64,000 nt of DNA from positions 46,562,001 to 46,626,000 of the forward strand of contig OZ024745.1 in assembly GCA_964016885.1 (NCBI GenBank), read 5' to 3'. Below are positions 1 through 64,000 of the stretch, one piece after another. The position numbers and the translations under genes were made by a program. Below the pieces are notes generated by a model. The model was not told the origin of the DNA. It saw only the letters and a list, made by a program, of their open reading frames with translations, and made no database searches. Source of the DNA: Eledone cirrhosa (taxonomy: Eukaryota). How positions within the stretch are numbered: position 1 is the first letter of the stretch; each line of letters starts with the position of its first letter.

Positions 1-164
1 ACAAGCCGGCAACTACAGTTGGCAACAATCTGGAAGTATTGGCAGGAAAGTGTCACTTGCTGTGTAGTTAGTTACTATGGTGATATCTATCTGTCTTTCA
101 CACAGTCTCTCTGTCACATTTCATTTCTCTATTGTCTATTGTCTCTATCACACTTTATGGTTAC

Positions 165-500
165 AGGCATGGCAGCGGGGTTAAGAAGTTTGATTCACAA
201 TCTGGAGGTCACTGGATCAATCCCACTATGTGGAGTTTGAGGAATTAATTGTCTTTGTCTTAGCCTTTAGATTGACCCAAACCTTGAGTGAAATTAGGTA
301 GACAGAAACTGTGGGGAAGCCCATTGGATGAATTATACCAATGATTCAATGGTTCAACTTTGTTACATTCAGTGCCATGCTGATTCGACTTGGGAATTAT
401 GTTAATGGTACTTGTATCTGTGGAATACTTGGCCACTTATACATGAATTCACAAATCAGGTGCTCAGTTGGTCTAACAACTGAATGCTCATTGTCAAAAC
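165..500 (+). mobile_element. Old degenerate tRNA-derived SINE / interspersed repeat
   Basis: tRNA-like head (GGCATGGCAGCGGGGTTAAGAAG...GGATCAATCCCACT). The body GAATTATGTTAATGGTAC...TCTGTGGAATACT recurs at ~57440-57590 and ~62150-62290, and inverted at ~12980-13090. Confidence 0.55.
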
Positions 501-3034
501 TAAGGGGGGCTCCCACCACACTTTCACTTCAAATCACCAGCAGTTTAATTGCATTGAAGGCCTCTAGTTCGGCTCATCAGACTCAATAATCATCCTCAGT
601 GACTTCAATGTAGACAACTCTTCTTGGTTATTGCAGTCCTTTTGCACTGACATTCTTGGCACATCTGGTTGGGGCCTACTACCAGAAGGGCCTAGATTTT
701 ACATTTGGTCTGTGTATATTACCAACTTTGCATGAACCTGTTCCTACAATCTCACTTCTAATCAGAATCTACTCATAATTCACCAGAATAAAGTTTGTCT
801 TTTTGTAATGGAAAAATTCCAATATTTGAAGAAAAACCTTTTCATCAGTAAATTTGATTGAATGTACTTCAGTTTAATTCTTTGTAATATTTCAAAATTA
901 GAGTTTTACAATAATGAATAGGATACTTCAAATATGATTTTAAAAAAAATATTGTTATTGCATAAAATCTATTTTCCTTTTTTTTTTTCTAAACATGTTT
1001 TATAAAATTTTCTAAATTTGGATCGATATTTTTCAGCATATGAAAATGTTATATGGCATTACAGTCACAATATATATAAAAATTCAGGTATTTCAGTATG
1101 TTCTTAGAACTAGTCTTTAACTTTTAAAAAATACTTTGATAAATGTATTAATTCTATTTAAAAAATATACACAGATTTGAAATGCTAACACAACACCATC
1201 AGTTGAACAGCACATCTTAGCTACACCACTTAGACCAGATAGCAAATGCTTTGTCACAAAGAACAGCTAGTGATATCTCCTGCATTTATTTAATTGTAAG
1301 CGTTCTTTAAAGCATTAACCATTCTATTAACTCTTAACATCCTCTACCATAGGAAAACACAGCAGCAAAATATTCTTCACAAGTAAAAAACAACAATGAA
1401 CCCTCTAACCTAAGAGAGATAGTTCTAATTATTACGTAAAATAATTAACAACCATTCACACAGAACATTATTTTTTAACATGATTGTTACATTAAATAGT
1501 AATGTCTTTAGTCTAATACTACAGATTTTTACAATGATCTGTTTACAAGCAGAAATACTGTAAGCATTAACAAACCCATTTTTAGATATTTTCTAATTAT
1601 GGGATATTAAGTGGAAGTATTACCTATTTCTTAACCAAGAAATAGAAGAAAAATAAAATGAATTACTTAAAACTACAATGTGGTGTCTAGAGCAAAGTTT
1701 TGGCCCATTTCCTTTGGGTCCTTAGGATTTCTCCGAAAATATTTCCTTGGCTTTTTCTTTAAAAATTTGAAAGAATTTTGGTCAAAAATCCTATTGAGAA
1801 TTTATTTCAAAATATTTTAAAAAATTCAATTTAAAGTTTAGATGCATTTTTATTTTATTAGTTAATGATATTCTTTTATTTATTTAATATTTTTTCCATT
1901 ATTTCAAAAAATTACTGATGAGGTTTAAAGAATTTTGGTAAAAATTATATCAGAAAAAAATGTATTAAAAATTTCTGAAAAATTTTTGCAAAAATGTTTT
2001 CAGAGAAATAATTTTGTTAAAATGTTCACTCAGATGTTTGTTTAAAACTTTAAGGGAAATTTGTTGCACATTTTAAGCTAATGAAAACATCAAAACATTG
2101 TGGTTTTCTCAAGCTTGAACAATGATGTACCATGGACTTCATGAGAGCATTGTCCAGATGTCTGCTATAAATTGTTATCTCTACTTGTTTCTGTATTAAA
2201 CGGTCTTCTTTAGATTCCTTTCAAAATTCCATAAATTTACATTGGGTTGAGACCAACAAAAACAGTGAAAAATGGATGAAAGTTGTTTAGCTCTAAGTCT
2301 GCTCTGATGAAGCAGATCCATAATCAAGATTATTCCAGCTGTAACCAGCTTCTTTTTCTCTTTTTTTTCTCAAACATAATACATTAGTCCTTCTTTAAGA
2401 CAGTTTAATGTGATTTGAGGATGATGTGGCTGTTATTTCTAGCAGATCAAGTGATTACAGAAAGACTTAATTTGTTTTATTGGCTTGCAGTGCTGAATTC
2501 AAATTCTATGATGAAATTATGAATAACTAAATAACAAGTTTGCTATCCAAAGAAATATTTCATTAATGAAATTGGAAATATGCTGATTTATACTCCATTA
2601 CTGGAATTGTTTTTGTTTTATTATTTATAATATATTATATATTTTTCCTCTGTGAATGGAATAACCTAAGACTGAATCCTGTAAGGCTGATAATACTATT
2701 AATTCATTATACATATCAATCTTACCTATCCAGAACTGCAGCTTTCTTGAACTTCTCTAATCTAATCTCCTGTCCCTCCAAATACTGACCCACAGAAATT
2801 CAAGCTGAATTGCCACCCAAGTCAACTTCACCAAAATGAGAGGGTCAGTAAGAGATATGGACAGTGTCCTTCTTCCTCAGATATTGGCAGAGTTGTTAAA
2901 GCATAGGAAAAATACTTTGTGGTATTTGTTTCCAGCTCCTTGTATTCTGAATTCTTAAATGACAGACTAAATCTGTGACTCAGTTTAACACAACACCCTG
3001 GTCTTGGGTGCCTTCAATAAAAATCATTCTGTTG

Positions 3035-3200
3035 CAAGCATGGCTTAGTGGTTAGAGCATTGGGCTTGCAATCGAAAGGTTGTGAGTTCAATTCTTGGAC
3101 CAGGTGATGTGTTGTTTCCTTGAGCAAGACACTTTATTTCATGTTGCTCCAGTTTATTCAGCTGTAGAAACGAAATGATAGGAACTGGGGTCTATCATTA
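3035..3200 (+). mobile_element. SINE family A (tRNA head + Nin/Deu-like core), 3'-truncated
   Basis: Closely matches the 5' half of the full copies at 24288, 37502 and 44097 (TGGCTTAGTGGTTAGAGCA A-box; GAGTTCAATTC B-box). Confidence 0.8.
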
Positions 3201-3271
3201 AATTACTCAAGACACCTCCAACGAGATATACCTTGGAAGAGGCCAGCTAAACCTGCATAGGTGTGAGCTGT

Positions 3272-3306
<35 letters not shown>

Positions 3307-3380
3307 TTCAGCTAGGTCTCTCTCTGGTTTAAGGATAACTTCCTCCCTTTTTCTTACTAATCATGGGACATCTAAGAAAA

Positions 3381-3570
3381 TAAAGTCATGGACACTACTT
3401 CTTACTCAGATTAATGTCATCAGTATTGTCTCCCTCTCTAACTAAAGTCATGAGTACTCTCTCCCTCTCTAACTAAAGTCATGGGCATTGTCTCCCGCTT
3501 TGACTAAATTCATCATCACAGCTTCCCTCTCTGAGTAAAGTTATGTGTACTACTTCCCTCTTTGACTAAT
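3381..3570. repeat. 31-bp minisatellite, about 6 degenerate units
   Basis: TAAAGTCATG-like motif at 3381, 3412, 3443 and 3474 (period 31); unit approximately TAAAGTCATGAGTACTCTCTCCCTCTCTAAC. Confidence 0.8.
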
Positions 3571-4249
3571 TAGTAAATAAAAAATCTAACTGATATTTGC
3601 ATTTTTTTGTTTGTTGTGGTTTTGCTTGTTCTTCTTTGGTTCAGTGAAAGAGTTGATAGCTCCTCTCATTTGTAATGCTTTCTCCAATTTTCCAACAGAA
3701 TATAAAAAAAAAAAAGAAACATTTTTTTTTAATATCCTACAAGGTCAAATTGCTATTAAGAAAATGTCTGGATGGAAATAATAGTTTTTATATTATTGTC
3801 AAAAAAGTGGTACAATTCAACCCTACCCCATTCCCTGAATAAAAAGATACAAAAAAAGTAATTGATAAAGGAAGGAATCATAATTTTTTTTAATGATCAT
3901 ATTTGTTTGATGGTAGTACAAATTTGATTGTTTCCATGTAATTATATATATTTGCTTATCTTTCTTTATTCATAATCACCCACACAATCATGAAGTGGAA
4001 GTGGCAACCATTTTCTGCCAAAATGACTGACACATTAAGAGTTATGTGTTTTGCCTAAGGTATGGTTTGAAATTAGTGTCTTCCAGCCAAGAGTCAGGTA
4101 GTTACATCTCTCAGATAGTGTTTAGGAAGACTATAAAAGCAAGTGAAGTTGTATAAACAAAGAACAGCCTTTTTCACTGTCTAGTGTATCTGTGTAATCT
4201 TAATTTACACATGGCTAAAATCTATAAGTTTATCCTATAGTATACTATA

Positions 4250-4410
4250 GGCGGCAAATTGACAGAGTCGTTATGACGTCAGATAGAATGTTTTGCGATA
4301 TTCATTCCAATTCTTTGGTCTCTAAGTTCAAATCCCGCAGAGGTCAACTTTGCTTTTCCCTCTTTCAAAGGTTGATAAAAAAGTACCTGTCTAGTACTGG
4401 GGTCGATTCC
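4250..4410 (+). mobile_element. SINE family B (octopus OK/OR-like tRNA-derived SINE), degenerate
   Basis: GTTCAAATCCCGCAGAGGTCAACTTTGC...GATAAAA..GTACC..TAGTACTGGGGTCGATT, shared with 11361 and 63530. Confidence 0.7.
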
Positions 4411-5929
4411 TCTCTCTCACTTTCTATTCTTCTCTAGAAGAAATCTGCTGAGAGGGATAGGATTCGCCAGGTTTAAAAAGTCCTAGAAACACTGTATGTC
4501 ACAATGGCACTCCTTCAAGTCTCTCAAGAGTTATGGGACCATGCTATGCATGGAATACTATAATAGCAATTTCTAATTTTGACACACGGTAACAAATTTG
4601 GGTTGAGGAGAACTATTGGTTAAATCAATCCCAGTACTTGACTGATACTTCATTGATCTAGGAAGGGTGGAAGGCCAAACTGACTTCAGCAGGATTTGAA
4701 CTCAGAATATAAAGAGCTGGAACAAATGCCACAAAGTATTTTCCCAATCCACCACTTTATAATATACTATAGCAGTGTGATCAGTATTTGAGAATGCTCT
4801 TTTAATGGTTAAAAAATAACGATGTCTTAAAATTGGTTTTTACAATTAAGAAACCTTGATTAAATATAAATTTAATAATTCAAACTCAAACTCAATTATT
4901 TTACAAAATCTTTTATTCAAAAGTCTTCATCAAAATCATGAACTTTGAGAGATATTCAAGATATAAAAATAGCACATGTTAATTAAACTTGGACATATTA
5001 GAATGTAATTAATTAGCTGGTATTAATTAAACTTGGAAGCATAAGAATGTAATTAATTAATGTAAACCACCTCCAATGTAATTAATTAATATAAAACTCT
5101 TCAGTCATATTAATGATCTTAGTGTGGTGCCATAATAAAATGCAACTAGTACACTCTGTAAGGTGGTTAGTGTTAAGAAAGGCATCCAGCTAAAGATACC
5201 ATGCCAAAACTGGAACATAAGGAAGTCATAGCCCCTGACCATTTTAGGAGGGCTGTAGTTCCAATTAAGTACAGACTTGGTCAGTAGCAACCTATCAAAC
5301 CCATGTTTACATGTAAAAACAAACATAAAATGATGATGATGATGATGATAAATTGTTCTGTGCAAACTCCTGATTAGCTACCAGTTAGGCGGACATACAA
5401 GCCAAATAAACTTCATCCTCATCAGGAATCTAGACAAGCAATTGGACGTAAATACCAAGTTCTTCCCTGGAGAGGAATGTACCGCCCAATATATATTAGT
5501 TGTCAGAGGCCTTAGAGTAAGGACTAGGTGGACCAAGCAACAAGATTATAAATATAGGGTTTAAAAAGTTACATAAAAATGAGGGAAAAGTCAAGGATAT
5601 TATATAATAGACTCATTCAAATTTGATAAAACATGAAATATTTATAAAATTATCATAACAAATGCAATAATAAATACAAGGCTTGGTAAAAAGCATGTAT
5701 AAAACATTCAGGGTTATCCACAGCCACACACATACACACGAGTGGGAACTGACTAAGTTGAGTAAGTATCCCACATTTCTCCACACCTATTTGGCATTAT
5801 GTACTTTCCAGGGCTGAGTAAAATCCCCTGTATATATTTTTTGGTGGATTCATCAATAAAACAATATATCTTTTGGACAAAAAAAGTACTTTCATTATTT
5901 CAATACTTCTTTTCTTGTTAGAAGTAAAA

Positions 5930-6290
5930 ATTTGCCATCCAGGATCTCTTGTATGGTAATGAGACATGGGCAGTAAATGTAAAGGATATGTGGAGATGGG
6001 AGAGAAATGAAGCAAGCATGCTCCATTGGATGAGTACATGAACAATGGAGCATGGATGAACTGAGAGAAAAGCTGGTTACATGAGGAATCAGATGTAGTG
6101 TGCAAGAGAGAAAACTGAACTGGTATGGACATATGACGTATATAGATAATGAACACTGGGTGAAAAAGTGCCAGGAGATGCCAGTGGAAGGAAGCTGCAG
6201 TAGAGGAAGACCAAGAAAAACCCAGGCAGAGGTAGTTAGAGCTGATCTCAAAACACTGAACCACACAGCGGAGATAATAAAAGAACATGA
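5930..6290 (+). mobile_element. RTE-clade LINE 3' fragment with (TGA)n-rich tail
   Basis: ORF 6100-6456 has QERKLNWYGHM...CSRGRPRKT, the RTE ORF C-terminal motifs also seen in the 22225 and 32338 ORFs. Confidence 0.8.
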
Positions 6291-8285
6291 TGATGACAGT
6301 GTTGATGATGATGATGGTGGCGGTAGTGATGACGGCGGTGGTGGTGATGATGATGATGATGGTGATGATTCACATATAGCATGGGTTTGTTTCCTCAATT
6401 CATACAGTTTCCTAAGCAGACCAGTGCTGTTGGGTCTAACAAATAATTGTGGTTAACTAGAATCATTGTAAATAATTCCTTGTTGATGACCTTACAAACT
6501 AATCTTAGAATAAAGGTGTGACAGAATTATGTTTCTGACCTTTTAGGAACATAGCTGCTAATTGGAACGAAATATATTGCCAATATTATTTTTTATAATA
6601 TTGAATTTTTTTTTCCAGCTTCATTAATCCTTCCTCTAATTAAATTCCCTCCTTCATGTTCCCAAAAATTATTATTTGATAGCAAGTTTGGTGTATTTAA
6701 ATAAATTCTTTACTATGCCATCTTCTGAAAGCAACTCATGTATAACCAAGCAAAATAACACAAAAAAATCCTGGAATCTGCTTAAAAATAGTTTTCTAAT
6801 TTTTTTTTTAACATAAAATAAAATTTGGTTACCCGGAACAATACAAGCAGGACAATAAAGAAACGAAAATAGTATAGCTAACTATTTCTCGTATTTCTAA
6901 ACGAATCTGTGATTTGAAAGTGATAGAAGACTAAAAATATATAACAATTTTCAACTCTATTGTATAATCCATTATTTTACATCAGTGCCTTTATTACTAT
7001 CCATTTGGAAGACTGAGTATTTCTGTTCTGTTATAATCTAATCTAAAATGTATTATATTATAAAACAGTAAATATGGTAGTTTTAGTGAAAATACATTAT
7101 GTAGTTATTTTCAAATTTTGTTGAAAGGTATAACTCGAGGAAATAACCGAAATCACATTTTTTTTATAGACTTACTGCTAATTATTTTTTCTTGTGTTGT
7201 GTGTCCACCTTTTATAACATAGTTCAGTCTCTGTCAGGTCTTTTTAAAATAAAATGCTAAGTACATTACAGTGCATCACAAATAAACTAAATTTAATCTA
7301 TACAGAATTTGCATTTAGAAATGTGATCTATCAAAGTAACTTTAATACAAATGAAACATGTTGATTAATATTCATATAACTAAGGTATATTGTTGTTGCC
7401 ATGACTAAAACCCATGCAGGCTTTGCTGGACTTTTATGAGGTTACATCATGTAGGAGGTTTTTTTAGTGCTTTAAGCCTTTCATTACTATATTTCTAATG
7501 AAAGAGACTGCTTACAATTTTCAAATTATTTGGAAAATAATCAACAATTTGGAAGGATTTACTAATATAACTTTTTTTTATTAAGCTGGTGTTTGGAAGA
7601 TACTTTAACAAAGGTTATTAAATATAATTATGATGGAAGGTTTTTTAATAAATACAAACACTTTAAAACAAAGTGTTTTGTATTATAGAATCAGAAGTGA
7701 TCAAACTTGGGATTAATGATAGGAGCCCTAGTTCTATCATTATATAAGGTATATTACAAAAAACATGAATAAGATGATAAATGTATATAGGTGTATGAGA
7801 ACTAGAAAAATAACATGTATATCTTGAGACTTCAGGCACATCTTAATAGACTTCATAGTTCTGAATTTTAGTCATGTTAGTGTTCATAGATCGAACACTG
7901 ATCAATAAAATAAATACCAGTAATATGCTTGATTAAAAATCGAATATGTAAATTCATCCAAATTCATCTCCCCCTGTTCTTCTGATTGTCTAGTTTATAA
8001 ACATTAATTTTATTTCTAAATATATATTTATTGGTATATTAATTCCTACTGTACAGTTATATGAGTCGAAAATCAAAAACACACACCTATACTATGTTGG
8101 AAAACTGCCATATTAAAAATAGAATTTTGGGGAATGGAAGATACTTATTTCATTCAACCAAACTTTGAATGAGAAAAGAGCAAAACAGAACAAATTATAT
8201 TACTCTGTGTTCAGTTTACTTGCTCAATGTTAATGATATAAACTTATAAATGTATTAGACTACCATAAACTATATGGCCATGATA

Positions 8286-8489
8286 TTACATAAGAACTAC
8301 CATTTTCCTTATCTGGCTGATTTCTTTACGCAGTACCTGTTCCATAAGCAAACATTTGCCATCCATTATTTTATCCATGTTGCTAAGTCCTTCATGAACA
8401 GCCAAAAATCCACCTCGGCACTCTTGTTTCCAATGATCCAAGTTCTTCTGAAGTTGCTTAGAGGCAGTGTTTAATTGATCTTTCATAGA
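8286..8489 (-). CDS. Terminal coding exon of a host gene, probable coiled-coil protein (SMKDQLNTASKQLQKNLDHWKQECRGGFLAVHEGLSNMDKIMDGKCLLMEQVLRKEISQIRKMVVLM*)
   Basis: Pyrimidine-rich acceptor (ttttgtccatacctcttcag) in phase 0, then 68 codons ending in TAA. Helical composition with no TE motif. AATAAA lies downstream on the minus strand (~8009-8014, 8027-8032). Confidence 0.75.
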   Translation of the reverse strand, partial: SMKDQLNTASKQLQKNLDHWKQECRGGFLAVHEGLSNMDKIMDGKCLLMEQVLRKEISQIRKMVVLM

Positions 8490-10554
8490 CTGAAGAGGTA
8501 TGGACAAAAACAAAATGTTGTTTTCATAAGTCTGATTTATATCAATATTTTAATTTTTTTAAAATTTTTATGTAAACATTATTTCTAACATAGATTAGAC
8601 TTGTCAATCCATGAGTTTTTAGACCACAAATCATTAACAGTATATAGATGTATAATAAAAAAAGCTGCAGTATCACTATATGCTACATCTTAGGATTTAT
8701 ATATCTCTGTTCTAGAAACTTATTCAAAACAACAATTATAATAATGATTTCTACTTTACGGCTGAAGGGAGGGTAGCACAAAAGTCAATTAAACCAACCT
8801 CAGTACTTGACAGGTACTTTATTTTATCAACCTCAGTAGGATGAAAGGGGTAGGGGCTCCAGAACATTCTGGGTGTGTACTCTTTCACAAGGATATATTT
8901 GGGGGCCTTTTGTTTTTATAAACTCTATTTTTTAAATCTGGGGACGCACCAATCTAAAGTAGGAGTAGAATGTCATCCAGTGTAATCACCCATCTCAATA
9001 TACCTTGTCAACAGACCCAGATGCCAGTAGAATATAATCTAGTACTTCAATTACCAAAAAGGTAACAAACACTTTACTTATTATTTCATCATTTACACAT
9101 CATTTTAAAGAAGTTGGAGGTAAACAATGATATTTCTGAGTCATGATGTGTGCTACAACAGTCGATTATAGTGAGAAAGGGTTGACAGGCCAATCAGCTT
9201 CACTCATGTGAAACAAACCCATTTGGTTCCTGCCATTGGTGAAAAGCAAGGACAACTGAAGAAGCCTCATGATAAAATATTGTTTGTGTCTTTCTACAAA
9301 ACCCATGTTGTATTAAGCTTTTTTGCATCCTCGCTCACATTCACATGGAAAAATTTTCCACTGCACACCTGTGTAGTAAATATTCAAAAGCATACCAAAA
9401 ATGTTGGTAAAAGTTTGTTACTGGTTTGTTATTCCCGTTTAGCCTCCTGTTTTTTTTTTGTTGTCTTTTTTAGATAGGTTCTCTGCATATCTCCTTTGAA
9501 TATTTTTTTCAAGTAACATATGTTGAAATATCTTCTTAATACTCAAAATTCTATAGTATCTACCAACATTTCTAATCATCCACCATTTTCAGTCCAGTTG
9601 CTCACGGCTCAACCAACAGTTATAATCACCAACAGGTGGCCGATATCGCCCAGGTTGGGAAACCCTGGGTTAAACTGACTCAATTTAGACTCATGGCTAC
9701 TCTCATTTGGTTTAGCCTGTCAAATGATGCATCACAGCAAGCTAAGAATGCATTGCATAATACAGATGCATGAATGCATAATAATCATAAAATTGTAATG
9801 ATGATCATAAGATTAAAACAGTATCTACAAGACCACAACAGTAACTTTAAAAAATAAGGTTAAAGTCGGTCTCAAGAATGGAGACACATCAGGTTCTAGT
9901 TCATCCTGGTTTCATTGGCATTAAGTGACTGAGTATAAGACACTCCCCTGGTCCATTACAGGTTTAACTCTCAGTAGCTGCTACTGATGGTACTCATTTT
10001 CTGCTGAATAGACTGGTGTAATGTAAAGTGAAATATTTTGCTAAAGAACGCATGCCACTCAGTCCAGAAATCAAACCCATGACATTGCAATTATGAGCCC
10101 AACACCCTAACCATAAGGTTGTGTGCCACAGTAACTGTATGTATGGACCTAAAACTTCCAATGAAGTCATTGGAGCCCTGTAATGAAATGTATTTCTTGG
10201 GCATTTTAAACCTGGCAGAGCCCACCCCCTCAATAAGTCTGAACATAGTTGATTTCTTCTGGAGAGTGAGACTGAGAGAGGAAGTGAGAAAGAGATATGG
10301 AGGAAGAATCGACCCCAGTTCTGAACTGGTACTTTGTTTATTGACCTTGAAAGGATGAAAGGTAAAGTTGATTTCAGTGGGATTGGAACTTAGAGAGCAG
10401 AGAGTGCTGGAATGAATAACTGCCAGTTTACAGCACTTAACACAGTAATTACCTGATGGCAAAAAAGAGGAACATAATAACAACCAATGAGACACTATCA
10501 AAGAAACCAATACAGTAACTGAACTGAGTTAAAATTACCCACATGCTTAAATAC

Positions 10555-10653
10555 TTCCACTGATTTCTGATTGTTCTTTAACTTTGTTTCCAAGTCTTCC
10601 AATCGTAGTTCAATTATTTGTTGTTTTTCAATCCATTTTTCTTCAATTGTGTT
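10555..10653 (-). CDS. Internal coding exon of the same gene (NTIEEKWIEKQQIIELRLEDLETKLKNNQKSVE)
   Basis: Strong acceptor ttttcattttactttttccag and an open phase-0 frame with heptad-like L/I spacing. Donor GAA|gtattt joins in frame to exon 8489. The alternative donor G|gtaatt at 10539 would need an extra exon. Confidence 0.65.
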
Positions 10654-10696
10654 CTGGAAAAAGTAAAATGAAAACATTAATTAATGCTGGATATTT

Positions 10697-10900
10697 AACT
10701 CTTAACATACTGCAATGATTTAGCAGAACATATCTAAAAATGAATTTGTAAATTCAAATGTTTATAGTATCTTTGCAGGTGGACAGATTGTTGTAAAAAA
10801 ATTGGATTATTAAAGTACTTTAATTTTAAATGAGACCCAGTCTTAGTGTTGTTTTGTACTTTTGAAAAATATCTTGCTAATGCGATTTCATGCGGTACAT
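10697..10900 (+). mobile_element. Unclassified ~200-bp interspersed repeat (MITE-like)
   Basis: TAACTCTTAACAT...TCAAATGTTTATAGTATCTTT...TCTTGCTAA...TTTCATG recurs at 12717-12925 and 38434-38635, inverted at ~1360-1600, and partially at ~60000-60034. Confidence 0.65.
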
Positions 10901-11360
10901 CCTCCTCCTCCCCCTTTGGAGGAACCCCATTTCAGCCATTTGTATTTGTGATCATATTCTTTGACCATAGGTAAAAGTTAGCACAAATACCAAAGTTTAG
11001 AATTTGAGAAAAAATTAAACTCAAATGCTTGATAATTTTCAAAATTATTTGAAAATCATAGGCAGTGTCTTTCATTTGAAACATGGTAACAAAATGTTAA
11101 ATACTACTATAACATTTTAAACAAACTTTTTTTCTCCAAAATAAGGGCACATCTAATACACAAGTGCATCTTATAACCTACAATATGGTAAATACCTTAC
11201 AGAATTTAGTTATGTCCCATTAAATTCCATGTTCAGAATCCCACTGGGATTTTACTTTAACATTCATTCCTCCAGGGTCAATAAAATAAGTACCATATAT
11301 ATTATACTCAGATGGTTGACTGGTGCCAGTATGAGAATTCATTATTATTACAGTGATGAA

Positions 11361-11546
11361 GGGCGGTGAATTGGCAGTATCGGTAGAGGGTTGGACGCCA
11401 TGCTTTCTAGCATAGTTACGTCCCTTTACAGTCTGAGTTCAAATCCCGCCGAGGTTAACTTTGCCTTTCATCCTTACGGGGTCGATAAAATAAAGTACCA
11501 GTAATGTACTGGGTAATTGTTGGCCTTGTGCCTAAAGTAGAAACAA
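11361..11546 (+). mobile_element. SINE family B, full-length copy with target-site duplication
   Basis: tRNA-like A/B boxes; flanked by TTATTAYACAGTGATGAA on both sides (~11342-11360 and ~11547-11565); near-identical to 19872-20060(-) and 63525-63710. Confidence 0.85.
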
Positions 11547-14164
11547 TTATTATCACAGTGATGAATTCAGTGGATTGGCAGTATCGGTTCTATGAAATAA
11601 AATCTCCCATTTTAAAGGGTAGTAGCTATTTAAAGTAAAATCTTCCAACAAAATTTTATATAAGAACCATAACAGAAAATGTTCCACTGTCACTTCTCTC
11701 TCACTCTATCTTTTCCCAGCCTCATTTTGTCCTCCTCTGTCTCTTGCACCTCTCCAAGATGCATTTTACAGTTTATTTTGGTTTCTATGGCTTTTCTCTA
11801 TTACAATTTCTGAACATACACACACAAAGTAAACTAAATATTTGATATACATATAAAAGACAGCAATTGTTGCAGACTCAAGTGGTATGAAGGTAGAAAG
11901 CCTGCAGCTATAATCCACTTTTGGAGATAGGAAGACCTGTGAGGTGTTAGATCGATATTATCAGGTTTGCAGAAAGAAAAATTTACATTTATAAAATGGT
12001 TTTAATATACAAGAAAGGACACATTATGAAAAAGTCAGCATTTACATGTTTTGCCTACAGGCCATAAAAGTAGTATGCAAAATAATGTTAATAATGAAAA
12101 TACCATTGGCAGTTGAAACTAACTTTTTATTTTTAGTTCCTTATTTTAGTTCAATATTATAGTATATTGTGTTCTGTGTAACAAAATAGCTGGCAATGAT
12201 AACTACATCTGGCAATAACAGAAAACTCAACTCTATTTTAAAAATATCCTTTAAAAGAAAAAGAAAATGAAAAAAAAGGAGAAAAGACGAATATAAATAA
12301 ATACCAAACAAATTCAAATATATTATTTCCTTTAACCATGAATTCGCCTGTCTGGAATTATGCCAAATTCCACAAAACAGACAAATCTTACCAACAGATT
12401 AAGAAGAATTGTTTATTTTAATTGTCTAATATAAATTTAAAATGTATCATTAAGTATTTTTACCTTTTGTTTTGTACATCAAATAGTCAAATTTCTTGAA
12501 ACTGAAATCGAAGATTTGCTAGTTGTTTTTTTAATTGTATTCAGAGTTGTTAGAAGATCATATAAATGCTTAGCAGTATTTGTTCCACATCTTTACTTTC
12601 TGGGTTCAAATCCTACCTAGGTCAACTTTGCCTTTCAACCTTCCAGGGTCGATAAAATAAAGGACCAGTCAAGTACTGGCCCCAAAATACCTTGTGCCTA
12701 AATTAGAAACCATTATTAACTCTCAACATCTTGTAAGGATTTAGCAGCAAATGTTTAAAAATGGGTTTGTTCATTCAAATGTTTATAGTATCTTTACTGG
12801 TGAAGAGATAATCCTGAAAAATTTCACTAAACTAATGTAAAGACATTAATTTTTAATGCAATGTAGCCAGAGTGCTGTTTTGTACTTTTCAAGATTGTCT
12901 TGCTAAGGTGGTTTCATGTGGTACAAGAGTTCATATAAAATGTGTTTGATTTGCATTGGTCCCAATGACAAATGTTCCACTGTGTTCAATTAACAGAATG
13001 GCCTGCTTGTGAAATTAATATGCAAATGGCTGAGCATTCCACAGAGCGATGTTCCCTTAATGTAGTTTCAAAGGATATTTAGCATGACTCAGTCTGTGAC
13101 AAGACTGGCCCTTTGAATTTCAGGTACAACTCATGTTTTCCAGCTGAGTGGACTGGAGCAATGTAAAATAAAGTGTCTTGCTCAAAGACACAATGTGCTG
13201 CTAAATCAAACTCATCATCTTACAATTGTGAGACAAACTACTTAACCACTAAACCATGCACTTTCACTAATTTAAGACATGGCATTAAGTACTATAAAAC
13301 AAACTAGCAGTGTAACCCGGTGTTGCACGGGTATGAACATTGGTAATAGCACCTCCAATGAGAAACGTTTATTTGTGAGTGCCTGTTAAAAGGTCATGAA
13401 AATATACCGAGAGGAAAGTTGTTTTATTTGGAGAAAATTAAGAAGTTGAAAGTACAGTTTAGCTGTCTACGTGCATTGTTCATAGAAATATTGTTGAGCC
13501 CCTTCTTTTCATACTCCTCTATTTTGGCCTTTTGGAGTAAATGTGAAAGAGAAAGTCACAGGTTAAGTTGGCAGAAGGTTCCAGTGTCATAGCAGTAAGG
13601 CGTAGGCTACTTACCTCAAAAATTCATTTGCACTCTTTCCACTAAGTTACTCTTTCTCTCTATCCCTCTCGGTGCAGTCCCTTGCGAATTTCTCGCCTAG
13701 GCCTGGTGTAGATTTGCACCCGATCCATCTACCCGATGCACATGTCCGCTTTGTTCGGCTTTTGGTGGAAGGAGTGACCAGCAGTACATTGTTCGGTATT
13801 ATTACGAAAAGGTGTAGCAGAGAATCCCGCGTGAACTTACAGCTCGGGAGGAAACTGCTTATCTCGATGATTCATTCGCCATCGTTCTTGTTAACACTCC
13901 GTTTACTTGGTATTTGTTGGTCTACAGTTAGATGAATGTCGCACAAAGGGTTAATGTTTATTGGCAAAAAGCTTTTTGAATAATAAAAGACGGGTTAAAG
14001 TAATAATAATAATAATAATAATGAAATTATTGTGTAAAGTGCTCAGGTGCACTACAACTCGTCAAAGGTGCATATATAGTACATAGAATAATACACAAAT
14101 GTCAGGGAAGTGAATAGTGTATGAGTCATGATATACATGTGTGTATGTGTATGGAGGGAGAACA

Positions 14165-15256
14165 TTAGGTGTAGTGTTGGCGAATCTCGGGAAGCATGGA
14201 GGCCTTAAAGGATGCAGTGTCTCGATAGCTAACAACCGATGCAGGTAGTTTGTTCCATGCTTCAGCAACTCTGAGCGTGAAAAAATGTTTCCGAAAGTCA
14301 TGGGAACTGTGCTGTTTTCTGACTTTGTGGGCATGCCCACGTGTGCTAGACACATGGAAATCAAAATGGTACTCAGGGTTGTTGTTGGCAAGATGGTTAA
14401 TAATTTTGTGGGTGTTTACCAAGAGAGTTGCCAGACGTCGGAGCTTCAATGTATTCATGCCCAGGGAAGCAAGGTGCTCAGAGTATGGTAGATGCCTGAT
14501 GGAGGGTATTCGCTTGGTTGCACGTCTCTGAACAGTTTCCAGGCGGTCAATGTTCTGAGCAAGATAGGGGTTCCAGACTGGTGATGCAAATTCTAAGTGT
14601 GGCCGCACCATAGCCATGAAGAGCCTTAAATAAATAGCTGGAGAGCGGCTGACAAAGGTCTTGCTGAGTGATGCTAAGACACCCTCAGCCCTCTTGACAA
14701 TTTTAGAGACGTGCTTTGTCCAACGCAAATCGCTGCTGACCGTAATGCCCAGGTCACGTTCACAAGAAGACTTCTTGATATTAGTGCTGTGGAGGGAGTA
14801 TGTGGACACTGGGTTTTTACTCCCAAAATGCATGGTGGTGCACTTGTCCACAGCTAGCTTGAGTTGCCAGTCTGAGATCCATTGTTGCATTGTGTCCAGG
14901 TCAGACTGCAAGCAAGATCTATAGTGTTCAGGATCTGTCCTTTTTATCTCAAGGTACAGCTTGATGTCATCTGCGTACTTTAGTACTGTGGCATTCTTTA
15001 AGTTGGCATCTATGTCATTAATATATGCCACAAACAAAAGGGGGCCAAGAACAGATCCCTGTGGTACACCAGATGACATCTCATATGGTGAGGAATGCTG
15101 TCCCAGAACCGTGACTACCTCTCTTCGACTGAGAATGAAGGACTTCAACCAGTTAAAAAGATCATCCTTCACACCCATTGCAGAGAGTTTTGCCATAAGC
15201 CTTTTGTGTGGCACAGAATTGAAAGCTTTGGCAAAGTCAAGGTAAACAACATCCAC
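14165..15256 (-). pseudogene. CR1 ORF2 C-terminal part: reverse transcriptase, frameshifted from the upstream part
   Basis: YLDFAKAFNSVPH, SGVPQGSVLGPLLF, YADD, ERDLG, RPHLEFASPVWNP, VQRRATK. Confidence 0.95.
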
Positions 15257-15382
15257 CCATGAGCCGCCATCAGTGATCCGGGTGATGTCTTCAAGAAACT
15301 CGATAAGTTGATCACAGCAGCTGGAGTTGGAGATAAATCCAAATTGTGAGGGCCGGATAAGACTGTGAGAGTTCCAGAAGTT

Positions 15383-16927
15383 TCAAAGTGTTTCTCTGAC
15401 ACAGGATTCCATCAGTTTGGCAATGCAACTAGTAAGACTGACTGGACGATAGTTCACAGGTGATGTGCGGTCACCCTTTTTGAACAGAGGAATGACACTG
15501 GCAGTTTTCCACTGTTCTGGAGTAGCACCGTTGTTCAAACAGAATTGGAAGAAGCGTGATAACTGGTGCAGAAGGAAGTACCCACCACGTTTAAGAAGCA
15601 GGTACGTAACATCATCATGACCAGGAGAGGCATGGTTGCGTTTATTTTTAAGGTGACGTCGCAGCATTGCAGGTGTAAATTCCATGGTTGTAATGGAGTC
15701 CGGTGTCATAGGTGGTGGAGATGGTACACTCAGGTCTTCAATAGTGAAAATGCCTGCATAGCATTCAGCAATGAGCTCTGCGCATTCCTTGGGGTCGTCA
15801 GTAACCTGGCTTGTGTGGGGATTGTGAAGAGGACCAACTTGAGAGTGAGGCCTCTGCTTTGAGTGAACATACTTCCAGAACACCTTACTGTTAGGGCTGG
15901 TTGCTATGCACTGCTCAAATTGAAGCACTGCCTTTTTTGTCACCTGTTTGAGGTGGTTGGACGATCTATTTCGCCTCTTTCTATTAATGTCTGATTTGTG
16001 AAGTTTGTACTCACGTTCAGCATTGCGACGTTCTTTTCTGGCAAGACGGACTGCTGCAGTCTCCCAAATTTCACTTTTTGGATTTTTTTTCCGCTTACGT
16101 GGCACCGATGCTGCACATGCTGTCCATATTGAGCTCAGGATGTTCTGGAGTACAGTGTTGACATCTCCAGAGTCGTAGAACTCAAGCCAGTTTGGCTGTT
16201 GCAACTCGGTGCAGTAACAGTTCCAGTCTGCTTTATTCCAGTCAAAGTGAGCAGTTTGGAGATGGTTGTGGTTCTTGTTACTGCCCATGAGGGATAGATT
16301 GGCAATGATCATAGCATGATCAGAGTCACCTAAAGGTTCCTCAGCAGTAACACTAATGACCGTTTCAGGAGTAGTGGTGAAGAGTAGGTCCAAAGTGTTG
16401 TCACCTCTTGTTGGGGAGGTGACTACTTGGGACCAATTCGAGTCCAGCACTAGCTCAAGGAAGTCATTTGCACTTGGCGGCCAATGAAAGGTTTCCCAGT
16501 CAATCTCAGGGTGATTGAAGTCTCCTGCAATAAAAACATAAGTGGCTGTTTTCCTGGCAGCAGCTCTGAGGATATCACAAAGTTGAGTGTCCTGATGATA
16601 ATTTGGGGGACGGTAAACGACTCCAAGTAGCAGTGTTGACATGGTCATATGTATATCGCAGAAAAAAACTTCCTGCTGTGATTGGTTCAAATCAACACAA
16701 GGAATTGCCGACAAATTTGACCGAATGTAGACCATTACACCACCACCACGACGATTAATGCGGTCTTTACGAAACAGGTTGTAGCCAGTAATGCTGAAAA
16801 CCCCATCACAGAGTAAGGGATGTGCCCAAGTTTCCGTGACTGTAATGAAGTCAGTGTTGATACTTTTGACATAGGAGTCAAAAAGATGAATCTTATTGCA
16901 TAGACTACGTGCATTCAAGGACAACAA
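15383..16927 (-). pseudogene. CR1 ORF2 N-terminal part: APE endonuclease and start of RT
   Basis: LNARSL, VTETW, RKDR...GGGV, GVVYRPP, AGDFN, SPTR.DNTLDL, LGDSDH, then PLFKKG...NYRPVSLTS. Confidence 0.93.
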
Positions 16928-17431
16928 TTTGTACCTTGATTCCAGTATATGATTATGTGCAGGGGATGGCAGGTTGTTCTGATTTAGTTTCCCAGAGTTT
17001 TTTCAGTTTCTTTATTGTCAGTTGTTGTGGGTACAGTGTTTTCAGACCAGCTGGTATCTCTTTTCCATTTTTCACCAGCCTTAACAAACTTCCATATCTG
17101 CCCATCATCACATAGGCTGAAGCTTTCATGTTCTGCCGAGCTGCGGTTTAAGGAAGCTGCAGCATGCAACTTTGGGCGGACATCAGGTGGAAGACCAGGG
17201 CATGTTCGGAAAGCAATCCGACTTTCACGCCTAGCTTTATCAGAGACTACAAGGTATGAACGTGCCTCAGTTGAGTTTGAAAACGACTGTCTAATTAGCC
17301 TGGGTTTCGGGCCTGGTCGGCCAAGGCGTAGAGCAGCCTGAGGATCAACTATGTATCTGTGTATATCCATATATACACACAGATACATATATATATGTGT
17401 GTTTATGTATGTATGTATATATATATATATA

Positions 17432-17547
17432 TCATCATCATCATCATCATCATCAGGTTTAGCGTCCGTGTTCCACGCTTGCATGGGTTTGGACGGGGGT
17501 TTTCCCACTTGAGGCAAGAGTGGTTGTCTTGCTCGCATAGGACTGTC
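17432..17547 (-). mobile_element. Short RTE 3'-end fragment
   Basis: Nearly identical to 20945-21058; begins with (CAT)n, which is the (TGA)n tail on the minus strand; flanked by TA/TG microsatellites. Confidence 0.8.
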
Positions 17548-18300
17548 ATATATATATGTGTGTGTGTGTGTGTGTCTGTTTATATATACATATATTTTTA
17601 TGTGTATATTTATATATATATGTATATATGTGTATATATATATATGTGTATATGTGTTTGTATATGAGTATATATGTGTGTATATGTATATATGTGTATA
17701 TATATAAGTATATATGTATATATATATATATGCGTGTGTGTGTGAATGTAGCGAAGATAATACGTCAGCAATGATGTGTTCGTGAGAATGTCGGTATGCC
17801 GACAGCCAGACATACAGACAGATATTATATGGGCTCGACGGAGATGACTGGCGCCTAACACCCCTTTAACAACAGAAAATTGAAAAATAAAAGCTGCAGT
17901 TATCTTTAGAATGCAAGTTTGAAGTCAATCAGAGTAGAAATGTGGATTTGTATAGACTTTGCAAAAATGAGGACACACAGACTACAGTTTTATATATATA
18001 AAACACATACTTGAATTTCTTAAAATTGAAACTAAACCCACAACAGCTAATCACATCCTAGTTGTAAATAGAAACCTAATGCCAACGGTCAGAATAAACA
18101 AATGAGACATGGAGATTTAATCTATGTTTTTGTGATACTTGCTAAAACTGACATTCAAACAAACAGATCCATGGTTTTTCAAGACCGAAGGATGCCAATA
18201 ATAATAACAATGATAATACTATATCAAGATTAAACCAGTATGAAACTAGTTAGACCATTTTTCAACAGTGTACTTGATACTTGGGATAGAAGAGTCTGAC

Positions 18301-18398
18301 TATATTAGAAAGAGTCAGGGCCCGACAGCTCTTGCCATCTCAACAGCTAGTCAAAATGGCAAGAGCTCAGCCATTGGGCCTCGACTCTTTCTAATATA
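18301..18398. repeat. ~98-bp imperfect hairpin (MITE-like)
   Basis: Outer arms TATATTAGAAAGAGTC/GACTCTTTCTAATATA (16 bp); inner arms AGCTCTTGCCAT/ATGGCAAGAGCT (12 bp). Confidence 0.75.
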
Positions 18399-18700
18399 TA
18401 CACACACATAATACATACACACACAAATATATATGCTTATATACAAATATAGGAATATATATGTGTGTGTGTGTGTGTAGATCCCGAGTGATATTGAGAA
18501 GAACCAGAGTAAATAAGATACTTAATACATTGGTAGAGTGAAAAGAACGAGATTTGATATAGAAATGGCTTCTACAGGACTAGAACTGTTTCATTCATAT
18601 GAAATTATCAGGAATGCCCTGACCATCTCATTGTATATATATATATATAGGGTGTGTAAAATTCCCGAAATTATATATATATATATATATATACACAAAT

Positions 18701-19200
18701 ATAATAATAATGAAATTATTGTGTACAGTGCTCAGGTGCACTACAATTCATCAAAGGTGCATATATAGTACATAGAATACTATACAAATGTCAGGGAAGT
18801 GAATAGTGTATGAGTTATGATATACATGTGTGTATGTGTATGGAGGGGGAACATTAGGTGTAGTGTTGGCAAATCTCGGGAAGTATGGAGGTTTTAAAGG
18901 ATGCAGTGTTTCGACAGCTAACAACTGATGCAGGTAGTTTGTTCCATGCTTCAGCAACTCTGAGCGTGAAAAAATGTTTCCAAAAGTCATGGGAACTGTG
19001 CTGTTTTCTGACTTTGTGGGCATGCCCACGTGTGCTAGACACATGGAAATCAAAATGGTACTCAGAGTTGTTGTTGGCAAGATGGTTAATAATTTTGTGG
19101 GTGTTTACCAAGAGAGTTGCCAGACGTCGGAGCTTCAATGTATCCATGCCCAGGGAAGCAAGACGTTCAGAGTATTTATGGTAGATATCTGATGGAGGGT
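18701..19200 (-). mobile_element. CR1 3' fragment, same family as 14001-17345
   Basis: ORF 18854-19225 nearly matches the C-terminus of the 14165 ORF; same 3'UTR and tail. Confidence 0.93.
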
Positions 19201-19377
19201 ATATATAAAATATAAATATAAACACCCCACTCTCCAGAGCGTGAAATTAATAAACATTCGTTGTACTGCCTCTCTGTTTTGTCCCTGTTCAAATTTTTCC
19301 ATCCTATATATATATATATATATACATGTATATACATATATACAAAATATGAATATATACATATATATAAATATATA

Positions 19378-19752
19378 TCGTTTCTGAACTAAAAGCTTGT
19401 TGAGAAAGTGACTTCCTTGTTCGATCATCTTACCAAAAGCTTAACATCATTTGTCTAAGCAGACAGTACTTGATTTAGGAGTTGCAGAAACCCAAATGCT
19501 GGATTTTACCAACCATCCAGGGGTCCGGGTATAATTTTCAATCATATTTTATTTTTTTTACCCGAATTACTTGGTCGTTTCTATGGCTGTGCGGATAATG
19601 GTTTAACCATCGTCTCAGTGTGTTTGGCCTTTTAACTTATGTTGTAGCTCTGGTCTCTGGTTAACTAGCTTCTATGGAGTGCTTGCCACACATCTCGGAA
19701 GTTGTTTTTCGCTAATTTCCAATAGCCGAAATATGATTCTCGCTAATTTATA
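19378..19752 (-). mobile_element. Unclassified ~380-bp repeat flanked by (TA)n
   Basis: Homologous to 55835-56220(+) and 56352-56630(+); shared motifs TAAATTAGCGAGAATC, CAACTTCC, ACCCGGACCC, TTTGGGTTTCTG, TGATCGAACAAGG. Confidence 0.75.
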
Positions 19753-19754
19753 TT

Positions 19755-19798
<44 letters not shown>

Positions 19799-19871
19799 CA
19801 TACATATATATATATAGATATATTGTATATAAAATATATCTATATATACACACACACATATATATATATAT

Positions 19872-20060
19872 AATTGTTTCTACTTTTGGCACAAGGCCAG
19901 CAATTATCCAGTACATTACTGGTACTTTATTTTATCGGCCCCATAAGGATGAAAGGCAAAGTTAACCTTGATGGGATTTGAACTCAGACCATAAAGGGAC
20001 ATAACTATGCTACAAAGCATGGTGTCCAACCATCTACCGATACTGCCAATCCACCGCCCT
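19872..20060 (-). mobile_element. SINE family B
   Basis: Reverse complement of the 11361 copy; inserted in (TA)n. Confidence 0.85.
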
Positions 20061-20404
20061 AATATATATATATATAATGTAACATAATCTTAACACTGAT
20101 ATTAGTCAAACAATATTGCTTTTTTTGCTGTAATATTATATTAATCTGACTATTCATAATATTTGTTATGCTTCACTTGGCTCAAACAGAACTCATATAG
20201 TTTATAAAGTTATCAGCTGAAACACCTGTTGGCAAAGCAATTCTTGTTTTATACACATCTTACATATAATTATTAGCTTTTGGTTTCATGGCCACATGAC
20301 AATTTAGCCTGAATCCATAACTATAAAACTGAATGAATACATGCATATCTGCATATCTGAATTCATGTATATTCATGTATACATACCCAAACACACAGAT
20401 ATAT

Positions 20405-20456
<52 letters not shown>

Positions 20457-20461
<5 letters not shown>

Positions 20462-20567
20462 AACCAGTAAGACCCCGACAGCTGAGCTCAAGCCGTTTCG
20501 ACGGCTAATTCAGAATTAGCCGTCGAAACGGCTTGAGCTCAGCTGTCGGGGTCTTACTGGTTCCTAT
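20457..20567. repeat. Perfect palindrome, 55-bp arms, 1-nt centre; right arm carries the GAAA-stemIII-GUC half of a hammerhead
   Basis: Arms are exact reverse complements around A20512. GAAA at 20525-28; stem ACGGCT/AGCTGT; GTC at 20545-47. Confidence 0.9.
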
Positions 20568-20643
20568 TACCCACTCTACTACCCCAAGTATTGAGTACTT
20601 TGGTGCGTTATGGTCCACCTGGTTCCTTACCACATTTCCTTCG

Positions 20644-20700
<57 letters not shown>

Positions 20701-20851
20701 CATATATATATACGCATATATATGTACATATATATATATACATACATATATATATATATATACATACATATATATATACATATATATAAATACACATATA
20801 TATATAAACATTTATATATATATATATGCATACATATATATATGCATACGT

Positions 20852-20942
<91 letters not shown>

Positions 20943-20943
20943 G

Positions 20944-22074
20944 ATCATCATCATCATCATCATCAACGTTTAACGTCCGTGCTCCATGCTTGCATGGGTT
21001 TGGACGGGGGTTTTCCCACTTGAGGCAAGAGTGGTTGTCTTGCTCGCATAGGACTGTCTGGCGGGTTTTCTACAGCTGGATGCCCTTCCTAACACCAACC
21101 ACATTTACAGTGTGGGGCTGGGAGGTTTTTACCATGTTGCCTACACGGCCACATTACAGCGTGGACTGTCTGGCAGGTTTTCTACAGCTGGATGCCCTTC
21201 CTGACACCAACCACATTTACAGTGTGGGGCTGGGAGGTTTTTACCATGTTGCCTACACGGCCACATTACAGCGTGGACTGTGTGTTTTTTGTCGTGACAC
21301 CTACACGATCTCATTTGTTTCGGCCTGGATGTTGTGGCACCAACATAACTTTACATTGAAGGGGCGGTGTGGATGGGGTGGGTGGTGGTGGTGGGACGGG
21401 GGTGTATTTTGTTAGAGATGCCTACTGGCTGTAGTAGGTTTTACTTTGTATTTAGGTAAGGCGGGTCTTCTCTATTACTGAGTACCGCCAAAGGTCTCGG
21501 TCCAGTGACATTGTCTTGGAGAGGTGTAAGTGTGTGAGGTCGGAATTTATCAGCTCGTCCCAGATTTTTCTGGGTCTGCCTACTCCGTAGCTACTGTCTA
21601 TCTTTATTGCCCTGCACTTTGTTATACAGTTGTCGTCTTTCATGCGCATCACGTGACTATACCAACGTAGCCTTCTCTCGAGTAAACAACATCTCATCCC
21701 TCTTATTTCTAATTTTTTCCTTAGTTCGCTTATGCTTTGCCGTTCACGTATGTTACTATTACACATCCAGCGGAGCATGCAAGCTTCGTTCCTCTCCAGT
21801 CTGCGTATATCCTCTGCACGCAATGTCCAGGTCTTACTGCCATGTAACATTGCTGTTCGTATGCAGGCATCATACAACCTGCCTTTCATTTTTAGGGAGA
21901 ACCCTTTAGCGGCTAATAGTGGTATAAGCTCTCTGAACTTTTTCCAACCAGTTCTGACTCTAGCTACTGTACTTTCAGAGCACCCTCCCCCACTGCTGAT
22001 TTTGTCGTCCAGGTAACGGAAGCTGTCCACTATTTCTATAGAACCCTCTGCGCAATTGAAAGAGCTAGTATTTT
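20944..22074 (-). mobile_element. RTE LINE 3' portion, left member of an inverted pair, with a 112-bp tandem duplication in the 3'UTR
   Basis: ORF 21452-22030 (SFRYL..., ERRLRWYSHVMR, GVGRPRK); GGACTG anchors at 21051, 21163 and 21275. Confidence 0.92.
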
Positions 22075-22124
22075 ATAGATATATATACATATATATATAT
22101 ACATATATATATATACATATATAT

Positions 22125-22161
<37 letters not shown>

Positions 22162-22163
<2 letters not shown>

Positions 22164-23387
22164 AGTTCTAGTTTGTAAGAAAGAAAATAAGGCGGCAGCC
22201 CCTTCCGGGAAGTGGCCATGCTCAGTGTGTAGGAAAGGCGTAGGTAGAAACTCCATTTTGTGTCCCAAATGCAAAGTATGGGTGCATAAAAGATGTAGTG
22301 GGATCACAGGTAAGCTAACTAAGAACATAGATTTTACATGTGGCCGGTGCTCTGGTGCAATAAGTAGCAGCAAGTTCCCACAAAATACTAGCTCTTTCAA
22401 CTGCGCAGAGTGTCCTATAGAAATAGTGGACAGCTTCCGTTACCTGGGTGACAAAATCAGCAGTGGGGGAGGGTGCTCTGAAAGTACAGTAGCTAGAGTC
22501 AGAACTGGATGGAAAAAGTTCAGAGAGCTTATACCACTATTAGCCGCTAAAGGGTTCTCCCTAAAAATGAAAGGCAAGTTGTATGATGCCTGCATACGAA
22601 CAGCAATGTTACATGGCAGTAAGACCTGGACATTGTGTGCAGAGGATATACGCAGACTAGAGAGGAACGAAGCTTGCATGCTCCGCTGGATGTGTAATAG
22701 AAACATACGTGAACGGCAAAGCATAAACGAACTAAGGAAAAAATTAGAAATAAGAGGGATCAGATGTTGTTTACTCGAGAGAAGGCTACGTTGGTATGGT
22801 CACGTGATGCGCATGAAAGACGATAGCTGCATAACAAAGTGCAGGGCAATAAAGATAGACGGTAGCCACGGAGTAGGCAGACCCAGAAAAACCTGGGACG
22901 AGCTGATAAATTCCGACCTCACACACTTACACCTCTCCAAGACAATGTCACTGGACCGAGACCTTTGGCAGTACTCAGTAATAGAGAAGACCCGCCTTAC
23001 CTAAATACAAAGTAAAACCTACTACAGTCAATAGGCATCTCTAACAAAATACACCCCCGTCCCACCACCCCCACCCCATCCACACCGCCCCTTTCAATGT
23101 AAAGTTATGTTGGTGCCACAACATCCAGGCCGAAACAAATGAGATCGTGTAGGTGTCGCGACAAAAAAACACACAGTCCACGCTGTAATGTGGCCGTGTA
23201 GGTAACACGGTAAAAACCTCCCAGTCCACACTGTAAACGTGGTTGGTGTTAGGAAGGGCATCCAGCCGTAGAAAACCCTTCAGACAGTCCTATACGAGCA
23301 AGACAACCAATCTTGCCTCAAGTGGAAAAATTCCCGTCCAAACCCATGCTAGCGTGGAAGATGGACATTAAACGATGATGATGATGA

Positions 23388-23390
<3 letters not shown>
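22162..23390 (+). mobile_element. RTE LINE 3' portion, right member, including C4HC3 PHD-like finger; (TGA)n tail
   Basis: ORF 22225-23004: CSVC..CPKC.VWVHKRC..CGRC, then SFRYLGD, LHGSKTW, RRLRWYGHVMR, GRPRKTW. Confidence 0.93.
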
Positions 23391-23424
<34 letters not shown>

Positions 23425-23470
23425 CATATATATATATAACCATATATATATATATATATATACACATATC

Positions 23471-23536
<66 letters not shown>

Positions 23537-23660
23537 CATATGTAGGAGGTGAGTTTTATTGTAGTACAATAAAGCAATGCAGATATCGGATAAGAAGCAC
23601 TCTACAGTTTGTAGGACTGGAGTATACATAATATATAAGATCAAAAGATGGTTAAAAGAG

Positions 23661-23742
23661 TTCCATGTATTTTATTATGCGCATTTCAAAAACAAATATC
23701 ATCATGCAATAACATTTGTGTTTTCATCAGATAAAATAGGAA
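23661..23742 (-). ncRNA. Type I hammerhead ribozyme motif (left arm; fully palindromic stem III ATGCGCAT)
   Basis: Minus strand reads TTCC-TATTTTAT-CTGATGA-[36-nt stem II hairpin]-GAAA-TGCGCA-TA^-ATAAAATA-CAT-GGAA. Confidence 0.85.
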
Positions 23743-23860
23743 GACATGATATGAAGGTTAAAAAACACTTGTGAATAGTGCAGTTTTAAATCAACATATC
23801 ATGATATGTTGATTTAAAACTGCACTATTCACAAGTGTTTTTTAACCTTCATATCATGTC

Positions 23861-23942
23861 TTCCTATTTTATCTGATGAAAACACAAATGTTATTGCATG
23901 ATGATATTTGTTTTTGAAATGTGCATAATAAAATACATGGAA
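23861..23942 (+). ncRNA. Type I hammerhead ribozyme motif (right arm)
   Basis: Stem I TATTTTAT (23865-72)/ATAAAATA (23928-35), extended by TTCC/GGAA past a CAT bulge; CTGATGA 23873-79; stem II 23880-915; GAAA 23916-19; stem III ATGTGCAT; predicted cleavage after A23927. Confidence 0.85.
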
Positions 23943-23983
23943 CTCTTTTAACCATCTTTTGATCTTATATATTAGATATATAC

Positions 23984-24044
<61 letters not shown>

Positions 24045-24052
24045 CATATATA

Positions 24053-24093
<41 letters not shown>

Positions 24094-24110
24094 ATATACA
24101 TACATATATA

Positions 24111-24172
<62 letters not shown>

Positions 24173-24195
24173 CCTATATATATATTTATATATAT

Positions 24196-24226
<31 letters not shown>

Positions 24227-24241
24227 CATACATATATATAC

Positions 24242-24274
<33 letters not shown>

Positions 24275-24287
24275 CATATATATATAT

Positions 24288-24612
24288 GGAGGCACATGGC
24301 TTAGTGGCCTTGCAATCGAAAGGTTGTGAGTTCAATTCTCAGACCGGGTGACGTGTTGTTTCCTTGAGCAAGACACTTTATTTCACATTGCTCCAGTTTA
24401 CTCAGCTGTAGAAATGAGATGATAGGGACTTGGGTCCCTATCATTCCACTGCAAAGTGATCGTGCTGGTGCCATGGCAAAAAGCACCCAGCACTCACTGT
24501 AAATGAGGTTGGTGCTAGGAAGGGCATCCAGCTGTAGAAATCAAGCCAGAATCAGTTCCTGTCCCACCCTTGCAAGCAGGGAAAAGCGGACGTAAAATGA
24601 AAATGAAAATGA
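24288..24612 (+). mobile_element. SINE family A (tRNA head, Nin/Deu-like core, RTE-derived tail)
   Basis: Near-identical to 37502, 44097, 54613(-) and 56631; small deletion in the head; tail (AAAATG)n. Confidence 0.9.
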
Positions 24613-25417
24613 AAATATATACATATATATATACATATATATATACATATATATATATACACATATATATATATATATATATACACATATATATATATAT
24701 ACATACCTATATATATATAAACATATATACATATATTATACACACATATATATATATATGTATAGAGGCATGTGGCCTAGTGGTAAGGATGTTGGACTTA
24801 TGATCATAATGTCATGGATTTGATTCTTGGGTTGTGTCCTGAGAAAAACACTTCATTTCACGTTGCCCCAGTATACTCAGCTGAAAATAACCCTGCGATG
24901 GACTGAAGTCTTGTCCAGGGGGAGTCTTGTACTCTCAACTGCTTCACACCATAAGCACCGGCCAAATGAGCCTTCTGGCTTAAGACAGACTTTAGACTTT
25001 TTTTTAGATACATATATATATATATACACACACACACATATCTATATATACACATACATATATATAAATACATATATATGCATGAGCAAACAAAGGCAGA
25101 GACAAGAAGAAATAAATAAATTAATTAAATAAAAATGGCGTAGGCATTACAATACAATGGGAGGAAACATAATAGTACCATTGATGATGTCACAGATGTG
25201 TGACGAAAGAACTTTGATAGACTATATATATCTGTATTTTTAACCGTTGGTCAATCAATAATAAACATTGATTGCCAGATAAATTAACTATGGAGATATA
25301 AAAGATGCAGAAGCGAAAATCAATCCAAACCAAACTCAGTGTGTTGTTATTATTTCTGGCTATATTATAACAATATGACCCTCCCCAAGTATAACAACAT
25401 ATATATATATATATATA

Positions 25418-25461
<44 letters not shown>

Positions 25462-25532
25462 CATATCATCATCATCATCATCATCGTTCTATGTCCATTT
25501 TGCACCCCACAAAAAAAAAACGGTGATGACGA

Positions 25533-25573
<41 letters not shown>

Positions 25574-28500
25574 TATATATATATCATCATTTTATATACA
25601 TACATACACATAATGTATGCATATGCAAATATATGTACATTTTTCAGTATGATTAGCAGTGATGGAAATATGGGGAGTACTCAAAGGTATATATTGGTAC
25701 ACAATTTCAAGTTATTTTATATATATCTACTAATGGAGATATTTACTATTAGCAATCCTTTGTCAAGTTTCAGTCAATAAAAATGTTTGTTTACTATCAT
25801 TACACGTGTTTATTTTATTCAGCTCCCAAAATAGAACACATAATATAGATTAGTTTATAACATAATCTATACAGTAAGAATGGCACTATATTTTGGTTGG
25901 AGTGTTATGGGTATCCCACGACCATCACGTGCACAGGTTCATATTTCTGCACTCTGATGGACCCTTCTATGATTCTCAGAATAAATTCTAGATACAGTCT
26001 TACCATATAACTAGTTTCCAATACCCACTGTAAATGTGGTTGGTGTTAGGTAGGCCAAATATTCAGACCCGTCAGAGCAAGATACAGTGTGGCCAATTCT
26101 GGCCAGACTTGTCTCTCGATGTGGGTGACCCATCTAACCCATGCAAGCATGGAAAAATGGATGCTAAACGGTGATGGTGATGATTATGACTTCCATCACT
26201 GATGATAAGTCCTTCCTAAGCTTACAATTATATTTCCATAAAATCAGTTAGATGCTTTCTGTGATAGCTATACCCAGAGTAGGAATGGAACTAATGTTCT
26301 GTTGCCACAGCTAACAGCAATGATTTGTTCCTATCTTATGTAGTACCTATATCTATTTAGATGTTTATTGAACCTTTAGCTATTTAAGTGTCTAGGCCAT
26401 GATCACAACATAGTGCTCATAACAGAATACCAACTAACAAGCTTTCAGCTAATTGTTTGGTACTTAAAACTTAAATATCTACTTCAAATAATGTATTAAC
26501 AGAAGTGAAACTTCAGTGACAGCCGACATAAACCCTGAAATCTACTTTTCTTGGATCAATAAAGTAACTTCCTGCAGTGTTCGGGGATTAATCTCTCATT
26601 GTAGGGTATATTGAACAAGATAGCAAGATGTTATCAGTTCAAACAACTGATGCCACTATTTTCAACCTTTTACCATACAATGCCATTTCATATTTTTCAT
26701 TTATTATATGAATGGACTCTTGGTGATGTAGCAACACTTTCAAATCTATCAGAGCTCATCCTTCTTCAGGTTTAATCACAGCCAATTTCTTCTAAAGAAG
26801 AAGAGAGAGTAATAGAGAGGAAGTGAGAAAGAGATATAGAGGAAGAGTCAACCTTAGTACTGGGCTGGTACTTTATTTATTAACCTCAAAAGAATGAAAA
26901 GCAAAGTTAACCTCAGTGCACGGAGAGCCAGAACAAATATGGCAAAGCATTTTATCTGATGTTCCAATGACTCTGCCCATTTGCCATTTACCATTTATTA
27001 AATAGTAGGATCAAATGTATTGTAGTTAGCTGTACTGTTCATTTGTTGTCAGCTCTGTTGTGTGGCCCTAGGTCAGTTCCAATCATTCAGATCTACAATC
27101 CATAGAAGGTCAGTTGAACAATGCAATCTAATTCACAGGTCCATTTTGCTGAGCAGAAAGCCTTGCCATTCACTCAAACATGCAGTTGGTTGGAGTTGTG
27201 CATTTTGTTGTTGTTTAGCTTCATATTAATAAAACATCTACCAGTCAAGTATTGTTCCTGCCACCACCAAAAGAAATTTTGGTCTTGTGCATTATTTAAA
27301 GAAATTTGATATACAAATATAGACAAATTCATGATCAGAGAGTCTATATCTTGCATTAAATAAATACTATTTAAGATCAATAATAATACTTGGTTTGTAA
27401 CAGATGTTGTTCTGACATGAACTTCACAAGAAACGTGTTACCATAGAAAGAATTTCTCTCTATACCAGTATAAAACCAAACAGTATTTAGATTCTGTCTA
27501 ACTGCTTACTCAGTGATGCAAATAATACAGGTATAGGCAACACAATTTTAAAGAAACCAATAAGTTTGTTAATAACCTCTTAGGTCGATTCAAAGCTGAG
27601 TTGCTATATATAGAATAGAAAATGCCATGAATTCTGGAAAATTCTGTTTCTGTTTAAACTTCAAAGATGCAGACAGTAGCAAGCATACAGAAATTGCAGG
27701 AAATATATTCAAAGAAAAGCATGAACATTTCTTATATTGTTGCACTTTTCAGTATCTATGTTTACATGCAAATAGGTATCATCATCATCATCATTATTAT
27801 CATCATTGCTTTCTTCTTTCTTGTTCTGCTCTTAACCCTTTCATTACTCTATTTCTAATGAAATGTACTACCTATGATTTTCAAATACTTTGACCTTGTT
27901 ATGTATGTATGGACCATTACCCCTTATGTCAGTTTGCTCTGCAACTCTACAGTGATTTTACAATTTTGGGTGTGAGTGGGTGGAAGGGGGTATTTTGTTC
28001 AAGGGGTTTCTGATGCCCCTTTTAAGCAGAAGTGCATGGCCTAGTGGTGTTGGACTGGGTTGTGTGTTGTGTTTTTGAGCAAAACACTTAATTTCATATT
28101 GCTCTAGTATATTCAGCTGAAAATAAGTACTAGCAATATCTGGGGGATTAACCCTAGTAGGGAGACTTGTACTCTCAGTCACTTAACACCACAGAAATTT
28201 GGATAAGCACCAAGCTGTGGAAAAGTACATGAAATGATAAACAGTAACTGTGATAACAAATGACAAACCTACAGCAAAGACTTAACTCTAACCCTGTCAC
28301 CACAAGTTAAAGACAGACCAGCAACTAATCACCATCATAGTTGACAGCACATGTAAATAACATAGTGAAAGTAACACAATTATAGTTGAAAATTGCTAAA
28401 ATGCCTGAACACTTTTGATACGAAACCGAAACCACCTGAAACTGCCCTTAGTTCTATGATACAAAACTATTTGCTTTAAAATATTTATATTCATCTAAAA

Positions 28501-28737
28501 CCTTCCATCATGATTTTATGTAAAAACCCGCTAACAGCTTAATGGGAAAATTAGTTATATTACTAAATCCTTCCTAATTCATATTTTTAACTGTTTACTT
28601 TAAAATGTTTATATTTATCTAAAGAAAAAAGAGAACATCTATCATAATTTTATGTAAAATCTTTTGTTAAATTATGTTCCAAATACTAGTTTAATAACCA
28701 GAAAGTTATATTACTAAATCCTTTCTAATCCTTGACT

Positions 28738-29060
28738 AGGGTGCCTGGTTGTTTCAGCGTCTTAGCCTTGCTATCACCCGTGGTAGTGCTGCAAGTATAT
28801 TGACTTGCCTCAAAAATTTCTGTCGACCTTTGCGATTGTCACACTTGGTGGTGAATTGGTGGTTGTTTTCGTTTTTGTTTCTCCATCTTTTTTTTTTCTT
28901 TCTCTTGCTCTGATCATATATTATGGTGTGTTATTTTTGTGAAGTTCTTAACAATAGTTAATTGTATTTATTATATGTGTTTATATTTGTTCACATTTTC
29001 ATTCTGAAAGAATTGTGAACGATTTATAAAGTTATTTATACAACTAAGAATAAAATTCTT
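28738..29060 (+). mobile_element. CRE-like non-LTR retrotransposon, extreme 3' fragment
   Basis: GAWLFQRLSLAITRGSAASIL matches the C-terminus of the 59524 ORF (WLFQRVSLAVLRGNAFSIL); T-rich UTR and AATAAA follow. Confidence 0.65.
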
Positions 29061-29545
29061 GGTTATTTTCAAAATTGTTTGAAAGTCATTGGTGGTGTCT
29101 TTCATTAGAAATAAAGGGCAAATGCTGGTAGAAAAAGTGACAGTATTATAAAAAGCTTAAGAAAAAAAATGTATAGTTCTCAACATTTTATTTATAGCTG
29201 TAGTGGATACTAAAAAAGAAGAAAAAAATCATAAAAATGTTATGATCATAGAACAAAGAATAGCATTACATTGGGCTACATGCTAGCTAGAAACTGGCAA
29301 CAGTTGACACTGCTGTATACAGGTGTACATGTGACTTATTGGCTGTCTAAAATTAATAAATCACATCAGAAATAGACACATAAAGAGAATTCTCATTTGC
29401 CTATTTATTTATAATGAAGCACATTCCTAAATTGCAGACTAATGCAGCTTTTATTACACACAGAAGACTAAATAGTCATGATTCACTGCTGTTTCACTGT
29501 GTATTTTTTAAATTTTCTATATATTACCATAGCAAGGGGATTTCA

Positions 29546-29611
<66 letters not shown>

Positions 29612-29629
29612 CATATATAATATATATAT

Positions 29630-30050
29630 ACAACAGAAGGTCCAACTGTACGCATAAGCAGCAACATAGTAAGTAAGGCAATTAAGAACATGAAGACAAG
29701 TAAAACAGCAGGACCATCAGGTATAGTTGCTGAGATGTTGAAAGCATCTGCGATGGTAGGGCAGACCTTAACCACCCTTATTGTAAACCAAGTAATACAG
29801 AATGGTGTCATTCGCAGTGACTGGAATAGCATCATCATCGTCAACTGCTACAAGGGTAAAGGAGATGCCCTAGAAAGGAATAACTACAGAGGCATAAAGC
29901 TGACTGACCAAGTCATGAAAGTTACAGAAAGAGTCATTACACAACTGATTAGAAACCGTATATACCTAGATGAAATGCAGTTTGGATTTATGCTGGGAAA
30001 ATGCACCACTAACAACCTCTTCCTTGTGAGGCAAATGCAGGAGAACTTCT
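29630..30050 (+). mobile_element. RTE LINE RT N-terminal fragment
   Basis: KTAGPSGIVAEMLK, CYKGKGDALERNNYRGIKL, EMQFGFM. Confidence 0.88.
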
Positions 30051-30559
30051 CAACTGTGAGAAGGATTTGGCGTGATCAATTAACTTGTCCCTCCTTATAG
30101 TGGCACTGGTTTTGCCTCCCAAACTATGGTTCCACCATGAGGTTTTGGTGGGCCAACGGCCTATCCCTCCTCATAGCAGTGCCATCCAGTTCCACACTAT
30201 AAATGTGATTACAGCTCCCAAACTATGGCTCTGCTGTGTGAAGGGTTCAGCATGGCCAATTGGCCTGTCCTTCCTCATAATGGTGTCATCCAGTTCCACA
30301 CTGTAAATGTGATTGGTGTTAGGAAGGGCACCCAGCTGTAAAAATCCCGGCCAAATTTACAGTCCCATCTGAGCAAGATACAGCATGGCTAATTCTGGCC
30401 AGACTTGTCTCTCAACGTGGACAACCCATCTAACCCACGCAAGCATAGAAAATGGATTTTTAAACTGTGATGATAATGATAATGATGATGGTGGTGGTGG
30501 TGGTGGTGATGATGATGATAATGATGATGATATATATCATACATAGATATGTGTGTATT

Positions 30560-32793
30560 GTTCTAGCTTAGTTGTCAGTGAACATAGCTTAGTTGTCAGC
30601 AACCACACGGTCAGAACTAGACGAACCTGGAAACAGAAGCCAACCTGGAGAAGAAAGGTCTGGAAGCTGAAAGACTCCTCAGCCAGTTACAGATTTAAAT
30701 ATATTTTACTCAACGCCTATGACAGTAAAGAAGACCAGATAGAGACATTCAATGTAGAAGAGCACTGGGAGTTCCTAAAAAATAACTTACTAAAGGCAAC
30801 GGATGAGATCTGTAAGACCACAGGCAGGAGGAGAGTGACTTGGTGGTGGAACAATAAGGTAGATGAGGCAGTTAAGGCCAAGAGACAGGCATGGAAAGAA
30901 TGGAAGAACGGGGGAAGCAGGGTACATTACATAGAGACCAGGAGGGAAGTTAGGCAGCATGTATACTTAGCTAAGAGGGAAGCAGAGGATAGAAAATTCA
31001 AGCATGTTTTGCAATATGAGGACCAGAAACAGGAGGTGTTCAAGATTGCGAGGCAGTGTGTCGGAGAGAATTGTGATGTCATTGGAGAGAAGTGTATCCG
31101 GAATGATAAAGGTGAACTTGCCCTCACAAGTGCTGAGAAGAAAGATGTGTGGAAGAGCCATTATGATAGATTAATAAATGAGGAGAATGCATGGGAAGAA
31201 GAGACCCTACCCCAAGTAGACCCTATATATGGGCCAGCAGTACAAGTCAGCAGCAGCGTAGTAAGTAAGGCAATCAGAGATATGAAGATGGGGAAGGCAA
31301 CCGGTCCATCAGGTATAGCTGCCGAGATGCTGAAGGCATCTGGGTCGGTAGGTCACACCATAACCACACGTATTGTTAACCAGGTAATACTAGAAGGTGT
31401 CATACCAAAGGATTGGTGCAGTAGAATCATTGTCAACTGCTACAAAGGTAAAGGTGATGCACTAGATACAGGAAAATATAGAGGTATAAAGCTGATGGAC
31501 CAGGTCATGAAAGTAACAGAAAGAGTTATAACACAGTTGATTAGGGACCGGATGAAACTAGATGAGATGCAATTTGGGTTTGTGCCAGGAAGAGGCCCTC
31601 TTCCTTGTGAGGCAGTTACAGGAAAAGTACCTAGCTAAAAGTAAACCACTCTACCTGGCATTCGTCGATCTCGAGAAAGCCTTTGACAGAGTTCGCCGTG
31701 CTATAATCTGGTGGGCTCTTAGAAAACTAGGAGTAGATGAATGGCTTGTGAAAACTGTACAAGCCATGTATAGGGGAGCAGTCAGCAAAGTTAGGATTAG
31801 CAATGAGTATAGCGAGGAATTTAGCGTACAGGTTGGTATCCACCAGGGCTCTGTTCTTAGCCCTCTCCTGTTCATCATAGTCTTGCAGTCAATAACGGAG
31901 GAGTTTAAGACCGGATGCTCATGGGAACTCCTGTATGCAGATGACCTCACACTTATAGCTGAATCTATGGTAGAACTAGAGAAGAAATTCAAAACTTGGA
32001 AGCAGCGACTAGAAAGAAAGGGTCTCAAAGTCAACCTGACAAAGACTAAGTTCCTTGTAAGTAGATAAGAAAACAGAACCCAGATCCCCTCAGGGAAATG
32101 GCCTTGCTCAGTATGTAGGAAAGGTGTAGGTAGGACCTCCATTCTCTGCCCCAAATGCAAACAATGGGTACACAAGAGATGTAGCGGATCTCAGGAAGCT
32201 TAATTAAGAATGTAGGCTTCACATGCAGCAGCTGTACTGGGACAGCAAGCAGCAAACAGCCACAGGAAACAAGTACCACCAATCTCTGGGAGGGCATAAA
32301 AAGGTGCAGAGCACTAGAAGTCGATGGAAACCGCAGAGTGGGGAGACCCAAGAAGACCTGGTATGAGGTGATAAAAGCCGATCTTACCCAATTACACCTC
32401 TCAAAGGCGATGACACACGACTGTGACCTCTGGCGTCACACAGTAATACAGAAGACCCGACCCCCCCATGGGTACAAGCCGAAGCTGAAGCATATATACA
32501 ATATTCCCCCCCCCCCCCCCCTCCCACTGCAAAGTGGTCGTGTAGGTGCCACGACAAAAAAGCACCCAGCCCACACTGTAAAGTGGACATGTAAGCGCCA
32601 TGGAAAAAAAACACCCAGCACTCACTGTAAATGAGGTTGGTGTTAGGAAGGGCATCCAGCTGTAGAAATCAAGCCAGAGTCAGTTCCCTACGAGCAAGAC
32701 AAGGTCAGCCAACCGGACACCGCCCACAACAGGACAACCTGGCTAACCCATGCTAGCGTGGAAGAACGGATGTAAAACGGTGATGATGATGAT
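30560..32793 (+). mobile_element. RTE LINE, 5'-truncated, frameshifted, internal deletion near 32285, (TGA)n tail
   Basis: ORFs 30553-31638 and 31562-32068 (FVDLEKAFDRV, GIHQGSVLSPLLF, LYADDL), PHD-like finger ~32105-32235, GRPKKTW, and 3'UTR. Confidence 0.93.
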
Positions 32794-35029
32794 GTTCTGG
32801 GATTTGATACTCTATTTCCAAATACTTATAGTTATTAACTGCAATTGAAACTAACAAGTCAATTCACATGCATTTCTCCCAGAACAAACACTGATTAGTA
32901 TAGAATTGCATCATTCATTACTACAATTTGTTTATGTATTTTCTTATGAATTAATACTTGGAATAGTTCTCTTCAATTAATTATGATTATTTATCATCCT
33001 GCTAATGATTCTGGTGAATGAACTAGAATAATTACTAAGTATTTGTTAAATACAAGTTCTAACTGGGGAATTACTTTAAAAATATTAAAATGATTGTATT
33101 TTAATTTGTTAGTAATTACATTGAATTATTTGCTACTACACTACTATGAACATTTTATGACCATTTTCCTGCTAAAGCAGAGGTTAGCCCAATGATAGGC
33201 TTTATACTCATCATGGGTCCTTTTTCAGGCAATGTTTTACAGCCAGATGTCCTTTTTGGTGCCAACTCTTTTAGCCATTATCATAATCATTTAATATCTG
33301 TTTTCCCTGCTAGCAAGACTTGGATTTGTTGTGACAGACCAGTCAGTACTCAAAACAGGATCTCTGACCTCCAGTTGAACTGAATGCCCAAGATATGATC
33401 CTATGTTATATTACATACATTTTATTATGGCACCAACACTAGAGAAGTTGTCATGTGCTTGTCATAGCTGAAGAGTTTTCCCAACTCTTTGTTAGGCAGG
33501 GTTTTTTTAATAACAGAATGCCCTTCTTATTTCCAACCACTTTACCAAATGCACTGGGTGATTGTTTATCCCCAGAGAGGTTGTCATATACATGGCACAG
33601 CCAAAGAGTCCTCCAAACCCTTTGTTTGGCAAATCATCTACAGTGGGCTGCCAATCATATTGCCCACTACCTTACAGGATGTACTGAGTGCATTTATCAT
33701 GGCATCATCACTAGAGCCATATCACCCTATTCTAAACTGGATACACAAGGTATATTGTATACACAGATATGTTGTTTATTGTGTGAAGTTCAGTGCAGCA
33801 ATCTGCTGGGTTTTTTCCACTATACAGTCTCTTCTTGATGCTTATAGGTTCAGAAAGTGACTACAGTGATTGAAACATGACAGTTGTAATTCTGTTCTCA
33901 TCTCTATTTGTGTGCATCTCAGCAGAGTGTTGTGACTTGCTTCTGTTTTTGTGTGTCTAGTTACCACTATCATTTTACGTATAGATTGGTAGGGGCCATT
34001 ATGGACCAAGTCAGTACTTAACTAGAACTATTATCCTCACAGACAGGTCAGAGTCAATGTCTCACTTAGTATGTTTCATTTTCACATCTATGGCTAGATG
34101 CCCTTCCTAACACCAACCACTTTACAGAGAGTACTGGGTGTATTTAATCATGATGCCAGCACCAAAAAAATATTGTTAGTTGTGATGTTCATATTTGATG
34201 TTCTTTAAAGTTGTTAGTTACTAAGAGAGATTATCTATTTGGTAGTTGACATTTGTTTGTTGATAGTGCTTTTAGGTGGTTGATGAAGGTTCAGAGTTGT
34301 TATGCAGCTAGCTATGTCTGTAAAATGGTAGGATGAGGAATCAAATGTGAAGTTATTTGTATATTAGTCTGTGCATGTATTATGTGGTTTTGAGGGATTT
34401 TTATATAATTTATACGTTGAAATAGAGTGGCCACTCCATTTGGGAAATTACAAATTCTAGATATGCTGTTGCATTTCTCTAAATAGGCTAGCTGACCCCA
34501 AGAGATATTTACCAGCCAGTATTTTTGTTTTGTTTCTTGACAAAGTGTTTAGCATTTTATTTATGAGTAGTGGGGTGGTGAGTTGACAGCTTTACTGATG
34601 TCAATGGTAATTAGAATGTTGTTGATGAAGCTGTTATCTGTTTTTATGTGAGCTTTGTGAATAGTCTTTTTAACCCTTTCATTACCATATCTATATATAA
34701 TGACAGATATTTATTGGTTGGTTGGGGTCTTCGAGCATCACACAAAAACAAAAACTGACAATTGAAAAGTAAGTACACCAATGGAATAAGGGTATACCTC
34801 GGAAGGTTTATTGATACTCACTTTATAAAATTAAAGAAGAAGAAAAACATCCCGGGTATACTAACCAACCCAACTGCTCTTTCTAGCAGGTTGGGAGACA
34901 ACCATAAGAGATTCTCTCTGTGCGTCTGTTGTCAGCAAAGCTCGTGTTTCATGGCCAGTGTCTCTGTGGATTTGAATGCTTGTTTATGCACACACACACA
35001 TAATTTTATATAATTATTTACATCTATGT

Positions 35030-35440
35030 CTATATATAATATTAACAATTGGAACTCCCATCATCCTTTTAAGAAACTTGGACCCACCACATCTATGCAA
35101 TGGCATGCACTTTACAATTAGACAGATAATGAACCATCTCCTAGAGGTCACTAACTATTCTTGGAGGCAATCATCAAGGAGAAAATGCATTTATTCCCAA
35201 GATTCCCCTCAACCCTTTCACTATTTAAGACTTTAGTTCCCTGTTAGAACCAGTTTTGCTATGACCATAAATAAAGTTCAGGGTCAGAGTCTCAAAGTTG
35301 TAGGATTGAATATGAGAGAATTGGAATTTATCGATGGACAGTTATATGTATATTGTTCCTGAATGCAAACTCCTAGAAATCTTCATATACTACACACGAA
35401 CAGTAAAACAAAGAATCTGGTGTATCTGGAAGATTTTTTA
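35030..35440 (+). pseudogene. Helitron PIF1-like helicase C-terminal remnant
   Basis: GTPIILLRNLDPPHLCNG; then across frameshifts AFIPKIPL and FPVRTSFAMTINKVQGQSLKVVGL...GQLYV (PIF1-family helicase C-terminal motifs). Confidence 0.85.
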
Positions 35441-35659
35441 CTTTTTTTTTTGTCTCACACCACAGTCTTGCCTCATACTCTAAACCAGACAATGCATCCA
35501 ATACTATTGTTTTCTCTTCTACTGGTCAACTCTTATCATTTGTTTACCAGAGTGAAGCTGGGTACCTCAGCTAGTATCTAATGAAAGACACTGCTTATGA
35601 TTTTCAAATAATCAAGAATCTAGACAGATTTAGTAATATAACTATCTTTCTCATTAAGC

Positions 35660-36260
35660 TCATAGTATTGGAGCTTGATCTCTCTACTTGGAGAAGTAGC
35701 ATATCTGCCTGGAGTGACTCCCTGATCTCTGATCTACTCACTCTATTGAGTAATGTTACTCCAAAGACCCTTCCAGGAACCCCATTTTGACTGCTTATAT
35801 CTACGATCATATTCTTTTGGTCATTACCCAAGATTCATGACCAGAGGTAAGGTTTGGCATAAATTCCGAATTGAAGAGGGCAAGTTTGGCTTTTATACCT
35901 CCCTCCCTTCTGATTACTGAATGCAGAAGCTGGAGCATTATTGCACCAGCTCCTGAAATTCTTGCACTTAATTCAGCCTTGTGCCTGCCATCACTTATGA
36001 ACATGGCTCCAAGATACTTGAACTTTTCTACCTGCTTCAGGGGATCTCCACTTGAGAGGACAAGTGTCTTAGTCTTCACAACACTGATTTTCATTCTTGC
36101 CCTGCAGTAGTCGGCAGCAAACCCATCAAGTGCATGTCAGAAATCATTTTTTGATGAGTTAAGTAATACCATGTCATCAGCATTCCAATCGACTGACCCT
36201 ACACCCACCAGTCTTGATATTACTTCCAATCCAGTTGCACATGTCAATCCTATTCATGAA
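35660..36260 (-). mobile_element. Degenerate RTE-type RT fragment
   Basis: MKISVVKTKTLV...QVEKFKYLG...SGHESWVMT and GVTLLNRVSRSEIRE. Confidence 0.75.
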
Positions 36261-37389
36261 TTTAAAGGAACTAAAGAAGGAAAAAAGATGATGATGGCAA
36301 GCTGTGTTTGAGGTTGTTCTTAGTTTTTATTCAGGTCACTATTTCAGTTATGCAGTTCAGCTCTATATTTTTATGCCGTCTCATGGGATGTGTTTCGGGA
36401 GATATTTCAGCAATTGGATTTTTGAATATTTGCATTGTTATAATGATGATGATGATGATGATGATGACAATGATGATGATGATCCATATTGATGTAGTTT
36501 GTTGAATACTGAGATTCTTGTTTTTGGAAGAAGTGATTCCACTGGGCTATTTAAAAAAAAAATATTGTGACTATATTTCTAACAAATAAACTGCCTATGT
36601 GGTTCAACTAATATTCAATATATTTAAGATTTTGGAGAAATTTAGTAAAGTGCCTGTCATTCATTTTTAAGAGTGAGATTTGATAGCTGTTTCTAGCAGG
36701 TTGAGGCTGTCATAGGAAACGATTATATTTCTTTGTTGATCTGAGAATGTATTCTAAATACTACATTTCAATATTAAACTAAGAAAAAATATAGAACAGA
36801 AGTGGAATTAATTTCCAAGTTCTAGATGTTTATTTTATTTTTATTTGAGTGAAAATTGTAAACAAAATTGCTTGGATATAAAAACAATTAATATACAGTT
36901 ATTTGAAAAACAAAATATAGCTTCAAGATACTGAATCAGTTCCGTTTTGATAATAGCAAAGAAAAAAACCCATGAAATAAATAACATGGTGATATTTGCA
37001 TTCGATCGTCGTCATCATCATCATCATTATCATCATCACAACCATCACCACAATCATCATCATCATCAATCTACATTCATTTTCCCCAAGTTAGCATGGG
37101 TTGAAGGAGTCTTTTTGACATGGAATTTTATGATTGGATGCCCTTCCTGATGGCAACTCTTGAATATTTTTCTGACTGAGTAAATTTAATAAACAGAAAC
37201 TAGGAGTAGGCCTGTTATACATATATATATATATACTTATATGTCATCACCATCATTGTTTAAGGTCCATCTTCCACGCTAGCATGGGTTAGACGGTCTT
37301 TTTCCATTTGATGCGGGAATGGCCGGGAGACCGTGTCTCGCTCGTATGGAAGTGTCTCTGGCAGGTTTTTTACGGCTGAATGCCCTTCC

Positions 37390-37441
<52 letters not shown>

Positions 37442-37501
37442 ACACACACACACACACACATACATACACATATATATATATATACATATATATATATAGA
37501 T

Positions 37502-37842
37502 GGAGGCACATGGCTTAGTGGTTAGAGCATTGGCCTTGCAATTGAAAGGTTGTGAGTTAAATTCTTAGACCGGGTGATGTGTTGTTTCCTTGAGCAAGAC
37601 ACTTTATTTCACATTGCTCCAGTTTACTCAGCTGTAGAAATGAGATGATAGGGACTGGGTTCCCTATCATTCCACTGCAAAGTGGTCGTGGAGGTGCCAC
37701 GGCAAAAAAGCACCCAGCACTCACTGTAAATGAGGTTGGTGTTAGGAAGGGCATCCAGCTGTAGAAATCAAGCCAGAATCAGTTCCCGTCCCACCCTTGC
37801 AAGCAGGGAAAAGGGGGACGTAAAATGATGATGATGATGATG
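37502..37842 (+). mobile_element. SINE family A, full-length
   Basis: Complete head, core and RTE-like tail ending in (TGA)n; TA-rich flanks. Confidence 0.92.
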
Positions 37843-37858
37843 ATATATATATATATAG

Positions 37859-38290
37859 CAGTAAGGAGGACACCAAGCTGTGAAAACAATTGCCTCCTTA
37901 TTAAAAAGAGAAAATGAATAAGCATCTTACTTATGTTGACATGAAAATATGAATGTAAAATATTTAAAGAACCCTACTTAGTTTCTATTCCACTGTGGGA
38001 CATCAATAGAAAGAAACTGGGAGTAAGCCTGTTATATTTACATATATATACATGCACACACACATACACCCACATTATATATAATGTGTGTGTGCATGTA
38101 TATATATGTAAATATAACAGGCTTACTCCCAGTTTCTTTCTATTGATGTCCCACAGTGGGATAGAAACTAAGTAGGGTTCTTTAAATATTTTACATTCAT
38201 ATTTTCATGTCAACATAAGTAAGATGCTTATTCATTTTCTCTTTTTAATAAGGAGGCAATTGTTTTCACAGCTTGGTGTCCTCCTTACTG
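37859..38290. repeat. Long inverted repeat, 207-bp arms, 18-nt loop
   Basis: 37859-38065 is the reverse complement of 38084-38290 with one mismatch seen (37989/38160); the left arm starts just after a (TA)n tract. Confidence 0.93.
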
Positions 38291-38797
38291 TTAACCACTC
38301 AACCATAAAATGAAACACATTGTCAGGTTAGCAAGCAGATACAAAGAAATAGAATTATCCTTTCTTAGGTGTTTCAACATAAGTTATATCAAATGTTTAA
38401 TTAAAGGCCGTATTGTCAGTAGCCCCCTCCCTTAACTCTTAACATCCTTTAATGATTTAATCAGAAAATATCTAAAAATGGGTTTGTTAATTCAAATGGT
38501 TAGAATTTCTTTACTATTGGACAGATCATTGTAAATATTTGCCACTGTAGAATAAGGACTTTAATGTTTCATGTGATACAGTCATAGAGCAATCTTATAC
38601 TATTCAAGTATGTCTTGCTAGTGCAGTTTCATGTTTTTTTTTTGTTTTGTTTTTTATCCATTTCCTTTTTATTCGATGTTGTAAAATAAAATTACAGACA
38701 ATAAATCAATTTACAGCTGTATAAATAACATTACAAATATTAATGGAAATATGAAAGAAAAAGAGAAAAAAAGGATAAAAACAAAACCAAGCAACAT

Positions 38798-38895
38798 TCA
38801 TTTATGGCATTTATAGTCCTTTCTCCTACTTTCCTATACAGTCAGATCTGACTGTATAGGAAAGTAGGAGAAAGGACTATAAATGCCATAAATGA
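38798..38895. repeat. Perfect spacerless 98-bp palindrome
   Basis: 49-bp arms centred on AGA|TCT (38846/38847). Confidence 0.95.
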
Positions 38896-41524
38896 GAGGA
38901 AAAGGCAGGAAAAAGCATGGACTATGAGGCTACAGAAGAAAGGGAGGATGAAGGGAAGAGGGTGATAGGCTCTATGCTTGGGGTTGGGTGGTGTTTAGGT
39001 TGCACCCCATGGACAAAATTGTAAGGCATTTTTGTGGACAATAGCCAGCAACAGCTATTGCAACAGCTACCCCACCTCACGGGGTTCCTTCCTCAGATGG
39101 ACTGCTAACGATCTGATTTTATGGCAGATGCCTGAGGTCTGGATGGCGACTGGGTATAGGACATTATAAGTTAACCTCTCTATCATTGTGCCAAGTAATT
39201 ACAAACAAATTTAAATAATACTCTTAAAATATTTTCACAGTCACAGCCTTTGTCACTTACATAAGACTACATTTCTAGCAGGGTTAAAAAAATGAAGTCC
39301 CACTCCAACTTCAGAGAGGATTATTAGAGAGTATTAATAAGTATGTCTTGCTGGAAAACATCTGCTTTCAGCTGTTAACCCTTTTGTTATATTTCTAATG
39401 AAATACACAAATCTTGTGTTTCAATTAATTTTGAAAATACTGAAGAATTTGGAAGAATTTAAGAACATAACTTAACTTTTTCATTATTAAGTTTATGTTT
39501 GGAACATTACTTAATAAAAATAGCTCTTAACATGTATACTCATGAATAAGCTGTTCTGAATATAAGCTGACGACCCCCCCCCCCACACACACACACAAAC
39601 ACATATTGTATGCCTGAGAAATGGGTAAATCCTAAACTGACATTGACTTTGCAAAACAATTAGAAATTTCACATGATAGGTTGCATTATATATTTTACAT
39701 GGTGAATCTCTTACTACTTATCAAATTCATTCACAAGCGATATTGAACAGACATGTTGCAATAGAAAACAATATATCTACCCTTGTTCTACTAACTATGA
39801 AGTTAAAGGTCTTTTTAGAGAATACACTGATCTAACAAGTAATGTTGTGTATCATCAGCTTGCAGTTCAAACTGAAGCTTTATAGAGCAAGGATAACATT
39901 TATAGAATTTTACTGAATTAATTTATATGTTCGTATCCTAGTTTTTGAAATAGGTAGACTGTATCCCTCAATGTTCTAAGAGTCAACTAAAAGGGTTGGC
40001 ATGAGGAAAGGTATCCAGCTGTAAAACATTATCTCAAAACATCATATCCAGCCTATGCTAAATTGGAAAAGTGAACATAAAAACAATGATGATGAATATA
40101 TTTCTATAGCAAGAGGGGGAGAAAACCTGTGTGCCAATGCTGGTATGCAAAAACATCTTAACATATTGGAGATATAATTCTTTCAGAGATTTTACTAAAT
40201 ATGTAATTAAAAATTGTTATTAACTTAATTTTTTAGCTGTTGTTGCAGGATTGGGCGGGCTCGGTGATACAGTTCTTTAAAAAAACACTTTGTCAAAGCA
40301 GCAATATGAGTACTACTTTCATCTTTTGAGTTTATTAGTAGGGTTTCTTGCAGAGAGATTGGAAACAATTTTGTCCATAGATAAAGGTAGAACAAAAAAA
40401 GTACATAGTGGTTAGTTGAGCAGGTATACAACAAGTGTTTTAATGTCACTTCCCTTGCTAAGACAGAGGTTTGCCTTGCCTTGCAAGTTCCACAACAAGC
40501 TTCACCATTTTGCCTCATAATCTACATCCTCTTTCATCAATACTTTAGCTTTCATTACCTCATCATTTTTAGCCATGTCTTTCTTTGTCTTACCCTTCCA
40601 CTCCTTCATCCCACATTCATTTCCCTCCCTCCTTTCATCCAGTCAATTTTATCCTTTCTGAACACATAACCCAAACATCTCATTTCATTTCTCTTCACAA
40701 CATCTATCATTGGTTCTATTCTTATCCTTTGAAATTCATTGTTTATCTTCCTCTCCATGAGAAATACTCTGCTCATCCACTGAATCATTCTCATTTTCAG
40801 TATTTCCAGCCTTAGTTCAAATCCCGCAGAGGTTAGCTTTGATTTTCATCCTTATGGGATTAATAAAATACAATACCAGTAATGAACTGGGTTGATTAAA
40901 TGGAATTTCCCCTCCCCTTCAAATTGCTTGCCTTGTGCCTAAAGTAGAAGGAATTATTTCCAGCCTTCTCTGTTGTTCCATGTTCATTTCCATGAACAGA
41001 TATGTGAGGAAATGTAATAGGGTTGGTGATGGAATTAGCAATATAAGTCAATTTAATGATGGATTGAACAGTTTTAGCCAACTTAATGATTTTTCTATCA
41101 TATTCTTCTCATAGGTTATATATGGCAAAGAGATCAGGCAGAGACATTACACTAGTTACTGCTATGGGAACCCACACACGATAGAAAAACAAGAGGCCAG
41201 CTTCATGATACATTTCTGGAAAGAATGAACTCGCAGAAGCCATGCTGGATAGGGATAAGTGGAGAAGTATAATTATCAATGTTGTACAAGGAAACTCGAC
41301 ATGATGATGCTCATCATACTGGTTTTGTTATCTCATAATAATAATCTCCTTGTAATCATAATCACTACCACCATTGGAAAATATATCAATAGTGTCTAGA
41401 CAATGAAAGGTTAAGTATGCATTCAATTGTTTATATATTGGAGATTTTATTTTCATTTTTATCCATTCAATGTTTGAATTTAATGTGCCACAGATTCCAT
41501 GTGCCATAGAAGCAATGTGCCACA

Positions 41525-42035
41525 GAAACAATGTATCGAAAGAATACCAAACATAGAGCGCCTTCCTTTCCTGGGCATGGATACATTGGGGCTCCGACGC
41601 CTGGCGACTGACTTGGTGGACACCCACAAAATTGTTGACCATCTTGCCAACAACGAGCCTGAGTGCCTTTTTGATTTCCATGTGTCTGGCACACGTGGGC
41701 ATGCCCACAGGGTCAGAGGGCAGCACAGTTCTCATGGCTTTTGGGGACATTTTTTCACGCTCAGAGTTGCTGAAGCATGGAACAAACTACCTGCATCAGT
41801 TGTTAGCTGTCGAGACACTGCATCCTTTAAAACCTCCATGCTTCCCGAGATTTGCCAACACTACACCTAATGTTCCCCCTCCATACACATACACACATGT
41901 ATATCATGACTCATACACTATTCACTTCCCTGACATTTGTATATTATTCTATGTACTATACATGCACCTTTGACGAGTTGTAGCGCACCTGAGCACTTTA
42001 CACAATAATTTCATTATTATTATTATCATTATTAT
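41525..42035 (+). mobile_element. CR1 3' fragment, same family as 14001
   Basis: ORF 41499-41870 ends FFTLRVAEAWNKLPASVVSC...; same UTR and (TTA)n tail. Confidence 0.92.
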
Positions 42036-42965
42036 ATGATTCCCTGTTTTCTCTTTCTTCATGTGTAGTTTAGTTCTGGGTCAGCTCTGATTCAGCAAAC
42101 TTATGGTCAAAGGCATTCCAGTCACAACTCTTCTAACATACTATTCTTACTTTACTGTTTAATAGTTGGTGGGTTTCATTAACCTTTTTGTGACCATATT
42201 TTTTTATGAAATACACTATCTCAATTATTTAATGAAGAATTTTGAGGCATTTGCTAAAACTGTTATTTCATTACTAAGACAGTAACTTAATATATGATAC
42301 TTATATAAAATGTTAGAAGAGTTTGATTTAAAAGGTGGTATTGTTTCATAGAACCTAAGCTGGTTTGGACTGGCTGGTGTCATGTTAAAACACCCACTCC
42401 AATAATTTATGCAAATGTCTATCATGTAAATTGAACTGAATTTAACCAAAGCTATCACATAGAAATCTGCTGTTAAATGAGTCAATAGCAATATACATTT
42501 TCTTTTAATCAACAATTAAATAAATAAATAAATAACAATAATGTTAAATGGTTGTAATGATTTCCCACAGTTGCACATGTCCACCCATGGTAGGGGAGGT
42601 AGATAGTGTGGAGTGGTTGGGGAGCAATTCACACAGATGTGTGAATTTGAGGGGGCAACACTGTCCAACATTTAATTCTTTTACTCAGTTGTATTCGTTG
42701 TAAGTACATCATGTATGTATACTCCCATTATCCATACATTGATTATGTTTATTTACCATTGGCTACTAAAATTATTAATGAGGAGTTTGAAATGGAATCT
42801 CCATTTCACATTTGGCCTGAGCTTATTACCAGATTCAGAGCCTACATTTTACATTTGGCCTGGACTTGTTATGGGTTTTGCATGGGCCTATGAGTAAGCA
42901 AGCGAGTGAGTGCGTGAGTGAGTGAGGAAGCAAGTATGCAAGCAAATATATCTGACTATCTATCT

Positions 42966-44509
42966 ATCTTCCTTTGGAAGAAACGGGCTCCTTTGGTGAG
43001 AAGATCCGTCTGCTGCCAACACCCTTCAAACGGAGGGCTGGGGATGCCGTGGCTGACGATGCGCAAACACGCGCTCAGGCTGCGGCACCTCCACGTATTC
43101 CTCACCAGACAACCAGTGTGGGCCCCGTTCGTGAGGCGAGCCTTCCCACGACTCGTCTCGCTGACCGAGCTGCAGTCCTGGGTCAAGCAAAGACCGAGGA
43201 AAATGGGCGACTGGCACATCGAATGTGCTCAGGCACTCACAGTCCTCTGGCAAACGGACCCGGCGATCAGTGGAGACTCCACTTCGACATTCTATAGAAG
43301 GTTGGTCTGCAGCAAGTGCGACGACACGCTCGGAGAAACTCTAGGCGTAGAGGAGGACAAAGTGGCCAGTCTGTTCGGTAGGACCTTCCACCCGGGACCA
43401 ATGGACAACTTCCAAAAGTCCCTGGCCTGGCAGTGCTACCGAGGAGCTCTACCAGTTCGAGACAAGATCTACAGACACGGGCGCCCGAGTAGGGAACCTT
43501 CGAAAAAGATCTGTCCGAGATGGGTGCACGACGAGGAAACCGTCGCGCACGTATTTGTACACTGCCCGGGCATTACTGACCTGTGGGGCTATGTAGAACG
43601 ACTATTGTCACGGGTGGGACCAATCCAGTTGACCACCGAGTCCATTGTCATGATCAAACCGCCACCCTCCTTCAAAAACGAGGGAGAGGCGGTTTTCCTA
43701 TGTATTATGGCTATGGTGAAAGAGGTTATATGGTGGACGAGGTTAAAAGGGCTGAGGTCAGACACCTTTCTCTCTGGCGAGCAACTGATTTGTTTTTTCA
43801 AATATCATTTTGGAAGAAGAATCAGGATGGAGAGAGAGGTGCTGTACCCCAGCAAATTTTATAAAAGGTGGGTGACTGTGGCAAAGATGGCCCAATTAGT
43901 TGGGCCTTCTCTCTATATAAGCCTGTAGGTTGAGGAAAAAGAGGAAGAGAGGAAGGGAGTACTCACTCTTAGTGCTCCTGGAGATGAGGGTTGTACATTT
44001 TTTCGGGGTGTGTACAACCCCTGTGTAACACCTCCCCCCTATTGGGGATATCAATTGTTATTTGTTATTTTATTAATAGTTTTATTTTCATATAAAGGAG
44101 GCACATGGCTTAGTGGTTAGAGCATTGGTCTTGCAATCGAAAGGTTGTGAGTTCAATTCTCAGACCAGGTGATGTGTTGTTTCCTTGAGCAAGACACTTT
44201 ATTTCACTTTGCTCCAGTTTACTCAGGTGTAGAAATGAGATGATAGGGACTGGTGTCCATATCATTCCACTGTAAAGTGGTCGTGGAGGTGCCACGGCAA
44301 AAAAGCACCCAGCACTCACTGTAAATGAGGTTGGTGTTAGGAAGGGCATCCAGCTGTAGAAATCAAGCCAGTATCAGTTGCCGTCCCACCCTTGCAAGCA
44401 GGGAAAAAGCGGACGTAAAATGAAATGATGAAATGAAATGATACCTGTATGTAAACTCCCCATTTGTATTTGTCCCCTTCTTTTGTGCCCTTGTGGCTAA
44501 TAAAAAAAT
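42966..44509 (+). mobile_element. Tx1/L1-like LINE 3' portion with zinc-knuckle region, flanked by (TATC)n; SINE nested in the 3'UTR
   Basis: ORF 42918-43928 has GGLGMP, LPVRDK, CPR...ETVAHVFVHC. AATAAA/polyA at ~44499-44508. TATCTATCT on both flanks. Confidence 0.85.
44097..44441 (+). mobile_element. SINE family A nested in the Tx1 3'UTR
   Basis: Near-identical to 37502-37842. Confidence 0.92.
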
Positions 44510-44625
44510 GTATCTATCTATTTACAGTGAGCTAGATACCATTAAAGACTTTAGTTTAGCATGTTACAGGCATAACACCGTACATATAGAGAGTTATGAA
44601 AATTTGAAGCCACTCATCATCATTA

Positions 44626-45722
44626 TCTATAAAAGGCAGATTGTTGTAGTTATGTGTGTGTGTGTGTGTGTGCATGTTCCATGTTTATACATTTGCACAA
44701 TTTCAAACCGATTCGACTCAAAGTCTGTATGAATGTTGTAAATGGTCTAACTTAGGTCAACGACTATTTATTTCATTCAAACTCACCCACAATTATGGAA
44801 ATAATCGATAAAACTAAATACATGACGCTTTACCCCTAATAGAATCTGATACCTCTCTCTACTCCCCTTCAAATTCAATAAAACTACATACATGCTTACA
44901 AACTTCCTTTAGGAACGCTGAAGAGAGAGAGGGGAGAGAGAGATAGAACGTTTGTTTTTGAGTGTGGAACGGTCAAACATTTATTTACTTCAATGACAAA
45001 GAGAACTTATTACATTTCATACGAAACAACAATTATTCAAAAGCAACAGATAAATTTATTCAACAACAAAAAAATAGCGTTAAAACTTTTTAAAAACCTC
45101 TCAACGAACGTGAAAGAAAGAAGTATCAGTTTATTTACTATACACAATAATATACTCTATGAGGTCACTAAACCTGCTAGAAACAGCAGCTAACTCTCCC
45201 CCCTATCACACCACTCCCTACTGTTTTAAATTTAGAAAACATATCCTCTATGAGGTCACTAAACCTGCTAGAAACAGCAGCTGTCTCTCCCCCACATCAC
45301 ACCCCTCCCTACTGTCTTAAATTTAGAAAACACATATCCTCTATGAGGTCACTAAACCTGCTAAAAACAGCAGCTAACTCTCCTCCATATCACACCCCTC
45401 CCTACTGTCTTAAATTTAGAAAACACACATTAGACAACCATGCAGAACAACTCCATCGCAGTTCTGTTGTTCGGCTGGCATCGTCTACGCGCATGTTTTG
45501 CAAGTACTGTGAAACAATAAATTTCAAAACTTCTTTGCACAGAGATAATATCCATAGGCGAAACTACAATTGTCACTGCTGGCGCAGCTCCTGCTTCGCA
45601 GTCCAGGTCTGCAATTCATTCACCCAGTGCCTGGCAGACAAAAAAGTGCTGCCATAAAATGGGTGGTGCAACCTAACTTTGGTAACTTACTGACCTCGAC
45701 CAACGCCGGGCTTTAATGCTAG
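44626..45722 (+). mobile_element. Non-autonomous Helitron (A|TC ... hairpin-CTAG|T)
   Basis: Begins TC after A44625; ends CTCGACCAACGCCGGG (imperfect hairpin) + CTTTAATG + CTAG, followed by T. Confidence 0.65.
45155..45430. repeat. Three tandem 91-93-bp units inside the Helitron
   Basis: CTCTATGAGGTCACTAAACCTGCTA starts at 45155, 45246 and 45339. Confidence 0.92.
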
Positions 45723-46568
45723 TTTAGTGATAAATCTAACTATGAACAATGGTGAAGGCTTTGACAGTAGAGGAAAGCTAGCAACTATAAAACCTCATCC
45801 CATCTATGTCAACATGTGTGGGAGAAACCAACTTAAAAATAGAGTGAAGGAAGTACCAGTAGCAGCAATAGGCAGTTAGAGAAGGAGAAGAGAGAGAAAA
45901 AAAGAGAAGAGAAAAAGATAACTTAAACCTTAAGAATCTTATATATCAAACTGTGTAGTTGACATCTCATTTCTTCTATTTCTGTGTTAGTTTATCCTTT
46001 AGTGGAAGGGGGAGTGTGGTAAATGTTTCCTAATTGAGTCAATGGGAAATTTATAAAATAAAACGAGCCATATCTGAACAGATTATTATAACATTTCTCT
46101 AAATCTGAAATTTGGACTTTTTGATGACTTATTAAATGTTAGCAAGTGTCATGAGTCTAGTTCTATTAAAATAGATAAAAAGTATATATATAGTAAATAC
46201 ATAGATGCGTAATACAAACAATAGTTTATTTTTATATATAACCAACTTTGTAGATGTGGAATAAAGCAGTTTGAATTGACAGAAATTTATGACTGGTATT
46301 ATTTTTATTAACCTCAGCTGGCTGAGAGCCAATAAAAAAATTAACAATAAACAAAGAGAAGTTAAACTTTGGATACAGTAAAGTATTCAGTTGGACTTGC
46401 CACAAAATTGTATGGATTTTTATCTCCTTCAGTGAAATAAGAATATGAACACTATCTTAATCTCGTAGGATGAAATAATATACTGTAGAGTAGTTATTTC
46501 GGCACCCTAATATTTTTGCCACATCATGAAGTTTGTTATAAGGAAAGGGAATTAGCAAAGCAAGAAAG

Positions 46569-46987
46569 TTAACCCCTTTGATACCAGCCTAGCCAAAACA
46601 GACTCAGTTTCTATGAAACAAAACCACCCATGTTAAAGGATCGTTATTTAAATTGAAATCTTCCAACAAAATCTTTTATAAGAACCATAACAGCAGATGT
46701 TCCATTGTCACTTCTCTCACTCTCTTTTCCTCTTTTCCCCTTCCTCTCTCTCTCCTCTTTTTTTCCTCCTCTCTCACACTCATTCCTCTCCCACCCTCTT
46801 TCTTTTAATTTAAATCGGTTTCCTATTTATATTAAAATCTCCCAACATAATTCATATAACAAACATGTTATGCTTACAAATAACATTTTAATAATGAAAC
46901 AATAATGTTAGTTAATCTTTCTAAATTCCTCAATAATTAAGTCAAATACAGAATATTTCATTAGAAATATGGTAATAAAAGGGTTAA
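46569..46987. mobile_element. piggyBac-like MITE with TTAA ends
   Basis: TTAA-CCCCTTTGATACC ... GGTAATAAAAGGG-TTAA; related fragments at ~7472, 27832, 28400-28730, 39375, 42179 and 59075. Confidence 0.6.
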
Positions 46988-47589
46988 ACCACATGGGAAT
47001 CTCAGCTTGCTAGGAGAATATGTTTAGTGATAAAGTGCTAACCAATTGAGATCATAAATCTAGCTACATAGTGCATACTAATCGAACTTGTAATAAGCAT
47101 CTAAACTAATACACCACTGTTGCTTGTCTATCCATGGAGAATGTTCTGATGAGTAATATACATATCAATAATTTTGAAATCTAGATTTCAAAACATGTGT
47201 ACAAATATTTATGAATGTACAGCAGTGGCACACAACTGGAAGCATGTGGGTGTAAGTAAACACACACACACACACACACACGTATGTATGCATTATAAAA
47301 AAGAAGAGACAGACAGTATCAAAATGAAAACAAAAAAACATTACACTTAAATACCTGTCTGATAACTATGCATCAAATAATTGTTACACAACGATGTTGA
47401 TGTCTTTGAAATGTGCATAACAGGATGGTGTAATTATCTGAAGATGATACTGATGATACTAATTATCTGACATGATACTGTCTCTCTTCTTTTTGATAAT
47501 TCAGGAATTATATGAATATGTGTGCAGCCAGCATTCTTTCATTGCTTGTATTGGTAAGCAAGTTTAAAATGTTCCCAGAGTGAGCTTGC

Positions 47590-47855
47590 ATCCCTGTGTG
47601 AATCATGTGTGTCCGGGACACATTTGATAGTGTTATCAAATCCAGCCCCACAGAGTGAAGCATTATAGTGGTCTGTGTGTTCTTTAAAAGTGTTATGGGT
47701 CTTTGAAAGTCTGGAGATCTTTAGAGATATACCTTTCACAATACAGTTAATAATGTATTTGTGTAATTCTGGTAATCGATAGATTTATGAATAGTAGCAA
47801 TATCTAAGAGTTATTCTTTAGGCTGTTGATAAAATTTACCAGATATACTAACAGG
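47590..47855 (-). pseudogene. Penelope-like element RT C-terminal (thumb-region) remnant
   Basis: IVKGISLKISRLSKTHNTFKEHTDHYNASLCGAGF resembles the PLE pattern I..RL..LS....F......Y...L...GY. Confidence 0.55.
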
Positions 47856-48639
47856 GACTGCAATTCAAAAGGAGGAAGGTCATGGGTTACCCATCATGTG
47901 GCAATTTTCGTTTGGTACATGACCAAATCATAGAGTTACCTAAAATCCTACTCAGAGGTAGGAAGAGGTTGTTGAGACTAGCAGGCAGTAGTTATAATCC
48001 AAGAGTATCACCCTTTCCTTAAAAGAAGAGATTCAAGGTGTGTATTTACATATCCAGGTAGAAGGACAAAGGCAATCTTAGGTGCTCTAAATGTGAGGTA
48101 TACTTAATCATGCAAGGTTTTATGTTAGTCATTTAGTTGGGATTTAAGTGGTGATATTGTTGACGGAGTGTTTCCATGTTAGGATTATTCTATGTTTCAT
48201 TACTTCCTATATTGTCTAAGGAAAGTTGCTGACATCAGGTGTGGGTAAGTAGTAAAGAAGTCAGCCCTTATTTTAATTCATTGTAGTCCACCACTAATAA
48301 TTTACAGGGTTTCACTTAAACAGAGGCTGCAGACATTTCAACCTCTTTCCTAGCTATGTATACCTATCTTCTAACTTCACTCTTAGCTACATATTATGGT
48401 CTCTGCTACCCCCATTTTTCCAGTCTTTCCATGTCTGTCTCTTGTTCTTAATGGCTCTATTCACTGTACTGTTCCACCACTAGATTACCCTCTGCCTGCC
48501 ACAAGTCTCATCAGTAGTCTGTAGTAAGTTGTCACATATGTATCTAACTCATCGCCCCTCTCATCATATGCATCTCATAGAGCCTTTCTAAATCTATACT
48601 TAATTGAAAGGTCCTTTAGCTTCCATATTTTCCGACTTC

Positions 48640-49990
48640 AGATATTCCTATATTTTTTGTTCTATCTTGTGCTTATTTTGGAGTCGGGATGTAAACCCTG
48701 GATGTCCTTGCAGGATAAAAGATGAATGCCATCTGCAACAAAAATGTAATTCCAGGTTGAACATGTATGAAGCTACCATTACTCCAGTTACAACCAACTA
48801 TACATTGAGCAGAAAAGGATATGTGGGTATGACACACAACTGGTTTAAACAATTGACACAGATTGTGTCTTTCAAACACCAAGATATGAAGATGACTATG
48901 GCACTGGTAAATTGAGTATGGAAACTGAAGGATAAAGGGGTACCATGCACGATTAAATGGAACATCCTTGATAAATCATTGTTCTAATATTAAAGGAACA
49001 ATGAGGTGTTCACTTTGCCTAAATGAAAAATTAAGGATATTACAGCATCTGAAATCATCTGATAAATACCTAAACACAAAACATGAGCAATTTAGAGGAT
49101 GCCCACACATAAGATCACATATCCTTTCAGCATGGCAGCATATAAGCTCAGAGACACAAAACACAACTATCTTACACTCAGCTTAGTTCACTAAATCGGT
49201 CTCTGTATCCAAACATGATTAAATACAATCAGCTACATAACTAATGTACATGTAAATAACAAATATATCTTTATCAAAACACATATAAGACTCCACCTTA
49301 ATATAAGTTAAATACAACAACCTTATAAATAATATACACATACAAGTACATTGCATATACATACTTAACAACATACTTAACACACTTTCACTACAATAAT
49401 CCATATAATTATACATAGAAAAAACAAAAACACACATACATACACACAATACAGATACTTTAACAATTACATTAAAATATATAAACTTACAGGCACAGGA
49501 GCTACTCACCCTGAATAACAAAACACCAAATTTTTTGTTACATTATTATTACCTCCCTTGCACTTGAAGAAATCTCATGTATGAATTAATATCGGCCATC
49601 TTGGTATTGCCTGAAAGATAAGCAACACTAGCATATACAATGTCTCTATGACCTATGCTAAAGTAGGTTTTGAAACCTGAGACAGCATAAAACTCGGTTG
49701 ACAAATTATTTATATTTTAGCTCTGTACTTAACATGGAGCACTCTATTTCCTTTATCTAATCTACAGAAACTCTTGACACTACACTTTCAAATAACATCA
49801 AAGCCGGTCTGTCTCCCTATCAATATGCTGTAGTGTCTTAGAAACAGATTACATTATTAAGAGGCTGACTGAAGACGTTATGCCAGGAATTGTGTTATAG
49901 CATCATGACATAATGGCATCACAGAAGTGTGTATTACGATTAATTATGTAATAACAGAAATTATGTAATCTAGTCGTCGCATCTTATTAT
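48640..49990 (+). mobile_element. Penelope-like element 3' part: Cys-preceded GIY-YIG endonuclease remnant plus 3' region ending in (TA)n
   Basis: CPCRIKDECHLQQKC...MYEATI...GYVGMT...FK...SFKH...WKLKDKG...IKW...RCSLCLNEKLRI...YLN...CPH, across frameshifts. Confidence 0.8.
49863..49975 (+). ncRNA. Hammerhead-like motif with expanded stem II at the PLE 3' end
   Basis: GGCT(G)A-CTGAAGA (49869-75)-81-nt stem II closed by GTTAT/ATAAC-GAAA (49957-60)-near-palindromic ATTATGTAAT-C^-TAGTC. Confidence 0.55.
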
Positions 49991-51269
49991 ATATATATAT
50001 ATGTGTGTGTGTGTGTGCATATATATATATATATATATATGCACATACACATACAAACATGAAAGTTACATCAATTGTATATGTGCAAGATGTATGAATA
50101 TGTGTATAAGAGCCAAACCATGAACAGATATTTAGTTTTGGTCCTGCTTATGTGTGTGTGTTTTATAAACAGCAATATTCAGAAACTCAAACACAGAGTG
50201 AAAATATGCACCAAAATTTCAAATGTTCTCTGTTTTGTTATAAATCTGTCAGTTTTAAGTGGTTTCCTGCTTTCTTCCTTTTGGACTCAGAAAACAGTAA
50301 TCTGTAGATCACAGCTTACTTCAACATCTCTTATCATCAACGTTCATATAAATTTGGAGTTACACTTATTTTACAGGGGGTAATGAAATAATAGTAACAA
50401 ACACCCGTCTAACCCATGCTAGCGGGGAAGATGGACGTTAAACGATGATGATGATGATGATGATGATGAAACAAAATAGTCCCAAATATAGCTTTATATA
50501 CATACATATACATGCACATACAACCCCTCCCCCCAAAACACACATGCACACAGGCAGATATATATGCTAACACATACACACATAGATATATACTCACAGA
50601 GATTTTAAATTGTTGTCTAACCCATGCAAGTATGGGAAAGCCAGAATAAAAGCAATGATGATGATATGTTCCATTTTTTAAATGTCTAAGCTTATTCGTT
50701 TAAATTTTAATCTTCTGTCCTCACAAACTAAAAATTTCAACAACAAAAAATTCTTTACATTATTTCATTTGCTCTATAAAACACTCCGTTAAATAAAGTT
50801 AAATAGAAAAAGTTTAATTTTGATATGTGTATTAGTCAAGATATTAGTCAAATACTACACCTAGTTTCATTATGGTGAGTGCAATTATGTAAAATACTGC
50901 TTACTTTCATCATTATTGCCTTGGGAAAAACATGATCTTCACAAAGCAATTTTCCTTCTCCACTAAATCTGAGATTTCATTGTTGGAACCTTATTTCAAT
51001 TTTCTGGATTCAATGAAATAAGTACTTGGGTTAATTTAACCATTTATTACTCTCCACTCCTTAAAAATGGATGGCCTTGTATTTATGTTGGAAATAAGAA
51101 TAACGACAACTGTAATAATAATTGTTTTTATCATAAGCAAAAGTTTAATTAATTCAATCCCATATCTTAAAAACAGAAAATAGTTTTGTTTTCTTTATGT
51201 TTTGTAGCTACTTTTGCAAGTTTTCATTATTCTTCATTAGATATTTTTGTAATTTTATATTAGTTTGTA

Positions 51270-51780
51270 TAAATTCCCTGCCTCCTTTGTGGTAAATATA
51301 TTTCTGCATCATATTTTGGGTAGTGAGTCCTAAATGCAGTTTTCATCAGTTCATTTTGTGTCCAATTGAGGATGTTATAAACGTAATTTACAACTGGAAC
51401 AGATATGGTATTAATAACTATTACTCCATTTTTTTTTCATTTAACTGTTTTAAATATTAATTTAATGCATCAATAAAATTCCTTCCTAATTTTTTCTTTT
51501 ATTTTTGTGTATTGTGCATTGTCGAATTCATTGATTCAAATGTATTCATATTTCTGTGTTTGCTGTAATTCTCTTATCTATTTCTTTATCTGACATGATA
51601 AAAGTGTTCTTAATTAATTTTCCTCTCTTCACGGTTGCCTTGGTGCATATTTCTAATCAGAATTTTACATCATTTTATCTAGTAAGTCCATGTACCATCT
51701 GAAACATTGTTTCAAGTTGTTTATCATTTGCAGGCTTGAGATTGTCTTTATACAAATGAAGCTCAATTGTCCTACAACAG
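51270..51780 (-). mobile_element. R4/Dong-like RT fragment, degenerate
   Basis: KQLETMFQMVH...CTKATVKRGKL...KEKIRKEFY...INTISVPVVNY..NILNWTQNEL. Confidence 0.65.
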
Positions 51781-51949
51781 CATTTGTATCCTAGTCCAGT
51801 CTTGTTTAATATGTCATTTCAAAGTTTTAGCACTATGCAGAAAAGGAGTGGGGAGAGAGAGAGAGAGAGGAAGTCCTATTCCTATTCTAATCTTTGTGTT
51901 GTCATTGTCATCATCCTCATCACCAACACCCTATCATTGCTGTTATTTT

Positions 51950-52495
51950 TTTTTATTGCGTATTATTACTGCATTACTGTGTGCCTTGAGTATGTGCAGT
52001 GTTGTTATTTTTATTGTATTAAGAATACTCTTTATAATATGTGTGCAGGGCCTAGTAAAGGTATTTTCTGTATACTGTATATGTTTGTAAGTCCTGGGAT
52101 TTTGGTTATGTATCTATCTGTGTGTTTTTTTTATCATTCCCAGAGCAACTATTATCATAGGGATTATTTCTGTTTTCATCATCCACATTTGGGTTATTTC
52201 TCCATTTCCTTGCTGGCTATATTGTCATCTGTAGGGGCAGGCACATCAATTAGAAGACATTTTTTTTGTGATCTTTGACTATAATATCAGGTTATTTGGC
52301 ATTGATCTCCTTGTCTGTGTAGTGGCATATCCCAGAATATGGTTGCTTTGTCATCCTCTGACACCATTTCTGGTGTATGTTTGTACTACTTTTTTTCTGT
52401 TGGTATTTCATAGTGTTGGCATAACTTCCAGTGTATGTAAATCCTAACTCTATAATGACCGGATATGTTCTTTTGGGGCTAAAACTGGGCATCTA
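51950..52495 (-). mobile_element. R4/Dong-like restriction-like endonuclease C-terminal fragment
   Basis: TDKEINAK.PDIIVKDH...LIDV..PTDDNIASKEMEK...KKHTDRYITKIPG...IQKI.LLG.AHIL.RV. Confidence 0.7.
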
Positions 52496-52609
52496 GAGAT
52501 AATGTAGTTAAAATGTGTTTGTGTGTAAGTCCCTGTCTGTGATTATGTGTGTGTCAGTGTCCTGTAACTTAGCAATCTTACAAAAAAAGAACCAGACTTG
52601 AAAGATGTA

Positions 52610-53262
52610 AATGCTGCAGTCAATATGATCAACATTCCCCACTCTTCCATATTGCTGGCCTTGTGCCAAAATCAGAAACCATTATTATTATTATTATTAT
52701 CATTATTAAGATTAGCAGTATCAGTAGAGTGTTGGAGAACATGCTTTGCAGCATAAAGTTACGTCCCTTTACATTCTGAGTTCAAATCCCACCGAGGTTA
52801 GCTTTGCCTTTCATTCTTTTGAAGTTGATAAAATAAAGTACCAGCAATGCACTGGGATCGATTTAATCGACTTTTCCCTTCCTTTCAAATTGCTGGCCTT
52901 GTGCTAAATGAAGAGACCATTATTATTATTATTTGGGGTCAATAAAATAAAGTACTAGTAATGCAATGGGGTCGATTGATCGACTTTCCTATCCCCCAAA
53001 ATTGTTGGCCCTGTACCTAAATCAGAAAGCATTATTATCATTATTAAGATTGGCAGTATAGGTAGAGTGTCGGACAACATGCTTTGCAGTATAGAGTTAC
53101 GGCCCTTCACATTTTGAGTTCAAATCTGGCTGAGGTTAGCTTTGCCTTTCATCCTTATGGAGTTGATAAAATAAAGCACCAGTGATGCACTGGGATCAAT
53201 TTAATTGACTTTTCCTTCTCCCCAAATTGTTGACCTTGCGCCTAAATCAGAAACCATTATTA
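52610..53262 (+). mobile_element. Tandem cluster of SINE family B copies (two near-full, two partial) joined by (TTA)n tails
   Basis: Heads at ~52710 and ~53048; repeated TTGCTGGCCTTGTGC..AAATCAGAAACCATTATTA ends. Confidence 0.8.
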
Positions 53263-53392
53263 AGAAAGTCATTGCATGGAAAAGCAAACATACAATGATG
53301 ATGATGCTGGGTGCAGAAGATAGATGGCTGAATTAAATGCTTTATAATATGTAATTTTAATGTTGTCTCGTTTTTCTAAATTCAAATTACAC

Positions 53393-53589
53393 TGATGTTG
53401 TTTTGTTAAATTAATAGATCAAATCCTGCTTCTGGTACACTTATCTATATAAGTGTGTGTGTTTGTGACTGTGTACGTGTGTTTGTGTATATGTGTGTAT
53501 GTATGTCTGTATATGTATATGTGTATGCATGTGTGTTATGGGAGTACCAGAAGCAGGATTTGATCTATTAATTTAACAAAACAACATCA
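53393..53589. repeat. Perfect 46-bp inverted repeat with 105-bp TG-rich spacer
   Basis: 53393-53438 is the reverse complement of 53544-53589. Confidence 0.92.
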
Positions 53590-54009
53590 CAAACACATGC
53601 ACATATATACTTATATATGTATATATATATACTCACACAGTAAATATATATGGTATTTAAATTACTATACATATAGACGTATGTCTGTGAGTGTATATTT
53701 GTGTGCGTGTATGTCTATGAGTATGTGCGTAGTATGTGTGTGTGTGAGATGCAGAAAACAAAAAGGAGTGTCTTCTATCCCTTCCTGTTCATATGTGCAT
53801 AAAACACTCCATTGTGTCTCCAAATGCTTTCTCGTGAGAGAGAGAGAGAGAGAGAGAGAGAACAAGAAAGAATGTGAAAGAATGAGAAAGAGAAAAGAAG
53901 ACAAATGTGAAAGAGAGAAGGAATGTGAAGAAGGTGAAAAAGAAGGAGAGATCGAGTAAATAAAAAAAAAACAGCATTAACAAAATTTAGAAGAAAATGA
54001 CATGGACAC

Positions 54010-54570
54010 GACCTGTCAAAAATGTATCTGACTTTAGGCTAAAACCAAAACAGATGAACTTGGTCGGGTTCAATTGCTAATCCCCTTCAAAATAAAACCC
54101 TTATGCCGCTACACTTGTAGCCCAGCGATCCTTCCATTGTTTGGTGCCCACTGGGAATTTGTCTTCTTAGTTCCACTGTTGCAGTCCACACACTTAGCCT
54201 ACTGATCCTTCTACTGTTCAAATCACATCTAGAATGCTTCTTCTCTTCTCAAATAGCTCCCAGCTCACAGTCTGTATGATGTCCTGTTGGCTCTTAAAGC
54301 TGGAGCCTTTCAGTGGCATCATCATATTGGGGAACCACCAGAAGTCAGAAGGAGCTATGTCTGAAAAATGGGGAGCCTGGCAAATGAGAAAAATGCCTTT
54401 CTTTGCCAAGAAGCCTTGGATCAGCTGTGATGAATGAGCTCTGGTATCGTCATGATGCAGCTACCTGATTTAAGGCCCACAGATTTAGCCTCTTTTGCTG
54501 AATTGTATCAGAAAGATGTCAGAGGACTTCCTGATAGTAATGTTTTGTAAATGTTGGTCCTTCTGGTGAG
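54010..54570 (-). mobile_element. Tc1/mariner transposase C-terminal remnant
   Basis: QAPHFSDIAPSDFWWFPNM..PLKGSSF corresponds to the mariner YSPDLAPSDF.LF..LK..LKG..F motif. Confidence 0.8.
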
Positions 54571-54612
54571 AATTATATTAAGTATATATGTCTTCATAGA
54601 ATACTGAGCTAC

Positions 54613-54957
54613 ATCATCATCATCATCATTTCATTTTACGTCCGCTTTTCCCTGCTTGCAAGGGTGGGACGGGAACTGATTCTGGCTTGATTTCTACAGC
54701 TGGATGCCCTTCCTAACACCAACCCCATTTACAGTGAGTGCTGGGTGCTTTTTTGCCGTGGCACCTCCACAACCACTTTGTAGTGGAATGATAGGGACCC
54801 CAGTCCCTATCATCTCATTTCTACAGGTGAGTAAACTGGAGCAATGTGAAATAAAGTGCCTTGCTCAAGGAAACAACACATCACCCGGTCTGAGAATTGA
54901 ACTCACAACCTTTTGATTGCAAGGCCAATGCTCTAACCACTAAGCCATGTGCCTCCA
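54613..54957 (-). mobile_element. SINE family A, full-length
   Basis: Reverse complement of 37502-37842. Confidence 0.92.
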
Positions 54958-55036
54958 TGTACATTAATTTCCTCAGCAGGGTGTTCCATTGATCGGACAA
55001 CTGAAAGACTTGTTATAACCAATGGAGGTCCAATAC

Positions 55037-55127
55037 CTTGCCTTGATTAATTTTTTCATCCTTCAAAATTAATATTTTAATGAACTCAGTTTCTGATTTC
55101 ATTGGGTGTGATAAGACAGTCTCAAAG
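55037..55127 (-). CDS. Possible further exon of the minus-strand gene (FETVLSHPMKSETEFIKILILKDEKINQGK)
   Basis: ttttag acceptor, open frame, and AAG|gtattg phase-0 donor; weak pyrimidine tract and no homology support. Confidence 0.2.
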
Positions 55128-55834
55128 CTAAAATTCACTTTATTGCCACATTTACTAGATATGAACATGTAATGTATATAGATGATTATTATAGGGCGAA
55201 GAAATGTCAAGAGTCTCAAGTAGAAAGAAGCTGTGTAAGAGGAAGACCAAGAATAGTGACAGTTGATCTTAAGGAAATGAATTTCAGCAAGGAGATGACA
55301 AATTAAAGCAACAAATTGAGAGATGCTGTACTGGAGAGGACTCATCTAACCAATGGAGCATAAAAATGGATGTAAAAACGATGATGATGAAGATGTTGAC
55401 AACAATGGGGAGGATTATGATGTTTTTTTAAATGAAATTCTCACTTTTTCCTTTCTAATGTTTTACTGAAAATAGCAAATGAGTACAGGCATTATGGTTT
55501 TAGAGTGATAAAGTGGTTTAGGGATAACATCTGTTGGTTTTCAAAGGTTTGCCTTTAGGATATGCTAAGAGTAGGCTGCGTAGCCAGAAAAAATACTATT
55601 TTTATATTTGTTTTTCTATACTTTTATATATGTCATCTGTCATTTCCTTAGTGAATTCCAGCCAATATACGTCGCCTACACATATATATATATATATCAT
55701 CATCATCATCATCATTGTTATTGTTTTAATGTCCCTGCTGATTTCATATGAATGAAACAGTTATAGTCCCATAGAAGTCATTTATATCATCATCATCATC
55801 GTTTAACGGCTATCTGTATATATATATATAAATA

Positions 55835-56630
55835 TAAATTTAGCGAGAATCGCATTTCGGCAGGTAGAAATTAGCGAAACGCAACTTCCGTAATGTGTAG
55901 ACAAGCGCTCCATGGATATGAAGAAGATACCAGAGCTATAAACATAAGTTAAAAAGGTCATACAAACTGAGACAATGGTTAAGAAGCCATTAACCACCAG
56001 AGCCAAATAAGCGAACAAGCTAAAAGGGTCAAACAAAATAAGATTGAAATAGTTACCCGGACCCTCGGGGAAGATGGAATACTCTGAATTTGGGTTTCTG
56101 CAACACCTAAATCAATAATACTGTCTGTTTATAAAGAATAAGCTTTTCGTATAATGATCGAACAAGGCATCGCTTTCTCAACAGGCATTTTGTTCTTCGT
56201 GATCCAGAATCTCACATGTTATGAAAGCACATATATATATATATATATATTTATTAAAATAACAGATTAAAGTTTAAGCAAAGAATCGCTGCTTTCACCC
56301 TTAACGGGATCTTCAAATTTATTATTATTACTATATATATATATATATATAAATATAAATTAGCGAGAATCGTATTTCGGCTTTGGAATTAGCGAAAAAC
56401 AACTTCCGAGATGTGTGGCAAGTGCTCACTAATTCTGACGAACCAGAGCTACAACATACGTTAAAGGCCAAACACACTGAGGCGATGGTTAAACCGTCAT
56501 CCGCACAGCCATAGAAACGACCAAGTCATTCGGGTCAAACAAATAGAAAAATGTGATTGAAAAAATTTACCCGGACCCCTGGATGGTTGGTAAAATCCAG
56601 CATTTGGGTTTCTGTGACTCCTAAATCAAG
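55835..56630 (+). mobile_element. Two diverged copies of the unclassified (TA)n-flanked repeat
   Basis: 55835-56220 and 56352-56630 align with each other and with 19378-19752(-); the second copy is interrupted by a SINE. Confidence 0.75.
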
Positions 56631-56950
56631 TTAGAGCATTGGCCTTGCAATCGAAAGGTTGAGTTCAATTCTCAGACTGGGTGATGTGTTGTTTCCTTGA
56701 GCAAGACACTTTATTTCAAATTGCTCCAGTTTACTCAGCTGTAGAAATGAGATGATAGGGACTGGGGTCCCTATCATTCCATTGCAAAGTGGACGTGTAG
56801 GTGCCACGGCAAAAAAGCACCCAGCACTCACTGTAAATGAGGTTGGTGTTAGGAAGGGCATCCAGCTGTAGAAATCAAGCCAGAATCAGTTCCCGTCTCA
56901 CCCTTGCAAGCAGGGAAAAGCGGACGTAAAATGAAATGATGAATGATGAT
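56631..56950 (+). mobile_element. SINE family A, 5'-clipped
   Basis: Matches the family from TTAGAGCATT through the (TGA)n tail. Confidence 0.9.
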
Positions 56951-57838
56951 GATATATAATATATATATACACCCAGTCCACTCTGTAAATGTGGTTGGCA
57001 TAAGGAAGGGAAACCAGCAGTAGAAACCAAGTCAAAAATGGTTCTGTGTCATCAGATCAGACTTGCCTCACAATGGGACAACCCATCTAACCAATGCTAG
57101 CACAGAAAATGGACGTATGATGATGATGATATAAATGTCATCATCATTGAACTGCAACAATTAATTTTCTTTATACATTAAAAAACATTATATATGACAA
57201 AAAAGTACATTACTAGAAGTCATTATAAAATAAAAAGGATGGGTTGGGGTCTCAATATGTAAACCAAACAACTAATTTTGTTTTTTTTAAAAGATCAACG
57301 GAGACAACCAAGGAAAATTACTGACCCCTCTCACTTATTCAAACCCCCTCAATTATTTGGGACCTAATAGTAGGCAGGCAGAAACTGTTTGGAAGTTTGT
57401 TGGATTGAGTTTACTTGTAATTCAAAGGTCGAGCGCTGTTACACACTCTGTCATGCTGAATGTCCCTTAGAATTATGTTAATGGTACACATGTCTGTGGA
57501 ATACTCAGCCACTTACATGGTATTTTTTATGAACATGCTGTTGTGTTGATTGAACAACTGGAACACTCATCGTTGAAACCAACAGAAGTTCATTTCACTC
57601 CACTTCCACAAAGAGAGTCTTCATGGAGTAGTGCATGGTGGGGCAAGAGTAACAAGCAACCTGAGAGAGGATGCCTCACCACTGTCAACATAGTTTGAGC
57701 CAGAGGTTCTTAAAGGGGGGGGGGGGTGGAAGGTCTGGGGGATCGATGGGGCCTAAGGGTGCGGTGGGCAGTAGAGATGATATAATAGTATATTGAATAT
57801 CAAATGATACATATTATATATAAATATAGTAAAATAAT

Positions 57839-58307
57839 GATTTCTTTATTAACCACAAGGGTTTACATAAAGTAGACATTAAGGACAGTGCAGGACAATG
57901 CAGGACGGTACAAATGGGCATTTCTGCGTGTAAAAAACAAAAACAGAGGATGTAATAAAAATAACAATGAAAATAACAATGAAAAATTCCCCAATAGGGG
58001 GGAGACTTCGGAGGGACATTTGTGGAGAAAGCCCAGTAAAAAGCCACAATGACCCTGACCACCAAGGCAAGTGCCCTCTCCCAGTTTTCCACCTTTAATT
58101 TACAGATATATACTCAGAGTAGGCCCATTCACTCGGGCCATTCTTGCTTCTCTCACCCATCTTTCAACAAAATGCTGGGAAGAGAGCACTTCCCTCTCTA
58201 CTCTGATTTTCCTTTTCAAATGAAATTTGAAAAAGTCAATCAGAGCATCACCGAAGAGGTAAGTGCTCGTCTTCAGCCCTTTCAAACGTGTCCACCATAC
58301 ATTTTAC
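57839..58307 (-). mobile_element. Tx1/L1-like 3' fragment with a 17-bp target-site duplication
   Basis: ORF 58100-58285 is homologous to the end of the 42918 ORF; AAATATAGTAAAATAAT occurs at 57822-57838 and 58308-58324. Confidence 0.85.
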
Positions 58308-59419
58308 AAATATAGTAAAATAATAAAATATATAATATTTATTTATGCATAGTATTATTTATTATATATTATTTACAATTTGCATGTAGGCTGATCTCTC
58401 TGGAAATAGGGTTGTGGGTGTTGAGGGTATTACATGGCCGTGGTGGGGAGACGGACAAAAAAGTTTGAGAATCTCTGGTTTAAACAATACTGAGTCACAG
58501 TTGCTAATATAGAGGGGTGGGTTTGGGGGGCTCACAACATTGTGTTTGCGTATACTTCCAAACACATATATACATTTATACACTTCTGAGCAGTCAATAG
58601 ACAGCAACAACACATGTATCAGGGACAATAATAGTAAAGAGAAAACAATAATTTCATTTAGCTGGAACCTGGCAGATGCTTGGTTATATTATGGCCACCC
58701 TAAGAAAATGTGGGATAAATAAATAAATCATACACTTGAGTTGGCAAATTAATGTAGCCAATCACCCTCACCCCAAGCATTCTCATTTTGGGAGAGAGAG
58801 AGAGGAAGGGAGAGCGAGGGAGAAAGAGACAGGTGGAATGGTACAGGGAGGAAATCTTATATATGGACAACTAAAAAAAGCACTTGTTGCATGGAAGAGT
58901 CATTTTAGTCATTTAAAAAACACAAAAACTGTTGATTTTATTTTTATCTATTTTTTGGTCTTAGATCAAGTCCCTTGCCAACCCAGTACATCTCATATAA
59001 AAAAATGCTTACCAGAATCAAATGAAATAAGACAACCCTTAGCTAACAGAGAGCTTGGAACTTAATTGTTACTTAACCTTTTTTATACAAAACTGCCCCA
59101 GGTTTTATGTTTCAAAACTGCCTGTTTATATTTATAGTAAATTCTTCCATCATAATTTTATGTAAAAAAAGCCAACGAAAAGTATACATCGACTGATTAG
59201 ACTAATCAGCCGATATATACCTTTGAGCATACTATGAATTTTCAGCAGTACCAGTGACGAGAGATTACATAGTCTTGATAAGGGGCAATAACTCTGAAAC
59301 AATTGTTAACTGTTTTCTCTCTGCTACCGCTGGAAGAAAAGGATGACATCAGTCATCTAGAAAACACACATGGTGTTATGAGGCTGTTTTCTTGCAAATG
59401 AACCGAATATTAATAATAT

Positions 59420-59965
59420 TATTATATTATTATTATTCACTCACAAATACAATTAGGTATCCACCATGTCTTCAGTTATACCATAACTTATATATATGTA
59501 TGAGATGAAAGAATGGTATTTAACTAATGTAATGGTATGCGATGGGGCCCACCCACAGCCCCGGCGGACAGAATGGAGAAGGCGTTTCCCCGGAGGACGG
59601 CAAGGGAGACGCGCTGGAAAAGCCACTCCAACTCGCTGGGCTCACACCTACGGCTGGCCAGCTCAGCGCCTATGGTGGTGAGTAAGGAGGTATCCCTGGG
59701 GCCGAGGATACCAGAAGTTTCCACTGCCAGGGGAACGACCGCAAACCTGTCGGTGAGCGACCGGTATTTGAGGAGTTTGGCCCTCTCAGCCCGACGTGCA
59801 GCAGAACCTGGGTCAGTCGCAGACTACCAGGTTGCGGCTGCAGAAAGTGTCGGTGCAAGTGGCATCCCAGACGAGGGGTTTGCCACCACGGAACAGGAAG
59901 ATGGTCATGCCATCTGGCCTTTTGCCGTCCCCTCGATCCAGCCCCACCGGCTCGAGCTGGGATAG
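59420..59965 (-). mobile_element. CRE-clade non-LTR retrotransposon 3' end (restriction-like endonuclease)
   Basis: EPVGLDRGDGKRPDGMT...GKPLVWDATCTDTF...KYRSL...PLAVETSG.LG...WLFQRVSLAVLRGNA; TAA-rich tail. Confidence 0.85.
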
Positions 59966-60396
59966 AGCGAAAACAAATTTTGTTTTTGTTGTTAGATATT
60001 TTTCTGTTAAATCATTATAGAATGTTAAGAGTTAAGTACACAACATTAATTTCATAATTTAAATATTTAATCACATTGTGTAATGTCAGTGGACATAAAC
60101 AATAAAACATGGATGAGCTGAGAGAAAAAAATAAGTATAAAAAGAATCAGATGTAGTGTACAGAAGAGAAGTCTGTGCTGGTACAGACATGTGGTACATA
60201 GGGATGATGATTGTTGGGTGATGCAGTGCTAGGAATTTCAAATAGAATAAAATCAGAGAAGAGGAAGAGCAAGGAAGATGTGAGCAGAAGTCATGAATGC
60301 CTTGCTCAATATGACACCGAACAGACAGAAAGGGAAGTAGGCTGCAATAGAGAGAACTTGTCTAACCCATGCTAGGATGGAAAAACAGAGTAAAAT

Positions 60397-60747
60397 ACAC
60401 TACCACCACCACTACCACCGCCACCACCAACACCATCGTCACCACCAACACCACCACTACCACCACCACTGTCACCACCACCACCATTGCCACTACCACC
60501 ACTACCATCACCACTGTCACCACCATCGCCGCCACCAACACCACCGTCACCACCACTACCACCATCGCCACCGCCACTACCACCACTACCATCACCACTG
60601 CCACCACCACTACCACCACCACTACCACTACCACCACTACCACCACTGTCACCACCACCACTACCATCGCTGCCGCCAACACCACTGTCACCACCACCAC
60701 TACCACCGCCGTCATCACCCCGTCACCACTACTACCACTACCACCAT
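60397..60747. repeat. Degenerate (CAC/CCA)n trinucleotide tract at an RTE tail
   Basis: About 350 bp of ACC/ACT/ATC triplets; source of the poly-Thr/His/Pro/Val ORFs. Confidence 0.9.
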
Positions 60748-63524
60748 CTTGTTTCTGTAGTCAAACTAAACTAATGATGGATTTCTAAGTGAAGTTGCTA
60801 GCAGATGTCATTTGAAAAGAATACACATATGACTAATATGATTTATAGTGTAACTGACTGGAGTAAACAGTAAGAAAGCAGCTGAAGGATTATAGCATTT
60901 GCTTTAACCAGCATTTTTAGATCAAACAAATAAACTTTTAATATTCATTTACTGGCTACAGCATTGTCTTCAAGAATTATTAACTGATTACTCTTTTATT
61001 TTTTTAAACATTCTTTTAGTTATTAGACTGTGGTCATGCTAGAGCACCACCTCAATGGTATTTAGTCAGACATATCAACCCAAGAACTTATTTTTTCAAA
61101 ATTGGTACTTATTTAATCAATCTTTTTTTGTTGAACTGATAAGTTACAGGACATAAACAAACAGTAAATGTAAATACAGATATGGACAAATACACACATG
61201 TATATCATCATCATCATCATTGTTTAACGTCCATCTTCCACGCTAGCATGGGTTAGACGAGAGTACTCTGAATGAATAACAGAATCTTGCGGTCTGAATA
61301 TGGCAAATGAAAAAAATCCTGAATCAATTGAGACTACCCTCATGATTTCTAGACTGAAACTTCTTTTAGGAGTGTTCAGGTAACGAGAAGAAAACAAGAA
61401 AGAGAACTCTTATAGCCTTAACTAATCTGAATCTTTTGGGACAATTCCAGTGAGAGTGGGCCTAAAATCCAAGCAGAGAAAGCAACATACATGTTTTAAT
61501 CTTACTAGATCTCTTTAGCAAATCATATTCACTTACTTAGTAAATTGGCAAGATTATGGTCAGATATAGATATAGAAAAAGGTGAAAAAAATGATGAGCT
61601 GACCAACACATGTAGTAACACATTCCACTTCCACTGCAATGCCTTAAATTGTTCCAAAAGACTTAGATCAGAGTAGACAGTGGGGCTTAATAACCATAAT
61701 TATTTTCACTGTCGTCAGTAATTTATTTTAGCTTCATTCAACACTCAATCTCAGGGTGAAATCTCTTACCAAAGCAAGTAGGTTAATGGAGTAAATATGC
61801 TGCTGACAATACATGAAGTTGAATTACAAACAAGAAAGCAAGTAAATAACCATCTAGGCAAGTCACTCACTGATCAAGGATGCAATGTTTGGACAATTAG
61901 TGTTTAAAAAGTCTCAAGTGGATTCATTCAGATTTATTTCTGATGAGTTTGTTTATTTATATATCAGTCCTATTGTATCTTGCAGAACACAGGCATGGCT
62001 TAGCTCCCATATTTGATCCCACTGTGTGGCATCTTGGGCAAAAGTTTTCACCATATTCTTCTGTTGATTCAAGCCTTGTGAGTAAAATTGGGTAGATGGA
62101 AACTATGTGGAAGCCTGTCAGATGTACCTGTAATTGAAATGTCCAGCCTTGACACATACTGTGTTATGTTGATCTGGCTTGAGAATTACATTAAGGGTAT
62201 TTGTGTCTAAGGAATACTCAACCACTTCCACGTTAATTCACAAGTTGGATATTCAATATATCTCAGATGAAAACACTCCATTCTACTCAGTTGCGAAAAC
62301 TTTTCTACAAATACACACACATACACAAATATATATATATACATACATGAACATATACATGAGACTCTCCACTTACACACATTCATACATACACATCCAG
62401 CCACTCCTCGCCTACCTACATAAACATACATAAAAACACATACACATAGATATACAATATTTAAACACAGATACATGCCAGTTTGAGATTAGCTCTAAGT
62501 AGTAGTGCTGGTGCCATGATAAAATTCACACAGTAACAGTAATCTCTGTAATATAGTTGACATAAGGAAAAACATCTAGACATAGAAACAATACTCCAAA
62601 TGGAACATATGAAGAAGATGTGGGCCTCCAACCCATCTCGTCTCAGACTGTGACAATCTATCCAATCTATGCCAGCATGGAAAATGGACATAAAATGATG
62701 ATGATGGTGGTGGTGGTGGTGGTGGTGATGGTGGTGGTGATAATGAAGTAAGCTTCTACATCAGAGTTTCCCAACCTTCTTCATCCAGTGGCAACTTCTT
62801 GATAATGAATTTCCTCCACCTTGTTTTGTTCAGTAACTTTAGTTGGAATCTCTACCATAATACAACAGACCAAGGACAAAGTAAAAACAAAAACCTAGCC
62901 AGAACAGAGAAAATGACTGACAAGTGTCAAGACATGTTGATGTTTTCTTTCTACTTTGTCATTTATTTATTGAAAGAGTTATTTTCCTCTGAATTAGACT
63001 GCTACACTGACAACACAGTAATTAAAAAGTAAAAAAAATACAGATTGTTAAGTCTAAAACAGTAGAAAGGAAACAAATTAGTATTTCAATAAATGAAATA
63101 GATCTTTCTCCTTAATTTCAGATGTGTGATTTGAGGGAGATTTGGCTACTATTTCAATCTGGTTGAACAACCATGCAGAAACTCTTTCATTGACTTGTCT
63201 GCACTGTGGCTACCCAACTTGTTAGAAATAACAGCCAATATCCTTCAGATCATATCTTGCCATCTTTTAATTGACATAATTGATCAGGACTAGAATACAT
63301 GGCAAAGCTAAACACACACACACACGCACACACGCACGCACACACACACGCACACACACATGCACACACACATACACCTGGTGCATGCTTTTATACATTT
63401 TGTATGGAAACATTTCTAATAGTGAAACATTAGTAATATTTATTAAAAACACTAGGCATATATTAGTTAAATTATCCTCTAATAAATGACTGCCAATTCA
63501 GGCAGTGAATTGGCAGCCATTATC

Positions 63525-63710
63525 GGTGGATTGGCAGTATCAGTAGAGGGTCGGACGCCATGCTTTCCAGCATAGTTACGTCCCTTTACGATCTGAGTTC
63601 AAATCCCGCCGATGTTGACTTTGCCTTTCATCCTTACGGGGTCGATAAAATAAAGTACCAGTAATGCACTGGATAATTGCTGGCCTTGTGCCTAAAGTAG
63701 AAACAATTAT
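63525..63710 (+). mobile_element. SINE family B
   Basis: Near-identical to 11361-11546. Confidence 0.88.
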
Positions 63711-64000
63711 AGAATCAGACAAAATATTCTGTGGTATTTGTACTCTGAGTTCAAATACCACAAAGGTCAACTTTGTTTTTCATCCTTCCAATGTTGATAA
63801 TGTTAAGTACCAGTTCATGGTAGTGGATTAGCAAAATTGTAAAAGCCTTAGGCAAGAAGTCTTGTGGTATCTGCTTCAGCACTTTGTGATCTGATATCAA
63901 ATTCTGTCTAGAAATCCAAATCCCACTAATGACCAAATTAATCACTTGACCATGTGACTATACTTAAACCTTTTCATACCAACCCACCCCCAAATTCTAA

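What the first reader, a model, noticed from the sequence alone, without database searches (positions are those of the whole stretch)
20457..20644. Palindrome whose symmetry centre looks like a hammerhead stem II: possible hairpin-primed fold-back
Seen: the right arm reads GCCGTC-GAAA-CGGCT-TGAGCTC-AGCTG-TC^-GGGGTC, which is the GAAA/stem III/GUC half of a hammerhead with a palindromic loop. The centre GACGGCTAATTC-A-GAATTAGCCGTC sits where stem II would be. The CTGANGA half is absent and replaced by the mirror image. The element lies between two (TA)n tracts, with one arm extended by ~77 nt. Inference: reverse transcription or repair folded back at the ribozyme's own stem II hairpin, which would offer a mechanism for these palindromes.
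Basis: partly seen in the sequence, partly recalled or inferred. Interest (0 to 1): 0.75.

Follow-up and report, generated by a model that had tools for sequence, protein, structure and literature searches.

The report
Palindrome centre marks retrotransposon RNA start
This palindrome is one of thousands of tiny back-to-back insertions of a Penelope-type jumping gene; their centres pile up at one spot inside the element's self-cutting RNA motif that likely is where its RNA starts, and a minority sit exactly on the predicted cut site, so the genome likely records where these RNAs begin and are cut.

Summary
The palindrome is real (55-bp perfect arms around A20512, 78-nt tail, in (TA)n). It is a stub of a 3,543-bp Hydra-type Penelope-like element with an intact 719-aa RT-endonuclease ORF; 9,027 palindromes of this type match exactly in the genome. 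The centre is not the ribozyme's stem II: the parent hammerhead is complete, with a U3-A8 core (TTGANAA, not CTGANGA) and a 47-nt loop II. Arm ends stop at a wall 41-45 nt upstream of the cut site, often with an untemplated G (cap-like), at an initiator-like motif 29-31 nt behind a TATA-like box inside loop II. A further 124 palindromes are centred on the cut site itself. The tail-less arm reaches further than the tailed arm in 30 of 72 pairs, which rules out simple hairpin fold-back as the general route. Best model: both target ends prime cDNA (+98, +20), both run off the RNA 5' end and are joined head to head. Inverted, tailed PLE insertions are known, and this scan proposed the two-armed model before on other DNA of this genome; the RNA-end map is the new part. 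No RNA data were available.

The parts
20399..20459 (.). (TA)n target tract, left
   Evidence: last TAT (20457-59) is shared with the element's +18..+20
20457..20511 (-). Short (tail-less) arm = parent positions -35..+20 (+1 = first base after the predicted cut)
   Evidence: 100% to parent L081; +20 end followed by TA occurs 7,065 times exactly
20511..20645 (+). Long (tailed) arm = parent positions -37..+98
   Evidence: 99.3% to parent L081; +98 end followed by TA occurs 20,512 times exactly
20511..20513 (.). Head-to-head junction; one shared base (20511); both arms end 4-6 nt short of the inferred RNA start at parent A(-41)
20519..20552 (+). 3' half of the hammerhead: stem II 3' strand, GAAA, stem III with palindromic loop, GTC, predicted cut between 20547 and 20548, stem I 3' strand
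   Evidence: parent fold
20568..20645 (+). 78-nt tail between the two fixed ends (+20 and +98)
20645..20942 (.). (TA)n target tract, right

Best explanation
The palindrome is a 5'-truncated, head-to-head double insertion of a Hydra-type Penelope-like retroelement in (TA)n, and its centre likely marks the 5' end of the element's RNA rather than a fold-back hairpin. Shown: parent element, two fixed outer ends (+98, +20), independent and varied centres, a wall at -41 to -45, excess untemplated G next to A(-41), and a second class centred on the ribozyme cut site. Inferred: the endonuclease cuts both strands of the TA tract; each 3' end primes cDNA at one of the two internal start sites; most cDNAs run off a capped RNA that starts at A(-41) (less often -45), from a core promoter lying inside loop II of the hammerhead; the two cDNA ends are trimmed by a few bases and joined (blunt, 1-2 nt microhomology or short insert). 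When the template is the 3' product of ribozyme cleavage, the join falls at +1. Longer copies arise when RT passes -41 by a route that these data do not settle.
For: Parent: tandem units of 3,543 bp with a 719-aa ORF bearing RWR, DKT, YRDDG, CxCX5C, VIY..YIG, CxxC, CxH, the motifs listed for Hydra (PMC8557442 section 11). Wall: 107 of 144 arm ends lie at -46..-34, 4 beyond -46; none of the 100 arms in the first 50 of 9,027 palindromes passes -45 although the pattern left 30 nt of room (read by eye); contig depth of two public runs drops about 9- and 14-fold across -42..-45 with a loose-end peak at -45 in one. Cap-like G: 6,412 arms end at A(-41); first 100 are preceded by G 48, C 44, A 8 (hand count); where the letter is not explained by the partner arm it is G in 27 of 44, against 15 of 44 at neighbouring end positions (Fisher p = 0.018, post hoc); both arms carry the G in L170, L228, L245; copies joined straight to TA show G in 10 of 20 non-T cases at -41 and 1 of 11 at -40 (hand count). 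An extra G is the known cap trace at full-length L1 5' junctions (PMC11702581, passages). T(T/C)AGT at this position and 29-31 nt spacing from a TATT-initial box hold across subfamilies while the sequence between varies. Cut-site class: 124 palindromes; of the first 50, 44 have both arms starting at +1 (21 no insert, 13 one A/T, 10 short foreign insert), 3 have one G, 3 extend into parent (hand count). Two cDNAs: 30 short-further, 28 long-further, 14 equal of 72; +20-ended arms of 1.7-5 kb; loop-bearing arm of the commonest join is short in 9 and long in 8. A purified PLE protein cuts and extends both strands and starts at two internal sites that define the tail (PMC11167929, parts 1-2 read).
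Against: No RNA data: no RNA run was listed, so the start site, cap and cleavage are read from DNA scars only. The wall also coincides with the edge of the predicted apical loop of the extended stem II. G is not unique to -41 (4 of 5 at -36, 4 of 10 at -35) and the test was chosen after seeing the pattern. The TATA-like box is degenerate (TATTTAA, TATTCAT, TATTTAT). 21 of the 50 cut-site joins could also be a CG microhomology at -1/+1. Arms of one palindrome share subfamily variants in 92 of 99 pairs (shuffled: 65 discordant), which fits one template or fold-back as well as sibling RNAs. Deletions at palindrome centres after insertion could mimic unequal arms. 23 of the first 100 intact cores carry a C3/A8 mismatch yet are multicopy, so cleavage may be dispensable. 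In D. virilis Penelope the start site lies upstream of an intron that ends at helix I (PMC2377424 passages; PMC4209133), not inside the ribozyme. Samples come from the first 70 Mb of one contig and from exact-match anchors that favour young copies and, for loci, arms that reach -30; 23 of 95 anchored arms had no scorable +98 partner and were dropped.
Confidence: 0.66

Rival explanations
1. Run-off then snap-back: one cDNA (from +98) reaches the RNA 5' end, folds onto itself, copies itself back and is captured by the TA target at the TAT of +18..+20; unequal arms come from later deletions at the centre.
For: Snap-back after full-length cDNA is a described junction class for R2 proteins (PMC11371274, passages). 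Arms share variants in 92 of 99 pairs. The commonest join (17 of 88) equals a 4-bp stem with 6-nt loop in the subfamily with C at -42. Long arm reaches further in 28 of 72.
Against: Short arm reaches further in 30 of 72 and ends cleanly at -41 with the G; loop-bearing arm is the short one in 9 of 17; 0-1-nt centres cannot self-prime; +20-ended arms of several kb carry sequence absent from the partner.
Confidence: 0.14
2. One reading: RT or repair folds back at the ribozyme's own stem II hairpin, or RT is stopped by that structure (or by a cut in its apical loop), with no RNA end at -41.
For: The wall at -45/-46 touches the apical TTTC loop of the predicted extended stem II.
Against: The central hairpin is not parent sequence; no arm keeps the loop or its 5' strand; the apical stem is AU-rich and not kept in older subfamilies while the T(T/C)AGT motif is; the modal end (-41) lies within the 3' strand and carries an extra G, whereas joins at the uncapped cut site carry A/T.
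Confidence: 0.08
3. The wall is a 3' splice acceptor (TTTAG or CCAG at -40/-35) and the extra G belongs to an upstream exon or leader.
For: Pyrimidine-rich run followed by AG at -41/-40; the D. virilis intron ends at the hammerhead (PMC4209133).
Against: No shared sequence upstream of the G in 41 G-class arms; some arms continue to -45 in genomic sequence.
Confidence: 0.05
4. A fixed palindromic element (MITE-like or non-autonomous retroelement) that spreads as a unit, or an assembly artefact.
For: High copy number, short length, TA flanks; one centre recurs 15 times in 99.
Against: 61 different centres in 99 pairs; arms are unequal (89 of 99 long+short); sequence is the pLTR of a coding PLE; the +1 join with an A also appears in contigs of public runs (these may be the same sample as the assembly).
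Confidence: 0.03

Closest known systems
Hydra clade of C-terminal EN+ Penelope-like elements (Craig et al. 2021, PMC8557442; section 11, passages and supplement rows seen)
   Same: RW(K/R), DKT, CxCX5C linker, no CCHH in the GIY-YIG core, CxxC and CxH near the C end, (TA)n target, hammerhead in the pLTR, partial tandems with an inverted 5'-truncated copy and a tail at one end.
   Different: Unit is 3.5 kb (clade generally <3 kb); core is U3-A8 with a 47-nt loop II rather than canonical; tail is 78 nt rather than 30-40; not the listed Hydra-1_Obim family (its hammerhead row has a CTGAAGA core and an 8-nt loop 2; exact probes from this family found nothing in the supplement). That paper leaves the origin of the inverted structure open.
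PAc/Poseidon in vitro system (Frangieh et al. 2024, PMC11167929; parts 1-2 of 4 read)
   Same: Both target strands cut and extended, AT-rich target, two internal RT start sites bounding the tail.
   Different: They found uncleaved RNA to be the main substrate and no reads ending at the cut site; here 124 genomic joins sit on it. Their ORF starts in stem II; here the ATG is about 190 nt downstream of the cut and the inferred start site is in loop II.
PLE hammerheads (Cervera and De la Pena 2014, PMC4209133; parts 1-2 of 4 read)
   Same: Type I hammerhead in the pLTR, long stem II with a bulge, palindromic loop III, U3-A8 covariant core (seen in Schistosoma Cercyon), pairs on opposite strands 100-700 bp apart.
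   Different: No mapping of inversion joints, no start site in loop II, no in vivo evidence of cleavage in the parts read.
L1 twin priming and cap-derived G (PMC11702581, passages)
   Same: Two cDNAs from the two target ends joined by end-joining; extra G at capped 5' ends.
   Different: L1 arms copy adjacent, nearly non-overlapping parts of the RNA; here both arms usually copy the same 55-65 nt up to the RNA 5' end from two fixed internal starts.
R2 snap-back junctions (PMC11371274, passages)
   Same: Inverted copy formed after cDNA reaches the template 5' end.
   Different: Snap-back nests the second arm within the first, which fails in 30 of 72 pairs here.
D. virilis Penelope promoter (PMC2377424; part 1 and passages)
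   Same: Start site and internal promoter within the pLTR, initiator-type.
   Different: TATA-less, and upstream of the ribozyme; here TATA-like plus initiator-like motifs lie inside loop II (inferred).

Membership tests
Hammerhead ribozyme (parent element) | Three helices around a 7+3+1 nt core | tested here: met
   MFE and centroid fold give stems I-III with TTGAGAA, GAA and C unpaired; stability is ordinary (z = -0.36)
Hammerhead ribozyme (parent element) | 3-8 core base pair | tested here: inconclusive
   First 100 of 5,128: U3-A8 75, C3/A8 mismatch 23, U3/G8 2, C3-G8 0 (hand count); N7 varies as expected
Hammerhead ribozyme (parent element) | Self-cleavage after GUC | not testable with these tools
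   Indirect only: 124 joins at the predicted site
Hammerhead ribozyme (window copy) | Both core halves present | tested here: not met
   5' half absent, replaced by mirror image
Penelope-like element, Hydra clade | Single ORF with RT and C-terminal GIY-YIG | tested here: met
   719 aa, YRDDG at 348, VIY..YIG at 591; atlas neighbours carry HTH_animal, GIY-YIG, RVT_1; Pfam and PDB sequence searches gave no hit
Penelope-like element, Hydra clade | RWK, DKT, CxCX5C, CxxC, CxH present; CCHH absent | tested here: met
   RWR 37, DKT 117, CNCPDRSIC 572, CNLC 670, CKH 698; one Cys only inside GIY-YIG
Penelope-like element, Hydra clade | (TA)n insertion, partial tandem, inverted 5' copy, tail | tested here: met
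Penelope-like element, Hydra clade | Canonical hammerhead core; length generally <3 kb | tested here: not met
   U3-A8 core, 3,543 bp; both are stated as general traits, not diagnostic
Penelope-like element, Hydra clade | Placement in the Hydra RT phylogeny | not tested
   Similarity to supplement alignments judged by eye only
MITE | Fixed internal structure between terminal inverted repeats, spreading as a unit | tested here: not met
   61 centres in 99 pairs, unequal arms, derived from a retroelement pLTR
Non-LTR retrozyme | Short non-coding tandem monomers each with a whole hammerhead | tested here: not met
   Monomer is 3,543 bp and coding; the stub has half a ribozyme
Capped Pol II start site at A(-41) | Capped RNA 5' ends at the site | not testable with these tools
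   No RNA run listed; DNA proxy (extra G) enriched, p = 0.018 post hoc

The most novel reading that the evidence does not exclude
The element starts its RNA inside its own ribozyme. The 5' end then carries only half a hammerhead and cannot cut itself, while read-through at the far end forms the whole ribozyme and cuts, giving a unit-length RNA with a 41-nt terminal repeat. RT starting at +98 or +20 would first make a retrovirus-like strong-stop cDNA that must transfer through this repeat (or use an RNA closed at the cut site) to copy the rest; the thousands of mini-palindromes are pairs of strong-stop cDNAs that failed to transfer and were joined. This would give PLE hammerheads a defined job and link PLE replication to LTR-type strand transfer.
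Probability: 0.27. Interest if true: 0.82.

Novelty: new variant of a known kind. Interest (0 to 1): 0.6.

Why it matters
How Penelope-like elements make their inverted, tailed insertions, and whether their hammerheads cut in vivo, are stated open questions (PMC8557442 discussion passages; PMC11167929 found no reads at the cut site). A family with thousands of independent joins gives a base-level fossil map of two RNA 5' ends: a probable capped start inside loop II and the ribozyme cut site of a U3-A8 variant. It yields exact, cheap predictions for RACE and for an in vitro TPRT assay. The inverted layout itself, the U3-A8 core and the clade are already described.

Tried and rejected
DNA similarity search of the own genome returned nothing because common words are skipped; patterns were used instead. 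Rfam found no hammerhead in 19500-24500. Pfam and PDB sequence searches of the ORF: no hit. No RNA holder listed; contigs cannot show RNA ends; runs X5 and X6 had 3 contigs each and were not used. Attempt to replicate the start-site signal in a second hammerhead family beside L015: 1 exact match only, no test possible. Search for an end-to-end jump that would duplicate -41..-1: 8 matches in the genome, only 1-2 ending at the cut site, so an unannealed jump from 5' end to cut 3' end is not supported; a seamless transfer, a circle or uncleaved read-through RNA leave no scar and stay open. A test of whether C3/A8 subfamilies lack +1 joins was dropped because core type and downstream markers are not tightly linked. 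The second Fisher table had a mistyped cell; the correct counts for loci not selected on -41 are 7 of 9 versus 12 of 34. Literature: no paper held Penelope + strong-stop + retrotransposon + template switch; one unrelated review listing for Penelope-like + twin priming; other searches. The library lacks most subscription papers (e.g. Arkhipova 2003/2006, Pyatkov 2004, Lunse 2017; recalled, not seen), and bioRxiv supplements were not visible, so absence from print is not established.

Full report
Observation. The window holds a perfect 55-bp inverted repeat centred on A20512 (20457-20567) with a 78-nt extension to 20645, between two (TA)n tracts. Positions below are numbered on the parent element, +1 being the first base after the predicted cut (window 20548).

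Family and parent. A 31-nt probe of the ribozyme half matches 10,134 times in the 3.0-Gb genome, often as opposite-strand pairs 13-35 nt apart. Non-palindromic copies continue upstream into a constant sequence that matches 2,098 times and recurs with a period of 3,543 bp. The unit encodes an open 719-aa protein with the RT and GIY-YIG motifs and the RW(K/R), DKT, CxCX5C, CxxC and CxH signatures that Craig et al. give for the Hydra clade (PMC8557442 section 11); atlas neighbours agree, Pfam and PDB searches were blank, and no tree was built. The window arms match this parent at 99-100%: long arm -37..+98, short arm -35..+20, sharing one base.

The parent ribozyme. The parent folds into the three-way hammerhead junction with ACCCC/GGGGT as stem I, TTGAGAA as 5' core and a stem II extended by about 47 nt (z = -0.36, so not unusually stable). 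The core is the U3-A8 covariant reported in Schistosoma PLEs (PMC4209133). Among the first 100 of 5,128 matches, 75 are U3-A8, 23 C3/A8, 2 U3/G8 and none C3-G8 (hand count).

Outer ends. The +98 end abuts (TA)n 20,512 times and the +20 end 7,065 times (young-subfamily probe). 89 of 99 palindromes pair one of each. The +20 end also heads arms of 1.7-5 kb that hold sequence missing from the +98 arm (L031, L084, L140), so it behaves as a start of synthesis and not as the end of a copy-back. This matches the purified PAc protein, which extends both target strands from two internal sites that bound the tail (PMC11167929).

Centres. 9,027 palindromes match the window-type pattern. Centres are independent: 61 different ones in 99 pairs. 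Of 95 arms anchored on the +20 end, 72 had a scorable +98 partner; 107 of their 144 ends lie at -46..-34, 18 at -33..-1, 9 at +1/+2, 6 further 3' and 4 beyond -46. None of the first 50 palindromes listed has an arm past -45. Contigs of two public runs show a 9- to 14-fold depth step across -42..-45. The short arm reaches further in 30 pairs, the long arm in 28, 14 are equal; 13 differ by 10 nt or more in favour of the short arm. Joins are blunt (15), have a shared base or two (25), longer overlap (11) or inserts (21). These samples come from the first 70 Mb of contig C1 and favour young copies.

What the wall is. 6,412 arms end at A(-41); the next letter is G 48, C 44, A 8 in the first 100. 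Of 88 of these that I held, 41 have G and 27 of those G's are not supplied by the partner arm; in three palindromes both arms carry it. Many C's are explained by an older subfamily with C at -42 (8 intact copies) and by a 4-nt microhomology join that it allows (17 cases; loop-bearing arm short in 9, long in 8). Unexplained letters are G in 27 of 44 at -41 and 15 of 44 at neighbouring positions (p = 0.018, post hoc). Copies joined directly to TA show the same bias. An extra G is the accepted trace of the cap at L1 5' junctions (PMC11702581). A(-41) sits in T(T/C)AGT(C/A), 29-31 nt behind a TATT-initial box in every subfamily seen; the likeness to initiator and TATA consensus and the usual spacing of about 30 nt are recalled, not tested. 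The wall also touches the apical loop of the extended stem II, and AG at -41/-40 resembles a splice acceptor; neither explains the G, and no shared upstream exon is seen.

The cut-site class. 124 palindromes are centred on the predicted cleavage site. In the first 50, 44 have both arms starting at +1, with no insert (21), one A or T (13) or a short foreign insert (10); 3 have one G and 3 extend into parent sequence, although the pattern allowed 8 nt. The no-insert class could use a CG microhomology, the others cannot. The A/T additions here contrast with G at -41, as expected for an uncapped against a capped end. The +1 join with an A also appears in public-run contigs, which may be the same sample as the assembly. 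This is indirect evidence that the U3-A8 ribozyme cuts in vivo; PMC11167929 found no such RNA reads for PAc.

Mechanism. Shown: parent, fixed outer ends, varied centres, wall, G excess, cut-site class, unequal arms in both directions. Inferred: double-strand cut in (TA)n, two cDNAs primed at +98 and +20, run-off at the RNA 5' end, trimming and end-joining. Arms of one insertion share subfamily variants in 92 of 99 pairs, so both come from one RNA or sibling RNAs. The window copy is a trimmed member with a one-base overlap; for this single copy self-priming cannot be formally excluded but would need a 1-bp stem. How RT passes -41 in long copies is open: an end-to-end jump that duplicates -41..-1 is rare (8 matches); L043 shows one run-off at -40 followed by re-entry elsewhere in the unit.

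Comparison and novelty. Inverted 5'-truncated copies with a one-sided tail, (TA)n targeting and opposite-strand hammerhead pairs are described (PMC8557442; PMC4209133). Earlier notes of this scan on other pieces of the genome already proposed two-armed priming and twin hairpins behind both ends; I saw similar sequence behind +20 and +98, but only the second folded with support (z = -2.07 against -0.35). A word search of the scan for cap or start-site readings found none, and my paper searches found no report that PLE inversion joints map to a start site inside loop II or to the cut site; older subscription papers were not searchable. Verdict: a new variant of a known kind, interest 0.6, resting on DNA scars until RNA ends are mapped.

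Noticed in passing
L082:6770-9900 and L083:1-441: About 65 direct copies of a 55-bp piece of the parent unit sit at the inversion junction of a 5.5-unit tandem array; a small version of the same stutter (12-mer five times) is in L154. Suggests repeated slippage during joining.
   Followed up: no
L043:435-1596: Arm runs +98 to -40, then a 3-nt insert, re-enters the unit at about +918, runs to -38 and joins a short arm: a run-off followed by a template jump.
   Followed up: partly
G000 matches (e.g. L107, L263, L264, L274): A multicopy subfamily has a C3/A8 mismatch in the ribozyme core (23 of first 100), predicted to be impaired, yet it amplified.
   Followed up: partly
window 18238-18400 (- strand): Old diverged relative (about 70%) of the same element end, apparently also a short inverted form next to a TA tract.
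   Followed up: no
window 47614-47784 and 48703-48978: Degenerate fragments similar to the parent protein (tblastn 42% and 27%), on opposite strands.
   Followed up: no
window 21380-23076: 695-bp inverted repeat, 97% complementary, 307 nt between arms, made of a LINE-like RT 3' end.
   Followed up: no
window 37856-38293 and about 23635-23970: Two further near-perfect palindromes (210-bp arms, 99%; and one centred near 23801) beside TA tracts, unrelated in sequence to the hammerhead element.
   Followed up: no
L015/L246 next to G000:C1:7217897: A different hammerhead-like end (GAGA in place of GAAA) with the same +20-type junction to TA; single exact match.
   Followed up: partly
window 20568-20610 and L081:4078-4120 (-): Similar sequence follows both fixed ends (+20, +98), as earlier scan notes on twin hairpins say; only the second gave a supported hairpin fold.
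   Followed up: partly

Follow-up and report, generated by a model that had tools for sequence, protein, structure and literature searches.

How did five near-perfect inverted repeats come to lie within 33 kb of a single contig of Eledone cirrhosa, and did one process make them all? The window (the whole 64,000-nucleotide stretch that was analysed) contains the following palindromes.

20457-20511 and 20513-20567: P1, arms of 55 bp, 0 mismatches, spacer of 1 nt.
23629-23801 and 23802-23974: P2, arms of 173 bp, 1 mismatch, spacer of 0 nt.
37859-38065 and 38084-38290: P3, arms of 207 bp, 1 mismatch, spacer of 18 nt.
38798-38846 and 38847-38895: P4, arms of 49 bp, 0 mismatches, spacer of 0 nt.
53393-53438 and 53544-53589: P5, arms of 46 bp, 0 mismatches, spacer of 105 nt.

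P1-P5 are not of one kind and have at least two known kinds of origin. From their sequences, they probably share a single fold-back geometry reached by two routes, through the ends of Penelope-like elements (PLEs) in P1 and P2 and through repair of host DNA in P3-P5, with a nearby inverted LINE pair standing apart from both.

The arm lengths (55, 173, 207, 49 and 46 bp) and the 0-1 mismatches given in the preliminary description were re-measured and are all exact; summed over P1-P5 there are 2 mismatches in 530 bp of arm. An ungapped scan of the whole masked 64-kb window (spacer ≤600) gave exactly six inverted matches, P1-P5 and the LINE pair, and the same scan found no such match in 20 of 20 shuffled windows. 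The arms diverge by 0.38%, compared with 3.4-5.8% among young SINE copies, which bears out the earlier claim of a recent origin. The term 'spacerless' applies to P2 and P4, and effectively to P3, but not to P5 or the LINE pair, the arms of which are separated. The 18-nt spacer of P3 comprises a 10-nt slippage duplicate (38066-38075) and a perfect 18-bp palindrome centred on the fold-back point (38079|38080, in (TA)4), and P3 is therefore effectively spacerless. The human genome has 718 spacerless palindromes of >200 bp (PMC7999016), equivalent to 0.015 per 64 kb; no test was drawn from this density because the window was chosen for its palindromes. No passage on octopus or mollusc was found for invertiaDB.

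Some or all of the palindromes could be sequencing or assembly artefacts produced by polymerase fold-back at TA tracts: the arms of P1, P4 and P5 are identical, three palindromes touch TA arrays and assemblies are known to struggle with complex PLE insertions (PMC8557442). We consider this very improbable. The arms of P2 and P3 each differ by one transition, that in P2 being at a CpG, each palindrome requires two switches and then resumes the forward sequence, and the window contains no N and has long LINE ORFs in frame. Artefacts would also not be expected to yield the decayed palindromes that are found elsewhere in the window, at 18301-18398, 58179-58274 and 59178-59224 (fold z of -12.0, -5.4 and -4.7, respectively).

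The surroundings of the palindromes are dominated by one feature.

17387..25584, no strand assigned: cluster of TA arrays separated by pieces of LINE, SINE and PLE-like sequence (19 of the 32 arrays of the window).

The interval 17.3-25.6 kb contains 1447 of the 1760 TA-array bases of the window. The distance from the outer end to the nearest (TA)5+ run is 0 nt for P1, 2 nt for P3 and 10 nt for P2, and P1 and P2 are each flanked by TA arrays on both sides. P5 is 31 nt from a TA run, within a degenerate TG/TA tract, and the (TA)4 closest to P4 is 691 nt or more away. One arm had been said to meet (TA)n in three cases; this stands in four of nine threshold settings (three of the five palindromes adjacent to TA) and drops to two of five in the other five settings. 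Compared with random placement, the adjacency has a P of 0.0015 to 0.035 across the nine settings, under a null that ignores the clustering of TA. A three-copy TA-inserted family (19380-19760, 55820-56230 and 56345-56630) showed no stable fold, and no hammerhead was found in it.

The first palindrome has an older relative in the same cluster.

20460..20644, plus strand: P1, a PLE-like fragment with a (TA)n array on each side; the template arm (20513-20567) has its inverted arm at 20457-20511 and is followed by a tail of 77 nt (20568-20644).
20500..20547, plus strand: half hammerhead of P1, from a motif scan.
18238..18398, minus strand: a relative of P1 that is older, contains a decayed palindrome of its own and terminates in a TA tract (self-inverted match 75%, E 1.7e-10).

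P1 looks like a fold-back in hammerhead helix II: the centre of the palindrome corresponds to helix II and is followed by GAAA, a 6-bp helix III with a palindromic loop and GTC, while the CUGANGA box is absent and the inverted copy occupies its place. The chance of such a half hammerhead is ∼1% for a given centre; the pattern by itself is common in the window, with 18 observed against a null mean of 17.1 and thus no enrichment. The arm and tail of P1 have a homologue at 18238-18330, minus strand (E 1e-8, 70%), and the alignment places the fold-back of the 18238-18398 element in the same helix-II region (fold z of -12.0). P1 has a CpG o/e of 0.76 and its older relative 0.19. Although arm and tail are common to the two, in each of them the left arm is the mirror of that element's own right arm, and the inversion therefore arose twice at the same place. 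The homology also continues beyond the arm into the tail, so the end of the arm is not the end of the element. Two independent insertions that invert at one hammerhead-like helix would be a clue to the self-priming step of PLEs, and both appear to match the known head-to-head inverted pLTR of PLEs in (TA)n. No protein relative was found for the open frame of P1, which is weak evidence; within the window P1 has one relative and P2 has none.

The second palindrome carries the other half of this motif as well.

23543..23974, minus strand: P2, a segment with a hammerhead, flanked on both sides by (TA)n arrays; the template arm is 23629-23801, with its inverted copy at 23802-23974 and a tail of 86 nt at 23543-23628.
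23668..23738, minus strand: type-I hammerhead motif in P2 with the core boxes and helices I-III all present, from a descriptor scan.

P2 fits a hammerhead-bearing inverted pLTR of the Penelope-like kind in (TA)n, and we infer that 23629-23801 was copied into 23802-23974. The motif consists of an 8-bp helix I, CUGAUGA, a long bulged helix II, GAAA, a minimal palindromic helix III and a UA cleavage site; PLE hammerheads have a long helix II and a small palindromic helix III and differ strongly within genomes (PMC4209133). The mirror copy at 23865-23935 (plus strand) contains the sole mismatch of P2, in loop III. P2 is the only locus in the window that matches the complete descriptor, and no match was found in 200 shuffles (0/200), a result that somewhat overstates the significance as the descriptor was set after P2 was known. 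A looser full-core scan of the window gave eight matches, with P2 among them, and a bulge-tolerant scan that recovered P2 found no hammerhead in seven other regions (P3-P5 included). Helices I and II form in the minimum-energy fold, with a z of only -1.2 (no more stable than shuffles); the usual G10.1-C11.1 pair is missing, and within the full palindrome the motif is buried in a long duplex. Rfam gave 105 matches at E ≤1 over the whole window, none of them a hammerhead and nearly all from hairpin-driven miRNA models below the gathering score, and rescans aimed at P1 and P2 gave no hammerhead match.

P2 might instead be an old PLE remnant that was duplicated later at the DNA level, like P3, in which case fold-back at (TA)n would explain P2-P5 and only P1 would be an insertion-time inversion. 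Both arms share two departures from the hammerhead consensus, a U before GAAA and a U-A pair closing helix III, which we take to resemble CpG decay and which would then predate the copy. P2 has 30% GC and a CpG o/e of 0.37, and both histories would end in identical sequence. P2 cannot be dated by CpG because its count is compatible with young and old alike (P of 0.27 and 0.19, respectively). However, its centre lies 5' of the hammerhead and the 3' tail is missing from its copy, a layout shared with P1, the old element and published pLTR inversions, and PLE hammerheads are highly variable within a genome. Late duplication of P2 is thus unlikely in our view, and an insertion-time PLE inversion is the reading that we carry forward.

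PLEs are known to leave inverted 5'-truncated pLTRs with palindromic junctions and optional tails by self-priming (PMC3846280), to target (TA)n (PMC8557442) and to cleave AT-rich DNA in vitro (PMC11167929), and Penelope families have recently been active in O. vulgaris (PMC13282606). The EN+ PLEs, which have a GIY-YIG endonuclease (Penelope/Poseidon, Neptune, Nematis and Hydra), have inverted solo pLTRs with a hammerhead. Like these, P1, P2 and 18238-18398 are head-to-head with a palindromic junction and a copy that lacks the 3' tail of the template, P1 and P2 lie in an AT-rich or (TA)n target, and P2 has the long helix II and palindromic helix III, of which P1 has the 3' half only. They differ in having tails of 75-86 nt, not the 30-40 nt described for PLEs, in the inversion of P1 and the old element inside helix II with loss of the CUGANGA box, in the missing G10.1-C11.1 pair of P2 and in that P1 and P2 are not assignable to a PLE clade. 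A PLE ORF was also not found among those scanned: 200 ORFs searched with Pfam (of 306 complex ORFs of ≥50 aa) included no PLE RT or GIY-YIG ORF, and a GIY-YIG pattern had one match in all six frames, which is unrelated. Solo pLTR fragments need not carry a PLE ORF. Naiad PLEs share (TA)n targeting and inverted 5' copies with P1 and P2, but lack canonical hammerheads and in cephalopods are old remnants only (PMC8557442), unlike P1, which looks young, and P2, with its hammerhead. Non-LTR retrozymes are likewise short non-coding hammerhead units derived from PLE pLTRs, but are monomers or head-to-tail tandems (10.64898/2026.07.22.740005), whereas P2 is a head-to-head pair.

The remaining three palindromes are of a different character.

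37859..38290, no strand assigned: P3, within a TA array: 207 bp (37859-38065) copied in inverted orientation from the host flank next to it (38084-38290).
38798..38895, no strand assigned: P4, a perfect spacerless 49-bp palindrome with no microsatellite nearby (CpG o/e 0.0).
53393..53589, no strand assigned: P5, in which 46 bp (53544-53589) repeat, in inverted orientation, host DNA lying 105 nt upstream.

P3-P5 fit recent fold-back or template-switch duplications of CpG-depleted old host DNA, a reading adopted because they have no hammerhead and their templates are depleted in CpG. The templates contain 2 CpG where 22.2 are expected (P 1.7e-4; P weakens to 0.05 when the young SINE, itself poor in CpG, is the reference), with a CpG o/e of 0.10 in P3 and 0.22 in P5; the corresponding values are 0.12-0.18 in unique DNA, which the templates resemble, 0.76 in P1 and 0.60-0.62 in the LINEs, which they do not, and 0.28 in the young SINE. 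The arms differ at 1 of 302 sites. Both the centre and the outer end of P3 are in TA runs, and P5 sits in a degenerate TG/TA microsatellite.

The palindromes could also be MITEs or foldback DNA transposons with TA target-site duplications. The P3 arm starts with CAGT, presumably like the ends of Tc1, and P1, P2 and P3 have TA at both ends once their boundaries are shifted slightly, which is indistinguishable from microhomology. In O. vulgaris, families of both the Tc1-Mariner and the MITE type are active (PMC13282606). On the other hand, P1 and the old element remain homologous beyond the arm, in the tail, so that the element ends do not coincide with the inverted repeats, P2 carries a hammerhead, and the inner arm of P3 is a microsatellite plus a decayed repeat (78% like 37175-37233). 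P4 and P5 have just a 2-nt match after a 4-nt trim and no target-site duplication at the arm ends, and the window yielded no further copy of any of P2-P5. A transposon origin is therefore quite improbable, and for P3-P5 we retain fold-back or template switching on host DNA.

Four-point template switching and snap-back SD-MMEJ share with P3-P5 a local inverted copy, two switches and 0-4 nt of microhomology. Inverted repeats arise from snap-back synthesis, and polymerase-theta insertions are templated within ∼50 bp, which is shorter than P3 (PMC9303309); breakage at TA repeats is followed by microhomology joining (PMC13645644). Template switches in human genomes average 11.56 bp and reach at most 97-180 bp (unmasked) or 318 bp (overall), low-complexity loci having been filtered out (10.1101/2021.11.26.470150). 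Against these, P3 is at the long end and inside a TA array, and P3-P5 are dense, with three events of ≥46 bp in 16 kb. No intra-strand events were found in human-chimp data (PMC5453318), and the fold-back may therefore be inter-strand.

The LINE pair had been counted with the palindromes.

20944..22074, minus strand: 5'-truncated LINE 3' end with a (GAT)n tail and a 112-bp internal tandem duplication.
22158..23389, plus strand: a second, longer 5'-truncated copy of the same family in the same TA cluster, apparently inserted independently.

The RTE label of this pair is putative and comes from the preliminary description. The copies align over 21163-22074 and 22382-23290 (914 columns, 95.7%). 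In a three-way comparison, 9 of 109 columns join the left copy to a third copy and 2 join it to the right copy, so the pair is most likely two independent insertions into one TA cluster and not a product of the palindrome process. A fold-back origin was considered for the pair and rejected on the same columns. In 206 codons the copies show 5 synonymous and 14 non-synonymous differences, a pattern that looks neutral and favours neither origin.

The proposed mechanism starts from what was read directly, namely the arms, the junctions, the P2 hammerhead motif, the homology of P1 to the old element, the CpG state and the LINE three-way comparison; which arm is the copy, the PLE identity, the enzymes and neutrality would be inferred from these. 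A free 3' DNA end would fold back or switch to the opposite strand, copy 46-207 nt of the sequence directly behind it and be joined again to the other end, with a TA tract providing microhomology in three of the palindromes. In P1, P2 and the old element at 18.3 kb (route A), a PLE would insert into (TA)n, and cDNA primed at a TA nick would stop at a hairpin or palindrome and self-prime. The stop would be hammerhead helix II in P1 and the old element and a short palindrome ∼60 nt upstream of the hammerhead in P2, and the product a head-to-head inverted pLTR without the 75-86-nt tail. In P3, P5 and P4 (route B), the starting point would be a break, or a fork that has stalled, within or close to a microsatellite; its repair would proceed by snap-back synthesis or by short-range template switching, with old host DNA as the template. 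The products would be neutral passengers that later decay. Against the routes stand, among other points, the tail length in A and the absence of a microsatellite at P4 in B. The recurrent recent process suggested earlier, either PLE-type insertion or template switching, thus survives in both forms, each for different palindromes, and does not extend to the LINE pair.

The underlying mechanisms are already known. An octopod genome-wide and still active palindrome generator at (TA)n would be a larger claim: PLE nicking and self-priming, or the repair route that completes it, would act without an RNA template and copy 50-200 bp of host flank into the array, would be a main source of the unusually high near-perfect dsRNA and hyper-editing in octopus, and the element, through its inverted copy, would have its hammerhead silenced. 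We regard this as doubtful. If the genome-wide rate is ordinary, the palindromes are an annotation detail only.

A FAM81-like gene lies at one side of the window.

8289..8489, minus strand: last coding exon of the FAM81-like gene, with an AG acceptor (it matches Octopus sinensis XP_036367353.1 at 60 of 67 residues).
10543..10650, minus strand: penultimate exon (20 of 36 residues identical; AG/GT sites).

It is plausible that the palindromes lie within an intron of this minus-strand gene; no further FAM81 exons were found upstream of 10650, to 64000, by tblastn or profile (next-best E 1.9). The hairpins could have been kept by selection as ADAR substrates or as regulators of the FAM81-like transcript, as the predicted duplexes are very stable on either strand (about -265 kcal/mol for P2 and about -358 kcal/mol for P3) and octopus hyper-editing is very high, according to the relevant passages of PMC5625713. 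We find this extremely improbable: the palindromes are at least 9.8 kb from the nearest FAM81-like exon found, the older palindromes of the window decay freely, youth already accounts for the near-identity of the arms and the LINE arms have no editing-like A-to-G bias (9 versus 6).

As neutral products, the palindromes may still help to explain dsRNA-rich octopus RNA. In the same passages, PMC5625713 reports an exceptionally high share of loci able to form near-perfect dsRNA in O. bimaculoides, and gives a cause for frog (palindromic Harbinger) and none for octopus. The window offers countable sources of dsRNA: inverted PLE ends, fold-back copies in TA arrays and TA-clustered LINE and SINE pairs. 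Inverted neighbouring LINE and SINE pairs are a familiar class of ADAR substrate, and those of the window, including an inverted SINE pair at 54633-54937 and 56630-56932, are of this same ordinary class. By a published metric the window has a dsRNA score of 3.9e-2, compared with 4.4e-3 genome-wide in O. bimaculoides. The LINE pair gives over half of this score; ordinary inverted LINE and SINE pairs account for 150 of the 252 scoring 50-mers and P1-P5 for 70.

The five near-perfect palindromes named in the preliminary description are real and young, and every arm, length and mismatch count was reproduced. They are listed here with the LINE pair and the SINE with which they are compared.

20457–20511/20513–20567: P1, palindrome with 55-bp arms
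23629–23801/23802–23974: P2, palindrome with 173-bp arms
37859–38065/38084–38290: P3, palindrome with 207-bp arms
38798–38846/38847–38895: P4, palindrome with 49-bp arms
53393–53438/53544–53589: P5, palindrome with 46-bp arms
21163–22074 and 22382–23290: LINE pair, inverted copies
24288–24612, 37494–37847, 44090–44431, 54610–54964 and 56630–56971: young tRNA-headed SINE, five copies

The window contains 0 N, has a GC content of 36% and matches itself over 35% of its length. An ungapped scan of all of it returned only the five palindromes and the LINE pair, with 0 matches in 20/20 shuffles. A gapped scan added three weaker palindromes (58179–58274, 59178–59224 and 63730–63762) that score over the best of 10 shuffles (44.6 bits), and a separate search gave a fourth (18301–18398). 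Pooled over P1–P5, the arms show 2 mismatches in 530 sites (0.38%, interval 0.05–1.4%), compared with 3.4–5.8% for the ten pairs of SINE copies, which bears out the description of the palindromes as recent. Adjacency to TA arrays, put at three cases, applies to three or two of the five depending on the threshold (P = 0.0015–0.035, a value qualified by the concentration of 19 of the 32 TA arrays in one 8-kb cluster).

P2 is, by its sequence motif, a hammerhead element.

23738–23668, minus strand: hammerhead motif of P2, from a strict descriptor scan

Its 8-bp helix I leads to CUGAUGA and a bulged helix II of 15 bp; GAAA follows, and a minimal, palindromic helix III and UA complete the motif. 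The strict descriptor, which was fixed after the motif had been seen, matches only this motif and its mirror copy on both strands of the window and has no match in any of 200 shuffles; permitting one core mismatch adds one weak match, at 39614. Rfam gave no match to the motif. The predicted fold contains helices I and II, yet is no more stable than shuffles, and folding of the palindrome over its full length buries the motif in a duplex computed at −265 kcal/mol. Hammerheads of Penelope-like elements (PLEs) are reported to have a long helix II and a helix III that is small and palindromic (PMC4209133), and both traits are present here. The palindrome is centred 63 nt 5' of the motif. Its copy ends in a TA-rich stretch and leaves out an 86-nt tail, and TA arrays lie on both sides.

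P1 has a hairpin at its centre, after which come GAAA, a 6-bp helix whose loop is palindromic, and GTC. We read this as the 3' half of a hammerhead with an inverted copy in place of the 5' box; taken alone it is modest evidence, with a chance of ∼1% per centre and no window-wide enrichment of the pattern. A 70% relative of P1 at 18238–18398 (minus strand) spans arm and tail. Its observed/expected CpG has decayed to 0.19, versus 0.76 in P1, and it has its own hairpin (z of −12.0 against shuffles), turning in the same region as that of P1, with TA at the end. In each of the two the left arm is a mirror of that element's own right arm, and thus the same inversion arose twice; the older one persisted and then decayed.

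PLEs are described as having an inverted 5' terminal repeat, a palindromic junction and an optional tail, with self-priming proposed (PMC3846280), and P1 and its relative match this in their inverted 5' copy, palindromic junction, tail and TA. PLE insertion is reported to be biased to (TA)n (PMC8557442) and PLE cleavage in vitro to occur at AT-rich sequence (PMC11167929); recent activity of Penelope families is described for O. vulgaris (PMC13282606), and their abundance for coleoids (PMC8967140). P1 and P2 work like PLE inverted ends, and are graded as PLE-like rather than as proven PLEs because a Pfam scan of 200 ORFs and a pattern search of the window found no PLE ORF, nor relatives for the P1 frame. 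The proposal of PLE-type inverted insertion thus gains support for P1 and P2, from the hammerhead and the old relative, and loses it for P3–P5, in which a scan that does recover P2 found no hammerhead with up to two core mismatches.

P3–P5 are fold-back copies of host DNA. Their arms have 1 mismatch in 302 sites, yet their template sides contain 2 CpG against 22.2 expected, the level of unique DNA (P = 1.7e-4 versus LINE-like CpG levels and 0.05 versus the young, CpG-poor SINE). P3 is the cleanest case, running from (TA)6 through a 207-bp inverted flank and a 10-nt slip to a perfect palindrome whose centre falls in (TA)4. Template switching, also proposed earlier, or fold-back on host DNA fits P3–P5; the P5 copy lies inside a degenerate microsatellite, and P4 has no microsatellite nearby. 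Snap-back SD-MMEJ (PMC9303309) and short-range template switching (PMC5453318, 10.1101/2021.11.26.470150) are known routes to such copies, and breakage at TA repeats with polymerase theta repair has been described (PMC13645644); intra-strand and inter-strand switching are indistinguishable from these sequences. Local direct tandem duplications also occur, at 21051–21281 (112-bp unit), 45150–45427 (93 bp), 3405–3569 (31 bp) and 52828–53045 (112 bp), so local copying is frequent in direct as well as inverted orientation.

The copies of the LINE pair are ∼4% apart, with no A-to-G bias between them; of their codon changes, 5 are synonymous and 14 non-synonymous. In the 109 3' columns that they share, a third copy (17.4–17.5 kb) sides with the left copy at 9 sites and with the right one at 2, the left and right copies side together at 2, and each copy of the pair has its own tail and its own TA array. 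Later replacement of one 3' tip is possible; two independent insertions fit best, and the three-way comparison, separate tails and TA arrays remove this 'RTE pair' from the palindrome process in which it had been placed. The tally is then two inverted ends of PLE-like type, three fold-back copies of host DNA and one ordinary LINE pair, and the palindromes are mostly explained by known mechanisms. A literature search, with most subscription journals outside it, found no paper on fold-back palindromes at octopus TA arrays. That one TA-centred process makes both kinds of palindrome across the genome and contributes to dsRNA editing in octopus seems unlikely to us, and is a question worth pursuing.

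By the criterion of PMC5625713 (a 50-mer with an inverted match of >95% over >40 bp within 2 kb), 252 of 6395 50-mers in the window count as dsRNA-forming. This fraction of 3.9e-2 stands beside a published 4.4e-3 for O. bimaculoides (PMC5625713), with species, assembly and BLAST version differing and the window picked for its palindromes, so that the comparison is no enrichment test; the value marks the window as rich, within a lineage for which such richness was known before. The LINE pair contributes 135, P3 36, TA tracts 32, P2 27, a SINE pair 15, P1 3 and P4 and P5 2 each; P1–P5 on their own give 1.1e-2. Lizard Penelope is reported as heavily edited (PMC5625713).

The remaining features are a gene end and further repeats.

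8289–8489 and 10543–10650, minus strand: FAM81-like protein end, two spliced exons
14168–17002, minus strand: near-intact LINE; one stop separates its endonuclease (539 aa) from its RT (405 aa), which is in the same frame
18701–19202 and 41545–42034: 3' fragments of that LINE
42918–43925, plus strand: GC-rich 336-aa ORF with a zf-RVT match, the 3' part of another LINE
34976–35359, plus strand: Pif1 helicase 2B domain fragment (E = 2e-6), probably a Helitron remnant
19380–19760 (minus), 55820–56230 (plus) and 56345–56630 (plus): three-copy family of ∼390 bp

Among longer relatives of the FAM81-like exons the best is Octopus sinensis XP_036367353.1, which clusters with proteins of O. vulgaris and O. 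bimaculoides. The last exon (8289–8489) is identical to Octopus at 60 of 67 residues and the penultimate exon (10543–10650), much more diverged, at 20 of 36; these identities place the DNA in an octopod, though probably in none of the three species named. No further upstream exon was found as far as 64000 (the next 53 kb), and the palindromes lie either within an intron of >53 kb or outside the gene. Every copy of the three-copy family starts at a (TA)n array and has the same end, and two are CpG-rich (observed/expected 0.73 and 0.99). A LINE–SINE partnership is suggested by the similarity of the 3' part of the SINE to the 3' UTR of the LINE pair. In the ORF fragment of the LINE at 22165–23001 (plus strand), a PHD-type finger (Pfam E = 7.4e-7) lies downstream of the expected RT position. 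Two of the weaker palindromes, 58179–58274 and 59178–59224, are older and decayed (fold z of −5.4 and −4.7, respectively); the former adjoins an AT-rich tract and has a minus-strand CTGAAGA box without a full hammerhead. At 63730–63762 an 11-bp stretch of a SINE copy is perfectly complementary to the sequence immediately upstream, and may reflect quasi-palindrome correction.

Follow-up and report, generated by a model that had tools for sequence, protein, structure and literature searches.

Head-to-head pseudo-LTR palindromes of a Penelope-like element in Eledone cirrhosa and their possible formation by twin priming

A palindrome with a hammerhead motif in each arm, found in a window of 64,000 nucleotides on contig C5 of the 3.0-Gb Eledone cirrhosa genome, is not a singular designed RNA. 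As judged from sequence comparison, it belongs to a set of about 1,700 stereotyped products of insertion by a protein-coding parent family, and each arm is a pseudo-LTR (pLTR) of a high-copy Penelope-like element (PLE). The explanation that we consider probable is twin priming, in which a head-to-head pLTR pair would arise in (TA)n when both cut strands prime at two sites on uncleaved RNA and the products are joined at the likely transcription start. Head-to-head pLTRs, junction palindromes, one-sided tails, (TA)n targets and opposite-strand hammerhead pairs have already been published, while fixed-end pLTR-only palindromes with a strict long+short rule were not found in a literature search confined to sources other than subscription journals, Repbase and some supplements.

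The palindrome and its hammerhead motifs

Positions along the arms are given as q, the distance along an arm outward from the centre, so that the plus arm lies at window position 23801+q and the minus arm at 23802-q. The arms pair without a spacer about 23801/23802 over 173 bp, as the initial annotation had claimed, with a single mismatch (G23681/T23922), and pairing is first broken at q174; a repeat search returned the same arms as 179 nt at 98%. The further claim that the arms are fused at this point holds for the pairing, which runs through the centre, but the central CATG is non-parental and the true arms begin at q3 (Table 1). Compared with the 5' pLTR of L067, a full-length copy of the parent, the long arm is 97% identical over 260 nt. 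Its extension with AATAAA is present on the minus arm only, just as had been described; the parent sequence continues beyond this tail to the ORF start at about q345, and a tail at one end is a described PLE feature (PMC8557442, available part). A read-through transcript of the locus is predicted to form a 171-bp hairpin (-269 kcal/mol) that would bury both ribozymes, in agreement with the earlier suggestion that a ribozyme and its antisense in one transcript would compete with a dsRNA hairpin.

Table 1. Features of the palindrome and its flanks, in window coordinates
Feature	Position	Strand	Remark
(TA)n target microsatellite, left side	23390..23540		period-2 tandem array; nearly every fold-back locus with (TA)-type flanks
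Long arm: PLE pLTR q3-q261	23541..23799	-	ends at distal 3' end point; match to L067
Tail q174-q261, one arm only	23541..23628	-	AATAAA at 23555-23560
Type I hammerhead motif, long arm	23668..23738	-	stem III ATGCGCAT; predicted cut after 23676
Non-parental CATG junction joining two q3 ends	23800..23803		parent with TTYTC upstream of q3
Short arm: pLTR q3-q173	23804..23974	+	ends in TA-like stretch merging with target
Type I hammerhead motif, short arm	23865..23935	+	stem III ATGTGCAT; predicted cut after A23927
(TA)n target microsatellite, right side	23975..24287		tandem array

Other inverted structures occur in the same window. A 914-nt, 96% head-to-head pair of LINE-like RT 3' ends, which we take to be RTE-like, lies at 21163-22074 and 22382-23290 with (TA)n between and adjoins the palindrome, and a perfect spacerless palindrome with 52-bp arms stands outside (TA)n at about 38795-38898.

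Each arm reads in the order TATTTTAT, CTGATGA, a 36-nt stem-II region, GAAA, an 8-nt stem III, A17 and ATAAAATA. Stem III is the palindromic ATGCGCAT on the minus arm and the near-palindromic ATGTGCAT on the plus arm; because most copies have ATGCGCAT, ATGTGCAT is likely its CpG decay, and q121 is C in 201 and T in 4 of 205 arms. With a type I descriptor run on both strands of the 64-kb window, the two arms were the only matches, and a similar descriptor gave 314 matches in 667,735 nt of loci against none in three shuffles. In the 205 arms, which were taken from loci not chosen by ribozyme, the core (CUGANGA / GAAA / UH) is 97-100% invariant except N7, and the initial annotation of a hammerhead motif in each arm can stand. 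All eight polymorphic pairs of stems I-II in these arms stay paired through one-sided changes (A-U/G-U, U-G/C-G), with no two-sided compensatory change among the eight. Other repeat families in the loci have the same core with different stems. The invariant core, the kept stems, these other families and the 314 versus 0 descriptor matches together indicate that the motif exceeds chance. The proposed TTCC/GGAA extension of stem I was confirmed only in part, its outer two pairs forming in only 21% and 68% of the 205 arms.

A model search recovered no hammerhead family: the Rfam matches (66 at E<=1, and 13 at E<=10 in another run) were low-scoring and of miRNA/snoRNA type, all under gathering scores. 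In predicted folding, single arms did not exceed shuffles in stability (z -0.33 to -0.46), nor did stem III form. When two copies are folded together in prediction, their stem III palindromes pair across the strands, in line with the idea that a palindromic stem III is fit for dimer action, and the predicted cuts, after A23927 and at its mirror 23676 on the minus strand, agree in position with those first proposed. As one part of the explanation that we favour as a whole, the hammerhead would have come along as a passenger from the parent, in which it is conserved and has a predicted dimer action.

The dual min-HHRs of Schistosoma (Cervera and De la Pena 2014, PMC4209133) are alike in their opposite strands, palindromic stem III and long stem II; in the available part of that paper, the pairs consist of two type I hammerheads 100-700 bp apart and are ascribed to truncated PLEs. 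Whereas G10.1-C11.1 is highly conserved there, this pair is absent as the norm from the 205 arms analysed here, where stem II is closed by A-U in 188 and by G-U in 16; a further difference is that the parent and the joining rule have been worked out in the present case. At least a dozen further hammerhead-motif variants were seen in the loci analysed (L013, L015, L020, L008, L116, L107, L173, L095, L076, L177 and others), several of which have stem I in common with the palindrome's family and a different stem II, and the genome holds many such families.

The parent Penelope-like element

The arm is a high-copy repeat, with 11,147 exact matches in the genome to q3-24 and 7,417 to q123-155, and a parent PLE of about 3.6 kb is present in the same genome. 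Copies with upstream body led to its ORF and then to the near-full-length copies L067-L070, in which the pLTR flanks an ORF with RT and a GIY-YIG-type nuclease. L067 runs from an inverted piece through the 5' pLTR and an ORF from near q345 to a 3' pLTR about 3.6 kb on, and the full-length copy L069 begins exactly at q3. The element has features of an EN+ PLE, namely a single ORF with RT and, at the C terminus, a nuclease of GIY-YIG type (YFGST-type), broken in all four near-full-length copies, and pLTRs in partial tandem or inverted arrangement with a tail at one end (L067 and the long+short rule described below). The parent protein carries the motifs RWI, DKT, YRDD, CxCx5C, YFGST, CxxC..E and CxH, and it has 10 protein homologues at E<=7e-37. 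A search of a protein cluster atlas returned eukaryotic clusters, with RVT_1 on 16-20% of the members of lower-ranked ones; Pfam (two ORF pieces) and PDB (one piece) gave no match. The initial annotation had proposed a PLE origin with inverted pLTRs and had called for a search for genome-wide copies and a parental ORF: the origin is supported by the pLTR identity of the arms and the RT/GIY-YIG-type ORF, the inversion by the head-to-head arms and the inverted piece of L067, and the search yielded the approximately 1,700 palindromes and L067-L070.

By motifs and by-eye likeness to published proteins, the parent matches the Hydra clade. In the available part of PMC8557442, this clade is defined by RWK, DKT, a CxCx5C linker, and CxxC and CxH around E and N; L068 has DKT, CNCPIKNKC, CNLCLNE and CLH, and the place of RWK is taken by RWI in the parent and by RWR in the homologue P0002. 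The (TA)n target and a canonical hammerhead are present as well, and the ORF resembles, by eye, the Hydra proteins in the supplement of the same paper. Hydra-clade PLEs (Craig et al. 2021, PMC8557442) are thus alike in RT plus C-terminal nuclease, DKT, CxCx5C, CxxC, CxH, pLTR hammerhead and (TA)n, but, as far as that source describes them, they differ in RWK and in a unit generally <3 kb against about 3.6 kb here; the tail is 82-88 nt here against the 30-40 bp described for PLEs, and the hammerhead is unlike any in its table. The same source includes Penelope-13_HM, which has a 5'-truncated inverted copy as well as one hammerhead per strand. We rejected Neptune/Nematis for the parent on the grounds that the linker is CxCx5C, not CX2-5CxxC, and inspection of the nuclease by eye showed no CCHH. 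Between the RT and nuclease parts of the ORF lies an Asn-rich stretch (L067:5349-5981, L031:5409-6689) like the N-rich inserts described for A. vaga PLEs, and a second, divergent PLE-type ORF (CNC..CP linker, YIG motif) lies at L031:1-2240, just upstream of a parent-family copy.

A stereotyped class with a long and a short arm

A genome-wide search for a pattern of two q3 ends with 0-8 letters between them gave 1,688 forward and 1,696 reverse matches, with none in the control; as most loci match on both strands, the same fold-back point occurs at about 1,700 loci. Nearly all fold-back loci have (TA)n on both flanks, and in raw RAD-seq reads of two other samples laid on L067, (TA)n follows both 3' end points, which fall at q~173-179 and q~259-264. 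From the first 100 listed of the 7,417 matches to an internal 33-mer, these 100 all on contig C1, 99 arms were sampled, of which 55 end short (q169-185), 40 long (q256-266), 2 in the ORF and 2 between. In the 52 regions of the first listed junctions together with the window, 48 of 53 loci combine one long and one short arm and 5 are incomplete, without a long-long or short-short locus; of 21 further loci with the CATG junction, 18 are long+short, 1 is long-long (L255) and 2 are incomplete. Taken together, the 74 loci, which like the sampled loci in general come for the most part from the initial 120 Mb of a single contig, comprise 66 long+short, 1 long-long, 0 short-short and 7 incomplete cases, the tail of the long arm being 82-88 nt. 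Independent pairing would make about half of the loci long+short, and the probability of 48/48 with independent ends is 1e-15. Polyadenylation at q261 is not supported as the source of the long end: parental TTA up to q264 is part of many ends, and the insertions lack poly(A). The sampled loci contained no retrozyme-like same-strand short tandem; their short copies are inverted pairs or solo arms, and the direct pairs seen are about 3.6 kb apart, around the ORF.

At the 5' side, 25 of the 99 arms start at q2-3, 37 are spread over q8-122 and 31 read upstream, where positions beyond about q-35 are unreliable because the alignment stops at a poly-C tract. Starts at q3 occur also when the arm is joined to an unrelated partner position or straight to (TA)n, and 4,672 of 11,147 arms read through q3. 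In the RAD-seq reads of the two other samples, joints between opposite strands fall at exactly q3 and share 0-1 letters (77, 89 and 98 reads); as these come from only 1-3 start points, they are probably single loci, and the exact q3-q3 join is not among the read joints listed. No boundary comparable to q3 was found at the ribozyme cut in genome-wide exact-match counts (7,865 for q127-155 and 7,417 for q123-155); dropping q123-126 gains only 6% more matches, and truncation at the cut was rejected accordingly.

We regard q3 as the likely transcription start, that is, the capped RNA start, from its sequence setting and junctions; a search for the element among RNA runs listed none that contains it. 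Its context TCATAT resembles what we take to be the initiator consensus. Among the 23 junctions with added letters, 19 have a single C/G, or C first after a cDNA end. An extra C after a cDNA end is expected from cap copying (PMC3287187), and Penelope of D. virilis has an internal promoter with a start inside the pLTR (PMC2377424), both according to the available parts of these papers. The extra C has other sources, too: the parental base before q3 is C, and a weak predicted cDNA hairpin (-3.8 kcal/mol) would template C/CAT/CATG. In addition, the parent has a CATATG palindrome at q2-7, which could favour the commonest junction without an RNA end. The genome-wide count of G-preceded arms (2,111/11,147) was rejected as proof of a cap G, being confounded by partner microhomology; some G-preceded junctions are such microhomology, and G is the last inserted base in 10 of 24 only.

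A second fold-back in (TA)n lies at 20457-20645 of the window, its short arm measuring 56 nt and its long arm 134 nt (about 78 nt of tail). In read-through copies of its family (L260, L133, L068), a complete type I hammerhead, cut site GUC, can be made out by eye; the short palindromic elements of this family begin inside hammerhead loop II with a 5' boundary spread over about 12 nt, and of its 14 head-to-head pairs, 9 could be classified, all of them as long+short. No ORF was linked to this family in three short upstream stretches.

How the palindromes may be formed

Each palindrome was likely made anew at insertion and not copied from a master mini-element, as the two arms at each locus are of one haplotype, copies of one haplotype differ in their junction letters, and fold-back and ORF-side arms intermix on a tree. 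Arm divergence is 1.6% within and 7.0% between loci (49 loci). The junctions in 52 regions overlap at ATAT in 23 cases and at AT in 6, add one C/G in 9 and one A/T in 1, and add several letters, C first, in 10 (one nested and ambiguous), the remaining 3 being of other kinds. These make six junction classes, and the CATG junction, seen at 55 loci, occurs in at least 5 haplotypes among 24 examined. A tree built from 111 fold-back arms and 67 read-through arms, with 58 other q3-start arms left out, has 39 label changes, at least 18 of them forced by strong branches. A master palindrome is made unlikely by this haplotype sharing, the varied junctions and the tree mixing; short transcripts from pLTR-only sources may exist. 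The arms are head-to-head, without a boundary at the cleavage site and probably not derived from a master mini-element, and we do not retain the label 'retrozyme-like'. Animal non-LTR retrozymes (PMC7229834; bioRxiv 10.64898/2026.07.22.740005) are alike in being short, non-coding and related to PLE pLTRs, with a type I hammerhead; in the available parts of these sources, however, they are same-strand tandem repeats with a hammerhead in each unit, processed by their own ribozymes to give circular RNA, whereas here the pairs are inverted and their ends unrelated to the cleavage site.

Under twin priming, the parent's GIY-YIG nuclease would cut both strands of (TA)n, one 3'-OH would start synthesis at the distal site and its counterpart at the proximal, TA-like one, and priming on the 5' pLTR of the transcript would give strong-stop-like cDNAs of at most 259 nt. 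Both cDNAs would run off at q3, the capped RNA start, and their ends would anneal via ATAT or a few added bases. In L1 twin priming, reportedly described by Ostertag and Kazazian, the RNA is primed by two 3' ends of the target, and the outcome is an inversion joined by microhomology. The likeness to L1 lies in two-end priming, inversion and the microhomology joint, but L1 segments do not overlap, while here both cDNAs cover q3-q173, so that the RNA would have been copied twice or two RNAs used. An Anolis PLE in vitro cuts and extends both strands from two internal start sites on uncleaved RNA, and both strands use both start sites alike (PMC11167929, available part); given an enzyme without strand preference, the long+short pairing needs a further step, and one true long-long locus (L255) counts against a strict rule. 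The arms could also have become identical by gene conversion at a later stage, or because only a single source was active in any one period. More tentatively, in what may be called overlapping twin priming, the subunits of a PLE dimer might start at two sites of one uncleaved RNA, one per strand, and so fix the tail to one end; the approximately 1,700 short palindromes would then be joined strong-stop cDNAs that map the capped start, and some lineages may spread by themselves from an internal promoter, rebuilding the 170-bp hairpin.

A single cDNA (or antisense RNA) that folds back, copies itself and joins the other target end at the TA-like site close to q175 is, in our judgement, an unlikely origin. 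Its antisense-RNA version was proposed by Arkhipova et al. 2013 and is the published reading of palindromic PLE junctions (PMC3846280, available part). Such self-priming accounts for the identical arms and the long+short pairing, CATG is the next templated 4-mer, and the q3-to-q52 join expected from the predicted cDNA hairpin is present at 48 loci; this join is, however, about 35 times rarer than q3-q3 (48 versus approximately 1,700), and q3-q3 offers no loop to fold on. Self-priming also leaves the q3 ends joined straight to (TA)n unexplained. In L031, L067 and L069, each arm has sequence absent from the other (tail versus body), so neither is a copy of the other, a configuration that self-priming cannot yield; by this comparison, both arms of these loci are RNA-templated.

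We likewise doubt that the short palindromes form a self-propagating non-autonomous element, SINE- or retrozyme-like, with an internal promoter at q3 and reinserted by the parent's protein, the palindrome being rebuilt each time. The internal pLTR promoter known in D. virilis Penelope (PMC2377424, available part) would permit this, and the long arm has both start sites and AATAAA. Tree labels are more clustered than in shuffles (39 changes against a mean of 51.9), partly since sister arms group, and one clade is rich in fold-back arms (37 versus 7 read-through), with fold-back-only subclades of 8-10 arms. Against this, all seven of the commonest haplotypes are found in both read-through and fold-back arms, and the nearest read-through arm (median 1.3%) is as close as the nearest other fold-back arm; the read-through sample is small (67) and biased to ORF-query loci, which makes the test weak either way. 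Moreover, the long ends with parental TTA (q262-264) require RNA into the ORF leader, and junctions are not inherited.

That q3 is instead a polymerase stop at the base of a q3-q57 hairpin, aided by the CATATG palindrome, with twin priming otherwise unchanged, seems improbable. An RNA hairpin of q3-q57 is predicted (-8.3 kcal/mol), the 23 of 52 junctions that overlap at ATAT do so within the palindrome, and many arms do read through q3 (4,672/11,147), but so weak a structure is predicted, and it should halt the polymerase on its 3' side, close to q57, instead of at its 5' base; q3 ends join without homology too, and full-length L069 starts at q3. Finally, an assembly fold-back artefact, the risk named in the initial annotation, is hardly credible: perfect palindromes between microsatellites are hard to assemble and the exact q3-q3 join is missing from the read joints listed, but the arms are asymmetric with an internal mismatch and non-parental junction letters, about 1,700 loci have the same biology-linked boundaries, and q3 inversion joints occur in raw reads.

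The head-to-head inverted pLTRs of Adineta vaga and D. virilis Penelope (PMC3846280; PMC2377424) are alike in an inverted 5'-truncated copy at the 5' end, a junction palindrome and a tail at one end; as far as these sources describe it, the inverted copy there is variably truncated and flanks the body, in contrast to the approximately 1,700 pLTR-only pairs with a fixed 5' end, and the one-sided tail is optional there but near strict here (66/67 complete loci). The way in which the inverted pLTRs and one-sided tail of PLEs arise has been named as open (PMC8557442), and the steps after priming were left unvalidated (PMC11167929), in the available parts of these papers. Taken singly, the locus with its two-ribozyme palindrome is nothing unusual among the products of a known class, and it is the class itself that makes this PLE step testable. 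The family offers thousands of short natural products in which both ends and the junction can be read, and its rules (one long and one short arm, the same source, a fixed 5' end and an uncleaved template) are open to in vitro testing. Wherever they are transcribed, these near-perfect inverted repeats of 170 bp, about 1,700 in number, would supply much dsRNA, and, if twin priming is true, the palindromes would be a natural record of how PLEs build inverted ends.
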